Assembly (NCBI GenBank): GCA_965238005.1
Contig: OZ250165.1
Coordinates: 320,001 to 384,000, forward strand
From: Longimicrobiales bacterium
GTDB lineage: Bacteria > Gemmatimonadota > Gemmatimonadetes > Longimicrobiales > Gaopeijiaceae
DNA length: 64,000 nt
Direction: 5' to 3'
The stretch's first letter is position 1. Each line of letters begins with the position of its first letter. A model generated the notes under the pieces. It searched no databases. It was given only the letters and a program-made list of their open reading frames with translations, and was not told the origin of the DNA. Made by a program: the position numbers and the translations under genes. This document shows, piece by piece, positions 1-64,000 of the stretch.

Positions 1-248
1 TGGATTGAGACCTGCGGTGTTGATCCGCCGTCACACAAAGCGTGCCGTGCGAAAACTTTTCAACGAACTTGACGGTGCGGCCAAGATTCGGTCCGATGAT
101 GTTGTACGCCAAAACGATATCTTTTACACCCACTTCGGCCAACATTTCCGCTTCGGAAAACGTCGCGCACTTGTGTTTTGTGACCCCCAGATCCATCTGC
201 AACTGCACGAACTTCGCTGGTGTCTTCGATTCGATAGTGTTCGTCCAT
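1..248 (-). pseudogene. D-threonine aldolase/DSD1-type PLP enzyme, 5' part with internal deletion and frameshift; runs off the window
   Basis: MDEHYRIEDTSEV jumps out of frame to VQLQMDLGVTKHKCATFSEAEMLAEVGVKDIVLAY; the usual RPHxKTHK segment is absent. Confidence 0.7.
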
Positions 249-372
249 TTGGTCGCTCGAAGAAGCTTCGTGACGATGGATTTTCGACATCGTAACTGTC
301 ATCCGATCAATCACAAGAAGCGGAGGTCTACGATGAGCTTGTTCGATGTGCTCTTCGGATCTGGCGACGACA

Positions 373-1713
373 ATGAATGAGGCCGGCCCGGGAAGCGTGC
401 GGAATGAGGGACTGGTGCGTGTGATCGGAGTCGGCGCACTTGGCCTAGGCGTTGTGAACATGGTGGTCGGTGCAGGAATTTTTGTTTTGCCGGGCCGCGT
501 CGCAGCGGAGCTGGGATCTGCCGCGATCCTCGCTTACCTCGTCTGTTCGGTCGCCGTGGCGCTGATCTTCCTGTGCTTTGCGGAAGTCGGCAGCCGCATA
601 ACCCGCAGTGGCGGCGCTTACGCGTACATCGAAGAAGCGTTCGGACCGCTTGCCGGATTCATCGCGTCGATATTGTTGTGGTTCGGCTATCTCGCCCTAT
701 CGGATGCTGCCATCACCGTCGCCATGGTCGAAACAATGACCATCGCGTTTCCGGTTCTTGGCGAGCGCATTCCACGCGCACTGTTCATCATCGCCCTGTT
801 CATGTTCTTGACCGTCGTGAACATCAAGGGCGTCAAGGCGGGCGTACGATTATACGTGTTCAACACGCTGGCCAAGTTGATCCCGCTGCTACTGCTGTTG
901 GTCGCCGGACTGTTCGCCATCAACGTGGAGAATCTTGCGATTCCCGTGTGGCCTTCCGCTCAACAGATGGGAGCAGGTGCGATCCTCCTGTTTTTTGCCT
1001 TCACCGGGGCGGAAGCTGCGCTGAACGCCAGTGGAGAAATCAAAAACCCATCGAAGACCGTGCCGATGGGGCTGTTGATCGGGATCGGGGTTCTTCTTGT
1101 GCTTTACGTTGGGCTACAAACGGTCGCGCAGGGCGTGCTCGGGCCCGAACTTGCAAACAACACCGAAGCGCCGTTGGCGGCTGTTGCGGTCGAAGTGTTC
1201 GGCGGCTGGGGCGGCAAGATGCTGCTCGTGGGCGTTGTTATTTCGATCTATGGCGCGATCAGCGGAGACATGCTGGGCGCCCCGAGGGTCATATTCGCAT
1301 CATCACTGGACGATAACCTACCGAAGGTTCTGTCGAAGGTGCATCCAAAGTACAAGACGCCGTATGTGGCCGTGATTTTCTTCGCAATTGTGGTATGCGC
1401 GTTTGCGCTGAGTGGCACCTTCAGGTATCTGGCCGTGTTCGCGACCGGGTCGCTGCTGCTCATCGACCTCGGCGTGAGCCTTGCCGTGCTGCGTTTGCGC
1501 CAGCGTGACGGTCTGCCCAAAGCCGGTGAGTTCCGATTGCCATTCGGACCTCTCGTTCCGCTTTTGAGCTGCCTCATCGTCGGCTGGCTGCTCCTTCAAG
1601 TGCCGGCCGAAGAAGCCATAAGCATCGCCGGGCTTGTCAGCGCCTCGGTCGTCGCATACGCCATTCGAGCTATGCTTCGTGGATCATGGAGCGGCAATAA
1701 GCCGGCGGCGTAG
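373..1713 (+). CDS. APC-family amino acid permease
   Basis: About 12 hydrophobic segments; VGAGIFVLP, GGAYAY, FAFTGAE and HPKYKTP motifs. Confidence 0.92.
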   Translation: MNEAGPGSVRNEGLVRVIGVGALGLGVVNMVVGAGIFVLPGRVAAELGSAAILAYLVCSVAVALIFLCFAEVGSRITRSGGAYAYIEEAFGPLAGFIASILLWFGYLALSDAAITVAMVETMTIAFPVLGERIPRALFIIALFMFLTVVNIKGVKAGVRLYVFNTLAKLIPLLLLLVAGLFAINVENLAIPVWPSAQQMGAGAILLFFAFTGAEAALNASGEIKNPSKTVPMGLLIGIGVLLVLYVGLQTVAQGVLGPELANNTEAPLAAVAVEVFGGWGGKMLLVGVVISIYGAISGDMLGAPRVIFASSLDDNLPKVLSKVHPKYKTPYVAVIFFAIVVCAFALSGTFRYLAVFATGSLLLIDLGVSLAVLRLRQRDGLPKAGEFRLPFGPLVPLLSCLIVGWLLLQVPAEEAISIAGLVSASVVAYAIRAMLRGSWSGNKPAA

Positions 1714-1795
1714 CCGCTGGATCACAACTCTTCATGGCTGGCCAACTACATCCAGGAGCGCGTTACCGAGCTACAGAGTGGTTTGGGTTTGGAAG

Positions 1796-2878
1796 CTAGA
1801 GCGAAGCCTGGCGCCCCATAGTCGCCAAATGCACCGCGTCTCTGAGCATTGACGCCGCTGTCGGTACGGGTTCACGCTCCCATATCTTGTGGAACGTTCT
1901 TCCGTAGATATCACTCTGAATTTCGACTGCCATCTCCCAACCGCTACACCCGCCCAGAAAGCTCGCGATTGGCACAGGCGTAGGCTCGACCCGGAAACGC
2001 CATTCGGTATCGATGCGTTCGGCAGTAGCTACCAGCTTAAGCACTGTTTCGTCGCGACGGCACTGCTGCAGCCGGTCGGCCTGCACGTCCTCAATGCCAG
2101 TCACGTTCACGTCGGCGAGCGTTATGATCGTGTCTCCGATGCTATTTGCGGCGATGACGAGCTTGGCGGCCGTGTCCCAGCCGCCAACGTCGAGGCTCGG
2201 ATCAGCTTCCGCAATCCCTCTTTCTTGTGTTTCGCGGAGCGCGTCTGCATAGCCACGCCCATTAAGCATTTCTTCCAGAATGAAGTTCGTCGTGGCGTTG
2301 AAGATACCTCGGAAGCTCAATACGTTGCCGCAAACCATGTCACGCCTAACGATATTGAGCACGGGAAGCCCGCCACAGAACGCTGCGCTATAGAGGATAC
2401 CCACGTCGGCGTTCGTCGCGAGACCATTGAGCTCCTCGTGAGAGAGCGCCAAGGGAGCCTTGTTGGCCAACACCAGGTGCAGTCCGTGCTCCAGCCCCGC
2501 CCTACAATTCGAGAGGCCCGGCTCCCCGGTGTCGATGTTAAGCGGTGACGATTCCAGGAGAATCTCGCACGTGACCCTGTCGAGCGCTCCCGCCAGTGTC
2601 AGACCTTCGCAAAATTCGCGTAGCTCGCGAAGCTTCAGCCCACACACTTTGTGTTCCAGCAGGCGGGCAAGATCGAACCCATCATCACTCACCGCGACAC
2701 CGCTGCTGTCAACAACGCAATGGACGCTGAAAGAAAGGCCATATTTCTCTCTAAGGGTGTCGTCGCGCTCGATCAGAAGCCTGAGGAAACGGCGTCCGAC
2801 GTTACCCAGTCCGACTATTGCCAACCCAACTCGCTTCACCTGGGGACCCCCGTTGGGAATAGACTCATGGAGCGACAT
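1796..2878 (-). CDS. hom: Homoserine dehydrogenase (short form, no ACT domain)
   Basis: GLGNVG Rossmann motif, LANKAPL, GIFNATTNFIL, GIAEADPSLDVGGWDTAAKL. Confidence 0.88.
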   Translation of the reverse strand: MSLHESIPNGGPQVKRVGLAIVGLGNVGRRFLRLLIERDDTLREKYGLSFSVHCVVDSSGVAVSDDGFDLARLLEHKVCGLKLRELREFCEGLTLAGALDRVTCEILLESSPLNIDTGEPGLSNCRAGLEHGLHLVLANKAPLALSHEELNGLATNADVGILYSAAFCGGLPVLNIVRRDMVCGNVLSFRGIFNATTNFILEEMLNGRGYADALRETQERGIAEADPSLDVGGWDTAAKLVIAANSIGDTIITLADVNVTGIEDVQADRLQQCRRDETVLKLVATAERIDTEWRFRVEPTPVPIASFLGGCSGWEMAVEIQSDIYGRTFHKIWEREPVPTAASMLRDAVHLATMGRQASL

Positions 2879-3026
2879 CACGGCGGCTCGTACTGGTACT
2901 CGGCTACTCCGATTGAAACAAGGGACGAACGCGCGTCACGGGTGATTCGCTGCCGCACTCCTTAGTAGCATATTGAGACCGGTTTAGCGCACCCGATTTC
3001 CCTGGACAGTAGATTGGCGACACGAG

Positions 3027-3431
3027 TTGGGGTCCAGAGAGAGAGGGAACGGCGAAGACGTGGCAGAATGGCCTATGGCCATTCCTGTGGCGAGCCCGAA
3101 GAAGCGAAGCGACGAGGCGAGCCTGCAGCTCCCCCCGAATGTAGAAGTGTTGAAGCGGGTGCTAAACGATGACGGCAAACGAAGAGACCGAGAGAACCCG
3201 CTGGAACGCGCCAGGTGGCACGCCAAGCAACGAGCCTTGGACGTGCTTTGCTTCCTGCGGGCGTACGGCGTGGCGGGCCTGGAACGTTGGGCGAGTGCCA
3301 GGTTGTCACCGCGCCGCCGGATTACGCAGCTGGCGATAGAGCGCCGGGCACTCAGGCTCTATCGGGCAAGTCGGCGGCGCCAAGCGATGAAAGGCCGGGC
3401 GAGTGGTCCCGGGAGAGGCAAGAGCCGGTAG
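3027..3431 (+). CDS. Hypothetical basic protein, possibly a gene remnant
   Basis: Open frame only; no motif recognised. Confidence 0.3.
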   Translation: MGSRERGNGEDVAEWPMAIPVASPKKRSDEASLQLPPNVEVLKRVLNDDGKRRDRENPLERARWHAKQRALDVLCFLRAYGVAGLERWASARLSPRRRITQLAIERRALRLYRASRRRQAMKGRASGPGRGKSR

Positions 3432-3515
3432 CGGGGCGTGTCGCGATACGGCGGCCGGATCCGGATTGGTCATGAGGTTCCCCGGGGACACCTATAGTTC
3501 GGCCTCTCGCGACCC

Positions 3516-3830
3516 TCAGTCCCAGTCGCCCTCGGCGTCCCTGCGTAGCGCGTCTGCGAGCTCGGGATCGCCCTCGCCGCGGCGGACGGAGCGCTCGACG
3601 AGATCGACCCGTCGGCCCAGATCGGCGAGCCCGGCGGCGCGGGCGACGGCGTAGATCGCGGCGGCGACTGCCGCGAGCGCCAGGGCCAGGTCCAAGGCGA
3701 TGCTCACGCCATGGTCGGCGAGGACCACGGACCAGAACGGCGCCAGGTACTCGAGCCGGGCTCCGCCGAGCAGGACGGCTGAACCGGCTAGAGCGGCGGT
3801 CAGGCCGGCGCCGATCTTCCAGGGTTGCAC
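3516..3830 (-). CDS. Small membrane protein of the conjugative module
   Basis: Two hydrophobic helices; follows the 293-aa gene directly once the IS is removed; a paralogous fragment lies at about 17423-17480. Confidence 0.65.
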   Translation of the reverse strand: MQPWKIGAGLTAALAGSAVLLGGARLEYLAPFWSVVLADHGVSIALDLALALAAVAAAIYAVARAAGLADLGRRVDLVERSVRRGEGDPELADALRRDAEGDWD

Positions 3831-3843
3831 GGGAGTCCCCTAG

Positions 3844-5444
3844 GAGTCTGCGCCGCAGAACCCTGCGGCGGCTATCTTTGGTGGTAGCGAAGGCATTGGG
3901 AAGGCTTGCGGATCACCGAGGGGGGTGAATGGGAACGACATTTCGACCGTACGATCCGGAGCAGATGTTGTTGCTGCCTCCGGATCTTCGGGAGTGGGTG
4001 TCGGAGGGTCATTTGGCGCACCATGTGAGCGACCTGGTGGACGCGGTGGAGCTGAGCGCGTTCTACGGGCGGTACCGGGGGGACGGGCGGCGCAACTCGC
4101 CGTACGACCCTCGGATGATGGTCAAGGTGCTGATCTACGCGTATGCGACGGGCACCTTCTCGTCGCGGAAGATGGCGAGGAAGCTGGAGGAGGATGTCGC
4201 GTTTCGGATGCTGGCGGCGGAGAACTTCCCGAAGCACCGGACGCTGTGCGAGTTCCGCAAGCGCCATCTCGGGGATTTCCGGGCGGTGTTTGTGGAGGTG
4301 GTGATGCTCGCGCGGGCCTTGGGGCTGGCGGGGCTTGGCAGGGTGTCGGTGGACGGGACGAAGGTTCGGGCGAACGCGAACAAGCGCAAGGCGATGAGCT
4401 ACGGCCGGATGGTGACCGGGGAGCCTCGGCTGGAGGCGGAGATCCGGGGGCTGTTGGAGAGGGCCGAGGCGGTGGACGAAGCGGAAGACGAGCGCTACGG
4501 CGAGGAAGCATGCGGAGACGAGGTGCCGGAGGAGCTCAAGCGGCGCGAGGACCGGCTGGCGGCGATCCGGGAGGCGAAGGCGCGCCTGGAAGCCGAGCAG
4601 AGAGCGGCGGACGACGCACGGGGCCGCAAGCCGGGGCAGACGCGCAACCCGAAGGGCGGCAGGCCCTACAAGCGGGAGTACGGAGAGCCGGACGAGGCGG
4701 CGCAGAGCAACTTCACGGACCCTGAGAGCCGGATCATGAAGACGAGTTCGGAGGGGTTCCAGCAGTGCTACAACGCACAGACGGTCGTGGAGGGGGAGAA
4801 CCAGCTGGTGGTCGGGGCCGAGGTGACGGACAACGCGAGCGACCAGGGCCAGCTGGTGCCCATGGTCGACGCGGTGGCGCAAGCGTACGGCGAGACGCCG
4901 GCGCAGGTGCTGGCGGACACGGGCTATTGCAACGAGCGGGATCTCGAGGAACTGGAAGAGCGAGACATCGACGGGTATGTGGCGCTGGCCCGGGAGGGCA
5001 AGGCCGCCCCCACGGTTGACAAGGAGGAATATCCGGCGAAAGTCCGCATGGCGGAGAAGCTGGCGAGCGAAGATGGCCGCAGACGCTACGCACGGCGAAA
5101 GTCGCAGGCCGAGGCGCCCATCGGCTGGATCAAGGAAGTGATGGGCTTTCGACGATTCAGCTTCCGGGGCCTCGAGAAGGTCCGGGCCGAGTGGACCCTC
5201 GTGTGCCTGGCACTCAATGTGAAGCGGCTGCACACCCTTCAGGCGGCATGACTGCACGAGGGTTCACCCGCATCTGCCGGCGCGAGGGCTCTCGTAGCTC
5301 TCTTGCCCCCCCAACGCATCCATTCCGCTCTCCCGATCCGTCGCAGACACAAGTCCTCAACCTCCCAATCACCCGGATCCGCCTCGCCGCGGACGGCTCG
5401 ATGACCATTCGGCTCAGTCAGCTGTGCTTCTGCGGCGCAGACTC
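3844..5444 (+). mobile_element. IS1182-family insertion sequence, complete
   Basis: Terminal IRs GAGTCTGCGCCGCAGAA / TTCTGCGGCGCAGACTC; CTAG on both sides (3840-3843, 5445-5448). Confidence 0.92.
3929..5251 (+). CDS. IS1182-family DDE transposase
   Basis: FRPYDPEQMLLLPPDLREW N-terminus, SVDGTK, YNAQ, LADTGY, GFRRFSFRG. Confidence 0.92.
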   Translation: MGTTFRPYDPEQMLLLPPDLREWVSEGHLAHHVSDLVDAVELSAFYGRYRGDGRRNSPYDPRMMVKVLIYAYATGTFSSRKMARKLEEDVAFRMLAAENFPKHRTLCEFRKRHLGDFRAVFVEVVMLARALGLAGLGRVSVDGTKVRANANKRKAMSYGRMVTGEPRLEAEIRGLLERAEAVDEAEDERYGEEACGDEVPEELKRREDRLAAIREAKARLEAEQRAADDARGRKPGQTRNPKGGRPYKREYGEPDEAAQSNFTDPESRIMKTSSEGFQQCYNAQTVVEGENQLVVGAEVTDNASDQGQLVPMVDAVAQAYGETPAQVLADTGYCNERDLEELEERDIDGYVALAREGKAAPTVDKEEYPAKVRMAEKLASEDGRRRYARRKSQAEAPIGWIKEVMGFRRFSFRGLEKVRAEWTLVCLALNVKRLHTLQAA

Positions 5445-6326
5445 CTAGAGCTCGATCGCGGCCGGGTCGTACTCCGCGGGGCCGCGCAGGGAGCTACGAT
5501 CGTTGCCCGGTCCGAGGATTCGGAGGACCCGTCTCCCGGCCGCTCCGTTGGCGTGCATCCGGAACCCTGCGGCGGCCTTGGCCCGAACCGATCCCTGGCG
5601 GTAGTGCCCCGAGGCGACCTCGATGTTGACGCGGCCGCCGCGCCCGTCGGAGTCGGCGTACTCGATCTGCGCGTCGGGGTAGAGGACGCGGCCCTGTCCG
5701 TCGATGGGCAGACCGAGTTCCTCGGCCGCGCGATGCCGTTCGGCATCGGCGGCCTTCCGGCCCTCCCGCACCCGCACGGCCTCGCTCCGGCGTGCGACGG
5801 TGCCCTTGAGCTCGCCGTCCAAGCGGACACGCCGGACCCGGGCGCCCCGCTCGAGCAGGCGTTGGCGTTCGAGCCCGCAGGCCCTGTAGATCGCGGTGTC
5901 GTGTGCGAGCTGGGAGCGTTGGAGGCGAGCGATACCGATCTCCTGGCCGGGATCCAGCCCTCGCGCGGAGGCCAGCTCACGTGTGGCGGCGACGCCGCTC
6001 CGTGTGAGCGTCAGAACCTTGAACGGGTTGCCGTTGGGTCCAGTGGCTCGGGTTTCTTGGGCGAGCCCTTCGCGGATCCAGGCGTTCACGGCCCGCCGGG
6101 TGGTGTAAGGATGCCCTCCGAAATGGGTCTCGGCCAGGTCCCGGAACGAGACGCAGCGGTAGATGCCCACATCGGCGAGCGCCCGCTCGGAGCGGTCGCG
6201 GAAGGAGATGGACCCGGCGCCCTCGCGCGCGTCGTATTCTCGGCGATGGCCGTCCCGCATGCGGTAGTGAGTGCGGCTTTGTGGCGGGGCGGGGCGCGGG
6301 TCCGATTCGATCGTTCGGTCCATCAT
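5445..6326 (-). CDS. Winged-helix plus PD-(D/E)XK protein, Replic_Relax-like
   Basis: wHTH-like N-terminus (RDLAETHF..RRAVNAWIREGL..LTLTRSG), LAHD, YPDAQIEY..NIEVASGHY..K; lies in a transfer gene cluster. Confidence 0.6.
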   Translation of the reverse strand: MMDRTIESDPRPAPPQSRTHYRMRDGHRREYDAREGAGSISFRDRSERALADVGIYRCVSFRDLAETHFGGHPYTTRRAVNAWIREGLAQETRATGPNGNPFKVLTLTRSGVAATRELASARGLDPGQEIGIARLQRSQLAHDTAIYRACGLERQRLLERGARVRRVRLDGELKGTVARRSEAVRVREGRKAADAERHRAAEELGLPIDGQGRVLYPDAQIEYADSDGRGGRVNIEVASGHYRQGSVRAKAAAGFRMHANGAAGRRVLRILGPGNDRSSLRGPAEYDPAAIEL

Positions 6327-6344
6327 GTTGTCCCTCCTTGGGCG

Positions 6345-7382
6345 TCAGCGGCGCGGGCCGAAGCTCCGGCTCGGAACCGGCGGCAGCGGAAGCTCCGGCC
6401 GGACGGCGGGCTCGGGAGTGGGAGCGGGAGCGGGAGCGCGGGTGGCGGCCACCGCCGCCGGCTCGGGCTCGCGCTCGCGGCTCCGGGCCAGCACGAAGTC
6501 GGAGATCTTCTGTGCGTCGGCCGCGGCGCGGCGGATCTCCCTCGGATCCTCCTCGAGGGCGGCGACCCACCCCTCGACGTAGGCGGCCCCTCGGCTCGGG
6601 TCATGGCCGACGCCCACGCGCTCGCCGGTCATCATGGCGCTGATCTCTGCGCGGAGCTCCTCCTTCGCGTAGGCCGGCGAACCGAACCCGTCGGCGATCC
6701 CTTGGGTGAGCGTGGCGCGGTTCATCCGCTCCGGATGGCCCGTGCTGTGCCCCAGCTCGTGGAGCGCGGTCTGGTAGTAGTGGTTGGCCGAGGGGAACTG
6801 TCCCCTCTCCGGAAGCACGATCTCGTCGTTGTTCAGCGAGTAGAACGCGCGGTCGCCCGCCACGTGACGGACGGGGACCCCGCTGTCCTCGAGGACGCGT
6901 TCGGCCTGCTGGTGGGCCTTCCAGGGCGGCTCGGCAGTGGGTGTGGGCCGGGCCGGGAGCCCGTCGGCCTGCTCGGCGTTGAACACGGTGTACTGCCGGA
7001 CGAACGGCTTGGGCAGGCGCTCGTAGCGGTAGACGCGCTTGCCTTCGTTGTCCCTGACGGGCCGACCGCGCTCGTCGGTGACGGCGATCTTCCGGTGGTC
7101 CTGGAAGGAGAGGATGCGAGTGCCCTGCTCGCCCTTCCGCACCTGTCCGTCCCGGGCTTGGATCTGGCGGTAGGTGCCCCAGCGCACGTCGCCGTAGCCG
7201 CGGTCCTGCTGGACGGCGGCAAGGTGCAGGCTGTTGCCGCCCGCGTACGAGCGGCCGGTATCGACGTTCGAGGGGAGGACGCGCTCGCCCGGCCCCCAGG
7301 GCTTCTGCCAGGGCGCGGTGCCCTGGCGGATCTGCTCGATGATCACGTCTGCGAACTGGCGGTGATATTCGTCGTGTTTCAT
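6345..7382 (-). CDS. ardC: ArdC-family antirestriction ssDNA-binding protein with zincin-like domain
   Basis: GTAPWQKPW, YAGGNSLHL, WGTYRQI, YTVFNAEQ, HELGHSTGH, YAKEELRAE. Confidence 0.9.
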   Translation of the reverse strand: MKHDEYHRQFADVIIEQIRQGTAPWQKPWGPGERVLPSNVDTGRSYAGGNSLHLAAVQQDRGYGDVRWGTYRQIQARDGQVRKGEQGTRILSFQDHRKIAVTDERGRPVRDNEGKRVYRYERLPKPFVRQYTVFNAEQADGLPARPTPTAEPPWKAHQQAERVLEDSGVPVRHVAGDRAFYSLNNDEIVLPERGQFPSANHYYQTALHELGHSTGHPERMNRATLTQGIADGFGSPAYAKEELRAEISAMMTGERVGVGHDPSRGAAYVEGWVAALEEDPREIRRAAADAQKISDFVLARSREREPEPAAVAATRAPAPAPTPEPAVRPELPLPPVPSRSFGPRR

Positions 7383-7567
7383 CGGTCTTCCTCCTCCTGC
7401 CGGCCCGCGTCCCGGATCTCGTCTTCGGTGCCCACGTCCTCGGGGAAGAGGCCGTACTCCTCGGCCAGCGCGGCCGGCACCTCGAGGGCCTCGCCGCCGT
7501 CCCGCGCGAGCTCGCGGTCGAACTCGTCGAGCGTCTCGACGCGAACGATGTTCTCGTCGCTTTCCAT
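7379..7567 (-). CDS. 62-aa highly acidic hypothetical protein
   Basis: AAGGAG RBS; stop overlaps the ardC start (ATGA); 23 D/E, 6 R, no K. Confidence 0.7.
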   Translation of the reverse strand: MESDENIVRVETLDEFDRELARDGGEALEVPAALAEEYGLFPEDVGTEDEIRDAGRQEEEDR

Positions 7568-7571
7568 GGCT

Positions 7572-8555
7572 TCACTCCTTGGCTGTTGGTTCTTCATTGG
7601 GCTTGCTCCAGATGGGTTCGGTGAGCCAGCGGTTGGCGGCCGCGTCGTAGCCCTGGACCTCGAGTGCTTCCTCGACGAACCGCCGGCCCCGGCGCCGGGC
7701 CATGTGGACGACGAGCGAGATGCCGTCGACCACGCCCCTGCAGGTGACCTCCCAGGGGAGCGCGCCGCCAGCCTGCATCGCACAGCTCGCCAGGCGCGAG
7801 AGCGCGGAGCGGGCGTTGTTCGCGTGCACCGTGGTCAGCGATCCGCCGTGGCCGGTGTTGAGCGCCTGCAGGAGGTCGGCCGCCTCGCCGCCGCGCACCT
7901 CGCCGACGACGATGTGGTCGGGCCGGTGGCGAAGCGCGTGCCGGACCAGCTCGCGGATCGATACGGGTGCCTCGGGGCCGGCGGCCCCGGCCTCGAAGCG
8001 GAGGCAGTTCGCGCGGTCGACCCTGAGCTCGAGCGTGTCCTCGATGGCGACGATCCGCTCTTCCTCGGGCAGGAGCTCGATCAGGGCGTTCAGTAGCGTG
8101 GTCTTCCCCGAGCCGGTGCCTCCGGAGACCAGGACGTTCCGCCGGGAAGTGAGAGCGTTGCGGGCGGCGCGGAACACGCTCTCGGGCAGCGCGCCCTGGC
8201 GCACGAGATCTTCGGCCGAGAACGCGCGGCCCCCGAACCGGCGTATGGTGATGGCGACCTCGGGACTCGCGGGCGGCGTGCAGATGGCGACCCTTGAGCC
8301 GTCATCGAGACGGGCATCGAGGATGGGTCTGGCGGCGGGATCGAGGCCGAGCGGCCGCGCGATGTGGATCGCGGCGCGGTGGAGCCAGGCGGCGGTGAGT
8401 CCCGGCGCCTCGTGGGGCTCGAGTCGGCCGCCTCGCTCGATCCAGACGTTGCCGGGTCCGTTGATCATGATCTCGGAGACCTCCGGGTCCTCGAGGAGCG
8501 TCTCCAGGCCCGGAAGGAACGGCTTCAGGTGCGCGATCCCGCTTGCGCGCTTCAT
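7572..8555 (-). CDS. VirB11/TrbB/CpaF-type secretion ATPase
   Basis: DPEVSEIMING, Walker A GGTGSGKTT, IEDTLEL, LRHRPDHIVVGEVRG, NTGHGGSLTTVHAN. Confidence 0.92.
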   Translation of the reverse strand: MKRASGIAHLKPFLPGLETLLEDPEVSEIMINGPGNVWIERGGRLEPHEAPGLTAAWLHRAAIHIARPLGLDPAARPILDARLDDGSRVAICTPPASPEVAITIRRFGGRAFSAEDLVRQGALPESVFRAARNALTSRRNVLVSGGTGSGKTTLLNALIELLPEEERIVAIEDTLELRVDRANCLRFEAGAAGPEAPVSIRELVRHALRHRPDHIVVGEVRGGEAADLLQALNTGHGGSLTTVHANNARSALSRLASCAMQAGGALPWEVTCRGVVDGISLVVHMARRRGRRFVEEALEVQGYDAAANRWLTEPIWSKPNEEPTAKE

Positions 8556-9091
8556 ATCCGGCCCTCCTCGCGGAGCCGCCAGTAGCCCACGTCCCTCGGC
8601 AGGTAGTGGGGTTTCAGGTAGACGCGCCGGGCAGGGAGCGACTTCGTGCCGTCGTAGGGCAGACAGATCGCCTGGTAGTTGGCCAACAGCGCGAACTCGC
8701 GCGGCGTGAACACGGGCTCCCTCTGCTGCCGGAACGACTTGCTCGCGCCGATCGTGCCGCGGCCCCCGCCGGCTCGCCCGGACAAGAGCGAGAACTCGGG
8801 CCTGCCCGTGGTCTCGGTGAACGTGTAGGAGGGCTGCGTCTTCATGACGCTGCCGCACATCTCGGACGCGATCCGGGCCGACGACTCGTCGGACAGCGAC
8901 AGGAAGATCCGGGTGCGGAGCGTCTGGAGGAGCGTGCGCCAGGCCTCGCCTCCGGGCAGCACGGAGCGGAGCGAGGAGATCGACTGCGTGGCGACGATCG
9001 GGACGCAGCGGCACTGCCGGGTGAGCGCGAACGCCTTCTCGTCGCCCGAGGGATCGTCCTGGCCGACGGTCGCGAACGCCTGGTACTCCTT
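8552..9091 (-). pseudogene. VirD4/TraD coupling protein, C-terminal fragment
   Basis: Begins at a broken Walker B (EYQAF), then IVATQSISSL and TRIFLSLSD; in-frame stop immediately upstream. Confidence 0.8.
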
Positions 9092-9207
9092 CTACGCACT
9101 GTCCATCTAGGTTCCAGGAAGTCCCATAAGACAAGTGAAGTTGTTGTAGGGGATATACTTATGTTATATTGCCATCTCAGGAAGGCCGCTATATTCCAAG
9201 ACCTAAA

Positions 9208-9241
9208 GGGTGATCCACGGGGTGATCGCAAAAGGGTGACC
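9208..9241 (+). repeat. Three GGGTGAYC direct repeats upstream of the integrase, probable arm-type sites
   Basis: GGGTGATC at 9208 and 9220, GGGTGACC at 9234. Confidence 0.55.
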
Positions 9242-9243
9242 AG

Positions 9244-10404
9244 ATGGGCAGACACGCCAAGAAACTCACTGCCGCCTTCGTGCGGAGCGTCCGGGAACCG
9301 GGGCTGTATTGGGACGAGCACGGCCTCGTGCTACGGGTCAAGCCGTCCGGCTACAAGCAGTGGAGCCAGCGGCTGTTCATTCACGGCAAGCGCAGGGAGT
9401 TGGGGCTCGGTTCGGTCCGCCTCGTGACGCTGGCCGAGGCCAGGGACGCCGCGCTCGCGAACCGCAAGGTGGCCCGCGCGGGCGGCGATCCGAGGACGAA
9501 GCGGCACAGTTCAGTGCCGACGTTCGAGCGGGCGGCGGCCAAGGTCTTCGCCATGCACCGTCCGACCTGGACCGACAGGCACGCGGGCCAGTGGATGGCG
9601 ACGCTGCGCACCTATGCGTTTCCCGGGATCGGGGGGAAGCGGGTGGACCGGATCGCGCCCGCCGACGTCATGGGGGTGCTGCTTCCGGTCTGGAACGGGA
9701 AGCACCAGACGGCCAAGCGGGTCCGTCAGCGGATTTCGACGGTGATGCGGTGGGCGATCGCGCAGGGCTACCGCGTGGACAACCCCGCGGGCGATGCGAT
9801 CGGCGCCGCGCTGCCGAGGCCTCCGCGCGTCCAGAAGCACTACAAGGCGCTGCCCTACCGGGAAGTGGCCGGGGCGATTGACGCGATCCAGCGATCCGAG
9901 GCAAGGGTGACGGTGCAGCTGGGCTTCGAGTTTCTGGTGCTGACGGCCTGCCGGTCGGGCGAGGTGCGTGGGGCTCGCTGGGAGGAGGTCGACCTGGAGG
10001 GCGGAGTGTGGACGATCCCGGCGGAGCGGATGAAGAGCCGGCGGGAGCACCGGGTGCCGCTGTCGGCGCGGGCGCGGGAGATCCTGGCCGAGGCGAAGGC
10101 GCACGCGCCTCGTTCGGAGTGGGTGTTCCCGTCCGCGCGGGGGCTGGTGCTGCCGAGCTTCGAGTTCGCGGGCCTGCTCAAGGCGCTCGGGATCGCGGCC
10201 GTGCCGCACGGCTTCCGGTCCAGCTTCCGGGACTGGACGGCGGAGCGCACCGACTCGCCGCACGCTGTCATGGAGGCGGCGCTGGCGCACGCTGTCCGCA
10301 ACAGGGTGGAGGCCGCCTACGCCCGCTCGGACCTGTTCGAGCGCCGCCGCGTCCTGATGGAGCAGTGGGCGGGCTACCTGGCTGGCGAGCGTCGACACGC
10401 GTAG
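9244..10404 (+). CDS. P4-like tyrosine integrase with arm-binding domain
   Basis: GKRRELGLG, LTACRSGE, HGFRSSFRDW, LAH..AY catalytic residues. Confidence 0.93.
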   Translation: MGRHAKKLTAAFVRSVREPGLYWDEHGLVLRVKPSGYKQWSQRLFIHGKRRELGLGSVRLVTLAEARDAALANRKVARAGGDPRTKRHSSVPTFERAAAKVFAMHRPTWTDRHAGQWMATLRTYAFPGIGGKRVDRIAPADVMGVLLPVWNGKHQTAKRVRQRISTVMRWAIAQGYRVDNPAGDAIGAALPRPPRVQKHYKALPYREVAGAIDAIQRSEARVTVQLGFEFLVLTACRSGEVRGARWEEVDLEGGVWTIPAERMKSRREHRVPLSARAREILAEAKAHAPRSEWVFPSARGLVLPSFEFAGLLKALGIAAVPHGFRSSFRDWTAERTDSPHAVMEAALAHAVRNRVEAAYARSDLFERRRVLMEQWAGYLAGERRHA

Positions 10405-10598
10405 GCCGGTGCCCAGCCGCCGAGGGGCGATCCGTTGAGGCCCGATCCGAGGCCGATCCACGGCTGGCTCATGACCCCTTAAGGGTCACGAGCCAGGATA
10501 CCCCGCAGATTGTCACAGATTTGTATGTTTCTGTGACCGTTGAGCTTACGGGATGCGGTGGCCCGGTTCCCTCCGAATGACTCCCTCCGATTGGGATC

Positions 10599-11759
10599 TC
10601 AGGTACGAACCCTCCGGCGGCTCTCCAAGGCCGTCCGAAGCTGTCCCTCATCGGCCTGCTGATAGCACCTCAGCACGGTCTGGGCGCTCTTCCAGCCGCC
10701 AAGCTCGCAGAGCACCTTGAGCGGCAGATCCATCAGGTCCGTCGCAAACTTCCGCCGCAGCGAGTGCCAGCCCCGGCCCGGCTTCGGCTCCAGTCCCGCG
10801 AGGGCTTGCGCCTTCTTCCACCACAGATAGGCGGAAACCCGGCTCATGCACCTCGTGGCATCCCTCGACGACGACAGCACCGGGCCATTCGTGGTCCCCT
10901 GGCTCATCCTTCGCGCTTCTTCCAAGGCGGCGAGCGCCTCGGCGGTCAAGGGCGTGGTGTGTTCGTAGCCCGTCTTCTCGTGCTTCGCCCTTCACCGGAT
11001 GGTCATGCCCTCGAAGTCGATGTCCGACCACCGAAGCTTGCGGATGGCACCGATCCGGTGTCCCGTCTCGTGCGCGAGGACGAGGGCGACGTGGAATCGC
11101 CAGTTTACCGTGCGGGACACCTTCACAAGCGCCCGGTACTCCTCTTCGTTGAGGACGACGCGGGTCGGGTTCTTCTCCCTGGGCTTCCTAAGGCCCTTCA
11201 GCGGGTTCCTGTCGAGGAGCAGCCTTCCTCCTTCGTCCCTCGACCTCGAAGCCCAGTTGAGGACAGCCATGAGGAACGTCAGGTCCCATTCGATCGTCCG
11301 GTTGCCCACGGGCTCGCCCGATAGGCCGACCCTTCCGGCCCGTCGCGCCCGGATGAACCGGTCCCAGTCGCCCTGCGAGAGCGTCACCGGGTCTCGGTCC
11401 CGTCCGAAGAAACGGAGGAACATCGCAGTCGCAACCCGGTCGCGCCGCCGGGTGCGCTCGCCCTTGGTGGGCGTCACCTCCTCACCGTAGATGTCAAAAA
11501 GCGTTCCCAGGGTGAGCGGCTCGGGCTCGGCGTTTTTCTCGCCGTTCAGCTCCGGCCCGGCGAAGCCCGCGGCGAACTCGTCCGCCTGCCGCTTCGCCTG
11601 CGTCCATTCGCGGTGCTTCAGCGACCTGGTGAGCCTGCACCCGTTCTCGCGCCACTCCATCTGGAACAAGCCGGTCTTGGGATCGGGAAAGACCCGGACC
11701 CGGTTCCGGCCCCATTCGCCGGCGCTGTAGCCGCGCCGGCTTCGTTTCGTGCGTGCCAT
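10599..11759 (-). pseudogene. Second tyrosine recombinase with one in-frame TGA at 10992-10994
   Basis: ETGHRIGAI..TIR*RAKHEKTG..WHSLRRKFAT..GGWKS..Y; both listed ORFs are in the same frame. Confidence 0.85.
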
Positions 11760-12417
11760 CATTCGATTCCTTTTTCGATGATGGACTGCACGATCTGCGC
11801 GTTTGAAACGTCGCGTCGGCGGGGCTTCTCCGCCAGTCGCGGCTCGGCCGGTCCTGCGCCCTGTTCAGCCGCGCGGAAGGCGTTGGCCCGGACCCGAATC
11901 GGTGCGCCCGATGCCGATCCACGAGTGCCCATGGCACTTTGGGGGTGGCCGGACACGAAATCGCGCCTGCGATGGGCACGCCGCCGATTCCGCATGTCGC
12001 TGGCGCGCTTTCGGTTGCGCCACGGCCAGCGAAGCGCGGATGCCGATCCGCGCTCCTTGGACGTGGATGGGAGCGACCCCCCATCTCGGCATGCCTCGAT
12101 CGGCATCGGGAAGGATGGCGATGTGCATCCCCATCCTCCCCTCCGCCGCGGGGTCACTCCCAGCCAGCGATCCTTTGCAGGAAGGCCATGGAGCGCCGCT
12201 TCGAGAAGACGGACTACTGCGCGGGGGAATGCCAAAGGCCGGGCAGCCCGCTCGTCACGGCGTCCGTTGTTGTCGGCCCGTTTTCCCGTGCCGTGCCCGG
12301 GAACGGTGCCGCGAGCGCCGGACGATGCTCCTCGGCTCGACGGACGGGCGGTCGTCGCGCGGATGAATCGCCGCCGTCAAAGCGGCACCCAACCGCCTTC
12401 CCGCAGGGATATTTCGC

Positions 12418-12512
12418 GGGGAGCGACCCCAGCAGGGGGCGGGGGCGGGCGTGTGAAAGCGCGCACGCCCCCGCCCCCGAACCAGGCCCCTGTGGCCCTG
12501 GGGTCGCTCCCC
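12418..12512. repeat. Long nested GC-rich inverted repeat
   Basis: Perfect 15-bp outer IR GGGGAGCGACCCCAG/CTGGGGTCGCTCCCC enclosing GGGGGCGGGGGCG..CGCCCCCGCCCCC. Confidence 0.8.
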
Positions 12513-12899
12513 TCCACGGCCCGAGTGGCCAGTACGCCACGGCCGACCGCGCGGCGGGGCCGCAAGACGTTGCCGCGCCGCCCGATAAGCGGGAAGGCCG
12601 GTGTGAATCGCCGAAGCGCCATAGTGTGCATCGACCCCCCGTATCTCATGCACACCCCAATACGGCTCTAAGTCGGGGCGCAGGCTGCCGTCCAACCAAC
12701 TCCGGGCGAACTGCATTCCTTGCCCACCGCTGCCCGCCGTGCTCCGCACGCAACCCCGGTCGGCTGCCATGCCCGCCTCCAACACGGAATGGGGTTTCGT
12801 GACGGCTCGGGCGACGGCGGCCAAGTCGGAGTCCGAACGGCCGGTCGGCCAATCGGTCGGACGATCCACGGCAGGCACTACCGCGTCCGTAGCGATCAA

Positions 12900-13166
12900 G
12901 TTTCGACGGGCCGGCCGAGCCGCTGCCGCGCGAGAGAGACCTAATGTCATCGTGACCGGGGCTCCGGATGGTGGGCAGCGCCCGGAGCATCCGCTCGATG
13001 ACGACCACGTGGGCGACGACCTCGACTGCCTCGGCCGCCGCCTCATGGCCGACCGGCGCACCAGATCCGACAGCGTCAAGCCTGCCGAGCACGCCTTCGC
13101 GTGCCACTCGACACGCTCCGCCTCGTTGGCGCGGATCTTCACCCAAACGGCGCGCCTAGCGCCCAC
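12900..13166 (-). pseudogene. mobC: Degenerate mobC (ribbon-helix-helix) plus start of a relaxase
   Basis: VKIRANEAERVEWHAKACSAGLTLSDLVRR; frameshifted AVEVVAHVVVIERML; IRSLSRGSGSA resembles MOB-P relaxase starts. Confidence 0.6.
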
Positions 13167-13179
13167 GGCGCGCCGTTGC

Positions 13180-13270
13180 CGTTAGGGGGGTCACAGGGGG
13201 CACAGCCCCCCGCCAGCCCCGCTCGGGGACCCGCGAAGCGTGGCCCCAGCGGGTATGCTGCCTCTCCCGC
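13180..13270. promoter_or_regulatory. Possible oriT region
   Basis: GGGGGCACAGCCCCC hairpin and GCGAAGC hairpin next to mobC, resembling ColE1-type bom regions. Confidence 0.35.
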
Positions 13271-13320
13271 CTTAGACGCGGCTGACGGGCTCGTCCTCGG
13301 CCGCTGCGAGCGCGCCCGAA

Positions 13321-13623
13321 TCACCGAAGCGGACCGGCCTCGGGCGCCTGCCGACGAGCCCCGAAGGTCTCGGCCTCTCCGCACGCGCCGGCCCGACCGC
13401 CCTCGAACCGGCGCTCGGCGATCCTCTCGCGGATCCACCCGTCCACTTCCGCCTTGACCCAGCCCACGGCGCGCGCGCCCAGAGCGACCGGCCGGGGGAA
13501 TCGCCCCTCGGCCAGCCGCACATAGATCGTGCTCCGCAACAGCCCCGTGCGGCCCTGCACCTCCGGCAGCCGCAGGAAGTGGGTCGGCGGGTTCGTTCTC
13601 TGTTCCATCGGGTTCTCGGTCAT
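13321..13623 (-). CDS. alpA: AlpA-family regulator/excisionase
   Basis: FLRLPEVQGRTGLLRSTIY..GRFPRPVALGARAVGW. Confidence 0.9.
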   Translation of the reverse strand: MTENPMEQRTNPPTHFLRLPEVQGRTGLLRSTIYVRLAEGRFPRPVALGARAVGWVKAEVDGWIRERIAERRFEGGRAGACGEAETFGARRQAPEAGPLR

Positions 13624-13901
13624 CGTCCTGCTCCTTCCTGGCTTCTCTTCTCCCGCTGCATCGGTCTCCGGTGTCGCAGGCGCCGAGGCGGATCCCGCGC
13701 ACCGCAGGACGCCCCGTCATACTCCGAGATGAACGCCAGCACCCGATCCGCCGTCCTCAGCGACGGCGAGCGTCCACGGCTGGTCTGGCGCACCAGGTTC
13801 GGGTCGCCCAACGCCTTCAAGCCGAACGTCGTCGGACTCACGCCCGTGCGCCCGAGGAACGCACTCACCCGTGACTTGAACTGCTGCTCCAGCGTCTCCA
13901 T
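13620..13901 (-). CDS. Small Cro-like HTH protein
   Basis: AFLGRTGVSPTTFGLKALGDPNLV..GRSPSLRTADRV; stop overlaps the alpA start. Confidence 0.7.
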   Translation of the reverse strand: METLEQQFKSRVSAFLGRTGVSPTTFGLKALGDPNLVRQTSRGRSPSLRTADRVLAFISEYDGASCGARDPPRRLRHRRPMQREKRSQEGAGR

Positions 13902-14228
13902 GCCCCTAACGGTGAAGGCACAAAAACAGGAATGTCAACCATTGGGAAATCTCCCAATTGCTTGTAGTGGCTAGAGATAGCCAGTAAGGCGACTGACCCG
14001 TCCGGTTGCGCCGCCAGCGGCATGGAAGGACGCCCCCGCAGCGCTCGCCGGAGGCCCCGTCAAGCGCATGGAGTTCGACAGGGAGGCCAGCCCGGACACG
14101 GCCCATTTGGCATCGTCCACCCGCAGTGGCGGACTTCGGTTGCGGGGCATCCGGGGGCTTCGAGAGCGTCGCTCCGAGGAGGACGACGTGATATCGATTG
14201 CTCGATTCATGACGCGGAGGGAAAAGCC

Positions 14229-14495
14229 ATGAAGAGTCTGCCCGAGCGGATCATGGAGCACGCCGAGGCCATGCCGGAGGCCACGCCGATCTGCCCGGCC
14301 GCCCTGCTTCACCTCGGCCAAAGGGCCGCAGTGGGTCAGGCGCTCTCTCGCCTGGCCCGTTCAGGCCGGCTCATGCGGATCCGCCAAGGGGTCTACATGC
14401 GCCCGATCGAGTCCCGCTTCGGGCAGTGTGCGCCGGGCATCGAAAAGTCACCCCAAGCGCTTTCGGAGCTCTGGGGCGAGAGGATCGTCCCGAAC
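14229..14495 (+). pseudogene. AbiEi-like (DUF6088-type) antitoxin, truncated
   Basis: LHLGQRAAVGQALSRLARSGRLMRIRQGVY..SRFG; cut at IVPN. Confidence 0.75.
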
Positions 14496-14524
14496 GCGAT
14501 TAGGCCGCTAAGCCCATAACTTGG

Positions 14525-14665
14525 TATTGCGTAGAAAATTTCGCGCTTCAGTAGCTCGTTTCTGAGCGTACCGTTGAAGCTCTCGTTGTAGCCGTTCTCC
14601 CAGGGGCTGCCCGGCTCGATGAATAGCGTCTTCACGCCGAGATCTCCCAGCCAGCTGCGAACCAC
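14525..14665 (-). mobile_element. IS3-family integrase-core fragment
   Basis: LFIEPGSPWENGYNESFNGTLRNELL. Confidence 0.85.
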
Positions 14666-14689
14666 CCGTGAAGGCCGGAGAACACCGGG

Positions 14690-15635
14690 GCGGAGGCGCC
14701 TCGAAGCGCGTTGGCCTAGTCGCGACCAACTCCATCCGGGGTGGAGCGACCCGCAGTGCTTTGGAGAGGGCGACCGGCGGCAGCCCGATCTTCGACGCCT
14801 GGAGCGACGAGCCGTGGGTGATCGATGGCGCGGCCGTGCGCGTCCCGCTGGTGTGTTTCTCGCAGTCGGACGACGAACTCACGCCGGAGCGTCGGCTCGA
14901 CGGCGAGACGGCGGACGACATCTACACCGATCTTACGGCGCGGCGGGGCGGGGCCGGCGTCGATCTGACGAAGGCGCGGCGCCTCGCCCGGAACGCAGGC
15001 GTGGCCTTCATGGGCGACACCAAGGGCGGTCCGTTCGACGTTCCGGGCGACCTCGCCCGCGAGTGGCTTCGAGAGCCCGCGCGAATCCCAACGGTCGGCC
15101 CAACTCGGACGTGCTCGCGCCGTGGATGAACGGTATGGCGATCACCCGCCGCCCCGCCGACAAGTGGATCGTCGATTTCGGCTGGACGATGGAGTCGGAG
15201 GAAGCTGCCCTGTACGAGGCTCCTTTCCAGCACACCCAGGAACACGTCTACCCGATGCGACAGGGAAATCGGCGCGAGTCCTATCGCCTCAACTGGTGGC
15301 GGCACGTCGAGCCGAGGCAGGGCATGTGGAAAGCTCTGGACGGGCTGGCTCGGTACATCGTCACACCCACCGTCGCCAACACCGACTCTTCGCGTGGCTC
15401 GACGCCCGTGTCTGCCCTGACCATCAACTGATCGTCATCGCGCGCGACGACGACACCACGTTCGGGATCCTGCACAGCCGGTTTCACGAGGTGTGGTCAC
15501 TCCGCATGGGCACTTGGCTCGGCAATGGCAACGATCCGCGCTACACCCCCACCACGACCTTCGAGACCTTCCCCTTACCGGAGGGACTCTCACCCGACGT
15601 GCCCGCCAGCGACTGCCTCACGGATCCACGCGCGC
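14690..15635 (+). pseudogene. MmeI-like (type IIL/IIG) restriction-methyltransferase, internal fragment with two frameshifts
   Basis: GLVATNSIRGG, DAWSDEPWVIDGAAVRV, WIVDFG, FGILHSRFHEVW, DPRYTPTTTFETFP spread over three frames. Confidence 0.85.
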
Positions 15636-15643
15636 ACTGCGGT

Positions 15644-16219
15644 TCAACAGGTCACATCGCGGCTCGGGTCTTCCCTGAGCATTACCGTCAGGGCGTCTCG
15701 CTCTGCCGCGTCCACGTACATCCCGTACTTCTGTTTCACCGCGACGATGCGGGCTGCGTACCAGCCGTGATTGTACTGGGGCCGCCACTCGGCTGCATCC
15801 TTGTCGGACTTCTGATTCCGGTTCACGGTCGGTGCCGCAATGGTCAGGTTCAGAATGTCGCCGCCGAACTCTCGGTAGCGGGATCTGGCAAGACCGGATT
15901 CGTATGCTTCGGCTAGCGCCACGATGTGTTCGATGTCCGTGGCGGCGGTGCCATCAGTCCGGATGTCGTACAGGGTGCACGTATACGGTGTGAAGACTTG
16001 CCTGCCGCGCTTTGGCTGGCTGGCTATGATTTCATCCTCCAGGGCGCCGTAGGCCGATCCGAAGGCGTCCCGGTCGTAGCCAGCCCGTGGACCCTCGGGC
16101 TGTACCGTCAGGCCCATCCATGTCGGTGGGGTGCTTGTGAGTCCAGTATTGGGGGCGCAGGCCGTGACTAGAACCAGAACCAGGAATCGGGTCCACCGAG
16201 TCGTGAACGCGCCTATCAT
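15644..16219 (-). CDS. Exported lipoprotein with HNH (DUF1524-type) nuclease domain
   Basis: Lipobox LVTAC; DIEHIVALAEAY, LNLTIA..VNR.QKSDKDAAEW. Confidence 0.8.
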   Translation of the reverse strand: MIGAFTTRWTRFLVLVLVTACAPNTGLTSTPPTWMGLTVQPEGPRAGYDRDAFGSAYGALEDEIIASQPKRGRQVFTPYTCTLYDIRTDGTAATDIEHIVALAEAYESGLARSRYREFGGDILNLTIAAPTVNRNQKSDKDAAEWRPQYNHGWYAARIVAVKQKYGMYVDAAERDALTVMLREDPSRDVTC

Positions 16220-16548
16220 GGCTTCCCCTTACCAGTCGTGCTTCAAGGTAGGTCCCACTCGTTGGTCAGCGTCCTCAGTACTCAAGCCCGCTGGCCGCGT
16301 CGCACAGGTCCGAGGAGAGCCTATGCCGTTTGCGAATCAGCCAGTACAAGGCGACCTCCTCCGGCACTCCGTCGTGCGGTTCCATCGTCGCGGCCGATCA
16401 CCCGCCCGCCGAGATGGGTCCGAAAGAGCGTCTCCTCCGGAGCCCCGACGCATCCCTCGAGCGCGGCGTTCCCGGAGTCGCCGTCCCGGAAGGCTGCGAG
16501 CGCGGCCGCCCGGGTCTCGAGCGCGTTCACTTCGGAGAGCGCCGGCCG

Positions 16549-16850
16549 CTAGAACCTGAGCTCCCCCCGGAGGCGCATCGCGTGCTCCGGCCCAAGGTCC
16601 ACACTCTCCCTTCGCCCGAACTCGAGGCCGACGCCGATCGTCCGGTCCGAGCTGAGCTTCAGGCCGAGCCTCGTCTGCCCGGAATCGTCGGCGACGAAGT
16701 AGGGATACCAGAGCGCTCCGCTCCCGAGCCCGTAGCCGACTTCTGCGTCGAGACGTTGCGCGAAGGGCATGCCGCCCCCGCGCACGAGGCCGCTCGCGTT
16801 CTCCAGCGCCCACAGGTTCCGGATGCCGCTCGCCGCCGCTGACCTGCCCC
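16549..16850 (-). pseudogene. C-terminal beta-barrel fragment of an autotransporter-like surface protein
   Basis: RLDAEVGYGL..RLGLKL..LRGELRF with terminal Phe; no 5' portion. Confidence 0.6.
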
Positions 16851-16930
16851 CAAGAGCGGTACCACATCCTATGTTAGTCCCAGCACCTGTGGAGGGCCGT
16901 GAAGGACGGGCATCCTCAGGAACCAGGGCG

Positions 16931-17236
16931 ACGGCTTAATCGAGCGCTTCCACCGCACGCTCCTCGACGAGCACTTGAGGGTGAAGGGCCGCACCACCTG
17001 GTACGAGACCGTCGAGGAGATGCAGCAGGACCTCGAGGCGTATCTGGAGACCTACAACCGGAAGCGGCCGCACCGCGGTCGAGCCATGGAGGGCCGCACG
17101 CCCTATCAGGTCTTCAAGGCCGGTCTCACCGACGCCAGGAAGGCCGCCAAGGCCAGCAAGGAGGAGGCTAAGACGAAGGCAGCCTAGACACAGCTCCGGC
17201 GAGGGCCAACTGTCAGGTCATTACCATCTCTGTACA
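16931..17236 (+). mobile_element. IS481-family 3' remnant, near-identical inverted copy of 25106-25410
   Basis: Same transposase C-terminus; right end TGTCAGGTCATTACCATCTCTGTACA. Confidence 0.9.
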
Positions 17237-17250
17237 GGCTGGCGACGTTA

Positions 17251-17314
17251 TCAACAGGCCCCATCAGTCCCGTATAAGTATTCCAGCCGCCGCCGCTTCG
17301 TGCCAATTACCAAA
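17251..17314 (-). pseudogene. Displaced 3' end of the lipoprotein gene at 27012-27630
   Basis: Joining at the TTACCAAA duplication restores ..NYNLVIGTKRRRLEYLYGTDGAC followed by TGA TAA. Confidence 0.85.
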
Positions 17315-17425
17315 GGGTCATGCCTAGCTGAACCTCTCTGAATGAGGTATAAAGCTACGCATGGCAATGAAAAACAAGTACACAAGGCGTTCAAGGATTT
17401 CTGAGGCCAAGATCCGCGAGATCGT
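17315..17425 (+). mobile_element. IS1595 left-end remnant
   Basis: Matches the element starting at 25041; encodes MAMKNKYTRRSRISEAKIREIV, then homology stops. Confidence 0.9.
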
Positions 17426-17530
17426 GGAGCGCTCGGTCCGTCGCGGCGAGGGAGATCCCGAGCTCGCCGACACCCTCCGAGAGCAGGTTGAGGAGCCGCA
17501 CCGTGTGAGCGACAGGCCGGTAACGAGCAG

Positions 17531-18970
17531 TCACACCGCCAACCATCCCGGCACGCCGGGGCCGGCCGCGAAACGGCGCGCCACCCGTCTCGGCGAGATC
17601 GCCAAGGCCGCGCCGGAACTCTCCCCCGTCACCTCCGGATCGATCTCCGAGGCAGCCCGTAGGCCCGACTGGAGGGCTCCCTGCATCCACCCCCGCTCCC
17701 CCGAGGCGTGCTCGCCAGCGAAGTGAATGCGGCCCTCGGGCGATGCCAGTTCCGGATGCTCCTCGAACGGCGGATCGTGAGGGGCGAAGGCCGCCCCAAT
17801 CCAAGGCTGGTGCTCCCACGCGAAGTAGGTCCCGCGCTCCGCGACCGCGCTCGAGCCCGGGAAGAAGCCGTCGAAGTGATCGATGAACTCGGGAACGATG
17901 GTGCCGGGCTCCATCGCCGCGACCGTGCGCGCCATGTCTCCGAACATGTAGGACATGAGAAGTCCCCGAGGCCCCTCCTGGTTCCAGGTGGGATGCCAGA
18001 ACTCCCAGAACCCCCCCACTAACGACAATCCCCACCCGTTCAGGCCGTGGCCCTCCCAGATTCGGTCCGCATACTGAACGTAGACACGGGTGACGTCCTC
18101 GTAGGTAAGGGCTTCGAAGGCCGCTCGCTTCTCCTCCGAAAGGGTGGGTTCGAACACGATCTGGTCGATCACGGGGAGGGGGACGGTGCAGATGAGGTAA
18201 CTGCCCTTCAGCTCCTCCGTGGAGGCGCCCGTTCCGTTGGTGACCAGCACCCCGGAGTCCTCCTGGACGACCCTCGTCACTGGCGAGCCATACCGCACAC
18301 GGTCTCCGAGCGCTTCGGCGAACGCCATCGGCAGGACATCGGTCCCTTCCGGCATCTTGACCCACGTATCCCGCCCCCCACTGAGGAACACGTCCGGAGT
18401 CTGCCTGAGGGGATCGTCACCCTGCGCGAGAACGATCAGGTACTCACCTTCCTGGGGATAGAACGGCGATGTCTTGATGCCGAAGTGATCGATGTAGCCG
18501 AGCGTTCGATCGTGGTCGGGTGGGATCCGGGCGGGGCCAGTTTCGGCGATTAGCCCGTCATCGAAGGGTTCGCGAAGTGTCCGCGCCCGGCCACCGGCTT
18601 CGTTTCGTGCTTCCAGGACCCTGACGTTGTGCCCTGCCCGGACCAACTCGTAGGCGGCGACGAGCCCGGACAGACCGGCACCCACCACGATCACGTCGAC
18701 TGACTGCTCTTCGACGTCAGGGCCGTTCCTGCCGTCCCCAATGTCGCTCGGTCCCGTCCCGTCGCTCGGTCCCGTCCCGGTGTCCGAGCAGCCAGTGGAT
18801 CCCAGGGAGAGAGCGGCCAGAGCGCCACCACCCTGGATGAGAAAATTCCGGCGGCTGACAATTCGCGAGGCACCCAGTCGCACGATCCGTGCATCGCCCG
18901 ATCCGGAGGAGGGCAACGGAACAACCCTGGTTATCATTGTCTTTTCCATGTCTTTTCCATGTCGCTTCAT
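17531..18970 (-). CDS. Flavin monoamine/L-amino-acid oxidase family protein, probable Tat lipoprotein (start uncertain)
   Basis: SRRNFL..GSTGC signal; [31 protein letters not shown]. Confidence 0.88.
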
Positions 18971-19698
18971 CCGGTTGGAATGAGACTTGCCCGCTGCTTC
19001 GCAGCCCTCACTTGTGACTCCCCAGCAGGAGGAAGGCCCATCTTATCCGATAAGGCCCTCTCCAGATACCTGTCGACAGCAATGAGACAACGGGGAATCA
19101 TAAATTAGTGAGCAGGCTGCGGTGTCGGGCCCGCAGCTGGTGGATTGATCCAGACCTCCGTTGAGAGAGGCTGGGGCTTAGGTGATTCGGGATCTTCAGG
19201 ATCGGGCTCTAGTTCATTAAGGTTAAACGGCGGGCCGAAAACGACACGTCTAAACCTTGTGTACTTTGGCATGATAACCTGCAGATACCGCGTTCATCAC
19301 CTCACCGACCATCCGCTGAGCGGCGATTGATAGTTCCTCATGAAGAGGGAACGCTTTAGCCAATCGGCCGTGTCAACTCCGGCGCGGGTGGGTTCGTGAG
19401 ACGACCCAACTCCTTCCTCAGCTTTCCGAGCGTGGGGTTCCTCGAAGCGCCAAGTGGGTTTCCCACGAAACTGGTGGACATTATTTCCTCGCTGTAGTGG
19501 TCCTGCACGGCTTTCATGGGTATAGGGCGGGTCGATGCGCCGCAATTTTGGACCCGAAGCATTGCTTCGTGACGAAGCGCCGTTCCTTTCCAGGTGTACG
19601 AAGACGCCCGGCGGCATGCGGCGGCGCATGGACTGCCCCCGATCGACCGCAACTCGGCCCGCCGCAGTTGGCTCACAACCCTACCTGTCCGCCGGCGC

Positions 19699-22660
19699 CT
19701 ACCAGCCCACTGTGAGTCGGCCCACCAGGCTGTGGTCGGCGCCTCCCCGGCCCCGGCTCTCGCGCCGCTGGGCGTCGAGGCCGAACTGGAAGCTCATGGC
19801 GCCACCCTGCACGACAGCCAGGCCGTAGCCCAGCCGGTAGTCGCGCCCGTACTCGGAAGTCGTGACGCCGAACCTCGGGGTCCCCACCAGCCGACTCCCG
19901 ACCGGCAGCGCGTAGCCGAGCTCGCCCTCTAGGCGGTTGCCCGATCCCGGGTCTCCTGTCCCGAGCCCCGTCATCGTATCGCGGCCCCAGAGCGCGTCGG
20001 CACCGCTCATCGCCTGACCGCCCCACGAGGGGGCCACGCGCGCCGTGAAGCCCAGCGGCGTCGCCGGCGAAGGATCGTAGCTGAACGACACCGACACGCC
20101 CCGTTCCCTGAGCCCTCGTGCCTGGTGAACCAGCAGCGTCCGCACCCGCACAGCGACCGACAGCCCGGTCAACGGATCCGCTGCGAGCAGGCTGCCGGCG
20201 ACGTCCGCGCCCGCGCCCGTCTCCGCATCCCCACCGTCGCGCCTGAGCCCAAGCTCCAGGCTGGGCCGTAGCGCGATCCCATGGCCGAACACGTAGCCCC
20301 TCGAGGCCTCGAGCACCGTCCGCACACGCGTCACCACCGCCTCGGTCGCCGCCAGCCGGTCGGCCGGCCCGTCCACCGCCTCGCCCCCGTGCCGACCCAC
20401 AGCGCGTCCGCCTTGAACGCGAGCCCGAACCCACCGACACCGGAATCCACCAGATCGCCCCTCACGCCCCCGGCCAGCATCGACATCGACAGGCCGCCCT
20501 TGAGAGAGATAGGAGACGTGAGAGAAGACATCGGGAGAGACAGTGCCTCGCCCGGCGTTAGGCTAAGCGAGCCCCTCCCGTATCCGGTCACGCCCCAGAG
20601 CGTGACCCGCTCCGTCAGCTGGTAGCCCACCCAGGGTGGAGCCCCGTGACCGACGAGGCCACCTCGCCCACGTCGGCCCCCTGATAGCCGCCCAAACCCC
20701 GCCGGTGCGAGAGCATCAGCCCCCCCATCAGCGGCCCCTTCGCGTAGTCCGCCCCGAACATCGTCGTCCGGACTCCGCCGTCGAGCGACAGCTCGCCGTC
20801 CCGGCCGCTGAACCGCGACTCCCTCCCGCGGCTCCAGAACGAGACGCTCCCGCCCCCGCCCGTCTCGCGGTTCAACACGAACCCCGATCCCATCAGCACG
20901 TCCCCGCCTCCCAGACCCGTCCGCAGAAGCTCTCCGCTGCTCAGATCCGACTGCACGCCCGTCGTATCCCAGGCGCCCTGAACCGCAGTGGACTGAAGCC
21001 GGCTCAGGAAGTTGCGCCCCACGCCGGAGCTCACGGCCCGCAAACCGGCCCCGGAAGCCCGGAGCCCTGGATGCCTCCAGCCGCTCTTCCACCTGTTCCA
21101 TCATCTGTAGCACCGTCGCCCGCCCGAACCGCGCCAAGAGCGCACGCGGCAGCGGATCGGTGTTCTCGATCGTTCCCGTCGCCTCACCGTCCGTCACTTG
21201 GTCCTCCGATGGGTTCGACAGCCCGAGCGTCAGCGTCTCCTCGCCCTCGTCGTGCGAGTCGTCGAGCACCTTCACGTTGACCGTCTTCGACGACTCGCCC
21301 GACGCGAACGTCAGCGTCCCGCTCGCCAGCGTGTAGTCCACGCCCGCCTGCGCGCTGCCGTCCGACGTCTCGTAGTCCACCGCCACCGTCCCGGATGCCG
21401 CGCGGCTCAGCGTCACCGCGAAGGCCAGAACCGCGCCTGCGCCTTCCTCCACCCGCGCATCGGCCACCGAGATCCCCACCGGACCGGAGACCGCCGCCGA
21501 CAATGCCGTCGGCAGTGGCCGGTCGTCAGCCGTGCAGACCGCGCCCGTCGCTTCACAGTCCGTCGTCTGCGGGAGGCGGATCGTCACCGCTCCGTCCGAG
21601 GCCGGATTGACCGTGATGTCCCACGCCTGGTTGCTGCCCTTCGTGCGTCGGCGCGCCCGGCGCAATTCGCCACCCGTCACCTCGAACGCCTCGTCGCGCA
21701 GCGTCCGGAAGCTCAGCCCTTCGACGTCCGCGCTGAACGTCAGCCCGAACGTGAACGCGGTCTTGCCGTCGTGCGACGCCGGCACGTCCTCGAAGCTCGC
21801 CGTCAGTGCCGGGTCCGACTCCATGTCCCGGATCGTGCCCGTCGCCTGGCTGTCGCCGAGCTCGGCACCCGAAGCATTGCTCAGGGCGAGGCTCACCGTC
21901 TCCCCGTCGTCCTCCGCCGTGTCGTCGGTGATGGGCACCGAGATCGTCTTCGTCGCCTCGCCCGCCTCGAAGGTCAGCGTGCCGTCGGTGGCGGTGTAGT
22001 CAGCCCCCGCCGTCGCCGTGCCGTCTGACGTGGCATAGTCCACCGTCACCTGTCCGGACGCCGCCGGGGACAACGTCACCACGAAGTCCAGCGTCGTGTC
22101 CTCGCTCTCCCTCGTCTCGGCATCGCTCACCGACAGCCCAGTGGGAGGGCCGAGAAGCAGGTGCAGAAACCAGGTCGACAGGGCTCGGTTGTCCGATGGG
22201 CAGACCGCGCCCGTCGCTTCGCAGTCCGTGGTCGGATCCAGGTAGATCGACAGCTCCCCGCGGGTGCTCGGCGTGACCGTGATTTGCCACACGCCGCTCT
22301 GCCCGTCGACGCGGGCCGCGCCGGTCACTGCGCCGCCCGTCACCGTCAGGGCATGGTTTCGCATGGCCTCGGGCGTCACCGAGACCGCTTCGCTGAACAC
22401 GATGCGGAAGGTGAACGCGGTCTCCCCGTCATGGGCCCTCGGCAGGCCCTCGAAGCGCGCCGTCAGCGGGTCCGGGACGACCTGCAGGGCTGGACGCCAG
22501 CGTCACTGACAGGGTGAATGTGCCGATCCCCTCCGCCTCATTACCAACATCAGGATCGCTGTAAACAGTTATGTAATACGTTCCGGTGGCTGGCGGCGTA
22601 TATTCCAGTCGGGCGTTGTCACCTTCGCCGGGAGACTTCGAGCTGGCGATGCGGGAGAGC
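19699..22660 (-). pseudogene. Large surface protein (PPC-like, Calx-beta repeats, autotransporter-like barrel), frameshifted and 5' truncated
   Basis: Two VDYxTSDGxAxAGxDY..GTLTF..GE repeats; barrel region split over several frames. Confidence 0.8.
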
Positions 22661-22661
22661 G

Positions 22662-23106
22662 AGGCGAAGGATCTTCTCAGGGCCGTGGTCTACGCACCGA
22701 GCCGGGCCAAGGCTGTGAAGGCCCGCGAAGTGTTCGCCAGGCGCTACAGGCCGTGGTATCCGAAGGCGGTGGACGTACTCGAGGACGACTGGGAGCGGAT
22801 GGTGGCGTTCTACGACTTCCCCGCGGATCACTGGAAGCATCTACGCACGACGAACGTGGTCGAGAGCCCGTTCGCTGCGCTACGGCTCAGGACGACGGCG
22901 GCGAAGCGATTCAAGCGGGTCGAGAGCGCTATGGCGCTGATCTGGAAGTTGCTCTTGGTGGCCGAGAAGCGGTTCCGAAGGCTCGACGCTCCTCACCTCC
23001 TCAAGGGCGTGTTTGAAGGAAGGAAGTTCGAAGACGGAAAGCCCGTCTCAACCCAACAGCGGAAGAATGCCGCCTGATACGTTTACACACCTATTGACCC
23101 AACCTC
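22662..23106 (+). mobile_element. IS256-family 3' remnant
   Basis: FYDFPADHWKHLRTTNVVESPF; right-end-like TTTACACACCTATTGAC. Confidence 0.85.
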
Positions 23107-23121
23107 GGGGGAGGCCAGACG

Positions 23122-23286
23122 ATGAAGTACTCGCTAGGGATTGGCGTGCTTGTACTTACTATCCTCGCCATCAGCGTGACTTATGTCTATGCGGCCAACC
23201 CAGACCTCCGGGACCAGGTGGTGCTTGTTAGCGAGGCGAAGGCCGACGTCGAGAGGGCGATGGCAAGGCTCAAGGCAGAGCGCTGA
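23122..23286 (+). CDS. 54-aa membrane-anchored peptide (below the ORF track cutoff)
   Basis: GGAGG RBS; MKYSLGIGVLVLTILAISVTYVYA followed by a helical tail. Confidence 0.45.
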   Translation: MKYSLGIGVLVLTILAISVTYVYAANPDLRDQVVLVSEAKADVERAMARLKAER

Positions 23287-23499
23287 GCAGGGGTACTCCC
23301 GAGATTCGGCGTGTCTTCGCTGAACAATTGACGGTTTTACCCGATCAGATCCGCCTCCGCCTGCCGCACTATACCCCCTCATAGCAGCGTGCCGGCTAGC
23401 AAGCTGGCCGAAGACTGTTGCCTCAAGGACCCTCTAGCGGACTCCGCGCCGTCAGTTGCAGAGGAAGAGAAAGCTCGTCCGACGGGCAGTTCAAGGCAA

Positions 23500-23537
23500 C
23501 GCCCCGGGCGGGGAGGCGACTGTCCCCGCCCGGGGCG
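23500..23537 (-). terminator. Hairpin downstream of the OmpA-family gene
   Basis: 15-bp perfect IR CGCCCCGGGCGGGGA/TCCCCGCCCGGGGCG; weak U tract. Confidence 0.55.
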
Positions 23538-23564
23538 GTTCTCCGTGTTCTCCGGTCGGAATCC

Positions 23565-24860
23565 TTAGCGCGTACCCGCGGGCAGGATCTCGACCCTGCG
23601 GTTCTGGCGCCGTCCGTCTTCCGTGGTGTTGTCGGCTACGGGTTGAGATTCACCCGCACCGGCAATCTGGAAGCGATCCGCGTCGAGCGCCGGGAAGTTG
23701 CCTGCGAGGTAGTCTCGCACCGCCTGCGCGCGACGCAGGCTCAGTGCGAGGTTGTAGTCCTCCGGGCCTACGGAGTCGGCATGGCCGACGACGCGGACGC
23801 GCTCGTTCGGACGGTCCGACAGCGCGTTTCCGGACTCGTCCAAGATCGAACTCGCTGCGGCGTCGAGCTCCGAGGAATCGTGCGCGAAGTGGACGTTTCC
23901 AAAGATGAGCTCGGGCTCCGGTTCGGGCTCCGGCTCCGGCTCCGGCTCGACGACAACAGGGCATCCGGCCGCATCCACCTCGGCGCCGGAGGGTGTGTTC
24001 GGGCAGCGGTCGAGACCATCGACGACGCCGTCGCCGTCCGCATCCGTCGGACAGCCGTTCTCGTCCACTTCGGCGCCGGCCGGCGTTCCGGGACATTGAT
24101 CTGCGTGGTCGGCCACCCCGTCCCCATCGGAGTCGAGCGCACACCCCCGTTCGTCCACACCAGCACCCATGGGTGTTTCCGGACACGCGTCCAGGCCATC
24201 AAGCACACCATCTCCGTCCCCGTCTCGCTGCGACTCTCCTCCGAGGAAGTACGAGGCACCGAGCGAGAGCCCCCAACCCCGAAAGGTCTCCGACGGGGCT
24301 GCGGAGCCGGCCAGTTCGGCAGCCGTATTCGCCAGTGCGTCGGGGGTCTGGTGCATGCGCGCCTCGACCCGCAGGGCAAGGCGAGGCACCACGCGGAGTC
24401 GCACCCCGCCGCCGTACACAAGGCTGAGGTCCGTCTCGGGGTCGAGTTCTTCAGGCCTCCAGTGCGCAGCTCCGAGGCCGACCACTCCGTAGGCTTGAAG
24501 CCGGCCGCTCAGGGGTAGGTTGTATCCCACGCCTCCGCTGAAGTACGCCAGGTCCAAGTCCACCGTGCCTCTCGTCGGGATCCTCATGTCGAACGGCATG
24601 TACCCGCCCTCGAAGTCGGCGAACAAGCCGGAGGCGAAGTTGTAGGCGACATGCCCGCCGCCCGCGATGTTCCGGGCGGGGTCGACGAAGATGGAGCTGC
24701 TGCCGCCCGGATGGAATTCCGGCACGTCGTCGAAGAGGCCGATGTAGGGGGAGATCTCCCATCCCGTGGGCACCCAGCCATTCGAGTCTTGCGCGGTGAG
24801 GGCCACCGAGGGCCGGAGAAGAAGAAGCGTCACGGCCACGGCTGACAGTGCTCGATTCAT
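23565..24860 (-). CDS. OmpA-family protein with beta-barrel and thrombospondin type-3 repeats
   Basis: Signal peptide, three DxDGDGVxDxxDxCP repeats, (PE)n linker, GHAD..NLALSLRRA..NRRVEI. Confidence 0.93.
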   Translation of the reverse strand: MNRALSAVAVTLLLLRPSVALTAQDSNGWVPTGWEISPYIGLFDDVPEFHPGGSSSIFVDPARNIAGGGHVAYNFASGLFADFEGGYMPFDMRIPTRGTVDLDLAYFSGGVGYNLPLSGRLQAYGVVGLGAAHWRPEELDPETDLSLVYGGGVRLRVVPRLALRVEARMHQTPDALANTAAELAGSAAPSETFRGWGLSLGASYFLGGESQRDGDGDGVLDGLDACPETPMGAGVDERGCALDSDGDGVADHADQCPGTPAGAEVDENGCPTDADGDGVVDGLDRCPNTPSGAEVDAAGCPVVVEPEPEPEPEPEPELIFGNVHFAHDSSELDAAASSILDESGNALSDRPNERVRVVGHADSVGPEDYNLALSLRRAQAVRDYLAGNFPALDADRFQIAGAGESQPVADNTTEDGRRQNRRVEILPAGTR

Positions 24861-25105
24861 GGTGGCGGTCCTTTTGGTCCTAGATCACACCTAACTCGCG
24901 TGTCGTCGTCAACGACGCCGATCGCTCAACCTTCCCTGGATCGACTCTGGTGCTGCCTCACCGTATTGCGCATACAAGCCCGGAAACATCCGAATAGGAA
25001 ACATGTTAACCCGTCACAAGATGTCCTGTAAATAGCATTAGGGTCATGCCTAGCTGAACCTCTCTGAATGAGGTATAAAGCTACGCATGGCAATGAAAAA
25101 CAAGT

Positions 25106-26336
25106 TGTACAGAGATGGTAATGACCTGACAGTTGGCCCTCGCCGGAGCTGTGTCTAGGCTGCCTTCGTCTTAGCGTCCTCCTTGCTGGCCTTGGCGGCC
25201 TTCCTGGCGTCGGTGAGACCGGCCTTGAAGACCTGATAGGGCGTGCGGCCCTCCATGGCTCGACCGCGGTGCGGCCGCTTGCGGTTGTAGGTCTCCAGAT
25301 ACGCCTCGAGGTCCTGCTGCATCTCCTCGACGGTCTCGTACCAGGTGGTGCGGCCCTTCACCCTCAAGTGCTCGTCGAGGAGCGTGCGGTGGCAGCGCTC
25401 GATGAAGCCGTTGGACTGGGGCCTGCCCACCTTCGTCGTGCGGTGCTCGATGTCCTCGAGCTGAAGGAACAGCTCATAGGGGTGACGGTCCGGACGGCCG
25501 CAGAACTCGCGGCCGTTGTCGCTGAGCACGGTCTTCACCCGGACCCGGTGCTCATCGAAGAACGGCAACACGTCGTTGTTCATCACCTGCACCGCCGTGA
25601 GCGGGAGCTTGCTCGTGTAGAGCCGGCCCCAGGCGTAGCGGCTGAAGCAATCGAGCACGGTCTGCAGGTACACCTTGCCGACCCCCTTCAGCGTTCCGAC
25701 GAAGAACGTGTCCACGGCGACGAGGTCGCCCGGGTAATGGACTTCGATGTGGCGCTCGCGGAACTCGGGACTGAAGCGCTCCAGCAGCTCGATCTGCTCG
25801 CCGGTCAGCTTCAGCTTCCGTTCCCTGGCCGTCTCTTCGAGCCTGAGCAGCCGTTCGTGCTTCGTGGTGAGGCCATGCCGGCTCCACACGCCCCGTACGC
25901 CTCCTGAGCTCACCTGGATCCCTCCGAGCAGCAACTCGTCCGCGACCCGCTGAGCTCCGTGCGTCGGAGCCTCCAAGGCGTGGGCCAAGACCGCCTGCTC
26001 AATCTCTTCACTCACCCGGTTCGGGTGCGGTCCCTTCGGCCCCGGAAGCTGGTCGATCAGCCCCTCGGCCCCGTAAAGCTGGAAGTTCCTCCTGATCTCG
26101 TAGAACTGCTGCCGGCTGTAGCCCACGATCTGGCACGCCTTGCTCACGTTGCCGAGCTCCTGGGCCAACTGTAGCAGGCTCAGCTTGCGGCGCGCTATCT
26201 TCTCCCTCTGGACGGTGGTCATCTTCTCTCCCGTGCTAAGTGAGTGACTTCGACATCTCTCAATTATCTCCGGCGAGGGCGGCTGGCCACCGTCCTCTCT
26301 CGTGGTCACCTGTCAGGTCATTACCATCTCAGCACA
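25106..26336 (-). mobile_element. IS481-family element, complete
   Basis: TGT..ACA ends sharing GAGATGGTAATGACCTGACA; AACAAGT duplicated at 25099-25105 and 26337-26343. Confidence 0.92.
25155..26222 (-). CDS. IS481-family transposase
   Basis: LGNVSKAC HTH; VAVDTF, LSDNGREF, PQSNGFIER. Confidence 0.92.
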   Translation of the reverse strand: MTTVQREKIARRKLSLLQLAQELGNVSKACQIVGYSRQQFYEIRRNFQLYGAEGLIDQLPGPKGPHPNRVSEEIEQAVLAHALEAPTHGAQRVADELLLGGIQVSSGGVRGVWSRHGLTTKHERLLRLEETARERKLKLTGEQIELLERFSPEFRERHIEVHYPGDLVAVDTFFVGTLKGVGKVYLQTVLDCFSRYAWGRLYTSKLPLTAVQVMNNDVLPFFDEHRVRVKTVLSDNGREFCGRPDRHPYELFLQLEDIEHRTTKVGRPQSNGFIERCHRTLLDEHLRVKGRTTWYETVEEMQQDLEAYLETYNRKRPHRGRAMEGRTPYQVFKAGLTDARKAAKASKEDAKTKAA

Positions 26337-26994
26337 AACAAGTACGCAAGGCGTTCAAGGATTTCTGAGGCCAAGATCCGCGAGATCGTGCGCTACTTCG
26401 CCGCCGATCTCACGGCTCTGCAGGCGGCGGCGCTGAGTGGGCTGAACCGCAACACCGTGAACCGGTTCTACCGGGGCTTGCGGGAGCGCATGCTGCTGGC
26501 CTGCGAAGCCCAGCGTCCCCTGTTCGGGGTCGTCGAGGTCGACGAGAGCTTCTTCGGAGCGCGCCGGGTCAAGGGCCGGCGTGGGCGCGGCGCTTACGGC
26601 AAGACGGTCGTCTTTGGCATCTTCGAGCGGCAGGGCCAAGTGTATACCGAGATCGTCCCGGACTGCTCGAAGCCAACCCTGCAGGGCATCATCCGTGGCC
26701 GGGTGGACCCGCACACCGTCATCAACTCCGATGGCTGGCGCGGCTACAACGGCCTGGTTGATCTAGGCTATGGCCACTTCCGCGTCGATCATGCCCGCGA
26801 CGAGTTCACCAAGGGCACCGTTCATATCAACGGCATCGAGGGCTTCTGGGGCCTGGCCAAGGTCCGGCTGGCGAAGTTCAAAGGGCTCCCCAGACACACC
26901 TTCCATTTGCACCTCAAGGAAACCGCATGGCGATACAACTATCGACATGCCGACAAGTATCAAACTTTGCTAAAATCCCTCCGCCAAAACCCGC

Positions 26995-27630
26995 TCAGCT
27001 AGACATGACCCTTACCAAATTATAATTGCGCAGATTGACAACTGCTCCGGCTAGCCGGATATAGTCCTCTGATTCAAGAACTTCCTGATGGTACAACATT
27101 ATATGCCGAGTGCGTATTATCTGTTCCCTAAGCAGAGAATAGCTACCAGAGTATAAACTCATAAGCCCAGAGTATAAACTCATAAGCCTAAGATCATCCG
27201 ACATTCTCGACATCCTTACAATCTCCGCATAGCAATCCGGGAGTCGGTTTGACAGGCCAATGGTATCCGCCGCCAATACACCAATCTGATCCTTCAAGTC
27301 CGCTTGCAATTCATCGACCGTATACACTCTCGATAGCTCATTGGCAATACTGAGTTCCTCCCACTCCTCCAGCGTGTACCCCAAATCTGCCGCAAGCTCC
27401 GCTGCGTCAATCGCCGCAATCTCCGCCTCTATTTCCGCTTCCCTCGCAGCTAGTCTTTCCCTCCAATCCTCCAATCTCTCGAACATCATTTCGAGCCGCG
27501 CCGCCTTCATTTCCTCCACCGTGTCGTATCTTCCGACTTCGCGCCCGTTTTCGTCCGAAAGTACATAGGAGGTCGCACAGCCAGCTATGACAATCGCCAT
27601 TGGCACAAGAATAAAGAAATGCGTTCTCAT
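26995..27630 (-). pseudogene. Lipoprotein whose native C-terminus was displaced by the IS1595 unit
   Basis: Lipobox VIAGC; last residues RVMSS are read from the IS end; 21-bp tandem duplication (LMSLYSG twice). Confidence 0.75.
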
Positions 27631-27657
27631 ACAGCCTCCGCTAATTGTCGGGTATCG

Positions 27658-28104
27658 CTACCGCACCAAGATTAGGCCGATACACCACAACTTATAGGGC
27701 ACCGCCGCGCCGCCGTTTTCGTTTACAGCCGGTTCGTCACCGACCTCACGCTTCACGGCCTCTCGAATATCCTTCCATAGCTCAGCCGTGCTCGGGTACC
27801 ATTTCTCGGCCAGCAACCTCGTAGCGAGAATCGCGTAGGTCCCGTTCCTTCCAATAGTGCCAGTCCACAGTTCGGATACATCCGAGCAGTCCTTGAAGGG
27901 CCGCCTACTGTCCTTGATCCGGCCAAATTCATATAGTGCTTCCGCCGCCTTCATCCGACAGCTTTTCTTTCCGTTCGCCTCGCTCTCGCCCCCAAGCTCT
28001 CGGTACGTCTTGCACCAAGCATCCGGCCACGATTCGCCTTGTTGACATTTCTCGATTGTTCCGTAGATCCAGCACTCCAATCGCGGCACGTATTTTTTGG
28101 TCAA
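27658..28104 (-). CDS. Hypothetical protein, weakly DUF6979-like
   Basis: DAW..KKSC..LYEFG..NGTYA..ELW..LW.IGLI pattern; TTG start assumed. Confidence 0.5.
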   Translation of the reverse strand: MTKKYVPRLECWIYGTIEKCQQGESWPDAWCKTYRELGGESEANGKKSCRMKAAEALYEFGRIKDSRRPFKDCSDVSELWTGTIGRNGTYAILATRLLAEKWYPSTAELWKDIREAVKREVGDEPAVNENGGAAVPYKLWCIGLILVR

Positions 28105-28147
28105 GTCCCGAGTCGTGTGTAAAAGTGAGAGGAAGCTCCTCGATGCT

Positions 28148-29825
28148 GAGCCTGTGTGAAAACTCCTGACGTGCCATATATTATACGTCCCGTGTTTTGG
28201 CCAGTGCTCCCCTTGCTCGGAGCTTCGCCCATGGCCTATATCGCCGGCAGGGATCGCACCCAAGTGGTGCTCCTCCCTGAGGTCCTCGACGACTACGTCA
28301 CCGCTGACAACCCAGTGCGCTTCCTCGACGCCTTCGTGGCGCAGCTCGATCTCGGCACGCTCAGTTTTCAGCGATCGGTGCCTGCAGATACGGGCCGCCC
28401 GGGCTACGATCCCGGTGATCTCCTGCGATTGTACCTATACGGCTACCTGCACCGCATTCGCTCCAGCCGGCGGCTGGAGCAGGAGACGCATCGCAACATC
28501 GAGCTGATGTGGTTGGTGCGAGGACTGCGACCCGACTTCAAGACCATCGCTGACTTCCGCCGGGATCACCCGCAGGCGCTGAAGGGCGTATGCCGCGAGT
28601 TCATTCTCTTGTGCAAGCGGCTGGACCTCTTTGGCGGCGAGTTGCTCGCCATCGATGGGAGCAAGTTCCGGGCGGTCAATGCCCGGGATCGGAGCTACAC
28701 CGCGGCCCGCTTGGCCAAGCTACAACGGGACATCGAGCGCACGATCGCGCGCTATCTGCGAGACTTGGAGCGCCAGGACGAGGCGGAGGCGGGCACCGAG
28801 CGGCCGAGCGCCGACGCCCTGCGCGAGAAGATTGCGGCGCTTAAGCAGCGCCGGGAGCGCTACGAGGATCTCCAGCAAGAGCTGGCGGCGAGTGGGGAGA
28901 GCGCGCGCTCACTCACCGATGCCGACAGTCGGCCGATGATGAGCGGGGGCCGCATCGAGATCTGCTACAACGTCCAGACCGCGGTCGACGCCAAGCACAA
29001 GTTGATTGTGGCCGAGACGGTCACCAACGCCGCCGCCGACCAGAATCAGCTCAGTCCGATGGCCATGGCGGCCCAGGAGGTACTGAGGAACGTGACGCCG
29101 GTGGTGGTGGCCGACCGGGGCTACTACCACGGCGCCGAGATCAAGACGTGTGTGGAGGCGGGCCTCACGCCGCTGGTGCCCCGACCGATCACCTCGGCCA
29201 ATGCCAAGCGCGGGCTCTTCACCAAAGATGACTTCGTCTACGACCGGACTCGGGACCTCTATCGCTGTCCTGCGGGGAAGACGCTCACCTACCGCACCAC
29301 CACCGTCGAGCTCGGGCGCACCATCAAGAACTATCGGACCACCGCCTGTAAGCGGTGTCCACTCAGGCCCCGCTGTACGCGCAACAAAGACGGGCGGAAG
29401 ATCACACGGTGGGCGGACGAGCACCTGATGGAGGAGATGGCGCAACGGCTCCAGCGGGAGCAGGCGCGCTTCGCGCAGCGCAAAGCGCTAGTGGAGCATC
29501 CGTTTGGCACGATGAAGCGCGGGATGGACCAGGGGTACTTTCTGCTCAAAGGCATGCGGAAGGTCCGCGGCGAGTTCAGCCTGACCGTGCTTGCCTACAA
29601 CCTGAAGCGGGTCCTCAACATCGTCGAGGTCCCGCAGCTGCTGGACGCCCTCGCGTAGAGGGGGTCCTCAGCGCCGTTTTTCGCCCTTCGGGGCGCTTCC
29701 AGACGGCCCTGTCAGGTCCGCAACGCCCCACCCGACTACTTTCCCGCCCCTCCCAGCAAAATGTCAAGCTCACCGCCCTAGGTGCTCGCTCCCCGTTCAA
29801 TCATGGTGAGTTTTCACACGGCCTC
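28148..29825 (+). mobile_element. Second, distinct IS1182-family element
   Basis: IRs GAGCCTGTGTGAAAACTC / GAGTTTTCACACGGCCTC; no target duplication seen. Confidence 0.88.
28231..29658 (+). CDS. IS1182-family transposase
   Basis: RPDFKTIADFR, AIDGSKF, YNVQ, ADRGY, VEHPFGTMK. Confidence 0.92.
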   Translation: MAYIAGRDRTQVVLLPEVLDDYVTADNPVRFLDAFVAQLDLGTLSFQRSVPADTGRPGYDPGDLLRLYLYGYLHRIRSSRRLEQETHRNIELMWLVRGLRPDFKTIADFRRDHPQALKGVCREFILLCKRLDLFGGELLAIDGSKFRAVNARDRSYTAARLAKLQRDIERTIARYLRDLERQDEAEAGTERPSADALREKIAALKQRRERYEDLQQELAASGESARSLTDADSRPMMSGGRIEICYNVQTAVDAKHKLIVAETVTNAAADQNQLSPMAMAAQEVLRNVTPVVVADRGYYHGAEIKTCVEAGLTPLVPRPITSANAKRGLFTKDDFVYDRTRDLYRCPAGKTLTYRTTTVELGRTIKNYRTTACKRCPLRPRCTRNKDGRKITRWADEHLMEEMAQRLQREQARFAQRKALVEHPFGTMKRGMDQGYFLLKGMRKVRGEFSLTVLAYNLKRVLNIVEVPQLLDALA

Positions 29826-30185
29826 ATCGCTCGTTAGCCAGCGCTCGGTCTCTTCTGGCGACCATACGACTGGCGACCAGGCTCGTTCCGCCAACGGACC
29901 AACGGGAATCTGCAGGCGCTCCTTGAACCCACGGAATCCGGAGAGGCACTCCGCCTCAGGACATTAAAGGGAGATGCGAGTGCGTCTCTGGGGCGACCAC
30001 CAGACAACTGCAAATGGATGGCGTGGCCGAACGGTTAACCGCGGCACTCGACACCGCGGATCACGACGCCGTGGACAGGGAAGATTAACGGCCGGCCCGG
30101 GGTGCTCTCAGGACGAGGTTCTGGAGAGTTGCTCTTCGGAGGCATGTACGTATCTTTATATCGTGAGTATACGTACGGAGGTCGC

Positions 30186-30416
30186 ATGTCCAAAAAGAAG
30201 CTCACTCTTTCCGTCGACGGAGCCGTGATCGAGCGCGCCAAGCGCTTCTCGCGGAGAAACGAGACGTCGGTCTCGGAGCTCGTATCCGAGTTTCTCGCTT
30301 CTCTCGGGGATGAACACGGGACCTCGACACCTATTGTCACGCGTCTACGTGGCGTACTCCCGTCTTCCGTCTCACGTGAAGAGTACGGGGATCATCTGAA
30401 GGCCAGACACGGGTGA
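30186..30416 (+). CDS. DUF6364-type ribbon-helix-helix antitoxin
   Basis: KKLTLSVDGAVIERAK..SVSELV; overlaps the PIN gene. Confidence 0.8.
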   Translation: MSKKKLTLSVDGAVIERAKRFSRRNETSVSELVSEFLASLGDEHGTSTPIVTRLRGVLPSSVSREEYGDHLKARHG

Positions 30417-30826
30417 CCCGGGTTCTTCTCGATATCAACGTCGTTCTCGACGTCCTGGCGACTCGAGAGCCGTTCGCCCCTGACGCCGAGGCCGTGCTAC
30501 GGCGTGTAGAGGCACGCTCGATTGAAGGTCTCGTCGCGGCACACACGATTACCACCCTGCGCTTCCTCCTGGCCAAGCATCTCGGGAAGGCGAAGACCCG
30601 AAGAGTCCTCACCGACCTACTTCACGTGGTGAGAGTCGTTCCCGTAGACGAGGACCGCGTTCGGCATGCTCTGGCGCTGAACTGGGCGGATTTCGAGGAT
30701 GCGGTTCAGGCAGCGTGCGCAGAGAAGGCCGAGGCCGACTATCTCGTGACCGGGAACAAGAAGGACTTTCAGAAATCCCCGGTGAAGACTGTTACTCCCG
30801 CCGAGTTGCTCGCGCTGATCTCCTAG
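30413..30826 (+). CDS. PIN-domain (VapC-like) toxin
   Basis: LLDINVVLD, DFEDAVQ, VTGNKKDF. Confidence 0.88.
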   Translation: MTRVLLDINVVLDVLATREPFAPDAEAVLRRVEARSIEGLVAAHTITTLRFLLAKHLGKAKTRRVLTDLLHVVRVVPVDEDRVRHALALNWADFEDAVQAACAEKAEADYLVTGNKKDFQKSPVKTVTPAELLALIS

Positions 30827-30851
30827 TCCCTCGTCGGCTGCAAGAATCCCT

Positions 30852-31427
30852 CGCGGGTTCGTCAGGCGGCGCCCCGGGCCGCCGCACCTCCTCGCGCTGG
30901 GCCTCCCTCATCGCGCGTATCTATGATGTCCTGCCGCTCGTCTGCCCGGGGCACCGCGCGAAGCGTGGTCGTGGTGCTTCGATGAGCATCATCGCCTTCA
31001 TTACGGATCCCGTTCCCGTTCGCTCCATTCTGTCCTATCTCGATCTCCCCACCCGATCCCCTCCACTGTCTCCCGCTCGGGCCCCGCGGGCACCACGCAA
31101 AGCGTGGTCGGGCATCTTCGAGTTCGATCAGACCGGCGGGTTCGACCCCGCCGATCCGGAACCCATTCCCGACCACGCTTCGCGCGCTGCCCTCCAGTTC
31201 GATCAGTCGCTACCCGACTGAGTGCACCCCTAAATGACTTTATCCCTCTGGTTTGAGGGTCCACCCCGCTCCATCCACCGCTGCCCATCCACGCATGCGC
31301 TCGTCTCGTCCTTGCATGGCCGGACGGCGAGCGTTCACCTTAGCCTGGGTCAGTTTTGCAAGGGGAGGGTCTCGCCCCGCTCAAGCAGGGTACCGCACTC
31401 GGAAAGGGTCCTTAGAATCCCTATCCT
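30852..31427 (+). mobile_element. IS91/ISCR-like remnant: transposase C-terminus plus ori-type end
   Basis: WASLIARIYDVLPLVCP..MSIIAFITDP..PPLSPARAP..FDQSLPD; end AGGGTCCTTAGAATCCCTATCCT. Confidence 0.8.
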
Positions 31428-31488
31428 TTATCCTTTCAGCCTGGTGGACCCGGACGGCTTCAAAATGACGATCTCTTCGGAAGGTTGA
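31428..31488 (+). pseudogene. VOC/glyoxalase C-terminal stub
   Basis: FSLVDPDGFKMTISSEG* begins at the element end. Confidence 0.55.
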
Positions 31489-31783
31489 GCGGGAAGCCTT
31501 CTGAACGTCCGAGATCGCGGAGCTGGGCGGAGGGATGTAGCCGTAGCCGGGTGCCGTGCGGGACACCGCCGACCTCAACTCTGCCTACCAGCCAGCCGAT
31601 ACGGGGACTATCTTTGTGCGGCTTTCTATGTTTACTGGAGAATTGCGAAAACCGGGGGGCTGCCCGGCGGGCTTGCTAGGGCCCGCGTCACGCGGGGGGG
31701 GGCGATTGTTCTCTTGAGCCATCCCGAGATTCGACCAGTTTCTGGGAGTTTGGGGTCCCGCTTGGGGTCCCAAAGCCCCTTTT

Positions 31784-32105
31784 CTATGGGCGGCCCCCTG
31801 GCCCTCCCACGCTGGCGGGCGAGGCGAGGCCGACGCGGTTCAAAGCGTCTGCGAAGCGTGGATCCTCGCGGATAGGATCCAACCTGGGGTCAACCTTCAA
31901 GAGCGGGAGACACCCCGCTCGATCCTCGAACGCTCGGTTGAGCCACTCGAAGGCGGCGTCCGGTTCGCCTAAAGTGACATGGGCGCCCGCGATTTCGTAC
32001 TTGCACATGTAAAGCCGCTCGGAAATCTCCTTCACCTTGGAGAGGAGCGCCCTGGCGTCGGACTCCCTGCCGGCCTCGGCAAGAGCCCATGCGAACCACG
32101 CCCCA
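31784..32105 (-). pseudogene. TPR-tail fragment typical of kinase/TolB-like signalling proteins
   Basis: LGEPDAAFEWLNRAFEDR..LKVDPRLDPIREDPRF. Confidence 0.7.
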
Positions 32106-32271
32106 CACCGCAGACCGCGAGCCAGGCGTAGAATCGCTTCCTTACGCAGCGGAGCCGGTGGGACTCGAGCCCACAAGCCGTTAGGACACCGGTTTTCGAA
32201 ACGGGTGAGCGCGTGCCCTGCGTTCGCCGAAGCCCCTGCAAGAGGTTTCGCTGATCGTTAGAAAATCTACT

Positions 32272-32658
32272 ATGGGAATCGTCGACTATTTTGAGCCAGA
32301 GCCGGACCTTGAATGCCCTCGATGTGGGCGGGTCTTGAGCGGATGGCAAGGGAAAGAAGCGGAAAACGCGCTATTTGTATGGAGACAAGGCGTTCGTCAC
32401 CCCACGACGCAACGTGTAGATGAAGATTGTCGTCTTCCGGAGGAAGAATTGACTCGATTTACGTTGCCGGAAGAGTTTACGATGGTGACACACTGCACCT
32501 GTAGCACGGAATTCCTATTAGACGCGGTGGGGACATCTATTGATGGCTTGTGGTCTCAGTCAACGCTGATGAAGCCGGATGAAATCGAAGAGATGTATAA
32601 GAATTGGCCTCGTGGTCGGCGTAAGGCTCTGCGCCAATGGTTGCTGGATAGGGTTTAG
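32272..32658 (+). CDS. Hypothetical protein (CxxC), lower GC
   Basis: Clean ORF, first of three closely spaced genes. Confidence 0.7.
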   Translation: MGIVDYFEPEPDLECPRCGRVLSGWQGKEAENALFVWRQGVRHPTTQRVDEDCRLPEEELTRFTLPEEFTMVTHCTCSTEFLLDAVGTSIDGLWSQSTLMKPDEIEEMYKNWPRGRRKALRQWLLDRV

Positions 32659-32678
32659 CAAGTTGTAAGACATCACAG

Positions 32679-33122
32679 ATGAAGTATTTCAGAAACCCCA
32701 AGCAAGCTGTTGATGCGATCAGCACTATGCTGTCGTCAGAAGCTTGGGAGAAGCTCAGCCGCTACTACGATCTTAGTGATACTGATATCGATCCGGCGAG
32801 CCTGATTTCCGGAGAATTCTTTGTCCGCAAAGAAAGACCTGAGGTGGCGCATCCCGCAGAGTTCTGGAGAATCAAGGAACCTTTTTCTCCGCAGTATGCC
32901 TACCAGTCGCACTACCATCGTTCAGATGAAATAGTCGACGTAACCGTACATATCGAAATTGATGAGGGGATGGGCATGATCCGGCGAGGCCTGCAAAGCT
33001 TCCAGCTTCGGAAATCCCCCGATGGCTATCAACTGTTGCCAAGCTCAGTTGCTCCACCGCCTCCTGATGAACCGCCGGAGTACGTTCAGCCGAGCGTGAA
33101 GCCGATTTGGGAGAAGGAATGA
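32679..33122 (+). CDS. Hypothetical protein
   Basis: Clean ORF, lower GC. Confidence 0.65.
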   Translation: MKYFRNPKQAVDAISTMLSSEAWEKLSRYYDLSDTDIDPASLISGEFFVRKERPEVAHPAEFWRIKEPFSPQYAYQSHYHRSDEIVDVTVHIEIDEGMGMIRRGLQSFQLRKSPDGYQLLPSSVAPPPPDEPPEYVQPSVKPIWEKE

Positions 33123-33436
33123 TCTGGATCGGGCTGGGCGTTGTCGCCGCCGGGTTGCTCTTTTGGCTTTGGACGATCGTGTCGTTCCTGGCCAATCCGG
33201 GTTACGGCGGCTTCGACATGTCGAGCGCTTCTGCGTTCGACCTTCAATGGAGCAAGGGAGCCGCCCTGGTGGCGATTGGCGTCGGCGTGACGACATCCTC
33301 GTGGCCCATCGGCGTCGCGTCTGGACTGGTAGCCTTCTTCTCCACGATGCTGGTAAAGCCGGTGATCCAGAGGCGGGTCCGGCACCAGATGTCCCGACCA
33401 ACCGAAGCTGAAACCCCGAGCGAGAAAAACCGATGA
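33119..33436 (+). CDS. Small membrane protein
   Basis: ATGA overlap with the previous gene; 2-3 hydrophobic helices. Confidence 0.6.
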   Translation: MIWIGLGVVAAGLLFWLWTIVSFLANPGYGGFDMSSASAFDLQWSKGAALVAIGVGVTTSSWPIGVASGLVAFFSTMLVKPVIQRRVRHQMSRPTEAETPSEKNR

Positions 33437-33488
33437 CGTCGGGGATCAGGCGGGAATGACAGACGTAACGCAGCTCTCGTCGCAGCTC

Positions 33489-34796
33489 CTACCGTGGTTC
33501 GAGCCTGTGAAGCTGCCCGTGACTCGCGACAAGGAGCTTGCCGTCCGATGTCAGGATCGGCGCGGTGGTCAGCGTGACGCCTTCGATGGTGGCCAGAATC
33601 CTGGCCGCGACCTCGCCGTCCTTCATCTCGTAGCTCGTGACCCGCGAGCCAGTGGTCACGAGAAGCTTGCCGTCGGCGGTGACGGCCGCGCCACCGATTT
33701 CGCCGCTCAGCTCGACTTCCCACGCGAAACGGCCCTCGGCGTCGAGGGCTCGAATCACCTGCTGCGAGACCAGGTACGGGCGGTGATCGTAACCGACGAC
33801 CGGCGGCATGACGAGGAGACCGTCGGCCCGCGACCATGGCAGGGTAGCGAGGCGTTCGCCCTGGGGTGAAAGCAGCCAATAGGCGAACTCGCCGTCGGGT
33901 TCGCTTACGAACAAGTGGATCCGTCCGGCCAGATCCACGCTGAGTTGCTCGGGGCGAGTGAACTCGGAGGTGATGACCGATGTCAGGTTCAGGTCGGCGT
34001 CGGCGAAGGCCACGGCGCCGGAAACGGCGATCACGAAACCGCCAGGCCGCTGAACGACCAAGAAGGAGCGCGAGTTGTGGGACAGGACCTGGAACTGGTC
34101 GTTCGTCCGGAGGATCCCGACGTCGTCGACCTTGGGTGGATCGCCGAAGGACCACACCTCCAATCCGCTGAACTCTCTCGGCTGCCCGCCGTGCGGGTCG
34201 AGCCGAGCTTCGATTCCTGCGGCGGCGAAATTTCCGTTCGGAAGGACCGACAGGTGCGTTCGGTCGAGATCGGAGAAGGTCAGCGTCGTCACGAAGGCGT
34301 CGCTGCCGTCGCGCATGTGGCGCGCGACGAACATGCTCGGGTTCCGACCCTCCTGGTAGAAGACCTCACCGTCGGGGTGGAGGAGGATGTCGCTCACAAG
34401 CGTCTGGCCGCCGGCAACGTGTGCGCCGTCTTTGGCGGCCACCACCTCCCACCATGTCTCCAGCTGGAGCAGAACCCGGTCGCCGGCTCGCTGGATGCTC
34501 ACCGGTGAGGCGTCCACCTCGAGCTGGCGGCTCCAGGCCACCTTCCAGACGTCGCCGGCGGGGAGCGACTGGGCCAGGTGTGACGTGTGTCCGGGACTCA
34601 ACCAGCGGCCGGAGACCACGCCGGTGGGGCTGGGCGTCGCGGCGGGCGGCGCCGGGGCCTGACCGGAGGCCATGGGTAACGTCGACACCGGGATCGGCAC
34701 ATTGAGGTCCATCCTGAAGAACTGCGGGATACTGTCCCCCCGAACCGTCTGAGAAACCACAGCCACGAGCGTGGCGAGGATGAATGTGTCGATCAT
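33489..34796 (-). CDS. Secreted beta-propeller (PQQ-like) protein
   Basis: Signal-like N-terminus; beta-rich repeats such as ALDAEGRFAWE and AVTADGKLLV. Confidence 0.65.
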   Translation of the reverse strand: MIDTFILATLVAVVSQTVRGDSIPQFFRMDLNVPIPVSTLPMASGQAPAPPAATPSPTGVVSGRWLSPGHTSHLAQSLPAGDVWKVAWSRQLEVDASPVSIQRAGDRVLLQLETWWEVVAAKDGAHVAGGQTLVSDILLHPDGEVFYQEGRNPSMFVARHMRDGSDAFVTTLTFSDLDRTHLSVLPNGNFAAAGIEARLDPHGGQPREFSGLEVWSFGDPPKVDDVGILRTNDQFQVLSHNSRSFLVVQRPGGFVIAVSGAVAFADADLNLTSVITSEFTRPEQLSVDLAGRIHLFVSEPDGEFAYWLLSPQGERLATLPWSRADGLLVMPPVVGYDHRPYLVSQQVIRALDAEGRFAWEVELSGEIGGAAVTADGKLLVTTGSRVTSYEMKDGEVAARILATIEGVTLTTAPILTSDGKLLVASHGQLHRLEPR

Positions 34797-34830
34797 TCCG
34801 GTTCCGATACCGAACAGGTTATAGATAAGG

Positions 34831-36282
34831 ATGGGGCGAGGTTGGGCGGAGAGGCAAGGCGGAAAGGTGCTGTGGCTGCCCGAGTGCCCGCTTGTTCATC
34901 GGGCGCCGGCAAAGGCTCCCTGCTTGCCGGGTCCGGGACCGTTCCCTCACGTTATCTCGATCCCGCAAGGAGCCTTTGTTTTTCCTTCCTATCTCAGTGG
35001 CGGCACCACCATCGACCCTAAGACTCCCCCTCTCCGCCCGACCTCCACCGCCGGGTCCATTGGCGAGATCAATCTGACCCTCTGGCCGGCGATATTCGGC
35101 GTTACCGGCCATGCACTGGGGAGCCTATTCGGCCTCGGCTGGGTCGGGGCCATTGTCGGCCTCGTGCTCGGTGTGGCCACCGGCATAGCGATGATGCCCG
35201 ATCCCACCCACGGCGTCCTGGCGCTATTCGTTTTCGTACCGGGCATGATCCTCGCGCCGATGCCGATGAAGCTATGGCTCATGGCCACCGTCTGCCTTAG
35301 CGCGTGGGCACGGTTGATCCCTACGGCAGTGGCCGGGCGCACGCGAGCGAAGGCGACCCGGCAGCGCAGCGAGGAGACCGCAGCGTGCGCGTCCGTGGAC
35401 GACCTCGTGCGCTATCTGGGCGACGACGATCAAAAGGTTTTCGAGGCCGCCTGCAACCGGCTCTATGCCCTGGGTCTGCCCCACGACGAGATCGCCGGGG
35501 TCATCCTGGCGCACGCCAGAACGCTGGACCGCTCGGGCTCAAGCGACCGAGAAAGATGCTGTTGGCTTCACGACTTGGTGACACCGCTAACCGAGGCGGG
35601 TACGGACGCACGCGACGCTCTGCTCGAGTTGTACGCCAACCTCGGTTGGCTGCGGGACGCGGTCGGTCGGTACGGCGCGGACCACGAGAATGCGGACCTC
35701 CTGGTCGAGGGGGTGCTCTTCGACCGGCTGCGCTGGGAGGACGACGCCCCCCTATTGCAGGTGACCGAACGGCGCCTGTCCCATGGGTGGAGCGTGGACG
35801 CCATGGTCGACCGGCTGCTCGACTCGGACCGCGAGGCGGGCCTGGCCTTGGCCGAGCGGGCCTTCCTGGCCGGATCGCTGTCACACGATCGGTTGGACAC
35901 GCTGGGCGACGAACGTGCCGGCGCTGTCGTCCGGAAGGCCGTCGGCCTCGGCTCTGATGGGGACGAGGAAGGGAACGGACCACGCTGGGACGACATCATC
36001 GACGGTGCGCTCTCGCGACCTACGAGCCTGGCGTTCTCGCTCATGGCAGCCGTGCTACGGACCGAGGACGACTCCTACTACATTGATGTCCGCGTCGAGC
36101 AGGACCTTATCAGGGCCGACGAGAGCCACCTCTTGCATCGGCACGAGGCGCCCGATGAGGCCGCCGACCTGCTGGACGCGGCTCGGTCACGGACCGCCTG
36201 GCTCCGGGAGCACCCCGACGTGATAGGTCAATCCTACAAGATCGGCGTGATGCGCGAGTTGGAAGAAGCACTGAGTGTGTGA
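34831..36282 (+). CDS. Hypothetical membrane protein with helical-repeat C-terminus (start uncertain)
   Basis: Long ORF; hydrophobic block then HEAT-like LVRYLGDDD. Confidence 0.55.
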   Translation: MGRGWAERQGGKVLWLPECPLVHRAPAKAPCLPGPGPFPHVISIPQGAFVFPSYLSGGTTIDPKTPPLRPTSTAGSIGEINLTLWPAIFGVTGHALGSLFGLGWVGAIVGLVLGVATGIAMMPDPTHGVLALFVFVPGMILAPMPMKLWLMATVCLSAWARLIPTAVAGRTRAKATRQRSEETAACASVDDLVRYLGDDDQKVFEAACNRLYALGLPHDEIAGVILAHARTLDRSGSSDRERCCWLHDLVTPLTEAGTDARDALLELYANLGWLRDAVGRYGADHENADLLVEGVLFDRLRWEDDAPLLQVTERRLSHGWSVDAMVDRLLDSDREAGLALAERAFLAGSLSHDRLDTLGDERAGAVVRKAVGLGSDGDEEGNGPRWDDIIDGALSRPTSLAFSLMAAVLRTEDDSYYIDVRVEQDLIRADESHLLHRHEAPDEAADLLDAARSRTAWLREHPDVIGQSYKIGVMRELEEALSV

Positions 36283-36305
36283 TTATGGACTAGTTCTGCA
36301 TCGTC

Positions 36306-36602
36306 CTATCCCTTCGGTATCTCACGCTGGATGAACCGAAACTCCTCGATGCCTCCCTGGGGATCGAAGCGGACGAGCTGCGATTGAAGAGCATCGGAAA
36401 TCTGGTGCTTTGTTTCCCTGTAGCTGATGTACATATAGCGAGGTCGCCGGTCGTGCGGGGTGCCTTCGATGTGGAATCCCCAGCGGTCGGCTCGTGGGAT
36501 CATGTGCACGATCTCTTGCACGTAGGCGATCGCATCGTCCTCCGTCAGGATCCGCAGGTCGAGCTGATCCTCAGGGGCCGCTGGTGTTTCCGCGGTCGCC
36601 AC
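36306..36602 (-). CDS. Hypothetical protein
   Basis: ORF with natural-looking composition. Confidence 0.45.
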   Translation of the reverse strand: MATAETPAAPEDQLDLRILTEDDAIAYVQEIVHMIPRADRWGFHIEGTPHDRRPRYMYISYRETKHQISDALQSQLVRFDPQGGIEEFRFIQREIPKG

Positions 36603-36614
36603 CGTATGACCGAT

Positions 36615-36782
36615 CCGTTAACGGCCCCTCTAAGCCACGAGGACACTCCAGCCTACCCGGGATACCGAATATAGCCCGAAGACGCTCAGAACGTGTTTGC
36701 AGGCGTCTGACGGGCTTCTGCTTGCGCCTCCAGGCCTGTAGATAGGATGTTGACCTCGGTCTGATCCCGGAGTGCGCCCATG
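36615..36782 (+). repeat. Leader repeat A, copy 1
   Basis: CCGTTAACGGCCC..ATACCGAAT..CGCTCAGAACG..GCGTCTGAC..TTGCGC..GGATGTTGAC..GGAGTGCGCCC-ATG. Confidence 0.9.
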
Positions 36783-36941
36783 TCTGATCCCGTCTCCCGC
36801 CTGAATGCAGCCCTGGAGGGTCGCTACTCGATCGAGCGTGAGCTGGGTGAGGGCGGAATGGCCACGGTCTACCTGGCGGATAAACTATTTAGCTCAAGAA
36901 AGAAACCCAGCGCCAAGAGGGTGGATCTCACCGATGGGTGA
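36780..36941 (+). pseudogene. Hanks-type Ser/Thr kinase N-terminal stub
   Basis: MSDPVSRLNAALEGRYSIERELGEGGMATVYLAD, then an unrelated tail and stop. Confidence 0.88.
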
Positions 36942-37833
36942 CCAAAAAACGATCATCATCCGAAGATCGATGCTCGACGACCAGGGGCTCAACAAGAGTC
37001 ATGCCTCCCTGATCGTCCTAAAGGGTGCGGAAATCGGACGGGACTTTCGTCTGCGAAAAAGCAGTATGGTTATCGGGCGTAGCACTACAGCCGATATCTG
37101 TCTACCGGATGACACAGCATCGAGGGAGCATGCCCGCATCAACCATAAAAGCACGGGTAAGAACGACGATGCAACCTTTACCCTCACCGATCTGGGGAGT
37201 ACGAATCACACCTTCGTTAATTCAGAACAGGTGGAATCCGTCCAGCTTCGAGATGGAGACAAGATTCAAATCGGTGACTCTGTATTAAAATTCGTTGTCC
37301 TCGACAACATCGAAGCCAAATTCCACGCAGAAGTCCGCGATCTGATTTCCTACGATCAGCTCACAGGTCTATTGACCAAGGAGTCCCTCTACATGGCCTT
37401 TGAAAGAGAGCTGAAACGGTGCCTGCGCTACGGCCTTCCCCTTGGGGTTTTGATGATGGACCTGGATTTCTTCAAATCGGTAAACGACGGGCATGGCCAT
37501 CTGATGGGGAGCCATGTGCTGGCTGAAGTCGGGCGTCTAATCCGACAATCCTTCCGTATCTCCGATGTTTCCGCCCGCTACGGGGGAGAGGAGTTCCTCA
37601 GTTACTTGGCAGAGACCGATACTACGGGGGCCGAACTCGTTGGAGAACGCATTCGAAGCGAAATCCAGGCCTTCCCCTTCATCCTGGATGAGGTAAGCAT
37701 TCACGTCACCATCAGCATCGGCATTGCTGTTGCCCCGAGGCACGGAGAGAATATTAAAACCCTCGTGGCTGCGGCAGATCAAGCACTCTATCGGGCAAAG
37801 GAAACCGGACGGAACCGGGTGTGCAGCGCATAA
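36934..37833 (+). CDS. FHA-domain diguanylate cyclase
   Basis: IGRS..ASREHA..DLGSTNHTFVN (FHA); DLDFFKSVND..GH, RYGGEEF, KETGRNR. Confidence 0.92.
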   Translation: MGDQKTIIIRRSMLDDQGLNKSHASLIVLKGAEIGRDFRLRKSSMVIGRSTTADICLPDDTASREHARINHKSTGKNDDATFTLTDLGSTNHTFVNSEQVESVQLRDGDKIQIGDSVLKFVVLDNIEAKFHAEVRDLISYDQLTGLLTKESLYMAFERELKRCLRYGLPLGVLMMDLDFFKSVNDGHGHLMGSHVLAEVGRLIRQSFRISDVSARYGGEEFLSYLAETDTTGAELVGERIRSEIQAFPFILDEVSIHVTISIGIAVAPRHGENIKTLVAAADQALYRAKETGRNRVCSA

Positions 37834-38059
37834 CTGCCGCAGCGCAGGTAGTCCTCTCGCCCCATGGCCTCGAAGGAGATTCAGCATAACGTCACGGGTG
37901 ATTCGCCTCCCGGCATGAGACCCACGAAGGGCAGAAGAAGGCCGGGCTCCCACACCGGTGCCTACGGGGCCCGCGCCCTTCGCTTGCGGTCGGCATCTTA
38001 GGCGCGCAGGAGGATCGCAGATCCTTTTGGCGTCTTCTTCACGTCACGCGGGTGTGGGT

Positions 38060-38653
38060 ATGGATCGGTCAGCTCAAGATCCGCTGGTGTTAGAGAACCG
38101 GCACACCGGAGAGCGACTCGAATTGCGTAGAATCGCTCAGGACGGTGAGACGTGGCTGGAATTGAAGGGCTCGCTACCACCGCATCGGGATGGCCCACCC
38201 CTGCACGTCCACCATGACGAGCATGAGGGCGGTCGCGTCCTATCCGGCACGCTCTCTGCCATGGTGGACGGCCGAAAGATCGAGGTAAGGGCAGGAGAGG
38301 CAGCAAGCTTCCCGCGGGGCTGCGCGCACCGATGGTGGAACGACGGTAGCGAGACGCTTGTCTTTGAGGGGTTCGCCCGGCCTGTGGTCGATCTAGATCG
38401 CTACCTCCAGGCCGCATTTGAAGTGATCAACGCCGGTCCTCCCGATCGTCCACCACTGTTCTACATCACCCACGTTGCCTGGCGGCACAGACGGACCCAG
38501 GCACCCCTGGTCATGCCGCGCCCGATTCAGGCAGTGTTATTTCCGATCGTCGTTCTCGTGGGCTCGCTCCTGGGGCGGTATCGGGGCACCGAGTGGCCTG
38601 GCTGCCCGACCCGGTGTGGGGGAGCGCCCGTCGTGTCGGCGGAAGATGCGTAA
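38060..38653 (+). CDS. Cupin-domain protein
   Basis: PPLHVHHDEHE..FPRGCAHRWWN. Confidence 0.85.
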   Translation: MDRSAQDPLVLENRHTGERLELRRIAQDGETWLELKGSLPPHRDGPPLHVHHDEHEGGRVLSGTLSAMVDGRKIEVRAGEAASFPRGCAHRWWNDGSETLVFEGFARPVVDLDRYLQAAFEVINAGPPDRPPLFYITHVAWRHRRTQAPLVMPRPIQAVLFPIVVLVGSLLGRYRGTEWPGCPTRCGGAPVVSAEDA

Positions 38654-38691
38654 CGCCATCAGGTCCCCGGAATTCTGAGCGCACATGTCTC

Positions 38692-38836
38692 CGTGATCAT
38701 CGTGTCGGCGATCTTCGCGCTGGGGCTGCCGTTGGTGCTGCTGTAGTCGCGTCCAAGATCAGCACAAGCGTCTGACACGGTTTTGCTTGCGCCTACCGGA
38801 CCGCACATTAGGAATTCTTGACCTCGGTCTGGTCTT
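38692..38836 (+). repeat. Leader repeat A, internally deleted copy with upstream gene tail
   Basis: Encodes VIIVSAIFALGLPLVLL* like 55785-55850, then jumps to CAAGCGTCTGAC..TTGACCTCGGTCTG. Confidence 0.8.
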
Positions 38837-39039
38837 GGCCGGTCTTTTCCTGTAGGTGCAGAAGGCGGCTGTGATTATAGAAAATGGCCCCGGTGCTAAT
38901 TAAAATGCGGTTGCCCCACGAGCGGGCCGCGTTTCCACGCTCGCGACCAACCTCAGAGCCATTAACCCCTCCATATCAGGGTTTTTCTCCATAGCGCCGA
39001 TTTGTTAGGCGCCGTATGATGAGGCCCGGAGTTGAAGGT

Positions 39040-39195
39040 ATGGCACGCACGAACCAGTCCCCTCTCTTCTTCACTCGTGGCACCGAGCGGCGTACAGTTC
39101 TGCTGGACCGTCAAGCCGACCTAGACAACTTGACTGACGAGCAGCTCGAGGCACTGTTGGATCGTGCTCTGAGGGTGCACGAAAGCGATGGGTAA
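39040..39195 (+). CDS. 51-aa hypothetical protein
   Basis: GAAGG RBS; ..DLDNLTDEQLEALLDRA; follows a GTTAGGC site. Confidence 0.45.
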   Translation: MARTNQSPLFFTRGTERRTVLLDRQADLDNLTDEQLEALLDRALRVHESDG

Positions 39196-39249
39196 CGCCG
39201 GCAACCGCCCAAAGGGCAGGGCCTACGTCACCCGCCGCATCTGGCCCGG

Positions 39250-39765
39250 GCCCCGGGAGCCTGGAGCCGCAGCATCACGCGCGTGCTGTCCTCGACGAGG
39301 TTGCGATAGGCTCGAGTCAGCTCCTTGAGGTCGGCTCGGCCGTGTGCGCCGTGGTAGACCGCTCGCACACCGCCACACCGTAACAGCTCTGACAGCTCGT
39401 CGGCATCGACCTGGTCCCCCTTGTTGCCTGATCGCTTTTCGCCTCTGCGGTCGCACACGATCACCCGGTCCACACGAGGACTCAAGAGGTCGTAGAGCCA
39501 CTGAGCCTGGTTTCCCTCTTCGAACACTACGTGCACCGACCCCCGCATCGCGGTGAACAACTCCGTGATCGACTCGTCTCCCGTCTCGATCACGCTGCGC
39601 GCGATCACACGTCCCCCTTGGCCCCGAACCGTCGCCACCGTCCATTGCCTGGTGCACGTCGAGTCCCACATACTTGGTGTTCCGCATCATGAGAGCCGCC
39701 CTCTGCTGTGGTCCGTGGTTGTTTCGCAACTCCACCGTACCCACAGGGGGCGTGCTTTCAAGTTG
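39250..39765 (-). mobile_element. IS110/IS1111-family remnant (left end and frameshifted RuvC-like N-terminus)
   Basis: KYVGLDVHQ, VVFEEG, KGDQVDADELSELL. Confidence 0.8.
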
Positions 39766-39833
39766 TGTTAGGAATCGCGCTTGCAGGACTGTGAGACTTT
39801 CTGACCGGAACCAGCACACCAGAAGGGAAAGGG

Positions 39834-40478
39834 ATGGGCCAAATGCAGGAGAGAATCCCTTGGGCTATAGGGTTTTGGAGAGAACCGGACATTCCTGACC
39901 ACCGCTTTCGCCATCCCATTGCGTTCGTGGACTGCGAATGGGACCTCGCAGAGCGCCGTCTCGTCGCCCACCACCTCCGCTCCGCGAAGCGGGCCGACAG
40001 CTGCCTGGGCTACTCCTGGTGCCGGTTTCATTGCGGAGTTGACGACGCCGAGATGGGGGACTCGGACTTCTCTGATGGTCTGTGGCTTTGGCCTGAAGGT
40101 CTGGCACACTACGTGCTCGAGCACGCGGTTCGTCTTCCTGAGGAGTTTCTTCGTCACGTCAGGCATGAGGCCCAACACCCTGGTCGGAAATACAAGTTGC
40201 TTGGGACTGACCAGAAGTTCTGCGACTACGACTTCTGGGTTGCTTGGTGTAACGAGCACGCCAATCCGGAGTCTGGTTTCAGAGAGCTCGAGGAGTCCGA
40301 GAGGAAGGCGTTTCTTCAGCTTGAGGAGTCCGAGAGGAAGGCGGTTCCTCAGCGGAACCGCGAGCTGCTTGTTACCCTCCGTCAGAAACTCCTCGAGGGA
40401 GGCTTCACTGAGGCCGAGGCGTCCGCCCGAGTGCAGGAAGTAGAGGAACGCCTAAGGGCGACTCGTGGCGATTTCTAA
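39834..40478 (+). CDS. Hypothetical protein, immunity-protein-like
   Basis: GYSWCRFHCG..WLWPEGLAHYV.EH.V.LPEEF; 33-bp tandem duplication near the C-terminus. Confidence 0.7.
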   Translation: MGQMQERIPWAIGFWREPDIPDHRFRHPIAFVDCEWDLAERRLVAHHLRSAKRADSCLGYSWCRFHCGVDDAEMGDSDFSDGLWLWPEGLAHYVLEHAVRLPEEFLRHVRHEAQHPGRKYKLLGTDQKFCDYDFWVAWCNEHANPESGFRELEESERKAFLQLEESERKAVPQRNRELLVTLRQKLLEGGFTEAEASARVQEVEERLRATRGDF

Positions 40479-40596
40479 ACGAACGCCTGCTGCTGGCACG
40501 TGTGGCTCGCGATTCGGGTCACCATGCCCCGCGAAGCCACCGAACAGAGCGAGGGCTGCTGACGCGGGAAGCGTCTGGCTCGTCAGACTAGCAGAG

Positions 40597-40762
40597 CCGT
40601 TAACGGCCCTCCACGCCACGAGAACCCTCCATCCTACCCTACATACCGAATAAACCCCGAAGACGCTCAGAACGCCTCTACACGCGTCTGACACGGTTCT
40701 GCTTGCGCCCACTGAACCACTCTCGGATGTTGACCTCGGTCTGACCCCGGAGTGCGCCCGTG
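40597..40762 (+). repeat. Leader repeat A, copy 3
   Basis: Aligns with 36615-36782 and ends GGAGTGCGCCC-GTG. Confidence 0.9.
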
Positions 40763-40849
40763 AGATGTCATGAAGTCGCGTTCGTCAGGTGCCGGGATGG
40801 TGTGTCCGATGCGGCAAGCGTGTCCCGCGGGGACTTCGCAAGGTGGCCG

Positions 40850-41019
40850 AAGGCCTCAAGGCTGCCTGGTACGAGCGATTTCTCCAGAACGAAGAGGTCA
40901 TCCGGGACCTTGTGAACCGGGAGACGTTCAGGGCATGGCAGATCTATCTGGCCGGGGGCTCGGGAGCATTCACGAGCAAACTCGCGCACGTGTATCGCCT
41001 CCACTGCGAGGCGGTCTGA
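40850..41019 (+). pseudogene. Cyclopropane-fatty-acid synthase-like C-terminal stub
   Basis: WYERF..ETFRAWQIYLAG..AF. Confidence 0.6.
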
Positions 41020-41146
41020 GCGATTCACACGCCGGCTCAGGCGCCGGACGCGGCTTCGAGAGCGTGCCGCCCGATGTCTACCAGAACGGGTGGAGGCATG
41101 GCGCCGGACAGCGTGGAGAGACCGACCACATTTGCCCCGCCCCCGG

Positions 41147-41340
41147 CTATTCCACCATCACCTGCTTGACCGTCTCACTCCAAAACGGCATCGGCAACTC
41201 CCCAGGCTCATCAGTCTCCACCTCGAACTCCTCATGCTCCTGCATCATGCCCGATTGTTCGGGTTGGACAGAGCCAGACCCGAAGCTGCCCCAGGAGGAT
41301 ATGCCTATGCGCTCAAGCTATGGGTGATGCTGAGGTTGGG
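41147..41340 (-). pseudogene. Internally deleted copy of the 42054-42359 gene with its upstream region
   Basis: MMQEHEEFEVETDEPGELPMPFWSETV and the upstream sequence are shared. Confidence 0.8.
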
Positions 41341-41395
41341 CGTTTCGGCTTCGATTCAGTCCCTGCCCGACTGAGACACAGCCCGACGGACTCCT

Positions 41396-41495
41396 CTACA
41401 GCCAGCGCCGTACGGACGCGTTGTATTGAAGATACTCCTCGGCGAACTTCCTCTCCAGGTACCTCTCCTCCCTGGCGATGACGCCAAACGACATT
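41396..41495 (-). pseudogene. Isoprenylcysteine-methyltransferase-family C-terminal stub
   Basis: VIAREERYLERKFAEEYLQYNASVRRWL. Confidence 0.75.
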
Positions 41496-41874
41496 TTCCC
41501 CTTTTCCTCAATCTCGCAGGTGTCCGCCAAATCGGGGGTACTCCACTTCGACCGCGTCAGCCAGAGGTTCGGACTGGCTGCTCCGGGTAACAGTTCGGGT
41601 AACACCCCCCTGGAGGAGGCCACCGTGGCCGCTACCCAGCATGTGCCGTAAGTCGGTGTCCTGCAAAGGGTGGAGGGGGTTGGACTCACACTCACAAACC
41701 CCTTCAGGCATAGGTCATTCAGACCGACGCCGGGGCCGTGGTGCCCTGCCCCCGGTGTGGGGGGGAGATCCCGACAGAGGCCCTGGGGTGCCCCTACTGC
41801 GGCCTGACCGTGAGGCGGCTCTGCCGGTGCGGCTCCCAACTTCGACGAGGGTGGCGCTTCTGCCCTCTGTGCGC

Positions 41875-42000
41875 CGGACGACCAACCGTGGGCAAGAGAA
41901 ACTCGCCATTTCATTAGGCTTTCGGTTTCCCTTCGACCACCAGCAACCGTCAGCAACCGTGAGGTTTGTCACTGACACTGACACTGTTGGGTGGGTCAAC
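41875..42000 (+). repeat. Repeat D (att/arm-site-like); inverted homologue at 58793-58921
   Basis: About 125 bp shared; internal CAGCAACCG and CACTG iterations. Confidence 0.8.
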
Positions 42001-42053
42001 TCGCGCCCCTTCCTATCGAGAGCATCCCGGAACGCGGGTGCCCAGTCGTCACC

Positions 42054-42359
42054 TTACCCAGATTCTTGCATGATCAACAGACTCGTGACTCTTCTGACCG
42101 TCTCACTAGAGAACGGCATCGGCAACTCCCCCAGCTCATCCGTCTCCACCTCGAACTCCTCATGCTCCTGCATCATGCGCAGGAGCCAATCGTGGGCTTC
42201 GCGAGCAGAGTGGATGCCATAGCGAGATGAGAGTCTGAAGCTCACCTCCGTAGGTGCCATGTAGCTGTCGGGATACTCGCACCGGATGGTCAGGCGGGGG
42301 GTGCGAGTCTGCGGCTGAGCTGAGCCAAATCCGAAGCTACCCCAGGAAAATATGCCCAT
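42054..42359 (-). CDS. Multicopy hypothetical protein (repeat B)
   Basis: Degenerate copies at 41147-41310 and 52294-52359. Confidence 0.55.
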   Translation of the reverse strand: MGIFSWGSFGFGSAQPQTRTPRLTIRCEYPDSYMAPTEVSFRLSSRYGIHSAREAHDWLLRMMQEHEEFEVETDELGELPMPFSSETVRRVTSLLIMQESG

Positions 42360-42788
42360 GCGTTCAAGCTATGGGTGATGATGAGGTTGGGCGATGGCTG
42401 GATGGGATGGACGCGAGGCCGCTAGTTCGGCAGTTTGCCGACGATCACCACGCCTTCCATGAAGACGCGAAGCCAGGGGATCTGACGGGTCAATTGGGCA
42501 CCAGCTGGCGAAGCTCCTCGAAGAAGTTCTGGACAGAAAGCCCCGAACGCCGCTGGGACGCTCATTCGTCTCCGCTTCACGTTCTACGGTGACGACGGAG
42601 AGTTGGGAGCGGAGGCCGTCACGGTTTCCGCCCCACCCTCGGAGGAGAGTGCCACGTTTGAGGTCTCGTTCGGGTCTCGAGCCACGGCCTATCGATACGA
42701 ACTGATCCCCTGATGTCGGATCTCCCCATGCCGCACGCCGCATGGGGACCGTGGACGGGCTGCTCGACGCCAGTCCTCTGATGGAGAG

Positions 42789-45404
42789 CTAGCGGTTGCC
42801 CTCAGAGGCTTCAACTCCGGCTGCCGGCGGAGTGACCGTCATATCCAGGCCGTAGACCACAGGGTGGCCGGGGCTGATGGCGCTCGTGGTATCCATGGAG
42901 TAGTTGCCCACCAGTGTGCCAGCCTGCTCATCGAATGTGCCCGAGAACGATACGCTGATGCTCGGCACCCCCGCCACGGTTCCAATGCCTACCGCGGTGA
43001 TCGTGCCGTCCGCCGCGATCGGACCCGAAACTTCGACCCAAGCGCCGCTGCCGCTGAGAGTGATCGTGCCGGGAATGGCCTGCGTCACGGCGACCGCTAC
43101 CGCGGCGGGTGCTCTTGCGGCACCAGCCGGTGGAGCAGGGGTGGAGCACGACCATGCGCTGACATCGCCGGACTCGAACCCGTCGGTAAATATCGGATCG
43201 ATGGCGACAAAGGGTATAGCTGGGCCGGTGCCGGCCATTCCGCCGGTTCCTTGCGAGAGCCCGCGCCCCATAGCCCCGCCGTTTCCGCCCGGCCCGATGG
43301 TCAGCGTGCCGGGAGCGCCGAAGAAGAAGTCATTGAGCGGATCGGCTTGGTTAAAGCCCCAGTCTCCCCAAATGCCGTTCAAGTCGCCGCCGTTGCCCCC
43401 GGCGAAACCGGGCCCGCCGCCCTCCCCCACGATCTCCTCGAACAGGTGGTACGGGATACCGATCGTACCTGCGTTTACCATTTGGTTATCACTGCCGTCC
43501 GTGTCGGTGATCACTCGGATGGTGCCGTCGAGGTCGAATATCTCGATGACGGGGCAGTTCGGGAATGCATTCCCACCGTTTCCTCCACTCACGAACGCGT
43601 CGCCTCCTGGGGCGCCAGGTCCCCCAAACGCGTGGCCGCCGGCTCCACCGGAGGCAAAGCCATCCCCTCCGTCGAGCCCGGGACCAAAGAGGTCGCTCCC
43701 GTCCGCACCGTTGATGGCCATCGCGTCACCGGTCCCCCCGATTCCTCCGACTCCGATACCGGGCGCGAACCCTGGCCCGGTTGGAGCCATGCCCGAATGC
43801 CCGCCGGGTCCGCCCGTGGCGTTCGCGAAAGGGAAAAAGTCGGGAGGCAGGGAGGCGTCGCGTGGGAAACCGCCCGGCGGGACCGAAAAAGCGTCTCCGC
43901 CCGGGAATCCGTCGCCGGGGTTCGCATTGATCGGCGTTGCCAACTCGACCTCAAGCACGCCGTCAAAGACGACACTCCCGCCGTCACCACCAGCGCCTCC
44001 GAAGGAGTTGGTGTGCGGCAGCACGCCGACGTTGACGTCCCAAAGACCAGTAGACTTACCTGATCCAGCTGCCCCGCCATCCCCAGCATCGAACCGAACT
44101 TCGATCGGGTCCACCGACTGGAGTGACAGGGCGACGATCTAGATCGGCACCACGTTGATGTTGCCTCCCGACCCCCCGTTAGCCCCTCGAGAGACGACCG
44201 TTCCGTCGGTGCCCTCGACATCCGACGAGCCAGCCGCGCCGCCGTTCTGAGCCTGGACCGTCGTCCCGCCGAGAAAGAGAATGTTGGCGACTTGGATGAG
44301 GACGTTCTGGCCGTCTTGCCCGGCGGTGGGTACTTCGCCGCTCAACCCGGGCGGTGCATTGATTGGGTCGTGCCGCACCGTGGTTCCCACGAGGGAGACG
44401 GTGCGCACCCCGGCCGCGCTGGTACGGCCGGGAGCCGAGGCGGATGCGGATGCCGTGGAGTTGCCGATCGTGATATCACCCGAGCTGGTGATGATCGCCG
44501 CGTCGAGATTGACGATCCCCTGCCCTACGATCAGAAGTGCCGGTGGCTCCTCGTCGGCTGACGTTACCGAGCACGCATTGCTGAACGTCCCCGAGATGGT
44601 GATGTCGGCCTGGCCGTTCAGCGACAGCCCCAGGCAATCCCCCGAGACGTCCCCGGCGATCGTCACCGCTCCCTCGGCGTCGATCACCGCGTCGTCGGTC
44701 AGGGTGACCGTCACGCCGGCCGCCACGGTCATCGTGGCCACCTCGACCGTACCACCCAGCGTGGCGTCGGCGGTCGGTATGAAATCGCCCCGGACCACCG
44801 TCAGGTCGGACGTTCCGCTCGCCCCGTCCTGCGACGCTGTGATGACCACCGGCCCCGAGCGGAGCCCCGACACCAGGCCCGTGGCGTCCACAGTCGCGAT
44901 GGCCTCATCGGACGACGCCCAAGCGAGGTTGGGCGCAGCCAGCGCGGTGCCGCCTGCGTCCTGCACGGTCGCGGATAACTGAAGCGTTTGGCCCGCCGTT
45001 ACGATCCCCGCCGGGGACGTGACGGCGATGCTTGCAGCCGTCTGTGCCACGGTCACGTTGGCCGACCCGGACGCGGTGGCGCCGCTCGCCGTGGCTGTCA
45101 CTGTGGCCGTTCCGTTCGCTACGGCCGTCACGAGCCCGTTGGAGTCGACCGTGACCGCAGAGGGATTCGAGCTGGCCCACGAGAACACGGTTCCAGGCAC
45201 GCTCGCTCCGCTGGTGCTGGTGGCCGAGGCGGAGAGCTGGGTCGTGGCTCCCAGACTGTTCAGCGTCGCCGTGCCCGGGCTCACTTGAACCGACGCAACG
45301 GTGTCTACGGGCGGGGTGACGCTGTCGTCCCCACCACCGCATGAGGCGATGAGGGTAGCGAGCAGGACGGGGGCGATCAGACGGAGGGGGGCGAACGGTC
45401 TCAT
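42789..45404 (-). pseudogene. Large surface lipoprotein (Ig-like Big_2 domains, Gly-rich region) with one in-frame TAG at 44139-44141
   Basis: Lipobox IASC; two WASSxxxxxTVDxxGLV Ig repeats; both ORFs share a frame; internal DPIFTDGFESGD motif. Confidence 0.75.
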
Positions 45405-45525
45405 CGGATAACGCTCCAATGGTTGGCTGGAAACTTCCCAGTGCTTCTCTAGCCCTTCCACCAGGCTCACGGGCCTACAGCTCTTTCTAGTACCACAGCG
45501 CATCAGATCGGGCAAGAGGCGGGAG

Positions 45526-46117
45526 GGATAGGCCATTCAAAGGCCCTGGGCCGAGTTCAGCATCCTCCTCGGGCGAGCCGAGGCACCCCAAGGACATCCC
45601 CTTGCGAGGCCGTGCCCATGCCAAGGTGCATTCTCACCGTTCGCCCATCAAGGATGTGACGAGCGGATGCGTGGATGGGCAAGAGATGCCGAACGGATCC
45701 GACCCCGCGTCGGGGACGGCAGGTCCGTGGTGCGTCGGTCTATGTCTCAGTCGGGCAGCGACTGATCGAACTCGAGGGCACCGCGCGAAGCGTGGTCGGG
45801 AATGGGTTCCGGATCGGCGGGGTCGAACCCGCCGGTCTGATCGAACTCGAAGATGCCCGACCACGCTTTGCGTGGTGCCCGCGGCGCCCGAGCCGCAGAC
45901 AGTGGAGGGGATCGGGTGGGGAGATCGAGGTAGGACAGAATGGAGCGAACGGGAACGGGATCGGTGACGAAGGCGATGATGCTCATCGAAGCACCGCGAC
46001 CACGCTTCGCGCGGTGCCCCCAGGCAGACCAGCGGCAGGACATCGTAGATACGCGCGATGAGGGAGGCCCAGCGTGAGGACGTGCGGCGGCCCGGGGCGC
46101 CGCCTGACGAACCCGCG
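45526..46117 (-). mobile_element. IS91/ISCR-like remnant, close copy of 30852-31427
   Basis: Same C-terminus; end AGGGCCTTTGAATGGCCTATCC. Confidence 0.8.
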
Positions 46118-46551
46118 GCGGACTGAGCGCCGAGCTGCCCCGAGGGCGACGCCTCTACACCACCCTGCTCACGCCCGAGCGCGATGACCTGATACCTGAG
46201 CCTGGGACCCACCTTCGGTGGGTCTTGATTGGACGCCGCCTCCCGCTTCCCACACATCGCCATCGGTCTAACGTGGACTCTGCCCCTCACCCGAGCCCGG
46301 AGCTAACTGCCCCGGCCTCTCACGGCCCCATTTGGGGCCGCGGCAAGTTGTGTCGAACGCCCCGACCCTCCCTTGTTCACGTTCACCAACTTCCGGCGGC
46401 AAAGGCGAGACGGTTACCTTCGGGGGACACGCGAAAGAATTCGTCGGCCTTCTAGGCCCACGTTGAGGCGAGGGACGGGATCGGACATCGGTTCGAACGG
46501 CGATCCTATGACTGACCCTCTCACCTCTTACTTCTCACCTCTCACCGTCAG

Positions 46552-46620
46552 GGTGGCTGAGGGGACTTGAACCCCCAACCTCCGGAGCCACAGTCCGGCG
46601 CTCTAACCAGTTGAGCTACA
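46552..46620 (-). tRNA. tRNA-His(GTG) lacking its first ~6 nt (pseudo-tRNA)
   Basis: TAGCTCAACTGGTTAGAGC D arm, CCGGA-CTGTGGC-TCCGG anticodon arm, GGTTCAAGTCC T arm, CAGCCAC-C 3' strand; the 5' GGTGGC is replaced by TATCCT. Confidence 0.88.
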
Positions 46621-46643
46621 AGGATAGGCAGTCTAAAGACCCT
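46621..46643 (-). mobile_element. Solo IS91-like ori-type end
   Basis: AGGGTCTTTAGACTGCCTATCCT versus AGGGTCCTTAGAATCCCTATCCT at 31405. Confidence 0.7.
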
Positions 46644-46698
46644 ACGGACTGGACGAGCAACGTCCTCCAAGGCTGCAGACTGGATCCACGTGGTGGGA

Positions 46699-47202
46699 TC
46701 AGCCTCTGCCCCCAAGTAGTTCCTGCGCCTCGTCCCCGGTAAGCCCCACTTCGGCCACTTCCGCGCTGGCGTCGGCCAATGACCGCTCCTCCGCCATTCT
46801 GGCCAGCATCAGTGAACCGGACGCTGAGACCGCGCCCAGGAAGGTCACAGCACCGACTATTGCGGCGGCCTCAACAACACTCGCCGCCCCCACAGCAACG
46901 AGGGCTGCCGGAAACAGACCCAGAAGGAGACCCCCGAGCGCCCCCCACGCCGCGAATCGGGGAAGCGACAACTCATCGAATCTGCGACGGCGCCCTGCAA
47001 TCCCGAGCACCGTGGAGAAGACCAAACCGCCTAGGAAGGCGGGGTACGCTAGCGCCGCCGGCCAGATATCAACGAGCGACCCAAGCGGATTCGGCCAGAC
47101 GTTGTGGATCACCTCTATACCGAACCCGACGAGCGCCCATCCGGCCGCCCAGGTCAGGCCCATCCCAACTGCTGCCCGGATGCGCGTCAGCCACTTCTTC
47201 AT
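46699..47202 (-). CDS. Four-helix membrane protein
   Basis: GGGAGG RBS; MKKWLTRIRAAVGMGLTWA..RRRFDELSLPRFAAWG. Confidence 0.75.
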   Translation of the reverse strand: MKKWLTRIRAAVGMGLTWAAGWALVGFGIEVIHNVWPNPLGSLVDIWPAALAYPAFLGGLVFSTVLGIAGRRRRFDELSLPRFAAWGALGGLLLGLFPAALVAVGAASVVEAAAIVGAVTFLGAVSASGSLMLARMAEERSLADASAEVAEVGLTGDEAQELLGGRG

Positions 47203-47224
47203 GACTACCTCCCCTCCCGCAAGC

Positions 47225-47730
47225 CTACCCCGCACCTAGGCTGCGCGATTCGTCGCCAGACTTCAGCGCAGGTCCTGCTCTTCGGGCGAGCATTAGGGTC
47301 GCTGTGGCCGATCCGCCACCCAAGAGTACGAAGATCGTCGCGTTGGCTAGGGCGGTCGAGACGGACCACGCCTGCCAGGCGTTTATGGCAAGAACCCCAA
47401 AGAGGAGAAGCCCGCCTCCAGCACCCAGCGCGGCGAAGCGGGGGAGCGAGAGCTTGCCGAACGGACGGCCGCGTGCTGTGATCGCCAGAAAACCAGAGAA
47501 GGCCACACCGAAACTCGGATCCGTAATGGTCAATCCTCCGAAGAAGCGGCCCCCGATGGTGTGCGCCCCGCTTATCATCCCCTGGGCTTCAAGTGCGGCC
47601 AGGGGTCGGCTGAACTCCTCGTAGAACTCGCGGGGGAACTCAAGGTGGGTCTTGTCCTCCGCCTTCAAGGCCGCATAGAGATGCCTCGACACCTCCTGCA
47701 CTTGAGGATCGAGGGTGCTAATCGGATCTT
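47225..47730 (-). pseudogene. Chimeric ORF: unrelated fragment fused to the C-half of a paralog of 46699-47202
   Basis: RPFGKLSLPRFAALG..LMLARRA matches the neighbour only below about 47510. Confidence 0.55.
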
Positions 47731-47836
47731 CTAGTCTCCTGACGCCAGCCCGACTGGGTTGCGCGGAGGGCACCGTGAAGGCCTCGCTGCATCACGCATT
47801 GAAGAAACTACGCGAACCGATGGAGGTGTGGACTCG

Positions 47837-48271
47837 ATGAGCCCTTGCATAGACGTGGGAGAACTGGTCGGCGTAGGTGCTGCTGTCGGCTGGGAGGTAG
47901 ACCGGCTGATCGAGCACCTCCAAGCGTGCGATGGCTGTCGCACAGAGCTCCGCGAGCTGGCGACGGTGCGTATCGCGTTGACCGCGGAGGTAGAGCCACG
48001 CCCGGGATTCATCGACGAGGTAATGGGGGCCTTAGGCCCGGCTTCAACGTTCGACTCCAGAGCCGAGAGACGGACAGGCCTGCTCGGCTCCGTAGCCTCA
48101 TTCTCCGTCACCGCGATACTGGCCGGCGGCACCGCGATCCTTGCGGTCGCCACAGTATCATCGGCCTCAGCCCCCGTCGGGCTCCCAACCATGGTACTCG
48201 CCGCGACGATTGCGTCACTCGGCGCGGGGTCCTGGAGTGTGTTCAGCCATAGGCAGGCCGAGGCAAGATGA
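47837..48271 (+). CDS. Putative zinc-binding anti-sigma factor
   Basis: HLQACDGC (HxxxCxxC) plus two TM helices; no sigma gene adjacent. Confidence 0.6.
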   Translation: MSPCIDVGELVGVGAAVGWEVDRLIEHLQACDGCRTELRELATVRIALTAEVEPRPGFIDEVMGALGPASTFDSRAERRTGLLGSVASFSVTAILAGGTAILAVATVSSASAPVGLPTMVLAATIASLGAGSWSVFSHRQAEAR

Positions 48272-48406
48272 ACCGAATGACTGAAGTGCCGATAACCACC
48301 GAGCCCGGCTAAGCGGACCTGACGACGACTACAGCCTCCTTCGGTAGCTCGCCATGATGCCGGGAATGCGCAACGCCAGGGCTCCTTAGCTCTTTATGAG
48401 GTTGTC

Positions 48407-49116
48407 ATGGGGATCAGACGTGATCTGTTGTATGCAATCCGCTCATTGAGCCGAGCCCCTGCGTTCACCTTACCCGCGGTTGCTTCGCTGGCGCTAGGCA
48501 TCGCCATCAACACGACGATGTTCAGCGTGGTCAACTCCGTGCTCCTGAGGCCGCTAGGGTCGTTCGGCACCAGCGATCTGGTACGGATCGGCCGCTCCAC
48601 CGTGGGCGAGGAGCAATTCCGATCATCGTCCTACGACGAGTTTACATACCTGCGCGAGCACGCCTCGTCGCTCGCTAGCCTGGCGGGCCACCAGTTGGAG
48701 CCCCTCATCATGGACGGGCCCGACGATTCGCAAGTCGTGTCGGCCGAGATCGTGGCAGGTGATTATTTCTCGGTGCTGGGCGTTCCACCGATTCTAGGCC
48801 GCGGCTTCGTCGCTGAATACGGCGTCCCTGGTGAAGATCCCGTTGTGGTCATCAGCGATCGCTTTTGGCGCAGCCAATTTGGCGCAGATCCAGTGATCTC
48901 AGGGCGCACAGCGTCGCTCAACAACGTCCAGTTCACGATTGTTGGCGTAGGACCGCCCGGTTTTATCGGCACCTTTCCCGGCGTATCCGTCGATCTTTGG
49001 CTGCCTGTGTCGATGACGGATGCCCTCAGGCCTCGCGCGAATCGTCGCGTATCTATGGACCTAATAGGTCATCTGAAGGAGGGCGTCTGAATCGCGACGG
49101 CTCGGGCCGAACTAGA
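48407..49116 (+). pseudogene. MacB/ADOP-type ABC permease, 5' fragment
   Basis: RDLLYAIRSLSRAPAFT..LALGIAINTTMFSVVN; GHLKEGV*IATARAELE ends at the element end. Confidence 0.85.
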
Positions 49117-49139
49117 GATAGGCCATTCAAAGGCCCTGG
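49117..49139 (-). mobile_element. Solo IS91-like ori-type end
   Basis: GATAGGCCATTCAAAGGCCCTGG, identical to 45527-45549. Confidence 0.75.
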
Positions 49140-49231
49140 CGCAGCCGTTGCGGCCGGGGAGCAATTCTTCGCGTCGATTCAACGCGGAACTGGATCCGGA
49201 CGGATCCCATGCCGAGCGGCTTGTCGCCGGC

Positions 49232-50722
49232 CTAGCGGGAGCCCTCGCCCCAGGGAAGAAGGGAGCGAAATGAGAAGGTTGGCCGCACGCCCACTTTGAC
49301 GGTCGCAATCACCCTGTTCGTCGCGACCTCGATCACCGACAGATCGTTGGAGCCCGAGTTCGCCACGTAGGCGAAGGCTCCGTTCGGCGTTATGGCCACG
49401 TCGATCGGGCTCATGCCTACGGCGACGGTGCTCAGTACACGGTTTGTGGCCGTCTCGATGACGGTCACCGAGTCGGCGAACTGATCCGTCACGTAGACGT
49501 GGGAGCCGTCCGGGGTGACGGCGACTCCACTAGGATAGGAGCCCACGTGGACTCTGCCGACCACGCTCCGGCTCTGGGTCGAGATTACGGAGACCGTGTT
49601 GGAGCCGCGATTCGCCACGTAGGCGAAAGCCCCGTCCGGTGTGAAGGCAACGCCGAGGGGCCTGCGCCCGACTCGAATCGTATCGATCACGGAGTTCGTC
49701 GCCGTCTCGATCACTGACACCCCGCACCTCCCGAACCACGTCCCCGGTGTGCAACTACCGAAGAAGTCCGTGACGTAGACAAAGGCCCCGTCAGGTGAGA
49801 TGGCCACCTCCTCAGTCGGGGAGCCGACGCGGATCGTGGCGACGATGGCGTTTCCGGCCGTCCCGATCACCGAGACGGAGTCGGAGGCTACGTAGACGAA
49901 TGCGCCGTCCGGCGTGACGGCGACTCCACGAGGATCGGAGCTCACGCGCACCTTCCCCACCACGCGCTTCGTCGCGGTTTCTATCACCGAGACCGTGTTG
50001 GCGCTCCAGTTCGCCGCGTAAGCGAAGGCGCCATCCGGCGTGATAGCGACTCCACGAGGATCGGAGCCCACGCGCACCGTCCCCACCACGCGGTGGGTCG
50101 CCGTCTCGATCACCGAGACGGAGTGAGACCGTGTATCTCCGGCGTAGACAAACGAGCCGTCCGGCGCGATCGCGACGCCTTCGGGCCCGGTACGGTATTC
50201 CGAGTCCCCGTCATCGCTGCAAGATTGTCTGGGGTCGCCCGCCTCGGGACGGGAGCCGGGCGGACCATCCGCACCGAACGAGCACGTCTGCGTGATCGCG
50301 CGGTGGGCGACGGTGGCGTGCCAGCCCCGGGCATCCGCGCAATCGATCTCGATCGTCATTCTGCCCTCGCTCTCTAGATCGGGGTCAGGCAGCAGCCGCG
50401 CGAGAGTGTCGAGGTTGGTCGTGTAGACATCGTGCTCGGAGAAATAGAGCGACTCGGCGACGGCCACCTGACGGAGCGTGGAGCGCATCACGCTTCTGTA
50501 GGCACGCTGCCTCCCATCGTAGCCGGGACGCATGTTGATGACCACCACGAGCATCAAGGCGACCAGCAGGATAGTCGTTACCGCAGCGACCTTGATGATT
50601 CGACGCACCGCCCGCCATCGAGACACTCGACTACCTCGCCCTTGTTCGCGTCGCGCGGGGCATCGGCGTTCTTGTGGTTTCCATAGGTACGTCACTCCAA
50701 AATCGATGGCGCGTGTCGACAC
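49232..50722 (-). CDS. Pilin-like N-terminal domain fused to a YVTN/YncE beta-propeller (start uncertain)
   Basis: TM helix, AYRSVMRSTLRQVAVAESLYF..Y; seven PxxVAxxPxG..YV..VSVI repeats. Confidence 0.8.
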   Translation of the reverse strand: MSTRAIDFGVTYLWKPQERRCPARREQGRGSRVSRWRAVRRIIKVAAVTTILLVALMLVVVINMRPGYDGRQRAYRSVMRSTLRQVAVAESLYFSEHDVYTTNLDTLARLLPDPDLESEGRMTIEIDCADARGWHATVAHRAITQTCSFGADGPPGSRPEAGDPRQSCSDDGDSEYRTGPEGVAIAPDGSFVYAGDTRSHSVSVIETATHRVVGTVRVGSDPRGVAITPDGAFAYAANWSANTVSVIETATKRVVGKVRVSSDPRGVAVTPDGAFVYVASDSVSVIGTAGNAIVATIRVGSPTEEVAISPDGAFVYVTDFFGSCTPGTWFGRCGVSVIETATNSVIDTIRVGRRPLGVAFTPDGAFAYVANRGSNTVSVISTQSRSVVGRVHVGSYPSGVAVTPDGSHVYVTDQFADSVTVIETATNRVLSTVAVGMSPIDVAITPNGAFAYVANSGSNDLSVIEVATNRVIATVKVGVRPTFSFRSLLPWGEGSR

Positions 50723-50781
50723 TACAACGATTCACCCTTCATGCCTTGGCGGACAAGCCAGAACTCGTCCGGGAGGTGGCC

Positions 50782-51435
50782 TGTGGGTGGCGAAAACCTC
50801 GTCTGCTGCGAGATTACTGGCCTTTCGCGGTTCGGTGAGAGCAGGCGTCGATGTGGGATTGGGTACGTATCGCGGCGTGGAGCGTCGTTTCAGCGCTGAA
50901 GAGTCGACGGGAGCTCGCGCTTGAGAACGTCGCGCTGCGCCACCAGCTGATGGTGCTGCAGCGGCAGCCCGGGAGGTTACGGCTCAAGGACCGTGACCGG
51001 CTCTTCTGGATCTGCCTGCGCCGTCGCTCGCCTGGTTGGCACCGAGCCCTCGTCCTCGTTCAGCCGGCTACCGTCGTGACGTGGCACCGCGATGGGTTCC
51101 GCGCCTATTGGCGTTGGAAGAGCCGGCCCACCGGTGGCCGGCCGAGGATCGATCGCGAAGTATGGGAGTTGATCCGCGACATGTGGCGCTCGAATCCTAC
51201 CTGGGGCAAGCCGCGCATCCAGGCCGAGCTGCGCAAGATCGGGATCGAAGTCAGCGACTTCACGGTTGGGCGGTACCGGCCACCTCGAGGCAATCCGCCC
51301 TCTCAAAGTTGGCGTGCGTTCTTGGACAACCACGTCGGGGACATCGTCGCGATCGACTTCTTCGTGGTTCCAACGGCGACGTTCCGCGTCCTCTACGTTT
51401 TCCTCGTCATGCCCGACGATCGGCGTCGCATCGTC
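50782..51435 (+). mobile_element. Integrase-core (rve) transposase remnant, 3' truncated
   Basis: LENVALRHQL, NPTWGKPRIQAEL, AIDFFVVPT; TGT-starting left end. Confidence 0.8.
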
Positions 51436-51731
51436 ATGTGCTCAAGTCTGAAAAGGCCCAGCCAGATGCCCGCCCCGCAGCGGAGCCTCCGCTGTGAAAG
51501 TCCTCGCACACCCGTGAGACACGCCCCGGAGATCAGCAGATCGATAACTACACGGCCGAGCTGCATACTCGAGCGCCACCTCTCCCGCAGCGACAAGTTC
51601 ATGAATATACGCTGAGATCTAAATGACTGTCCTGCATTAACTTACGGCGCAACACAGGCTGTATATAATGGTTGTTATGTTAAGCTGCTGACCCCGGAAC
51701 CTTCCACCAGAAGCTCGAGCGCGGGCAAACC

Positions 51732-52190
51732 ATGTACGTGAACTGCGACATCAAGCTCGGCGACATCGGAGGCGAGTGCTATCGGAACTACCTCATCAGT
51801 CCCTGGACTCCTGAGCAGAAGCGCATGTGGGAGGTCGTGGCCGAGACCGTCCAGATCCAGGAGGAGGAATCGAAGACCGGTGCGGTCTGCTCGGACATCG
51901 CCGCGAGGATCCATCAGCATCAGGTCGACGCGGGGATGGCGGAGTACATCTACCACCGGGTCGCCCACGGCCAGGGTCAGTTCTTCAGCGGGCACCAACC
52001 GCCTTTCATCGCGCTGGGCGACTACAGCGTGCTTGAAGAGAACATGACGTTCAGCATGGAACCGGGTCTGTTCGACCCGGTGCGCGGCATCGGGATCAAC
52101 CCCAGGGACAACCTCCGCGTCACCGCGGACCGGGGCATTCGGCATTCGAGCGTTCCATTCTCCAAGGAATGGAGCCTCCTGGGGGTGTAG
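51732..52190 (+). pseudogene. M24 (Xaa-Pro) peptidase C-terminal fragment
   Basis: HRVAHGQG, TFSMEPGLF. Confidence 0.75.
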
Positions 52191-52360
52191 GCCGGCTCAG
52201 TCCCCGCCGCTATGCTGCTGCATTATGTCAAGTAGACGCCTTGCAGAGTGGTGGATCTTGCATCATTAACCAGGTCACGAAACCGTCACTTTCCTGACCC
52301 TCTCACCACAATCAGCATCGGCAACCTTCACGGCTGATCCGTTCCCATCTCGAACTCCTT

Positions 52361-55300
52361 CTAGCGCCGTCGTGGCGCGGGCGGTACGATGGGTGGCACG
52401 CGGCCTGGCCAGAGGTTCCGGTCCATGAGCTCGGAATAGAGGGACGGTAGCTCAGTCTCCAGAAGCCCGTTCAACTCTTGGACGGTCTCCGTCGCGTCCT
52501 CGAACAGCCAATCGATCTGCCGGAGCTGATCGGGCCGCGGCGGGCCGGATGGCCAACGTTCGAGGTAGCCTTTGAGCCCCTGCCAGCCCGTGACGGCACT
52601 CATCACTTGCCGAACATCCCCCTGGAGGTCCGAGAGCCTTTCGGCCAACTCCTCTACGCGGCTCTGGATCTCTTCGCTGGCGGCCTCGCCTCCACGGCCA
52701 GCCTCGTCGGCAAGTTGCTTCTTGAGCCCCTCGATCTGGTCGGAGAGGGGGTTCACTACCTTCTGGGCGGCATCCAGGGTCTTCAGGATCTCATGAAGGT
52801 CCAGCTGGGCAGCCTGGCGTGCCTGCCGATCCGCGTCCGAAACGTGGATCAAGGGATCTGCTTCCACCGTTATCTGGCCCGTGAGCCGGGCTAGGCCGGC
52901 AGCACTCTCATCCCTGTTCACCGCTGCGCCTCGCGGGACATTGACTGCCACCCGGTAGCTTCCAGGCAGGACGTTGGGACCTCGGGGCCCGGGATCACCG
53001 GCGTAAAGAAACGCTCCAGGCTCGTAGGCTGGCTCCATGCGGAGGTCCCAGAACACCCGATTCAGCCCCCGCTCGCCCGGCCCCTCCAGGGTGCGGATCA
53101 CCCTCCCCCCGGCGTCGCTGATGACAACCTCCACGTCACCTTGGGATGACTCACCGAGGTAGTAGGTGATGCCAGCTCCGTACTCCGGGTTGGGCGCCAG
53201 GAACTGGCCGTTGCCGAACCAAACCTCGGGGTCGTAGGTGTAGAGGAGCCGGGCCGTCGGGACGGGCAGGAGGTGCTCCCGGGCCGCCAACACCTCAGAC
53301 GTCAGGGCCTCCAGGGGTCCGATATCGTCCAGGATCCAGATACCCCGCCCATGGGTCCCCACGATCAGGTCGTTGTCCCGAGGGTGGATGATCAGATCAT
53401 CCACAGGGACCGAAGGCATGTTGCCGTTCAGAGAGGCCCACGTGGCTCCCCCGTCAATGGACACATGCACCCCCTTCTCGTGCCCCACGAAGAGGAGCCG
53501 GGGGTTCCTCGGATGCTCCTGAATGATGTTGACCGTCGTCTCCTCCGGCAGACCCCGGGCCAGCGCCCGCCACCTCTGGCCGTAGTCCTCGCTCACGTAG
53601 ACGTAGGGCCGGTAGTCGTCGTTGAAGTGCCCGTCGAAGGTGGCGTACACCCGGCCTTGGGCATGGTGGGAGGCCACCACCCTGCTCACAAAGGTTGTGG
53701 GGGGGAGGTCGGGGATCCGATCGGTGACGTTCGTCCAGTCGGCCCCGCCGTCCCGGGTGACGTGCACCTGCCCGTCGTCGCTCCCCGTGTAAAGAACATC
53801 CGGATTCAGGGGCGACTCGCCGATCGTCGTGAGGGTGGGGTAGGACGCGCTCCCGGTGACCCAGCGGCCCTTCATCTCCAGCGTATCCCGGTCCACCCCC
53901 ATGGTCAGGTCCGCACTGATCACCTCCCAGTGCCGCCCCCGATCGCTTGACCGGAAGACCACCTGCGCTCCGAAGTAGATGGTCGCCGGATCGTGGCTCG
54001 ACATGACCACCGGCGAGTTAAAGCCCCAGCGGTGGACTCTCTCCTCTTCCCCTTCCTCGTTCTTCACAGGCTTTTCCGCCGGAGCCGGGTTGATCGCCTG
54101 GCGCTCCCCGGTGGTGAGATGTAAGCGGTTGAGCCGCCCACCCTGGGACTCACTGAAAACAATGGTGTGGTCGTTGGGGTCGATCAGTGTGTAGAAGCCG
54201 TCACCCGGCCCGACCTTGGAGACATCGTGATTGGAGATGCCATCTTCGCTGCGGGTGGCGCTGGGCACGCACCAGGAGCCGTAGTCCATGCTGCCTCCGC
54301 AGACCCAGTACGGATCCCGCATGTCCACACCGATCTGGTAGAACTGGCCGATGGCCAGGTTGTCCTTGAACAACCAGTTCTCGCCCCGGTCCCAGGAGAT
54401 CGATACCCCAGCGTCGCCGACGAGAATCATGTGGTTGGAGTCGTCTGGATCGATCCAGAGGTCGTGGTGGTCAGGGTGGACTCCGATCGCCACCGGGGCA
54501 TCGTCGCGGAAGGTCTTGCCACCATCGTCCGAGACGTGAACGCGGAGGCCGAGCAGGTAGACACGGTCAGGGTCGTCGGGGGCGACGCGGATCTGGCTAT
54601 ACGAGGGTCTGGGGTTGAGCGTGTTGACGTGTTCCCAGCTGTCGCCCCGGTCGAGGCTCCGGAAGATGCCCCCCCTCGGCGCAATCGCCTCTACCACTGC
54701 GTAGATGATCCGCCCGTCTCGCCGGTAGATGTCCAGGCTGATCCGCCCCTTGTCCCCCTCCGGGAGTCCTCCCGTCAGCTCGGTCCAGCTCTCTCCCCCG
54801 TCGTGCGTCCGGTAGAGGCCGCTCCCGGGGCCACTACCGCTGAACCCCCACGCCCGCCGCCGCCGCTGGTACATGGTCGCGAAGACCGTCTCCGGGTCGT
54901 GGGGATCCATGGCCAGGTCGACCGCCCCGGTGTGCTCATCCACGTAGAGCACCCTCTCCCACGTCTCCCCCCCATCGTTGGTCTTGAAGACTCCCCGCTC
55001 CGGGTTCGAACCCCATAGATGCCCCACCCCCGCCACGTACACGACATCCGGGTTCGTCGGATGGATCACGATCCGGCCTACGTGCCGCGTCTCCTTCAGC
55101 CCCATGTGGCTCCAGCTCCGGCCGCCGTCCACCGACTTGTAGACGCCCTCGCCCCAAGTCCCGGTCCGGTAGCTGTTCGGCTCGCCCGTGCCTACCCACA
55201 CCAGGTTCGGGTTCGAGGGGGCCACCGCCACACGGCCGATCCCGATCATCCCCTCCACGGAATCGAAGACCGGATCCCAGGTGGTGCCCTGGTTCGTGGA

Positions 55301-55612
55301 TTTGAAGAGCCCTCCGATAGCAGTGCCCAGGTAGATGACGTCCGGGGCACCCGGCACCTTGGCGACTTCAATATCAGCGATTCGCCCCCCCATGGTTGCC
55401 GGACCCACGCTGCGCCACTTCAGGCCCGACAGGGCACCGCCAGCCGCCGCATCGTCCATGCTCTGTCCAGCCACTTCGGCGAGGTCTGGACCGCTGGGTA
55501 TCCCAACCAGAAGCAGAATAAGGGTGAGGCAAGAACTCCCGGTACGCATGAGTACTCCTCCCTGCTTTCCTACGTTAACAACAACGCCCCCGCTATCCGA
55601 TGGATCGGACAC
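52361..55612 (-). CDS. VPS10/BNR-repeat glycosyl-hydrolase-like secreted protein (native start probably 55549)
   Basis: WRSVGPATMGGRI, many SxDGGxxW repeats, GTHGRGIWILDDI. Confidence 0.9.
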   Translation of the reverse strand: MSDPSDSGGVVVNVGKQGGVLMRTGSSCLTLILLLVGIPSGPDLAEVAGQSMDDAAAGGALSGLKWRSVGPATMGGRIADIEVAKVPGAPDVIYLGTAIGGLFKSTNQGTTWDPVFDSVEGMIGIGRVAVAPSNPNLVWVGTGEPNSYRTGTWGEGVYKSVDGGRSWSHMGLKETRHVGRIVIHPTNPDVVYVAGVGHLWGSNPERGVFKTNDGGETWERVLYVDEHTGAVDLAMDPHDPETVFATMYQRRRRAWGFSGSGPGSGLYRTHDGGESWTELTGGLPEGDKGRISLDIYRRDGRIIYAVVEAIAPRGGIFRSLDRGDSWEHVNTLNPRPSYSQIRVAPDDPDRVYLLGLRVHVSDDGGKTFRDDAPVAIGVHPDHHDLWIDPDDSNHMILVGDAGVSISWDRGENWLFKDNLAIGQFYQIGVDMRDPYWVCGGSMDYGSWCVPSATRSEDGISNHDVSKVGPGDGFYTLIDPNDHTIVFSESQGGRLNRLHLTTGERQAINPAPAEKPVKNEEGEEERVHRWGFNSPVVMSSHDPATIYFGAQVVFRSSDRGRHWEVISADLTMGVDRDTLEMKGRWVTGSASYPTLTTIGESPLNPDVLYTGSDDGQVHVTRDGGADWTNVTDRIPDLPPTTFVSRVVASHHAQGRVYATFDGHFNDDYRPYVYVSEDYGQRWRALARGLPEETTVNIIQEHPRNPRLLFVGHEKGVHVSIDGGATWASLNGNMPSVPVDDLIIHPRDNDLIVGTHGRGIWILDDIGPLEALTSEVLAAREHLLPVPTARLLYTYDPEVWFGNGQFLAPNPEYGAGITYYLGESSQGDVEVVISDAGGRVIRTLEGPGERGLNRVFWDLRMEPAYEPGAFLYAGDPGPRGPNVLPGSYRVAVNVPRGAAVNRDESAAGLARLTGQITVEADPLIHVSDADRQARQAAQLDLHEILKTLDAAQKVVNPLSDQIEGLKKQLADEAGRGGEAASEEIQSRVEELAERLSDLQGDVRQVMSAVTGWQGLKGYLERWPSGPPRPDQLRQIDWLFEDATETVQELNGLLETELPSLYSELMDRNLWPGRVPPIVPPAPRRR

Positions 55613-55850
55613 GGGCGCACTCCAGGATCAGACTGTCAACATCCGTTACACGGGCTAGGTGGCGCAAGGAGAACACCTGTCAGACGCTTGTATTCGCGTT
55701 CTGAGCGTATTCGGGCTTTATTCGGTATCCAGGGTAGGCTGGAGTGTCAGCGTGGCTTAGAGGGCCGTGAACGGCTTGCTGATCTGTGGGCGACTACAGC
55801 AGTACCAACGGCAGTCCCAGCGCGAACAGCCCCGACACTATGATCACGCT
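55610..55850 (-). repeat. Leader repeat A, copy 4, with upstream gene tail
   Basis: Reverse complement aligns with 36615-36790, including the MSDP start, in frame with the VPS10 gene. Confidence 0.9.
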
Positions 55851-55884
55851 CACGAAGCCCATCGAGCGGAAAGGCTGGCGCTCA

Positions 55885-56510
55885 ACGTCGGTGACGTGGC
55901 GTTTGAGCAGACCGTGGCAGTGGAAGTAACGGAGCACGCGGTGTCGAATCGTGTGCTGGAGTTCGCCCCAGTCGGAGGCCGTGAGATGGGTGGCCTCGTG
56001 GAATTGGACCGAGCCCTAGGGATCCTCGCTGAACATGCCGTCGATGACACAAACATGGAAATGGAAGTGCGCGTTCAAAGATGAGCCGAACCTATGAAGG
56101 AACGAGATGGCGCCTATCTGGGCACCGGGACCGGCTCCCGGGCTCGCCTGTCGGAGCGTGGTCCGAAGGGCGCGCAGAAAGATGCGCAGCACAGCGCCGG
56201 CGATGGCGGGGTTGTGGTGAAGGAAGGGCCGGAGGCGCTTCGGAACGGAGAGCACCCATTGCCGCACCGGAAGCGGCGGCAGGACATGGTCGACGAGATG
56301 GGCGGCGCTCTCGACCATAGGGCGCGCATTACACGACGGACATGCTCCCCGGCTCCCGCATGAGAACGCCACCAGAAAGTCCTAGCCACAACCGGCACAC
56401 CGGGCTCGTGCGAATCCATGAGCGAGAATGCCACAACGCAGATAGGCCCGGAAGTCGCGCTCGACCCATGCGGGGACGCCGCCCCCCATGGGGTCCGCCT
56501 CGGCGGCCTC
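55885..56510 (-). pseudogene. IS91-family (Y2/HUH) transposase N-terminal half with stops
   Basis: YLRCGILAHGFARARC..VAFSC..CPSC, RQWVLSVP, LNAHFHFH. Confidence 0.9.
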
Positions 56511-56799
56511 TGTAATGATGCGCGGGCGTGTCAGATCAGTATCCCGACCTTAGAGTTGACCGAGTAGCGGGGCCACCGCGCGGCTTCTAGGACGGCGAGC
56601 GTATCGAAGTGCTCGGCGACAACCCTGAGTAGCCGCCGTGGTACCCTGATTGTCTGACCGCGCAGCCCGTCGGGAGAAATTGCCGCCGTGCGGGCTTGCC
56701 GTATCGGTCCCCGACTGGCTAGTCTGCCTCCCTTCAGCAGGACGCTCGACGATACCAACCCCAACCTGTGACGTGCATCGTGAGCGCGGAGGCTCGAGC

Positions 56800-58329
56800 A
56801 TGAGAGTGCGTATACCTGGCCCGTGGACCCCGGCGGTGTGGATTCTGACCATCTTGAGCACGCTCGCTGTGGTGTTCTCGAGCTCGGCCGAGGCGCAGTG
56901 GGTGCAGAGTCCACCGGATCAGGACGTGGTGATCCGCGGCGGCTGGCTCTTCGACGGGATCCGGGACACGAGGGTCCGTAACACGGGCATCGTGATCCGG
57001 AATGGGGTGTTCGCGGAGGTGGGCGCCGACCCGGCGAGCGTCTCGACGGCCGGCGCGCGCGTGATCGATCTGGACGACGACATGACGATCCTGCCGGGGA
57101 TGGTCGACCTGCACGCGCACTTGAACATGAACCTCGTAGGCGAGGGACGGGCCGAGGAGGTTACGTACAACCCGATCCTCTTCCTGGCGAACGGGGTGAC
57201 GTCGACGTGGTCGGGTGGTGAGTTCATCCCCCATCGGGTGATCGAGGCGCGGGACCGCATCGACCGGGGCGAGGCGGTCGGGTCGCGGCTGTTCGCTTCG
57301 GGGCCGTACTTCGGGGCGTTCCGCTGCGAGTACAACATCGAGAAGGCAGAGGACGAGTGCCCGGGTTGGCCGAACGGGATCTCGGAGCGACAGATCCGGG
57401 CCGAGGTGGACTACTGGGCGGACCGGGGGGTGAGGAGCATCAAGATCAAGCAGTCGACGCCGGAGGAGATGCGGATCCTGATCGATCAGGCTCACCAGCG
57501 GGGGATGACGACGACGAGCCACCTCAGCAACTACGCGCGTGGCTACGATGTGGGCGTGAAGGAAGCGATCCGCATGGGCCTCGACCGCGTCGAGCACGGG
57601 ATCACGGAGGGCAGGGGCGGCGGTCCGTCCGAGGTAAGCGAGATGATCGACATGTTTCTCGCCTACGACGTCTTCTTCGACCCCAACCTCCAGATGTCGG
57701 GCCGCAACGAGTTACGTAGCATACCGGAGCTCGAGATGGTGTGGGTCGACGAGATCAAGTTCTTCACCCCCTACGTCCGGCGCCTCATCCGCGAGCGGAG
57801 AAGCGCCTTGGCCGAGGACCCTGCGCCGCCGTTGTCGGACGGGAATCTTCGTAGAATGGTCGCACTGAAGGCGCTGTACGAGGCCGGAGGCGGTCACCTG
57901 ATTCTGGTCGGCACCGACGAGCCGACGAGTGGCTGCACTCCCGACTACAAGTCGCCCGTGGACGCGTGCGGTCCGTTGTTGCCTGGATTCGCCTACCATC
58001 GCGAGCTCCAGGCTCTCGTGTACGCCGGGCTGCCGCCGGTGGCGGCGCTGCAGGCGGCGACGATCAACGGCGCGCGCGCGCTGGGCGTTGAGAACCAACT
58101 CGGCACGATCGAGCCCGGTAAGCTCGCGGACCTCTCCATCGTCGAGGGCAACCCGCTCGAGGACATCAAGATGGCCCGCGAAGTCCGTTACGTCCTGAAG
58201 AACGGCGAGGTGTACGATCCACAGGCCCTGCTCACTTCGGCCGAGGGCAAGATCGGACCGTCGGGCCCGGACGACCACGACTACTGGACGCTACGCGTCG
58301 AGCCACTGGTACGAGTGCCACTGTCGTAG
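56800..58329 (+). CDS. Secreted amidohydrolase-family protein
   Basis: PGMVDLHAH, VEHG, VGTD, GTIEPGKLADL. Confidence 0.9.
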   Translation: MRVRIPGPWTPAVWILTILSTLAVVFSSSAEAQWVQSPPDQDVVIRGGWLFDGIRDTRVRNTGIVIRNGVFAEVGADPASVSTAGARVIDLDDDMTILPGMVDLHAHLNMNLVGEGRAEEVTYNPILFLANGVTSTWSGGEFIPHRVIEARDRIDRGEAVGSRLFASGPYFGAFRCEYNIEKAEDECPGWPNGISERQIRAEVDYWADRGVRSIKIKQSTPEEMRILIDQAHQRGMTTTSHLSNYARGYDVGVKEAIRMGLDRVEHGITEGRGGGPSEVSEMIDMFLAYDVFFDPNLQMSGRNELRSIPELEMVWVDEIKFFTPYVRRLIRERRSALAEDPAPPLSDGNLRRMVALKALYEAGGGHLILVGTDEPTSGCTPDYKSPVDACGPLLPGFAYHRELQALVYAGLPPVAALQAATINGARALGVENQLGTIEPGKLADLSIVEGNPLEDIKMAREVRYVLKNGEVYDPQALLTSAEGKIGPSGPDDHDYWTLRVEPLVRVPLS

Positions 58330-58363
58330 GAGTCTTCGGCGAGCGCAGCCGACCAAGCAGTCA

Positions 58364-58578
58364 TCGGAGATCCCGCCTATGACGCGACGCAGCACCTGTT
58401 CAACTGTGCGGACAGATTGCGCTCGGACCCGGACAGTACGATACGGCATTTCGCAGACCTGCTCGGTGTGGACCATGAGCGCGTTCGACTGTGGACCTTC
58501 GCTCGTGGGGTTGCCGGACCGTGGGACGATTGGATGGACGACGGCTGGGTAACGTTCGCGAGAGCGATGGCGCCTTAG
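58364..58578 (+). pseudogene. APH(6)/StrB-like phosphotransferase C-terminal stub
   Basis: IGDPAYDATQHLFNC..ADLLGVDHERVRLWTFAR. Confidence 0.65.
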
Positions 58579-58615
58579 GGCGTTCGGCTTGCATCTCGCG
58601 AAGCGCAAGGACATC

Positions 58616-58706
58616 GTGCCTTTTGGACGGTTCACTAGGTGGACTCGGCATGTGGGAGATGCTCCTGATCTTCGCTGTGGTCCTCCTTCTCTTTTCGGCG
58701 AAGCGA
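58616..58706 (+). pseudogene. tatA: TatA N-terminal stub
   Basis: GGLGMWEMLLIFAVVLLLFSAKR. Confidence 0.7.
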
Positions 58707-58792
58707 CAACCGCCGACAGGCTACTGGTAGAGACGGCCACCCCCATCGTTCGGAGGTCGCCGCCTTCTGGTTCAGGGGGGTTGGCGGTCATC

Positions 58793-58921
58793 GCTGACCC
58801 CGAACCCAACAGTGCCAGAAACAGTGACAAACCCCCCGGTTGCTGGCGGTTGCTGACGGTCGAAGGAAAACCGAAAGCCTAGTGAAATGGCGGGTTTCTG
58901 TTGCCCACGGTTGGTCGTCCG
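58793..58921 (-). repeat. Repeat D, copy 2
   Basis: Reverse complement aligns with 41875-42000. Confidence 0.8.
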
Positions 58922-58932
58922 CCCAGACTCCA

Positions 58933-59292
58933 GCGTTCGATCCCTCCGAGGCTGAGCCTGTGCCCGACTTCGTGTTCGGCGTTCGATCCCTCCGAGGCTG
59001 AGCCTGTGCCCGACTTCGTGTTCGACCAGTCCTTGCCCGACGAGTTCGCAGACTGACGGCCCGCCCTAGCGCAAAGATCGCTCTCCGCCACGATCACGAG
59101 TTCTCCTGACTCCTGCCGCCCATCCACGCATCCCGGCGTCTCATCCGCGTATCGGAGTCTCCACGGCCGCCCGTTCCATCCGATCACGCTTCGGTGTGCC
59201 CTTACCCTGAGTCCTCCCTCCAACTGGACCATCCATCACTGCACGCCATACCTTGGCTCTTGGACCAATTGGGCGGTTGGATCTCCTATCCT
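58933..59292 (+). mobile_element. IS91-like remnant with a 46-bp tandem duplication and ori-type end
   Basis: FDPSEAEPVPDFVFDQSLPD; shared CCCATCCACGCAT motif; end GGGCGGTTGGATCTCCTATCCT. Confidence 0.75.
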
Positions 59293-59645
59293 CAGTAGAT
59301 CGCGCGCTCGTCGTAGGCGATCCGTACCTCGGTGCGCTCCGTGGGTTCGGCACCCTCGTTCGGCACCCGCTGCCTGAAGTCGCTGATGGGCTCGATGAGT
59401 TGCCAGAAGGGCTCGTCCAAGACGCCGTCGATGTCCGGGCGATCCTCGACGTACGTGGCCGGCGCCAGGAGGTCGCTGTTTCGCTGCCCGACCCCGCTGT
59501 CCGACGTCTTGGCCGACGGCTGCGCCCGACTCGGGTCGGGGTGGGCCATGGCTGCCACGAGCACGAGGGCCCGACACTGATAGGAGCGTCGGGCTGACAC
59601 GTGGCGCGGGTCGTGTGGCTGATCACCCCCCCGGGACTTGCCATG
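59292..59645 (-). pseudogene. CBM9-like/DUF5916 protein N-terminal stub
   Basis: PDIDGVLDEPFW..DFRQRVP.EG..PTERTEVRIAYD, cut at the element end. Confidence 0.75.
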
Positions 59646-59811
59646 ACAGCGATCCGCGTGCCGCGAGCGGCACGCTAGCACGTCAGTTGGCCGACTGATC
59701 GACCTCAGGACCCTTCCTCCACCACGCGCGCATCCATAGGCAACGTGCGGAACTAGGTCGTCTAGCTGTTGAGCGGACGGTGGATTCGCGACGCCTATCC
59801 CGGAGCCCGGG

Positions 59812-62800
59812 CTATCTTCTTACCCGCACCGGATAGGGCGGCGTCGTCGGTTTGGGGGGCGGGTTCGCCTCCAGCTCCTTCATGATCTCCTCGATGGCCC
59901 GCTCGAGCTGCGGGTCCCGGCCGGCGAACACGTCCGCCGGGTACTGCTCTACCTCGATGTCCGGCGGCACCCCCACGTTCTCTATGATCCAGCCTTGGTC
60001 CTCCACCCAGATGGCGAAGTTCGGGGCGCTGATCACGCCACCGTCCAGGAGCATGGGGAAGCCCAGGGTCCCCACGAGACCACCCCAGGTCCGCTTCCCG
60101 ATGAGCTTTCCCAGGCCGAATTTCCGGAACATCCACGGGAGCATGTCCCCGCCCGAGCCGGCGTTCTCGTCGATGAGCATCACCTTGGGACCCTGGATCG
60201 ACGCGATGGGGGTCTTGAGGTCGTTGCCGTATCGGGTGTTCCAGTGGGAGGCGTAAGGCCGGCGCAGGATGTCGATGTAGTAGTCGGCCATATATCCGCC
60301 GCCGTTGTAGCGCTCGTCGACGATGATCGCGTCCCTGTTGGCCTGGGGGAAGAAATAGCGCTTGAAGTAGGCGTGGCCGAGGGTTGACGTGTTGGGCAGG
60401 TATACGTAGGCGACGCGGCCGCCCGTGGCCTCGTCCACCTTCCTCATGTTCCCCTCGACCCAATCCCGGTTGCGGAGCGCGAGCTCGTTCCCTATGGGCA
60501 CCACCGTGACGGTGCGGGAGCCCGAACCGTCGGAGTTGGGCCCCACCGTGATCTCCACGGCCTTGCCAGCCGTGTTCTCGAAGCGGGAGTACAGGTTCTC
60601 CGGGGGCCGCAGCTCGACTCTCCTCACTGCCAGGAGATACTCCCCCGCCTGCGCGTCCACGCCCGGCTCGGTGAGGGGAGAGCGGAGCTCGGGGTCCCAG
60701 TTGAGACCGCCGTAAACCCTCTCGAACCGATAGCGGCCGGCCTGGACCTCGAAATCGGCCCCCAGGAGCCCTCCGGGGATCGAGTCTGGACGGTCCCCGA
60801 AATCGCCGCCTCCGACCCGGTGGTGCCCTACGGCGAGCTCCGAGCCCATCCACATGATCACGCGGTTCAAATCGCTTCGGGTCGTCAGGTGGGGAAGGAA
60901 GACCCGGTACTTCTCCTGCATCGCGGGCCAGTCGGCCCCGTGCATGTCGGGGTCGTAGAAATAATCCCGGTTGATCCGCCACGCCTCGCCGAAGATCTGC
61001 TTCCATTCAGCCCGGGGATCGATCCGCGCCTGGATCTCCTCAGCAGAGATCCTCCCCTTTGAAGCGTCGATCTTCCCCTTGGCATCGGCGATGATCCAGT
61101 TGTCGCCGCTGAGCAGCAGGACCCTCTTCTTATCGGCAGAGAGGGCATAATTGTTGACATCGTCGAGAAGTGTCGACTCTTCCCGCTTCTCGAGATCGAA
61201 GCGACGCAGACTCCCCGGCCCGCTGAAGCGCTGCCGGGGGCTCCGCCCCCTCCAGAAGTTCTCGTCACGCTTCAGGTAGTAGAGCTGGCCCGCGGGGCCC
61301 GGCTGGAGGTCCGTATAGAGGGCCTCATCCACCGGGAGGGCGAGGATCCGGTGATCCAGATCCTCAAAGTCGATACGGACTTCCTCCACCTCCATTCCCT
61401 CCGTCTCTTCTCCTCCCTCGCCCCCCTCCTCCGCCTCCTGTTCGTCGCTCTCCTTGGCCAGGGGCGACTCGACGCCCTTCGCGAGGACCGTCAGATAGAG
61501 GGAGCCCGCCATCAGCATGTCCTGGTTGGACAGGGCGAACCAATCGCGGACGGGTCCCGCGTTGGTGGAGGCGACGAAATACAGGTACTTCCCGCCGGCG
61601 TCGAAGACGGGCTCCGTAACGTCGGAAAGGCCCTTGGTGATGAGGTGGGACTCCCCCTCCTCCAGCGAGTAGAGGTACACCTGCTGGAAGTAGGTCTGCG
61701 TGTTCAGGGTGTAAGCGAGCCAGCGGGAGTCGGGGGACCAGGCGTGGTGGAGGGTCTTGAATTCCCCGTAATACGGCTCCTGGGCGATCTTCCTCGAGCG
61801 CCCCGACTCAAGGTCCAGGACGTACAGGGACCACGAGTTGTCCGTGTAGCTGATCTTCTTCCCGTCCGGGGACCACTTCGCGTCCTCGTAGAAGCCCGCG
61901 CCGCCGACCTCGATGGTTCGCACTTCTCCCTTTCCGTCCTGGGGTGCGATGTGCAGCTCGTATTCTCCAGAGGCATCGGAGAAGTATACGATCCACTTCC
62001 CGTCCGGTGACCACGCCGGGGAGCGCTCGTGGGAAGCCGACCTGGACATGAGGTGGCGGTGGTCGCCCTTTTCAGCGGGGACGGTCACAATGTCGCCCCG
62101 GAACTCGAAGACGGCGCGGGCCCCGGAGGGGGAAATGCCCGCATTGCGAATGTACCGGGTCCCCGTCGCGTAGCGGGGTCGGGCCTCGTTGAGGTCCGCG
62201 GCCACTCCCACGGTCAGCTTCGCGCTCTGGCCCCGATCCGGATCGAATACGTGGAGGTAGCCCGCCTGCTCATAGATGATCTGCCCACCCCCGGCCGAGG
62301 CGTTCACGATGGGGAAGTCCGCGTGGGGAGTGAGCTGCTCGACCTGGCGATCTGCCGGGTCGTAGGAGAACAGGTTGAACTCTCCGTTGCGGTCGGAACG
62401 GAAGTAAACTTTGCCGCCGAGCCACATGGGGTCCGTATCGTTGCAGCGACCCTCGGGCTGAGGGATCTGCACGACGGAGTGGTCCGCCACGTTGTACAGC
62501 CAGATGCGTGAGGCTCTCCCGCCCCGGTAGTGCTTCCACTGGTTGAAGGACTCGAAGACTGGGGTATAGGCGATATGCGACCCGTCCGGCGAGTACGTCG
62601 CTTTCCAGGCATTGGGCAGGGGAAGCTGCTCCGGCATCCCGCCGCCCACGGAGACCGTGAAGAGCTGCCGAAAACGACTCGTGTGCACGTTCCGGGGGGA
62701 AGCGAAAAGGACCTCCGAGCCGTCGGGGCTGAAGCCCTGGACCACATCGGCGCCCGGGTGCCAGGTGAGCCGATTCGGCGCTCCCCCCTCCACCGGGACG

Positions 62801-63111
62801 AGGAAGACGTCGGTGTTGCCGTCGTATTGTCCGCTGAAGGCGATCCAACGCCCGTCCGGGGAGAAGCGGGGGTTCGACTCGGTCCCTACGTGGGTGGTGA
62901 GGCGTCGCGCCCCGCTTCCGTCCCGATTTGCCACCCACAGGTCACCGGCGTAGACGAAGGCGATGTGGTCCAGGCTCACCGCCGGCTGGGAGAGGAGTCG
63001 GGTGTCACGAATGTCCTGGGCCACAGTCGGCGTGGGCACGACCCCCGCCACGAGCAGGGCGGCCAGCGCTGACGTGAAGTACGCGGCAAAAGGAAGCCTG
63101 GTCGTACGCAT
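59812..63111 (-). CDS. Tricorn protease homologue (S41)
   Basis: PD40 propellers, PDZ-like region, IVDERYNGGG, AGSGGD, GKRTWGG. Confidence 0.95.
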   Translation of the reverse strand: MRTTRLPFAAYFTSALAALLVAGVVPTPTVAQDIRDTRLLSQPAVSLDHIAFVYAGDLWVANRDGSGARRLTTHVGTESNPRFSPDGRWIAFSGQYDGNTDVFLVPVEGGAPNRLTWHPGADVVQGFSPDGSEVLFASPRNVHTSRFRQLFTVSVGGGMPEQLPLPNAWKATYSPDGSHIAYTPVFESFNQWKHYRGGRASRIWLYNVADHSVVQIPQPEGRCNDTDPMWLGGKVYFRSDRNGEFNLFSYDPADRQVEQLTPHADFPIVNASAGGGQIIYEQAGYLHVFDPDRGQSAKLTVGVAADLNEARPRYATGTRYIRNAGISPSGARAVFEFRGDIVTVPAEKGDHRHLMSRSASHERSPAWSPDGKWIVYFSDASGEYELHIAPQDGKGEVRTIEVGGAGFYEDAKWSPDGKKISYTDNSWSLYVLDLESGRSRKIAQEPYYGEFKTLHHAWSPDSRWLAYTLNTQTYFQQVYLYSLEEGESHLITKGLSDVTEPVFDAGGKYLYFVASTNAGPVRDWFALSNQDMLMAGSLYLTVLAKGVESPLAKESDEQEAEEGGEGGEETEGMEVEEVRIDFEDLDHRILALPVDEALYTDLQPGPAGQLYYLKRDENFWRGRSPRQRFSGPGSLRRFDLEKREESTLLDDVNNYALSADKKRVLLLSGDNWIIADAKGKIDASKGRISAEEIQARIDPRAEWKQIFGEAWRINRDYFYDPDMHGADWPAMQEKYRVFLPHLTTRSDLNRVIMWMGSELAVGHHRVGGGDFGDRPDSIPGGLLGADFEVQAGRYRFERVYGGLNWDPELRSPLTEPGVDAQAGEYLLAVRRVELRPPENLYSRFENTAGKAVEITVGPNSDGSGSRTVTVVPIGNELALRNRDWVEGNMRKVDEATGGRVAYVYLPNTSTLGHAYFKRYFFPQANRDAIIVDERYNGGGYMADYYIDILRRPYASHWNTRYGNDLKTPIASIQGPKVMLIDENAGSGGDMLPWMFRKFGLGKLIGKRTWGGLVGTLGFPMLLDGGVISAPNFAIWVEDQGWIIENVGVPPDIEVEQYPADVFAGRDPQLERAIEEIMKELEANPPPKPTTPPYPVRVRR

Positions 63112-63365
63112 CGGTCTCTGCCTTTCCGGCGAGTACGGCAATCCAACGGATCCTGATCGTTGACAGGAGTGGGAGCAGTGCGAGGTCCCCGTCTATCCTA
63201 CAAAACCAACTCCACCCCCGCGGTGAAGTGAAAATCGTTCACTGTCTCGTCAAAGACACCAATTCGATAGATACGATCTTTTACCTCCAACCTCACTGCG
63301 GCTTTTTCTAAGACGAATAGTTTAATGCCAAACCCAGCGTTCCCGCAAAATCCTCAGCGGGTGGG

Positions 63366-63418
63366 GAATTAGCGCCTAGCATCAGACCCATCAAGCCATC
63401 GCCCAACCTCAGCATCAC
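63366..63418 (-). repeat. Repeat E, homologous to 42375-42428 and 41324-41342
   Basis: GTGATGCTGAGGTTGGGCGATGGC core. Confidence 0.7.
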
Positions 63419-63675
63419 TCGCTGCTGACCCTGTAGCCACGGCACGGGGCTGCCTCGTGCCCTGTTAACGCCCCAACCAAACGAAGTTTATGCGCAACAA
63501 TCCTGACCGCTCCACCCACGCCGAGGCGAGCCCCAACTAGCGCTGCTTACCGCGTCACTTTGTCGGACAAGACTCCCCGCAGCTTACCCCGCAGCAGCAA
63601 TCGCTCGGTGGACTGCTCTAGAACTCCAGCCGCTGCATCCGCAAATCCGAGGTCTGCGTCGGCAGCCGCCCACCT

Positions 63676-64000
63676 CTAGCTCGCCGGCACGATGTTCTGG
63701 TTGATGTGGAAGAGGTTGTCCGGGTCATAGGCCGCCTTCACTGCTGCGAGCCGCTCGTAGTTGGCGCCATAGTTTGCAGACGCACGGTGGTCGTCGTCGC
63801 TGGACATGAAGTTGATGTAGCCCCCATCGCTGCCCGAGTGGGGATGAATGGCTGCGTAATAGTCCTTCACCCACTTGGTGTTGGCTTCGTTGTCGGCAGG
63901 GTCGTCCCAAATTCCCACGATCACCGGGGCAAAGTTCTTGTCTCGGTGTCCGAAGGCGGTCTCGTCGGCGCTGACTCGCTGAGCCGCACCGTTGATCGGA
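63676..64000 (-). CDS. FAD-linked oxidoreductase with BBE domain, 3' part
   Basis: GGYINF..YGANYERLAAVKAAYDPDNLFHINQNI. Confidence 0.88.
   Translation of the reverse strand, partial: PINGAAQRVSADETAFGHRDKNFAPVIVGIWDDPADNEANTKWVKDYYAAIHPHSGSDGGYINFMSSDDDHRASANYGANYERLAAVKAAYDPDNLFHINQNIVPAS

Follow-up and report, generated by a model that had tools for sequence, protein, structure and literature searches.

The window analysed here is a stretch of 64,000 nucleotides of contig OZ250165.1 from a Longimicrobiales bacterium (Gemmatimonadota, assembly GCA_965238005.1), and it carries five copies of a short terminal motif, remains of a transposase and four truncated genes (Table 1). All five motif copies were found where a preliminary description of this DNA had placed them, and they can be aligned without gaps as one 22-nt word. 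The degenerate pattern given in that description, taken literally, holds for three of the five sites, while those at 45527 and 49117 miss it solely by its spacing notation.

At three sites the motif closes a tail that follows the transposase C-terminus, at a distance which had been put at about 200-235 bp and which we measured as 204, 220 and 234 bp. By tblastn, site 1 covers aa 415-502 of a 508-aa reference transposase and site 5 covers aa 472-508; site 2 was also delimited by tblastn, with its left edge at 46191, and the left edge of site 1 was set by comparison with a copy at 4.69 Mb. The site 1 and site 2 fragments share 83% identity over ~590 bp, and over its last 147 bp site 5 matches a copy at genome position 389298 with 97% identity. 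Sites 3 and 4 have no flanking element sequence and are indeed solo, lying 55 and ~90 bp past the unrelated ORFs 46699-47235(-) and 49232-50731(-). The outer edge of the termini is identical across all copies.

Table 1. Features of the window (coordinates within the 64,000-nt stretch)
Feature	Position	Strand	Description
Site 1, ISCR-like 3' fragment	30847..31425	+	~last 95 transposase codons, frame damage, 204-bp non-coding tail ending ...CCTATC (last C 31425)
VOC/glyoxalase-type stub	31441..31626	+	target side of site 1; last 17 codons and part of downstream spacer
Site 2, ISCR-like 3' fragment	45527..46191	-	transposase aa ~371-504 in two frames, 220-bp tail ending ...CCTATC (last C 45527)
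tRNA-His(GTG)	46552..46622	-	lacks ~first 5 nt of acceptor stem; directly adjoins site 3
Site 3, solo oriIS terminus	46623..46643	-	21 nt, no other element sequence; anchored alignment ends after 21 nt; last C of CCTATC 46623
ADOP-family duplicated permease stub	48413..49090	+	first ~225 residues (whole ~800 aa); runs towards site 4
Site 4, solo oriIS terminus	49117..49139	-	23 nt, 23/23 identical to site-2 terminus; last C of CCTATC 49117
ISCR-like transposase, N-terminal half	55887..56519	-	aa 51-261, stop-broken; own terminus absent
Site 5, ISCR-like 3' fragment	58943..59290	+	~last 37 transposase codons, small tandem duplication, 234-bp tail ending ...CCTATC (last C 59290)
DUF5916/CBM9-type stub	59292..59600	-	first ~100 codons, downstream of tricorn protease gene; frame ends at site-5 junction

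Truncated genes adjoin four of the five termini, as had been claimed. The VOC stub, whose translation ends in ...FSLVDPDGFKMTISSEG*, has a 99-bp insertion within its flank at 31508-31606. The tRNA-His was read from the sequence, ARAGORN calling no tRNA at 46552..46622, and two further tRNA-His genes exist elsewhere in the genome. The frame of the permease stub ends at a stop (49088-49090) situated 27 nt before the site-4 terminus; it matches positions 2-225 of 803 of NCBIfam TIGR03434 (E 7.5e-60) as well as Pfam MacB_PCD, and the genome has 28 FtsX-domain matches, none of them in or near the window. The stub beside site 5 (translation ...IDGVLDEPFWQ...RIAYDERAIY*) owes its DUF5916 name to paralogue similarity (40-48% identity), Pfam giving no match on the stub itself; its full-length relatives are 685-950 aa long, the five DUF5916 matches of the genome all lie elsewhere, and a search for its orthologue in 40 relatives returned only multi-copy paralogues at no more than 62%. 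Beside the tricorn gene the homology to the same-genus genome G001 ends at 59772, because an IS is located there.

An allele without the insertion was found only for site 1, since a collinearity comparison found the region scattered in both same-genus genomes, G001 and G002. The intact VOC gene of the sister genome G002 is 99% identical to the stub over 72 bp, so that the stub reads as a broken orthologous locus. Its empty allele, ...GAGCCTTCAGCC..., is to be compared with CCTATC-CTTTATCCTT-TCAGCC in the window. The comparison places the break at CTTC; ~8-9 extra bases, a 7-nt tandem or slippage repeat, stand at the junction, which is therefore not base-perfect. In a three-way alignment a resident copy of the VOC 3' region at 1.2467 Mb appeared by eye ~96% alike over ~150 nt. 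At site 3 the homology that the neighbouring gene shares with G001 breaks off exactly at the inner edge of the motif.

Family identity of the termini

The genome contains no intact transposase, as had been supposed: Pfam Y2_Tnp gave four partial matches, and a tblastn search with the 508-aa reference gave no piece longer than aa 51-261, the one located in the window (68% identity, 211 aa). This piece matches PF04986 (Y2_Tnp, E 1.6e-8) and PF14319 (Zn_Tnp_IS91, E 3.1e-7) at 56016-56381(-), and the NCBIfam model ISCR_clade_Ia with E 4.9e-32. The intact enzyme with the same end, which the preliminary description had proposed to look for, is present in a relative, G016, whose 508-aa transposase ends in ...PDFVFDQS...; the terminus ...GGGCGTTTGAAATACCTTC comes ~237 bp after it. 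Seven further Gemmatimonadota loci have this tail and terminus; locus L026 matches aa 16-507 of the reference, its longest ORF being 337 aa. The G016 protein matches ISCR_clade_Ia with E 4.9e-86 and IS91 with E 1.1e-30 (NCBIfam, both under the curated cut-offs), and by tblastn it shares 36% identity with ISVsa3 and 32.5% with ISCR1. The best match of each record to our position weight matrix (PWM) falls 229 bp after the stop in ISCR1, 232 bp in ISVsa3 and 219 bp in a Thiodictyon plasmid; the ISCR1 and ISVsa3 distances agree with the oriIS region of ISCR1, described as 232 bp (PMC6218425). The earlier assignment of the motif to IS91/ISCR ends thus finds support in the same word at a matching distance in the relative and in both ISCR elements. 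Judged from sequence, the motifs are the oriIS-side termini (right-hand, tnpA-distal) of elements that form an ISCR-like branch within the IS91 family.

ISCR1 and ISCR2 (ISVsa3) are comparable in the ~500-aa transposase with Zn_Tnp_IS91 and Y2_Tnp domains, for which ISCR_clade_Ia is the best NCBIfam model here, in ~205-240 bp of non-coding oriIS sequence that follow the stop and close with the terminal word AGG.(N)GTTT....CCTAT(A/C)C, and in the frequent truncation of copies. They differ in that protein identity is only 32-36% and the scores here are far under the curated family cut-offs, the terminus is CCTATC(C) and not CCTATAC, the lineage is represented in this genome by fragments only, and the host is an environmental Gemmatimonadota, no resistance genes being involved. 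With IS91 and IS1294, as they are described in PMC13181058, the element shares two unlike ends with practically no inverted repeats, and it may also share subterminal palindromes and the placing of the oriIS beside a target tetranucleotide whose second base is T; however, the IS91 equivalog model of NCBIfam reaches 106.8 bits where 125 are required, the transposase is ~100 aa longer, and no orf121 was seen here. In our data T occupies the second base after CCTATCC at 23 of 29 termini. Hairpins are predicted in most oriIS regions, the consensus fold being weak (-1.3 for nine family-A ends, none for ten family-B ends).

No copy keeps both ends. The left end, terIS, is absent from all copies in the window, and the left-terminal region was defined by 2-3 copies elsewhere (3050915, 3508097, 3544789); distant relatives could not define it, as DNA similarity to them is lacking.

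Right termini across the genome

The profile scan and copy count suggested earlier were carried out with a PWM trained on 25 long ends, with the sites at 46623 and 49117 excluded. At 18 bits or more it yields 29 matches in the 4.84-Mb genome and none in the reversed, non-complemented genome, and 18 of these 29 termini are outside the training set. The five window sites score 27.9-32.3 bits (site 1, 29.0; site 2, 32.3; site 5, 28.6), including sites 3 (29.1) and 4 (27.9), neither of which had contributed to the training. A strict IUPAC motif gives 12 matches in the genome and 0 in the backwards control, and this control was likewise empty in 61 of 61 related genomes searched. Twelve of the 29 termini are concentrated between 288 and 458 kb, a 170-kb stretch that makes up 3.5% of the genome; neighbouring termini are in the same orientation in seven pairs and in opposite orientation in three, which is chance-like.

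Anchored alignment of 32 ends gave retained lengths of up to 40 nt for nine (seven of 18-25 nt, one of 30 and one of 28-40), 42-77 nt for four, one of which extends to 91 nt with another reference, 75-96 nt for three, 132-169 nt for seven, and more for nine. A division into length classes was considered and given up, the shortest group lying at the detection floor and the ~150-nt one at the limit of sequence conservation. As for gene breaking across the genome, ORFs of at least 60 aa touching the outer junction of the 32 ends number 38; ten were left out (seven at window ends and three at 297705, 3188904 and 2681328), and Pfam matched a family in three of the 28 searched, from 19 non-window ends, all three apparently whole genes starting downstream, by a method that would miss four of four window cases.

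Right ends far outnumber the rest of the element: ~29 right termini stand against only three copies of the left-terminal region, and they exceed the transposase body about tenfold, coverage of the transposase being ~2-3x over aa 26-425 and 5-8x over aa 426-500. The excess could be partly a detection bias, the terminus being the best-conserved piece of DNA, but a search at the protein level, aimed at the conserved catalytic part, ought to be biased the other way. It fits right-end-only insertions, one-ended or abortive as in IS801, together with later deletions. For IS801, right-end insertions of 229, 360 and 679 nt are reported as 26% of events (PMC3189936, PMC13181058), and the miniatures of this element in Pseudomonas syringae, for which one-ended transposition is given as a documented source, are similarly scattered right-end-only pieces with a precise oriIS terminus beside unrelated genes (PMC3189936). 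According to the same source, IS801 pieces start at a left-end-like tetranucleotide and an active IS801 is present; neither is seen here, where many pieces are only ~20-50 nt long and right ends far exceed other parts. The right ends are intact; the left edges of the truncated copies, placed for few of them (sites 1 to 4 and those at 389298, 3031826, 931019 and 4695442), show no consistent ter-like tetranucleotide.

Origin of the right ends and of the gene stubs

The five motifs are worn right ends of an extinct IS91/ISCR-type element and, as such, fairly ordinary genomic debris. We propose, with a probability of about 0.7, that extinct ISCR-like elements broke the genes of the window, that many of their copies were right-end-only, and that the stubs are broken targets and not demonstrated cargo. 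An ISCR-like branch would once have been active in this Longimicrobiales lineage, its elements inserting with the oriIS end beside a tetranucleotide such as CTTC and thereby breaking the VOC, tRNA-His, permease and DUF5916 genes. Right-end-only copies may stem from rolling-circle events that were one-ended or broke off early, the oriIS junction being the one that would be made first and precisely, or may have been cut back later by deletion, insertion of other IS and recombination; the same processes presumably took the other halves of the broken genes. As the genome now has no transposase and the two same-genus genomes have no Y2_Tnp match, any movement is historical. IS91 is described as requiring only its last 82 bp and the adjacent tetranucleotide (PMC3189936, PMC13181058), and the ends of 40 nt or less (9 of 32) are far under this length, so they could not have moved by themselves, and the proposed history leaves their origin unexplained.

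It is extremely improbable that the motif is a recurring regulatory or recombination site and not transposon-derived, or that the junctions are assembly artefacts. The bare sites 3 and 4 would agree with the former, but the same word ends IS91/ISCR transposase tails in Gemmatimonadota, the Thiodictyon plasmid, ISVsa3 and ISCR1, and it was never matched in the reversed controls. As to the latter, which the preliminary description had named as a concern, Logan contigs from runs of three studies bridge the outer junction of site 2 (X20, X21), site 3 (X24) and site 4 (X19, X20, X21). A more serious competitor, which we nevertheless regard as doubtful, is that all termini were once full-length insertions, reduced later by deletion, IS insertion and recombination with no right-end-only transposition at all. 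The genome is rich in active-looking IS and repeats, among them a 1342-bp IS present at least ten times in nearly identical form and a ~250-bp repeat that occurs dozens of times, and some of these adjoin IS91 fragments; internal and N-terminal transposase fragments without termini are also present, the region is not collinear with the same-genus genomes, and Bardaji et al. attributed most genomic IS801 fragments to reorganisation and not to one-ended transposition (PMC3189936). Such decay, however, predicts neither ~29 right termini against ~3 left regions and a 2-3x body, nor the nested, near-identical right ends of ~665, 139, 48-62 and 23 nt within one subfamily.

The preliminary description had interpreted the locus as Helitron-like, with non-autonomous ends mobilised in trans together with adjacent host DNA, so that the stubs would be cargo and the region a stack of captured fragments. 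IS91, IS1294 and IS801 are established cases of one-ended transposition that takes flanking DNA along (PMC13181058, PMC3189936); sites 4, 3 and 2 follow each other head-to-tail on the same strand over a span of 3.6 kb, separated by gene fragments, the VOC 3' region has its second, resident version, and at both solo sites a gene with a terminal hairpin occupies the position of the transposase. Yet each of the four stubs is found on the target side, outside its oriIS terminus, and the IS91 model puts mobilised DNA on the terIS side (PMC13181058, PMC3189936). When the 3 kb on the inner side of 14 termini, sites 3, 4 and 5 among them, were searched by BLAST, no unit of terminus plus neighbour turned up twice; neither the permease stub nor the DUF5916 stub has a close parent (paralogues reach only 40-48%), and the VOC stub is nearer to the sister-genome gene than to the resident copy. 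Moreover, every functional oriIS known is well over 21-23 nt in length, termini occur in the two same-genus genomes but Y2_Tnp has no match there, and what adjoins the shared membrane-protein gene in G001 is not carried on past site 2. Eukaryotic Helitrons are alike in HUH rolling-circle transposition and in capture of gene fragments through end read-through, but there, in the account of PMC4778049, the captured fragments sit within elements of several copies and parent genes exist for them, neither of which is shown here. Cargo carriage by non-autonomous ends is consequently unsupported, with the stubs outside the termini and no end-plus-cargo unit repeated, and we consider it very unlikely. 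The segment from site 3 to site 2 was also considered as a tandem unit and discarded, the G001 sequence past the shared gene being unlike that beyond site 2.

A bolder variant, which we hold to be improbable, would have the oriIS junction form first and precisely while the second often fails, leaving insertions made of the right end alone and a loss of the neighbouring target DNA, and would have ~21-nt termini reused as cleavage or insertion points, so that fragments stack head-to-tail as at sites 4-3-2. If true, it would parallel in bacteria the 5'-truncated insertions of LINEs and come near to the shuffling of fragments by Helitrons. The termini themselves do not demonstrate a new mechanism. 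A statement from 2018 holds that ISCR transposition had never been shown experimentally (PMC6218425). Under our preferred reading, broken targets with many right-end-only copies, the ~29 natural oriIS junctions, the one empty allele and the flank preference constitute an in-silico insertion footprint in a phylum from the environment, well removed from the clinical context in which ISCRs are studied. The tenfold excess of right ends bears on the frequency of premature termination of rolling-circle transposition, and for annotation the finding explains a pseudogene patch and provides a 21-23-nt word that can flag old breakpoints.

Occurrence and identity of the terminal motif

All five copies of the motif located by the preliminary description were found, and, aligned without gaps, they represent one and the same 22-mer; the literal pattern proposed for them matched three of the five, the other two differing only by gap notation. 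A weight matrix was trained on 25 ends, 11 of this genome and 14 taken from relatives, each with some 48 nt or more of additional homology; the two solo sites were excluded from the training set. It scored the five sites at 27.9-32.3 bits. The scan of the whole genome gave 29 matches at 18 bits or more, 18 of them outside the training set, and none in the reversed non-complemented genome with the same matrix and threshold. A strict IUPAC version of the motif matched 12 times in this genome and 0 to 4 times in each of 60 related genomes, being present in 12 of them, and not once in any of the backwards controls. Since the controls gave no matches, the motif is real and occurs far above chance.

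Positions of the termini and of other features discussed in the text
Feature	Position	Strand	Broken gene at the terminus
Site 1, last C of CCTATC	window 31425	+	VOC
Site 2, last C of CCTATC	window 45527	-	
Site 3 (solo), last C of CCTATC	window 46623	-	tRNA-His
Site 4 (solo), last C of CCTATC	window 49117	-	ADOP permease
Site 5, last C of CCTATC	window 59290	+	DUF5916-type
Longest tblastn piece of transposase (aa 51-261)	window 55887-56519	-	
99-bp insertion beside VOC stub	window 31508-31606		
X20 contig match up to site 3	window 46280-46620		
tRNA cluster with second tRNA-His	genome 1036477-1036700		
Interspersed repeat, ~100-300 bp	window 36577-36880, 42093-42533, 55601-55899, 63356-63418		
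Same repeat directly adjoining IS91 end fragments	genome 2681328, 1665408		
Palindromic module	window 30130-30177		
DUF6364/PIN toxin-antitoxin pair	window 30039-30826		
Palindromic word, 23-24 nt	window 30949-30971		
IS-like repeat, ~1232 bp	window 25106-26337		
Inverted pair of the same repeat, G001	L017 7560-8790 and 10940-12171		
End of window homology at tricorn protease gene	window 59772		
Beta-propeller gene, 126-bp variant	window 49982-50109		
Sortilin/BNR gene	window 52354-55594		
Nested right-end fragments, G001	L019 5918-6290 (G001:C3 ~185.9-186.3 kb)		

Sites 1, 2 and 5 are each preceded by the coding remnant of an IS91-type transposase C-terminus (...IIAFITDP...FDQSLPD*) with a damaged frame, and the distance from its stop to the terminus is 204, 220 and 234 bp, respectively. 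G016, a relative from Longimicrobiales (Gemmatimonadota), has an undamaged gene of 508 aa that ends in this tail and is followed ~237 bp further on by ...GGGCGTTTGAAATACCTTC. Seven further Gemmatimonadota loci share the tail, the spacing and the terminus; one of them, L026, is matched over aa 16-507 but interrupted, with a longest ORF of 337 aa. The 508-aa protein matches the NCBIfam model ISCR_clade_Ia (E 4.9e-86, 289 bits with a cut-off of 925) and, more weakly, the IS91 equivalog (106.8 bits with a cut-off of 125). Its tblastn identity is 53.6% with a transposase of a Thiodictyon plasmid, 36% with that of ISVsa3 (ISCR2) and 32.5% with that of ISCR1. In each of these records the single best matrix match follows the stop, at 219 bp in the Thiodictyon plasmid (terminal word ...GCGGTTGGATTTCCTATCC), at 232 bp in ISVsa3 (AGGGCGTTTATTCTTCCTATAC) and at 229 bp in ISCR1 (AGGTGGTTTATACTTCCTATAC), and the position in ISCR1 agrees with its oriIS region, given as 232 bp in PMC6218425. 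The common tail, spacing and terminal word, together with the positions in ISCR1 and ISVsa3, identify the motif as the oriIS-side end of an ISCR-like branch within the IS91 family; the earlier suggestion of IS91/ISCR-like ends is borne out by the relatives, by both ISCR elements and by the Thiodictyon plasmid.

Junctions and the genes broken at them

The outer edge is identical in every copy, and T is the second base after CCTATCC in 23 of the 29 termini, a preference similar to that of IS91, whose targets have a conserved T at position 2 (PMC13181058). Truncated genes do stand at four of the five ends, as the preliminary description had it. At site 1 the flank keeps only the coding remnant ...FSLVDPDGFKMTISSEG*, and the sister genome G002 holds the whole VOC-type gene, 99% identical to the stub over 72 bp. 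Comparison of the G002 allele (...GAGCCTTCAGCC) with that of the window (CCTATC-CTTTATCCTT-TCAGCC) thus places the break at CTTC, with a 7-nt tandem repeat obscuring the exact point. The VOC 3' region has a second copy in this genome, at 1.2467 Mb, with a likeness of about 96%, and the stub is nearer to the G002 gene than to this copy. The spacer between VOC and tRNA-Ala carries, relative to G002, a 99-bp insertion; a shorter version occupies the same spot in the 1.2467 Mb copy, whose tRNA-Ala seems cut past the anticodon.

Site 3 adjoins a tRNA-His that lacks ~5 nt of its 5' end, and on the inner side the homology of the adjacent 178-aa gene (to the same-genus genome G001 and to a paralogue) ends a little beyond a conserved hairpin and 0-4 nt from the motif. 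Among the tRNA-His copies of the genome the broken one is the third and is divergent, the second being found in a tRNA cluster together with a tRNA-Ile of anticodon AAT. Site 4 faces the start of the permease, ~225 residues (profile positions 2-225 of 803), whose frame terminates 27 nt before the terminus, with no FtsX domain near the site, and site 5 faces the first ~100 residues of its DUF5916-type gene. The missing halves of the broken genes are absent from the neighbourhood.

Sites 2, 3 and 4 are spanned by Logan contigs of runs that belong to three studies; one of the bridging runs may be the assembly sample of this genome, and the three are therefore not necessarily independent. Assembly chimerism, which the preliminary description had allowed for, is not the origin of the junctions at these bridged sites. 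A 4883-bp contig of X20, a sequencing run whose Logan contigs were compared with the window, matches positions 46280-46620 of it with one mismatch, then diverges exactly at the tRNA-His/site-3 junction, and may represent an alternative or empty allele at site 3.

It was also proposed that the stubs are Helitron-like cargo, carried by the mobile ends. Sites 4, 3 and 2 follow one another head to tail, and both solo sites have the layout of gene, hairpin and 21-nt terminus, which would be in line with it, but each stub stands beyond its terminus on the target side, no unit of terminus plus neighbour is repeated, the permease and DUF5916 stubs have no parent copy, and the segment from site 3 to site 2 failed the test as an inserted unit. 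Cargo capture is left unsupported, and we assign to it a small probability.

Other repeats and variants

An interspersed repeat of ~100-300 bp, possibly a MITE or REP-like element, has dozens of copies with 70-95% identity in this genome and both same-genus genomes. A partly palindromic ~48-75-nt module (...GTACGTATCTTTATATCGTGGGTATACGTAC...) is located upstream of a toxin-antitoxin pair, and again within the ISCR-like element, ~60-110 nt in from its left end; found in ~32 places of the genome with 82-96% identity, it resembles a tiny mobile element or a shared promoter/operator cassette. The transposase remnant of site 1 includes an exact GC-rich palindromic word with ~40 identical genome copies on both strands. 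The IS-like repeat of ~1232 bp forms in G001 an inverted pair adjoining the tricorn protease gene, where the window homology ends, and a 1342-bp IS has at least 10 near-identical copies in this genome. G001 has three copies of the Sortilin/BNR gene with 93-95% identity; one copy, like the gene of the window, lies ~6 kb from the tricorn gene. One X20 contig lacks 126 bp of the beta-propeller gene, which would be an in-frame repeat-number variant. At the G001 locus L019, an ISCR-like right-end fragment is inserted, in opposite orientation, into the C-terminal tail of another such fragment, and the latter, resident one lacks its last ~29 nt.

Element remnants and their polarity

The lack of an intact transposase, noticed initially in the window, holds for the whole single 4.84-Mb contig to which it belongs: Pfam Y2_Tnp and tblastn searches of the genome gave only pieces, 4 partial matches and 23 fragments, respectively. 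The 508-aa reference is covered ~2-3 times at aa 26-425 and up to 5-8 times at aa 426-500. The left-terminal region, defined from two copies starting CAGCCGATCG..., has 3 copies, by contrast to ~29 right termini, which exceed the rest of the element about tenfold; 12 of the 29 are clustered within 288-458 kb (3.5% of the genome). According to anchored alignment of 32 ends (the 29 and 3 slightly degenerate ones), the retained length is 18-40 nt in nine, 42-77 in four, 75-96 in three, 132-169 in seven and longer in nine; we do not claim discrete length classes, as the shortest group lies at the floor of detection and the ~150-nt one coincides with the limit of sequence conservation. Near-identical right ends of one subfamily are nested, retaining ~665 nt (site 2), 139 nt (2681328), 48-62 nt (3031826) and 23 nt (site 4). 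The two same-genus genomes have 2 and 4 termini by the strict pattern and no Y2_Tnp match at E <= 0.001, and no intact copy of this ISCR-like lineage was found in the three genomes of the genus searched.

Transposition in the IS91 family, as PMC13181058 describes it, starts at oriIS, which must adjoin its tetranucleotide, and proceeds to terIS, where the stop is missed in 1-14% of events, the last 82 bp of the IS91 right end being sufficient. For IS801, PMC3189936 reports right-end-only insertions of 229, 360 and 679 nt in 26% of events and judges most genomic fragments to be products of reorganisation. The tenfold excess of right ends and their nested series point to a polar process. We infer that it would combine right-end-only insertions, or insertions with a failed second junction, with underlying ordinary decay. 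The solo pieces of ~20 nt are too short for movement of their own and are unexplained by the right-end-insertion model.

The right-end miniatures of IS801 are the closest behavioural precedent, and no new mechanism is demonstrated. The element adds a new, environmental representative to the ISCR/IS91 kind; this genome keeps only relics of it, and they provide a natural collection of ISCR insertion junctions, one of them paired with an empty allele, and display a clear polarity.
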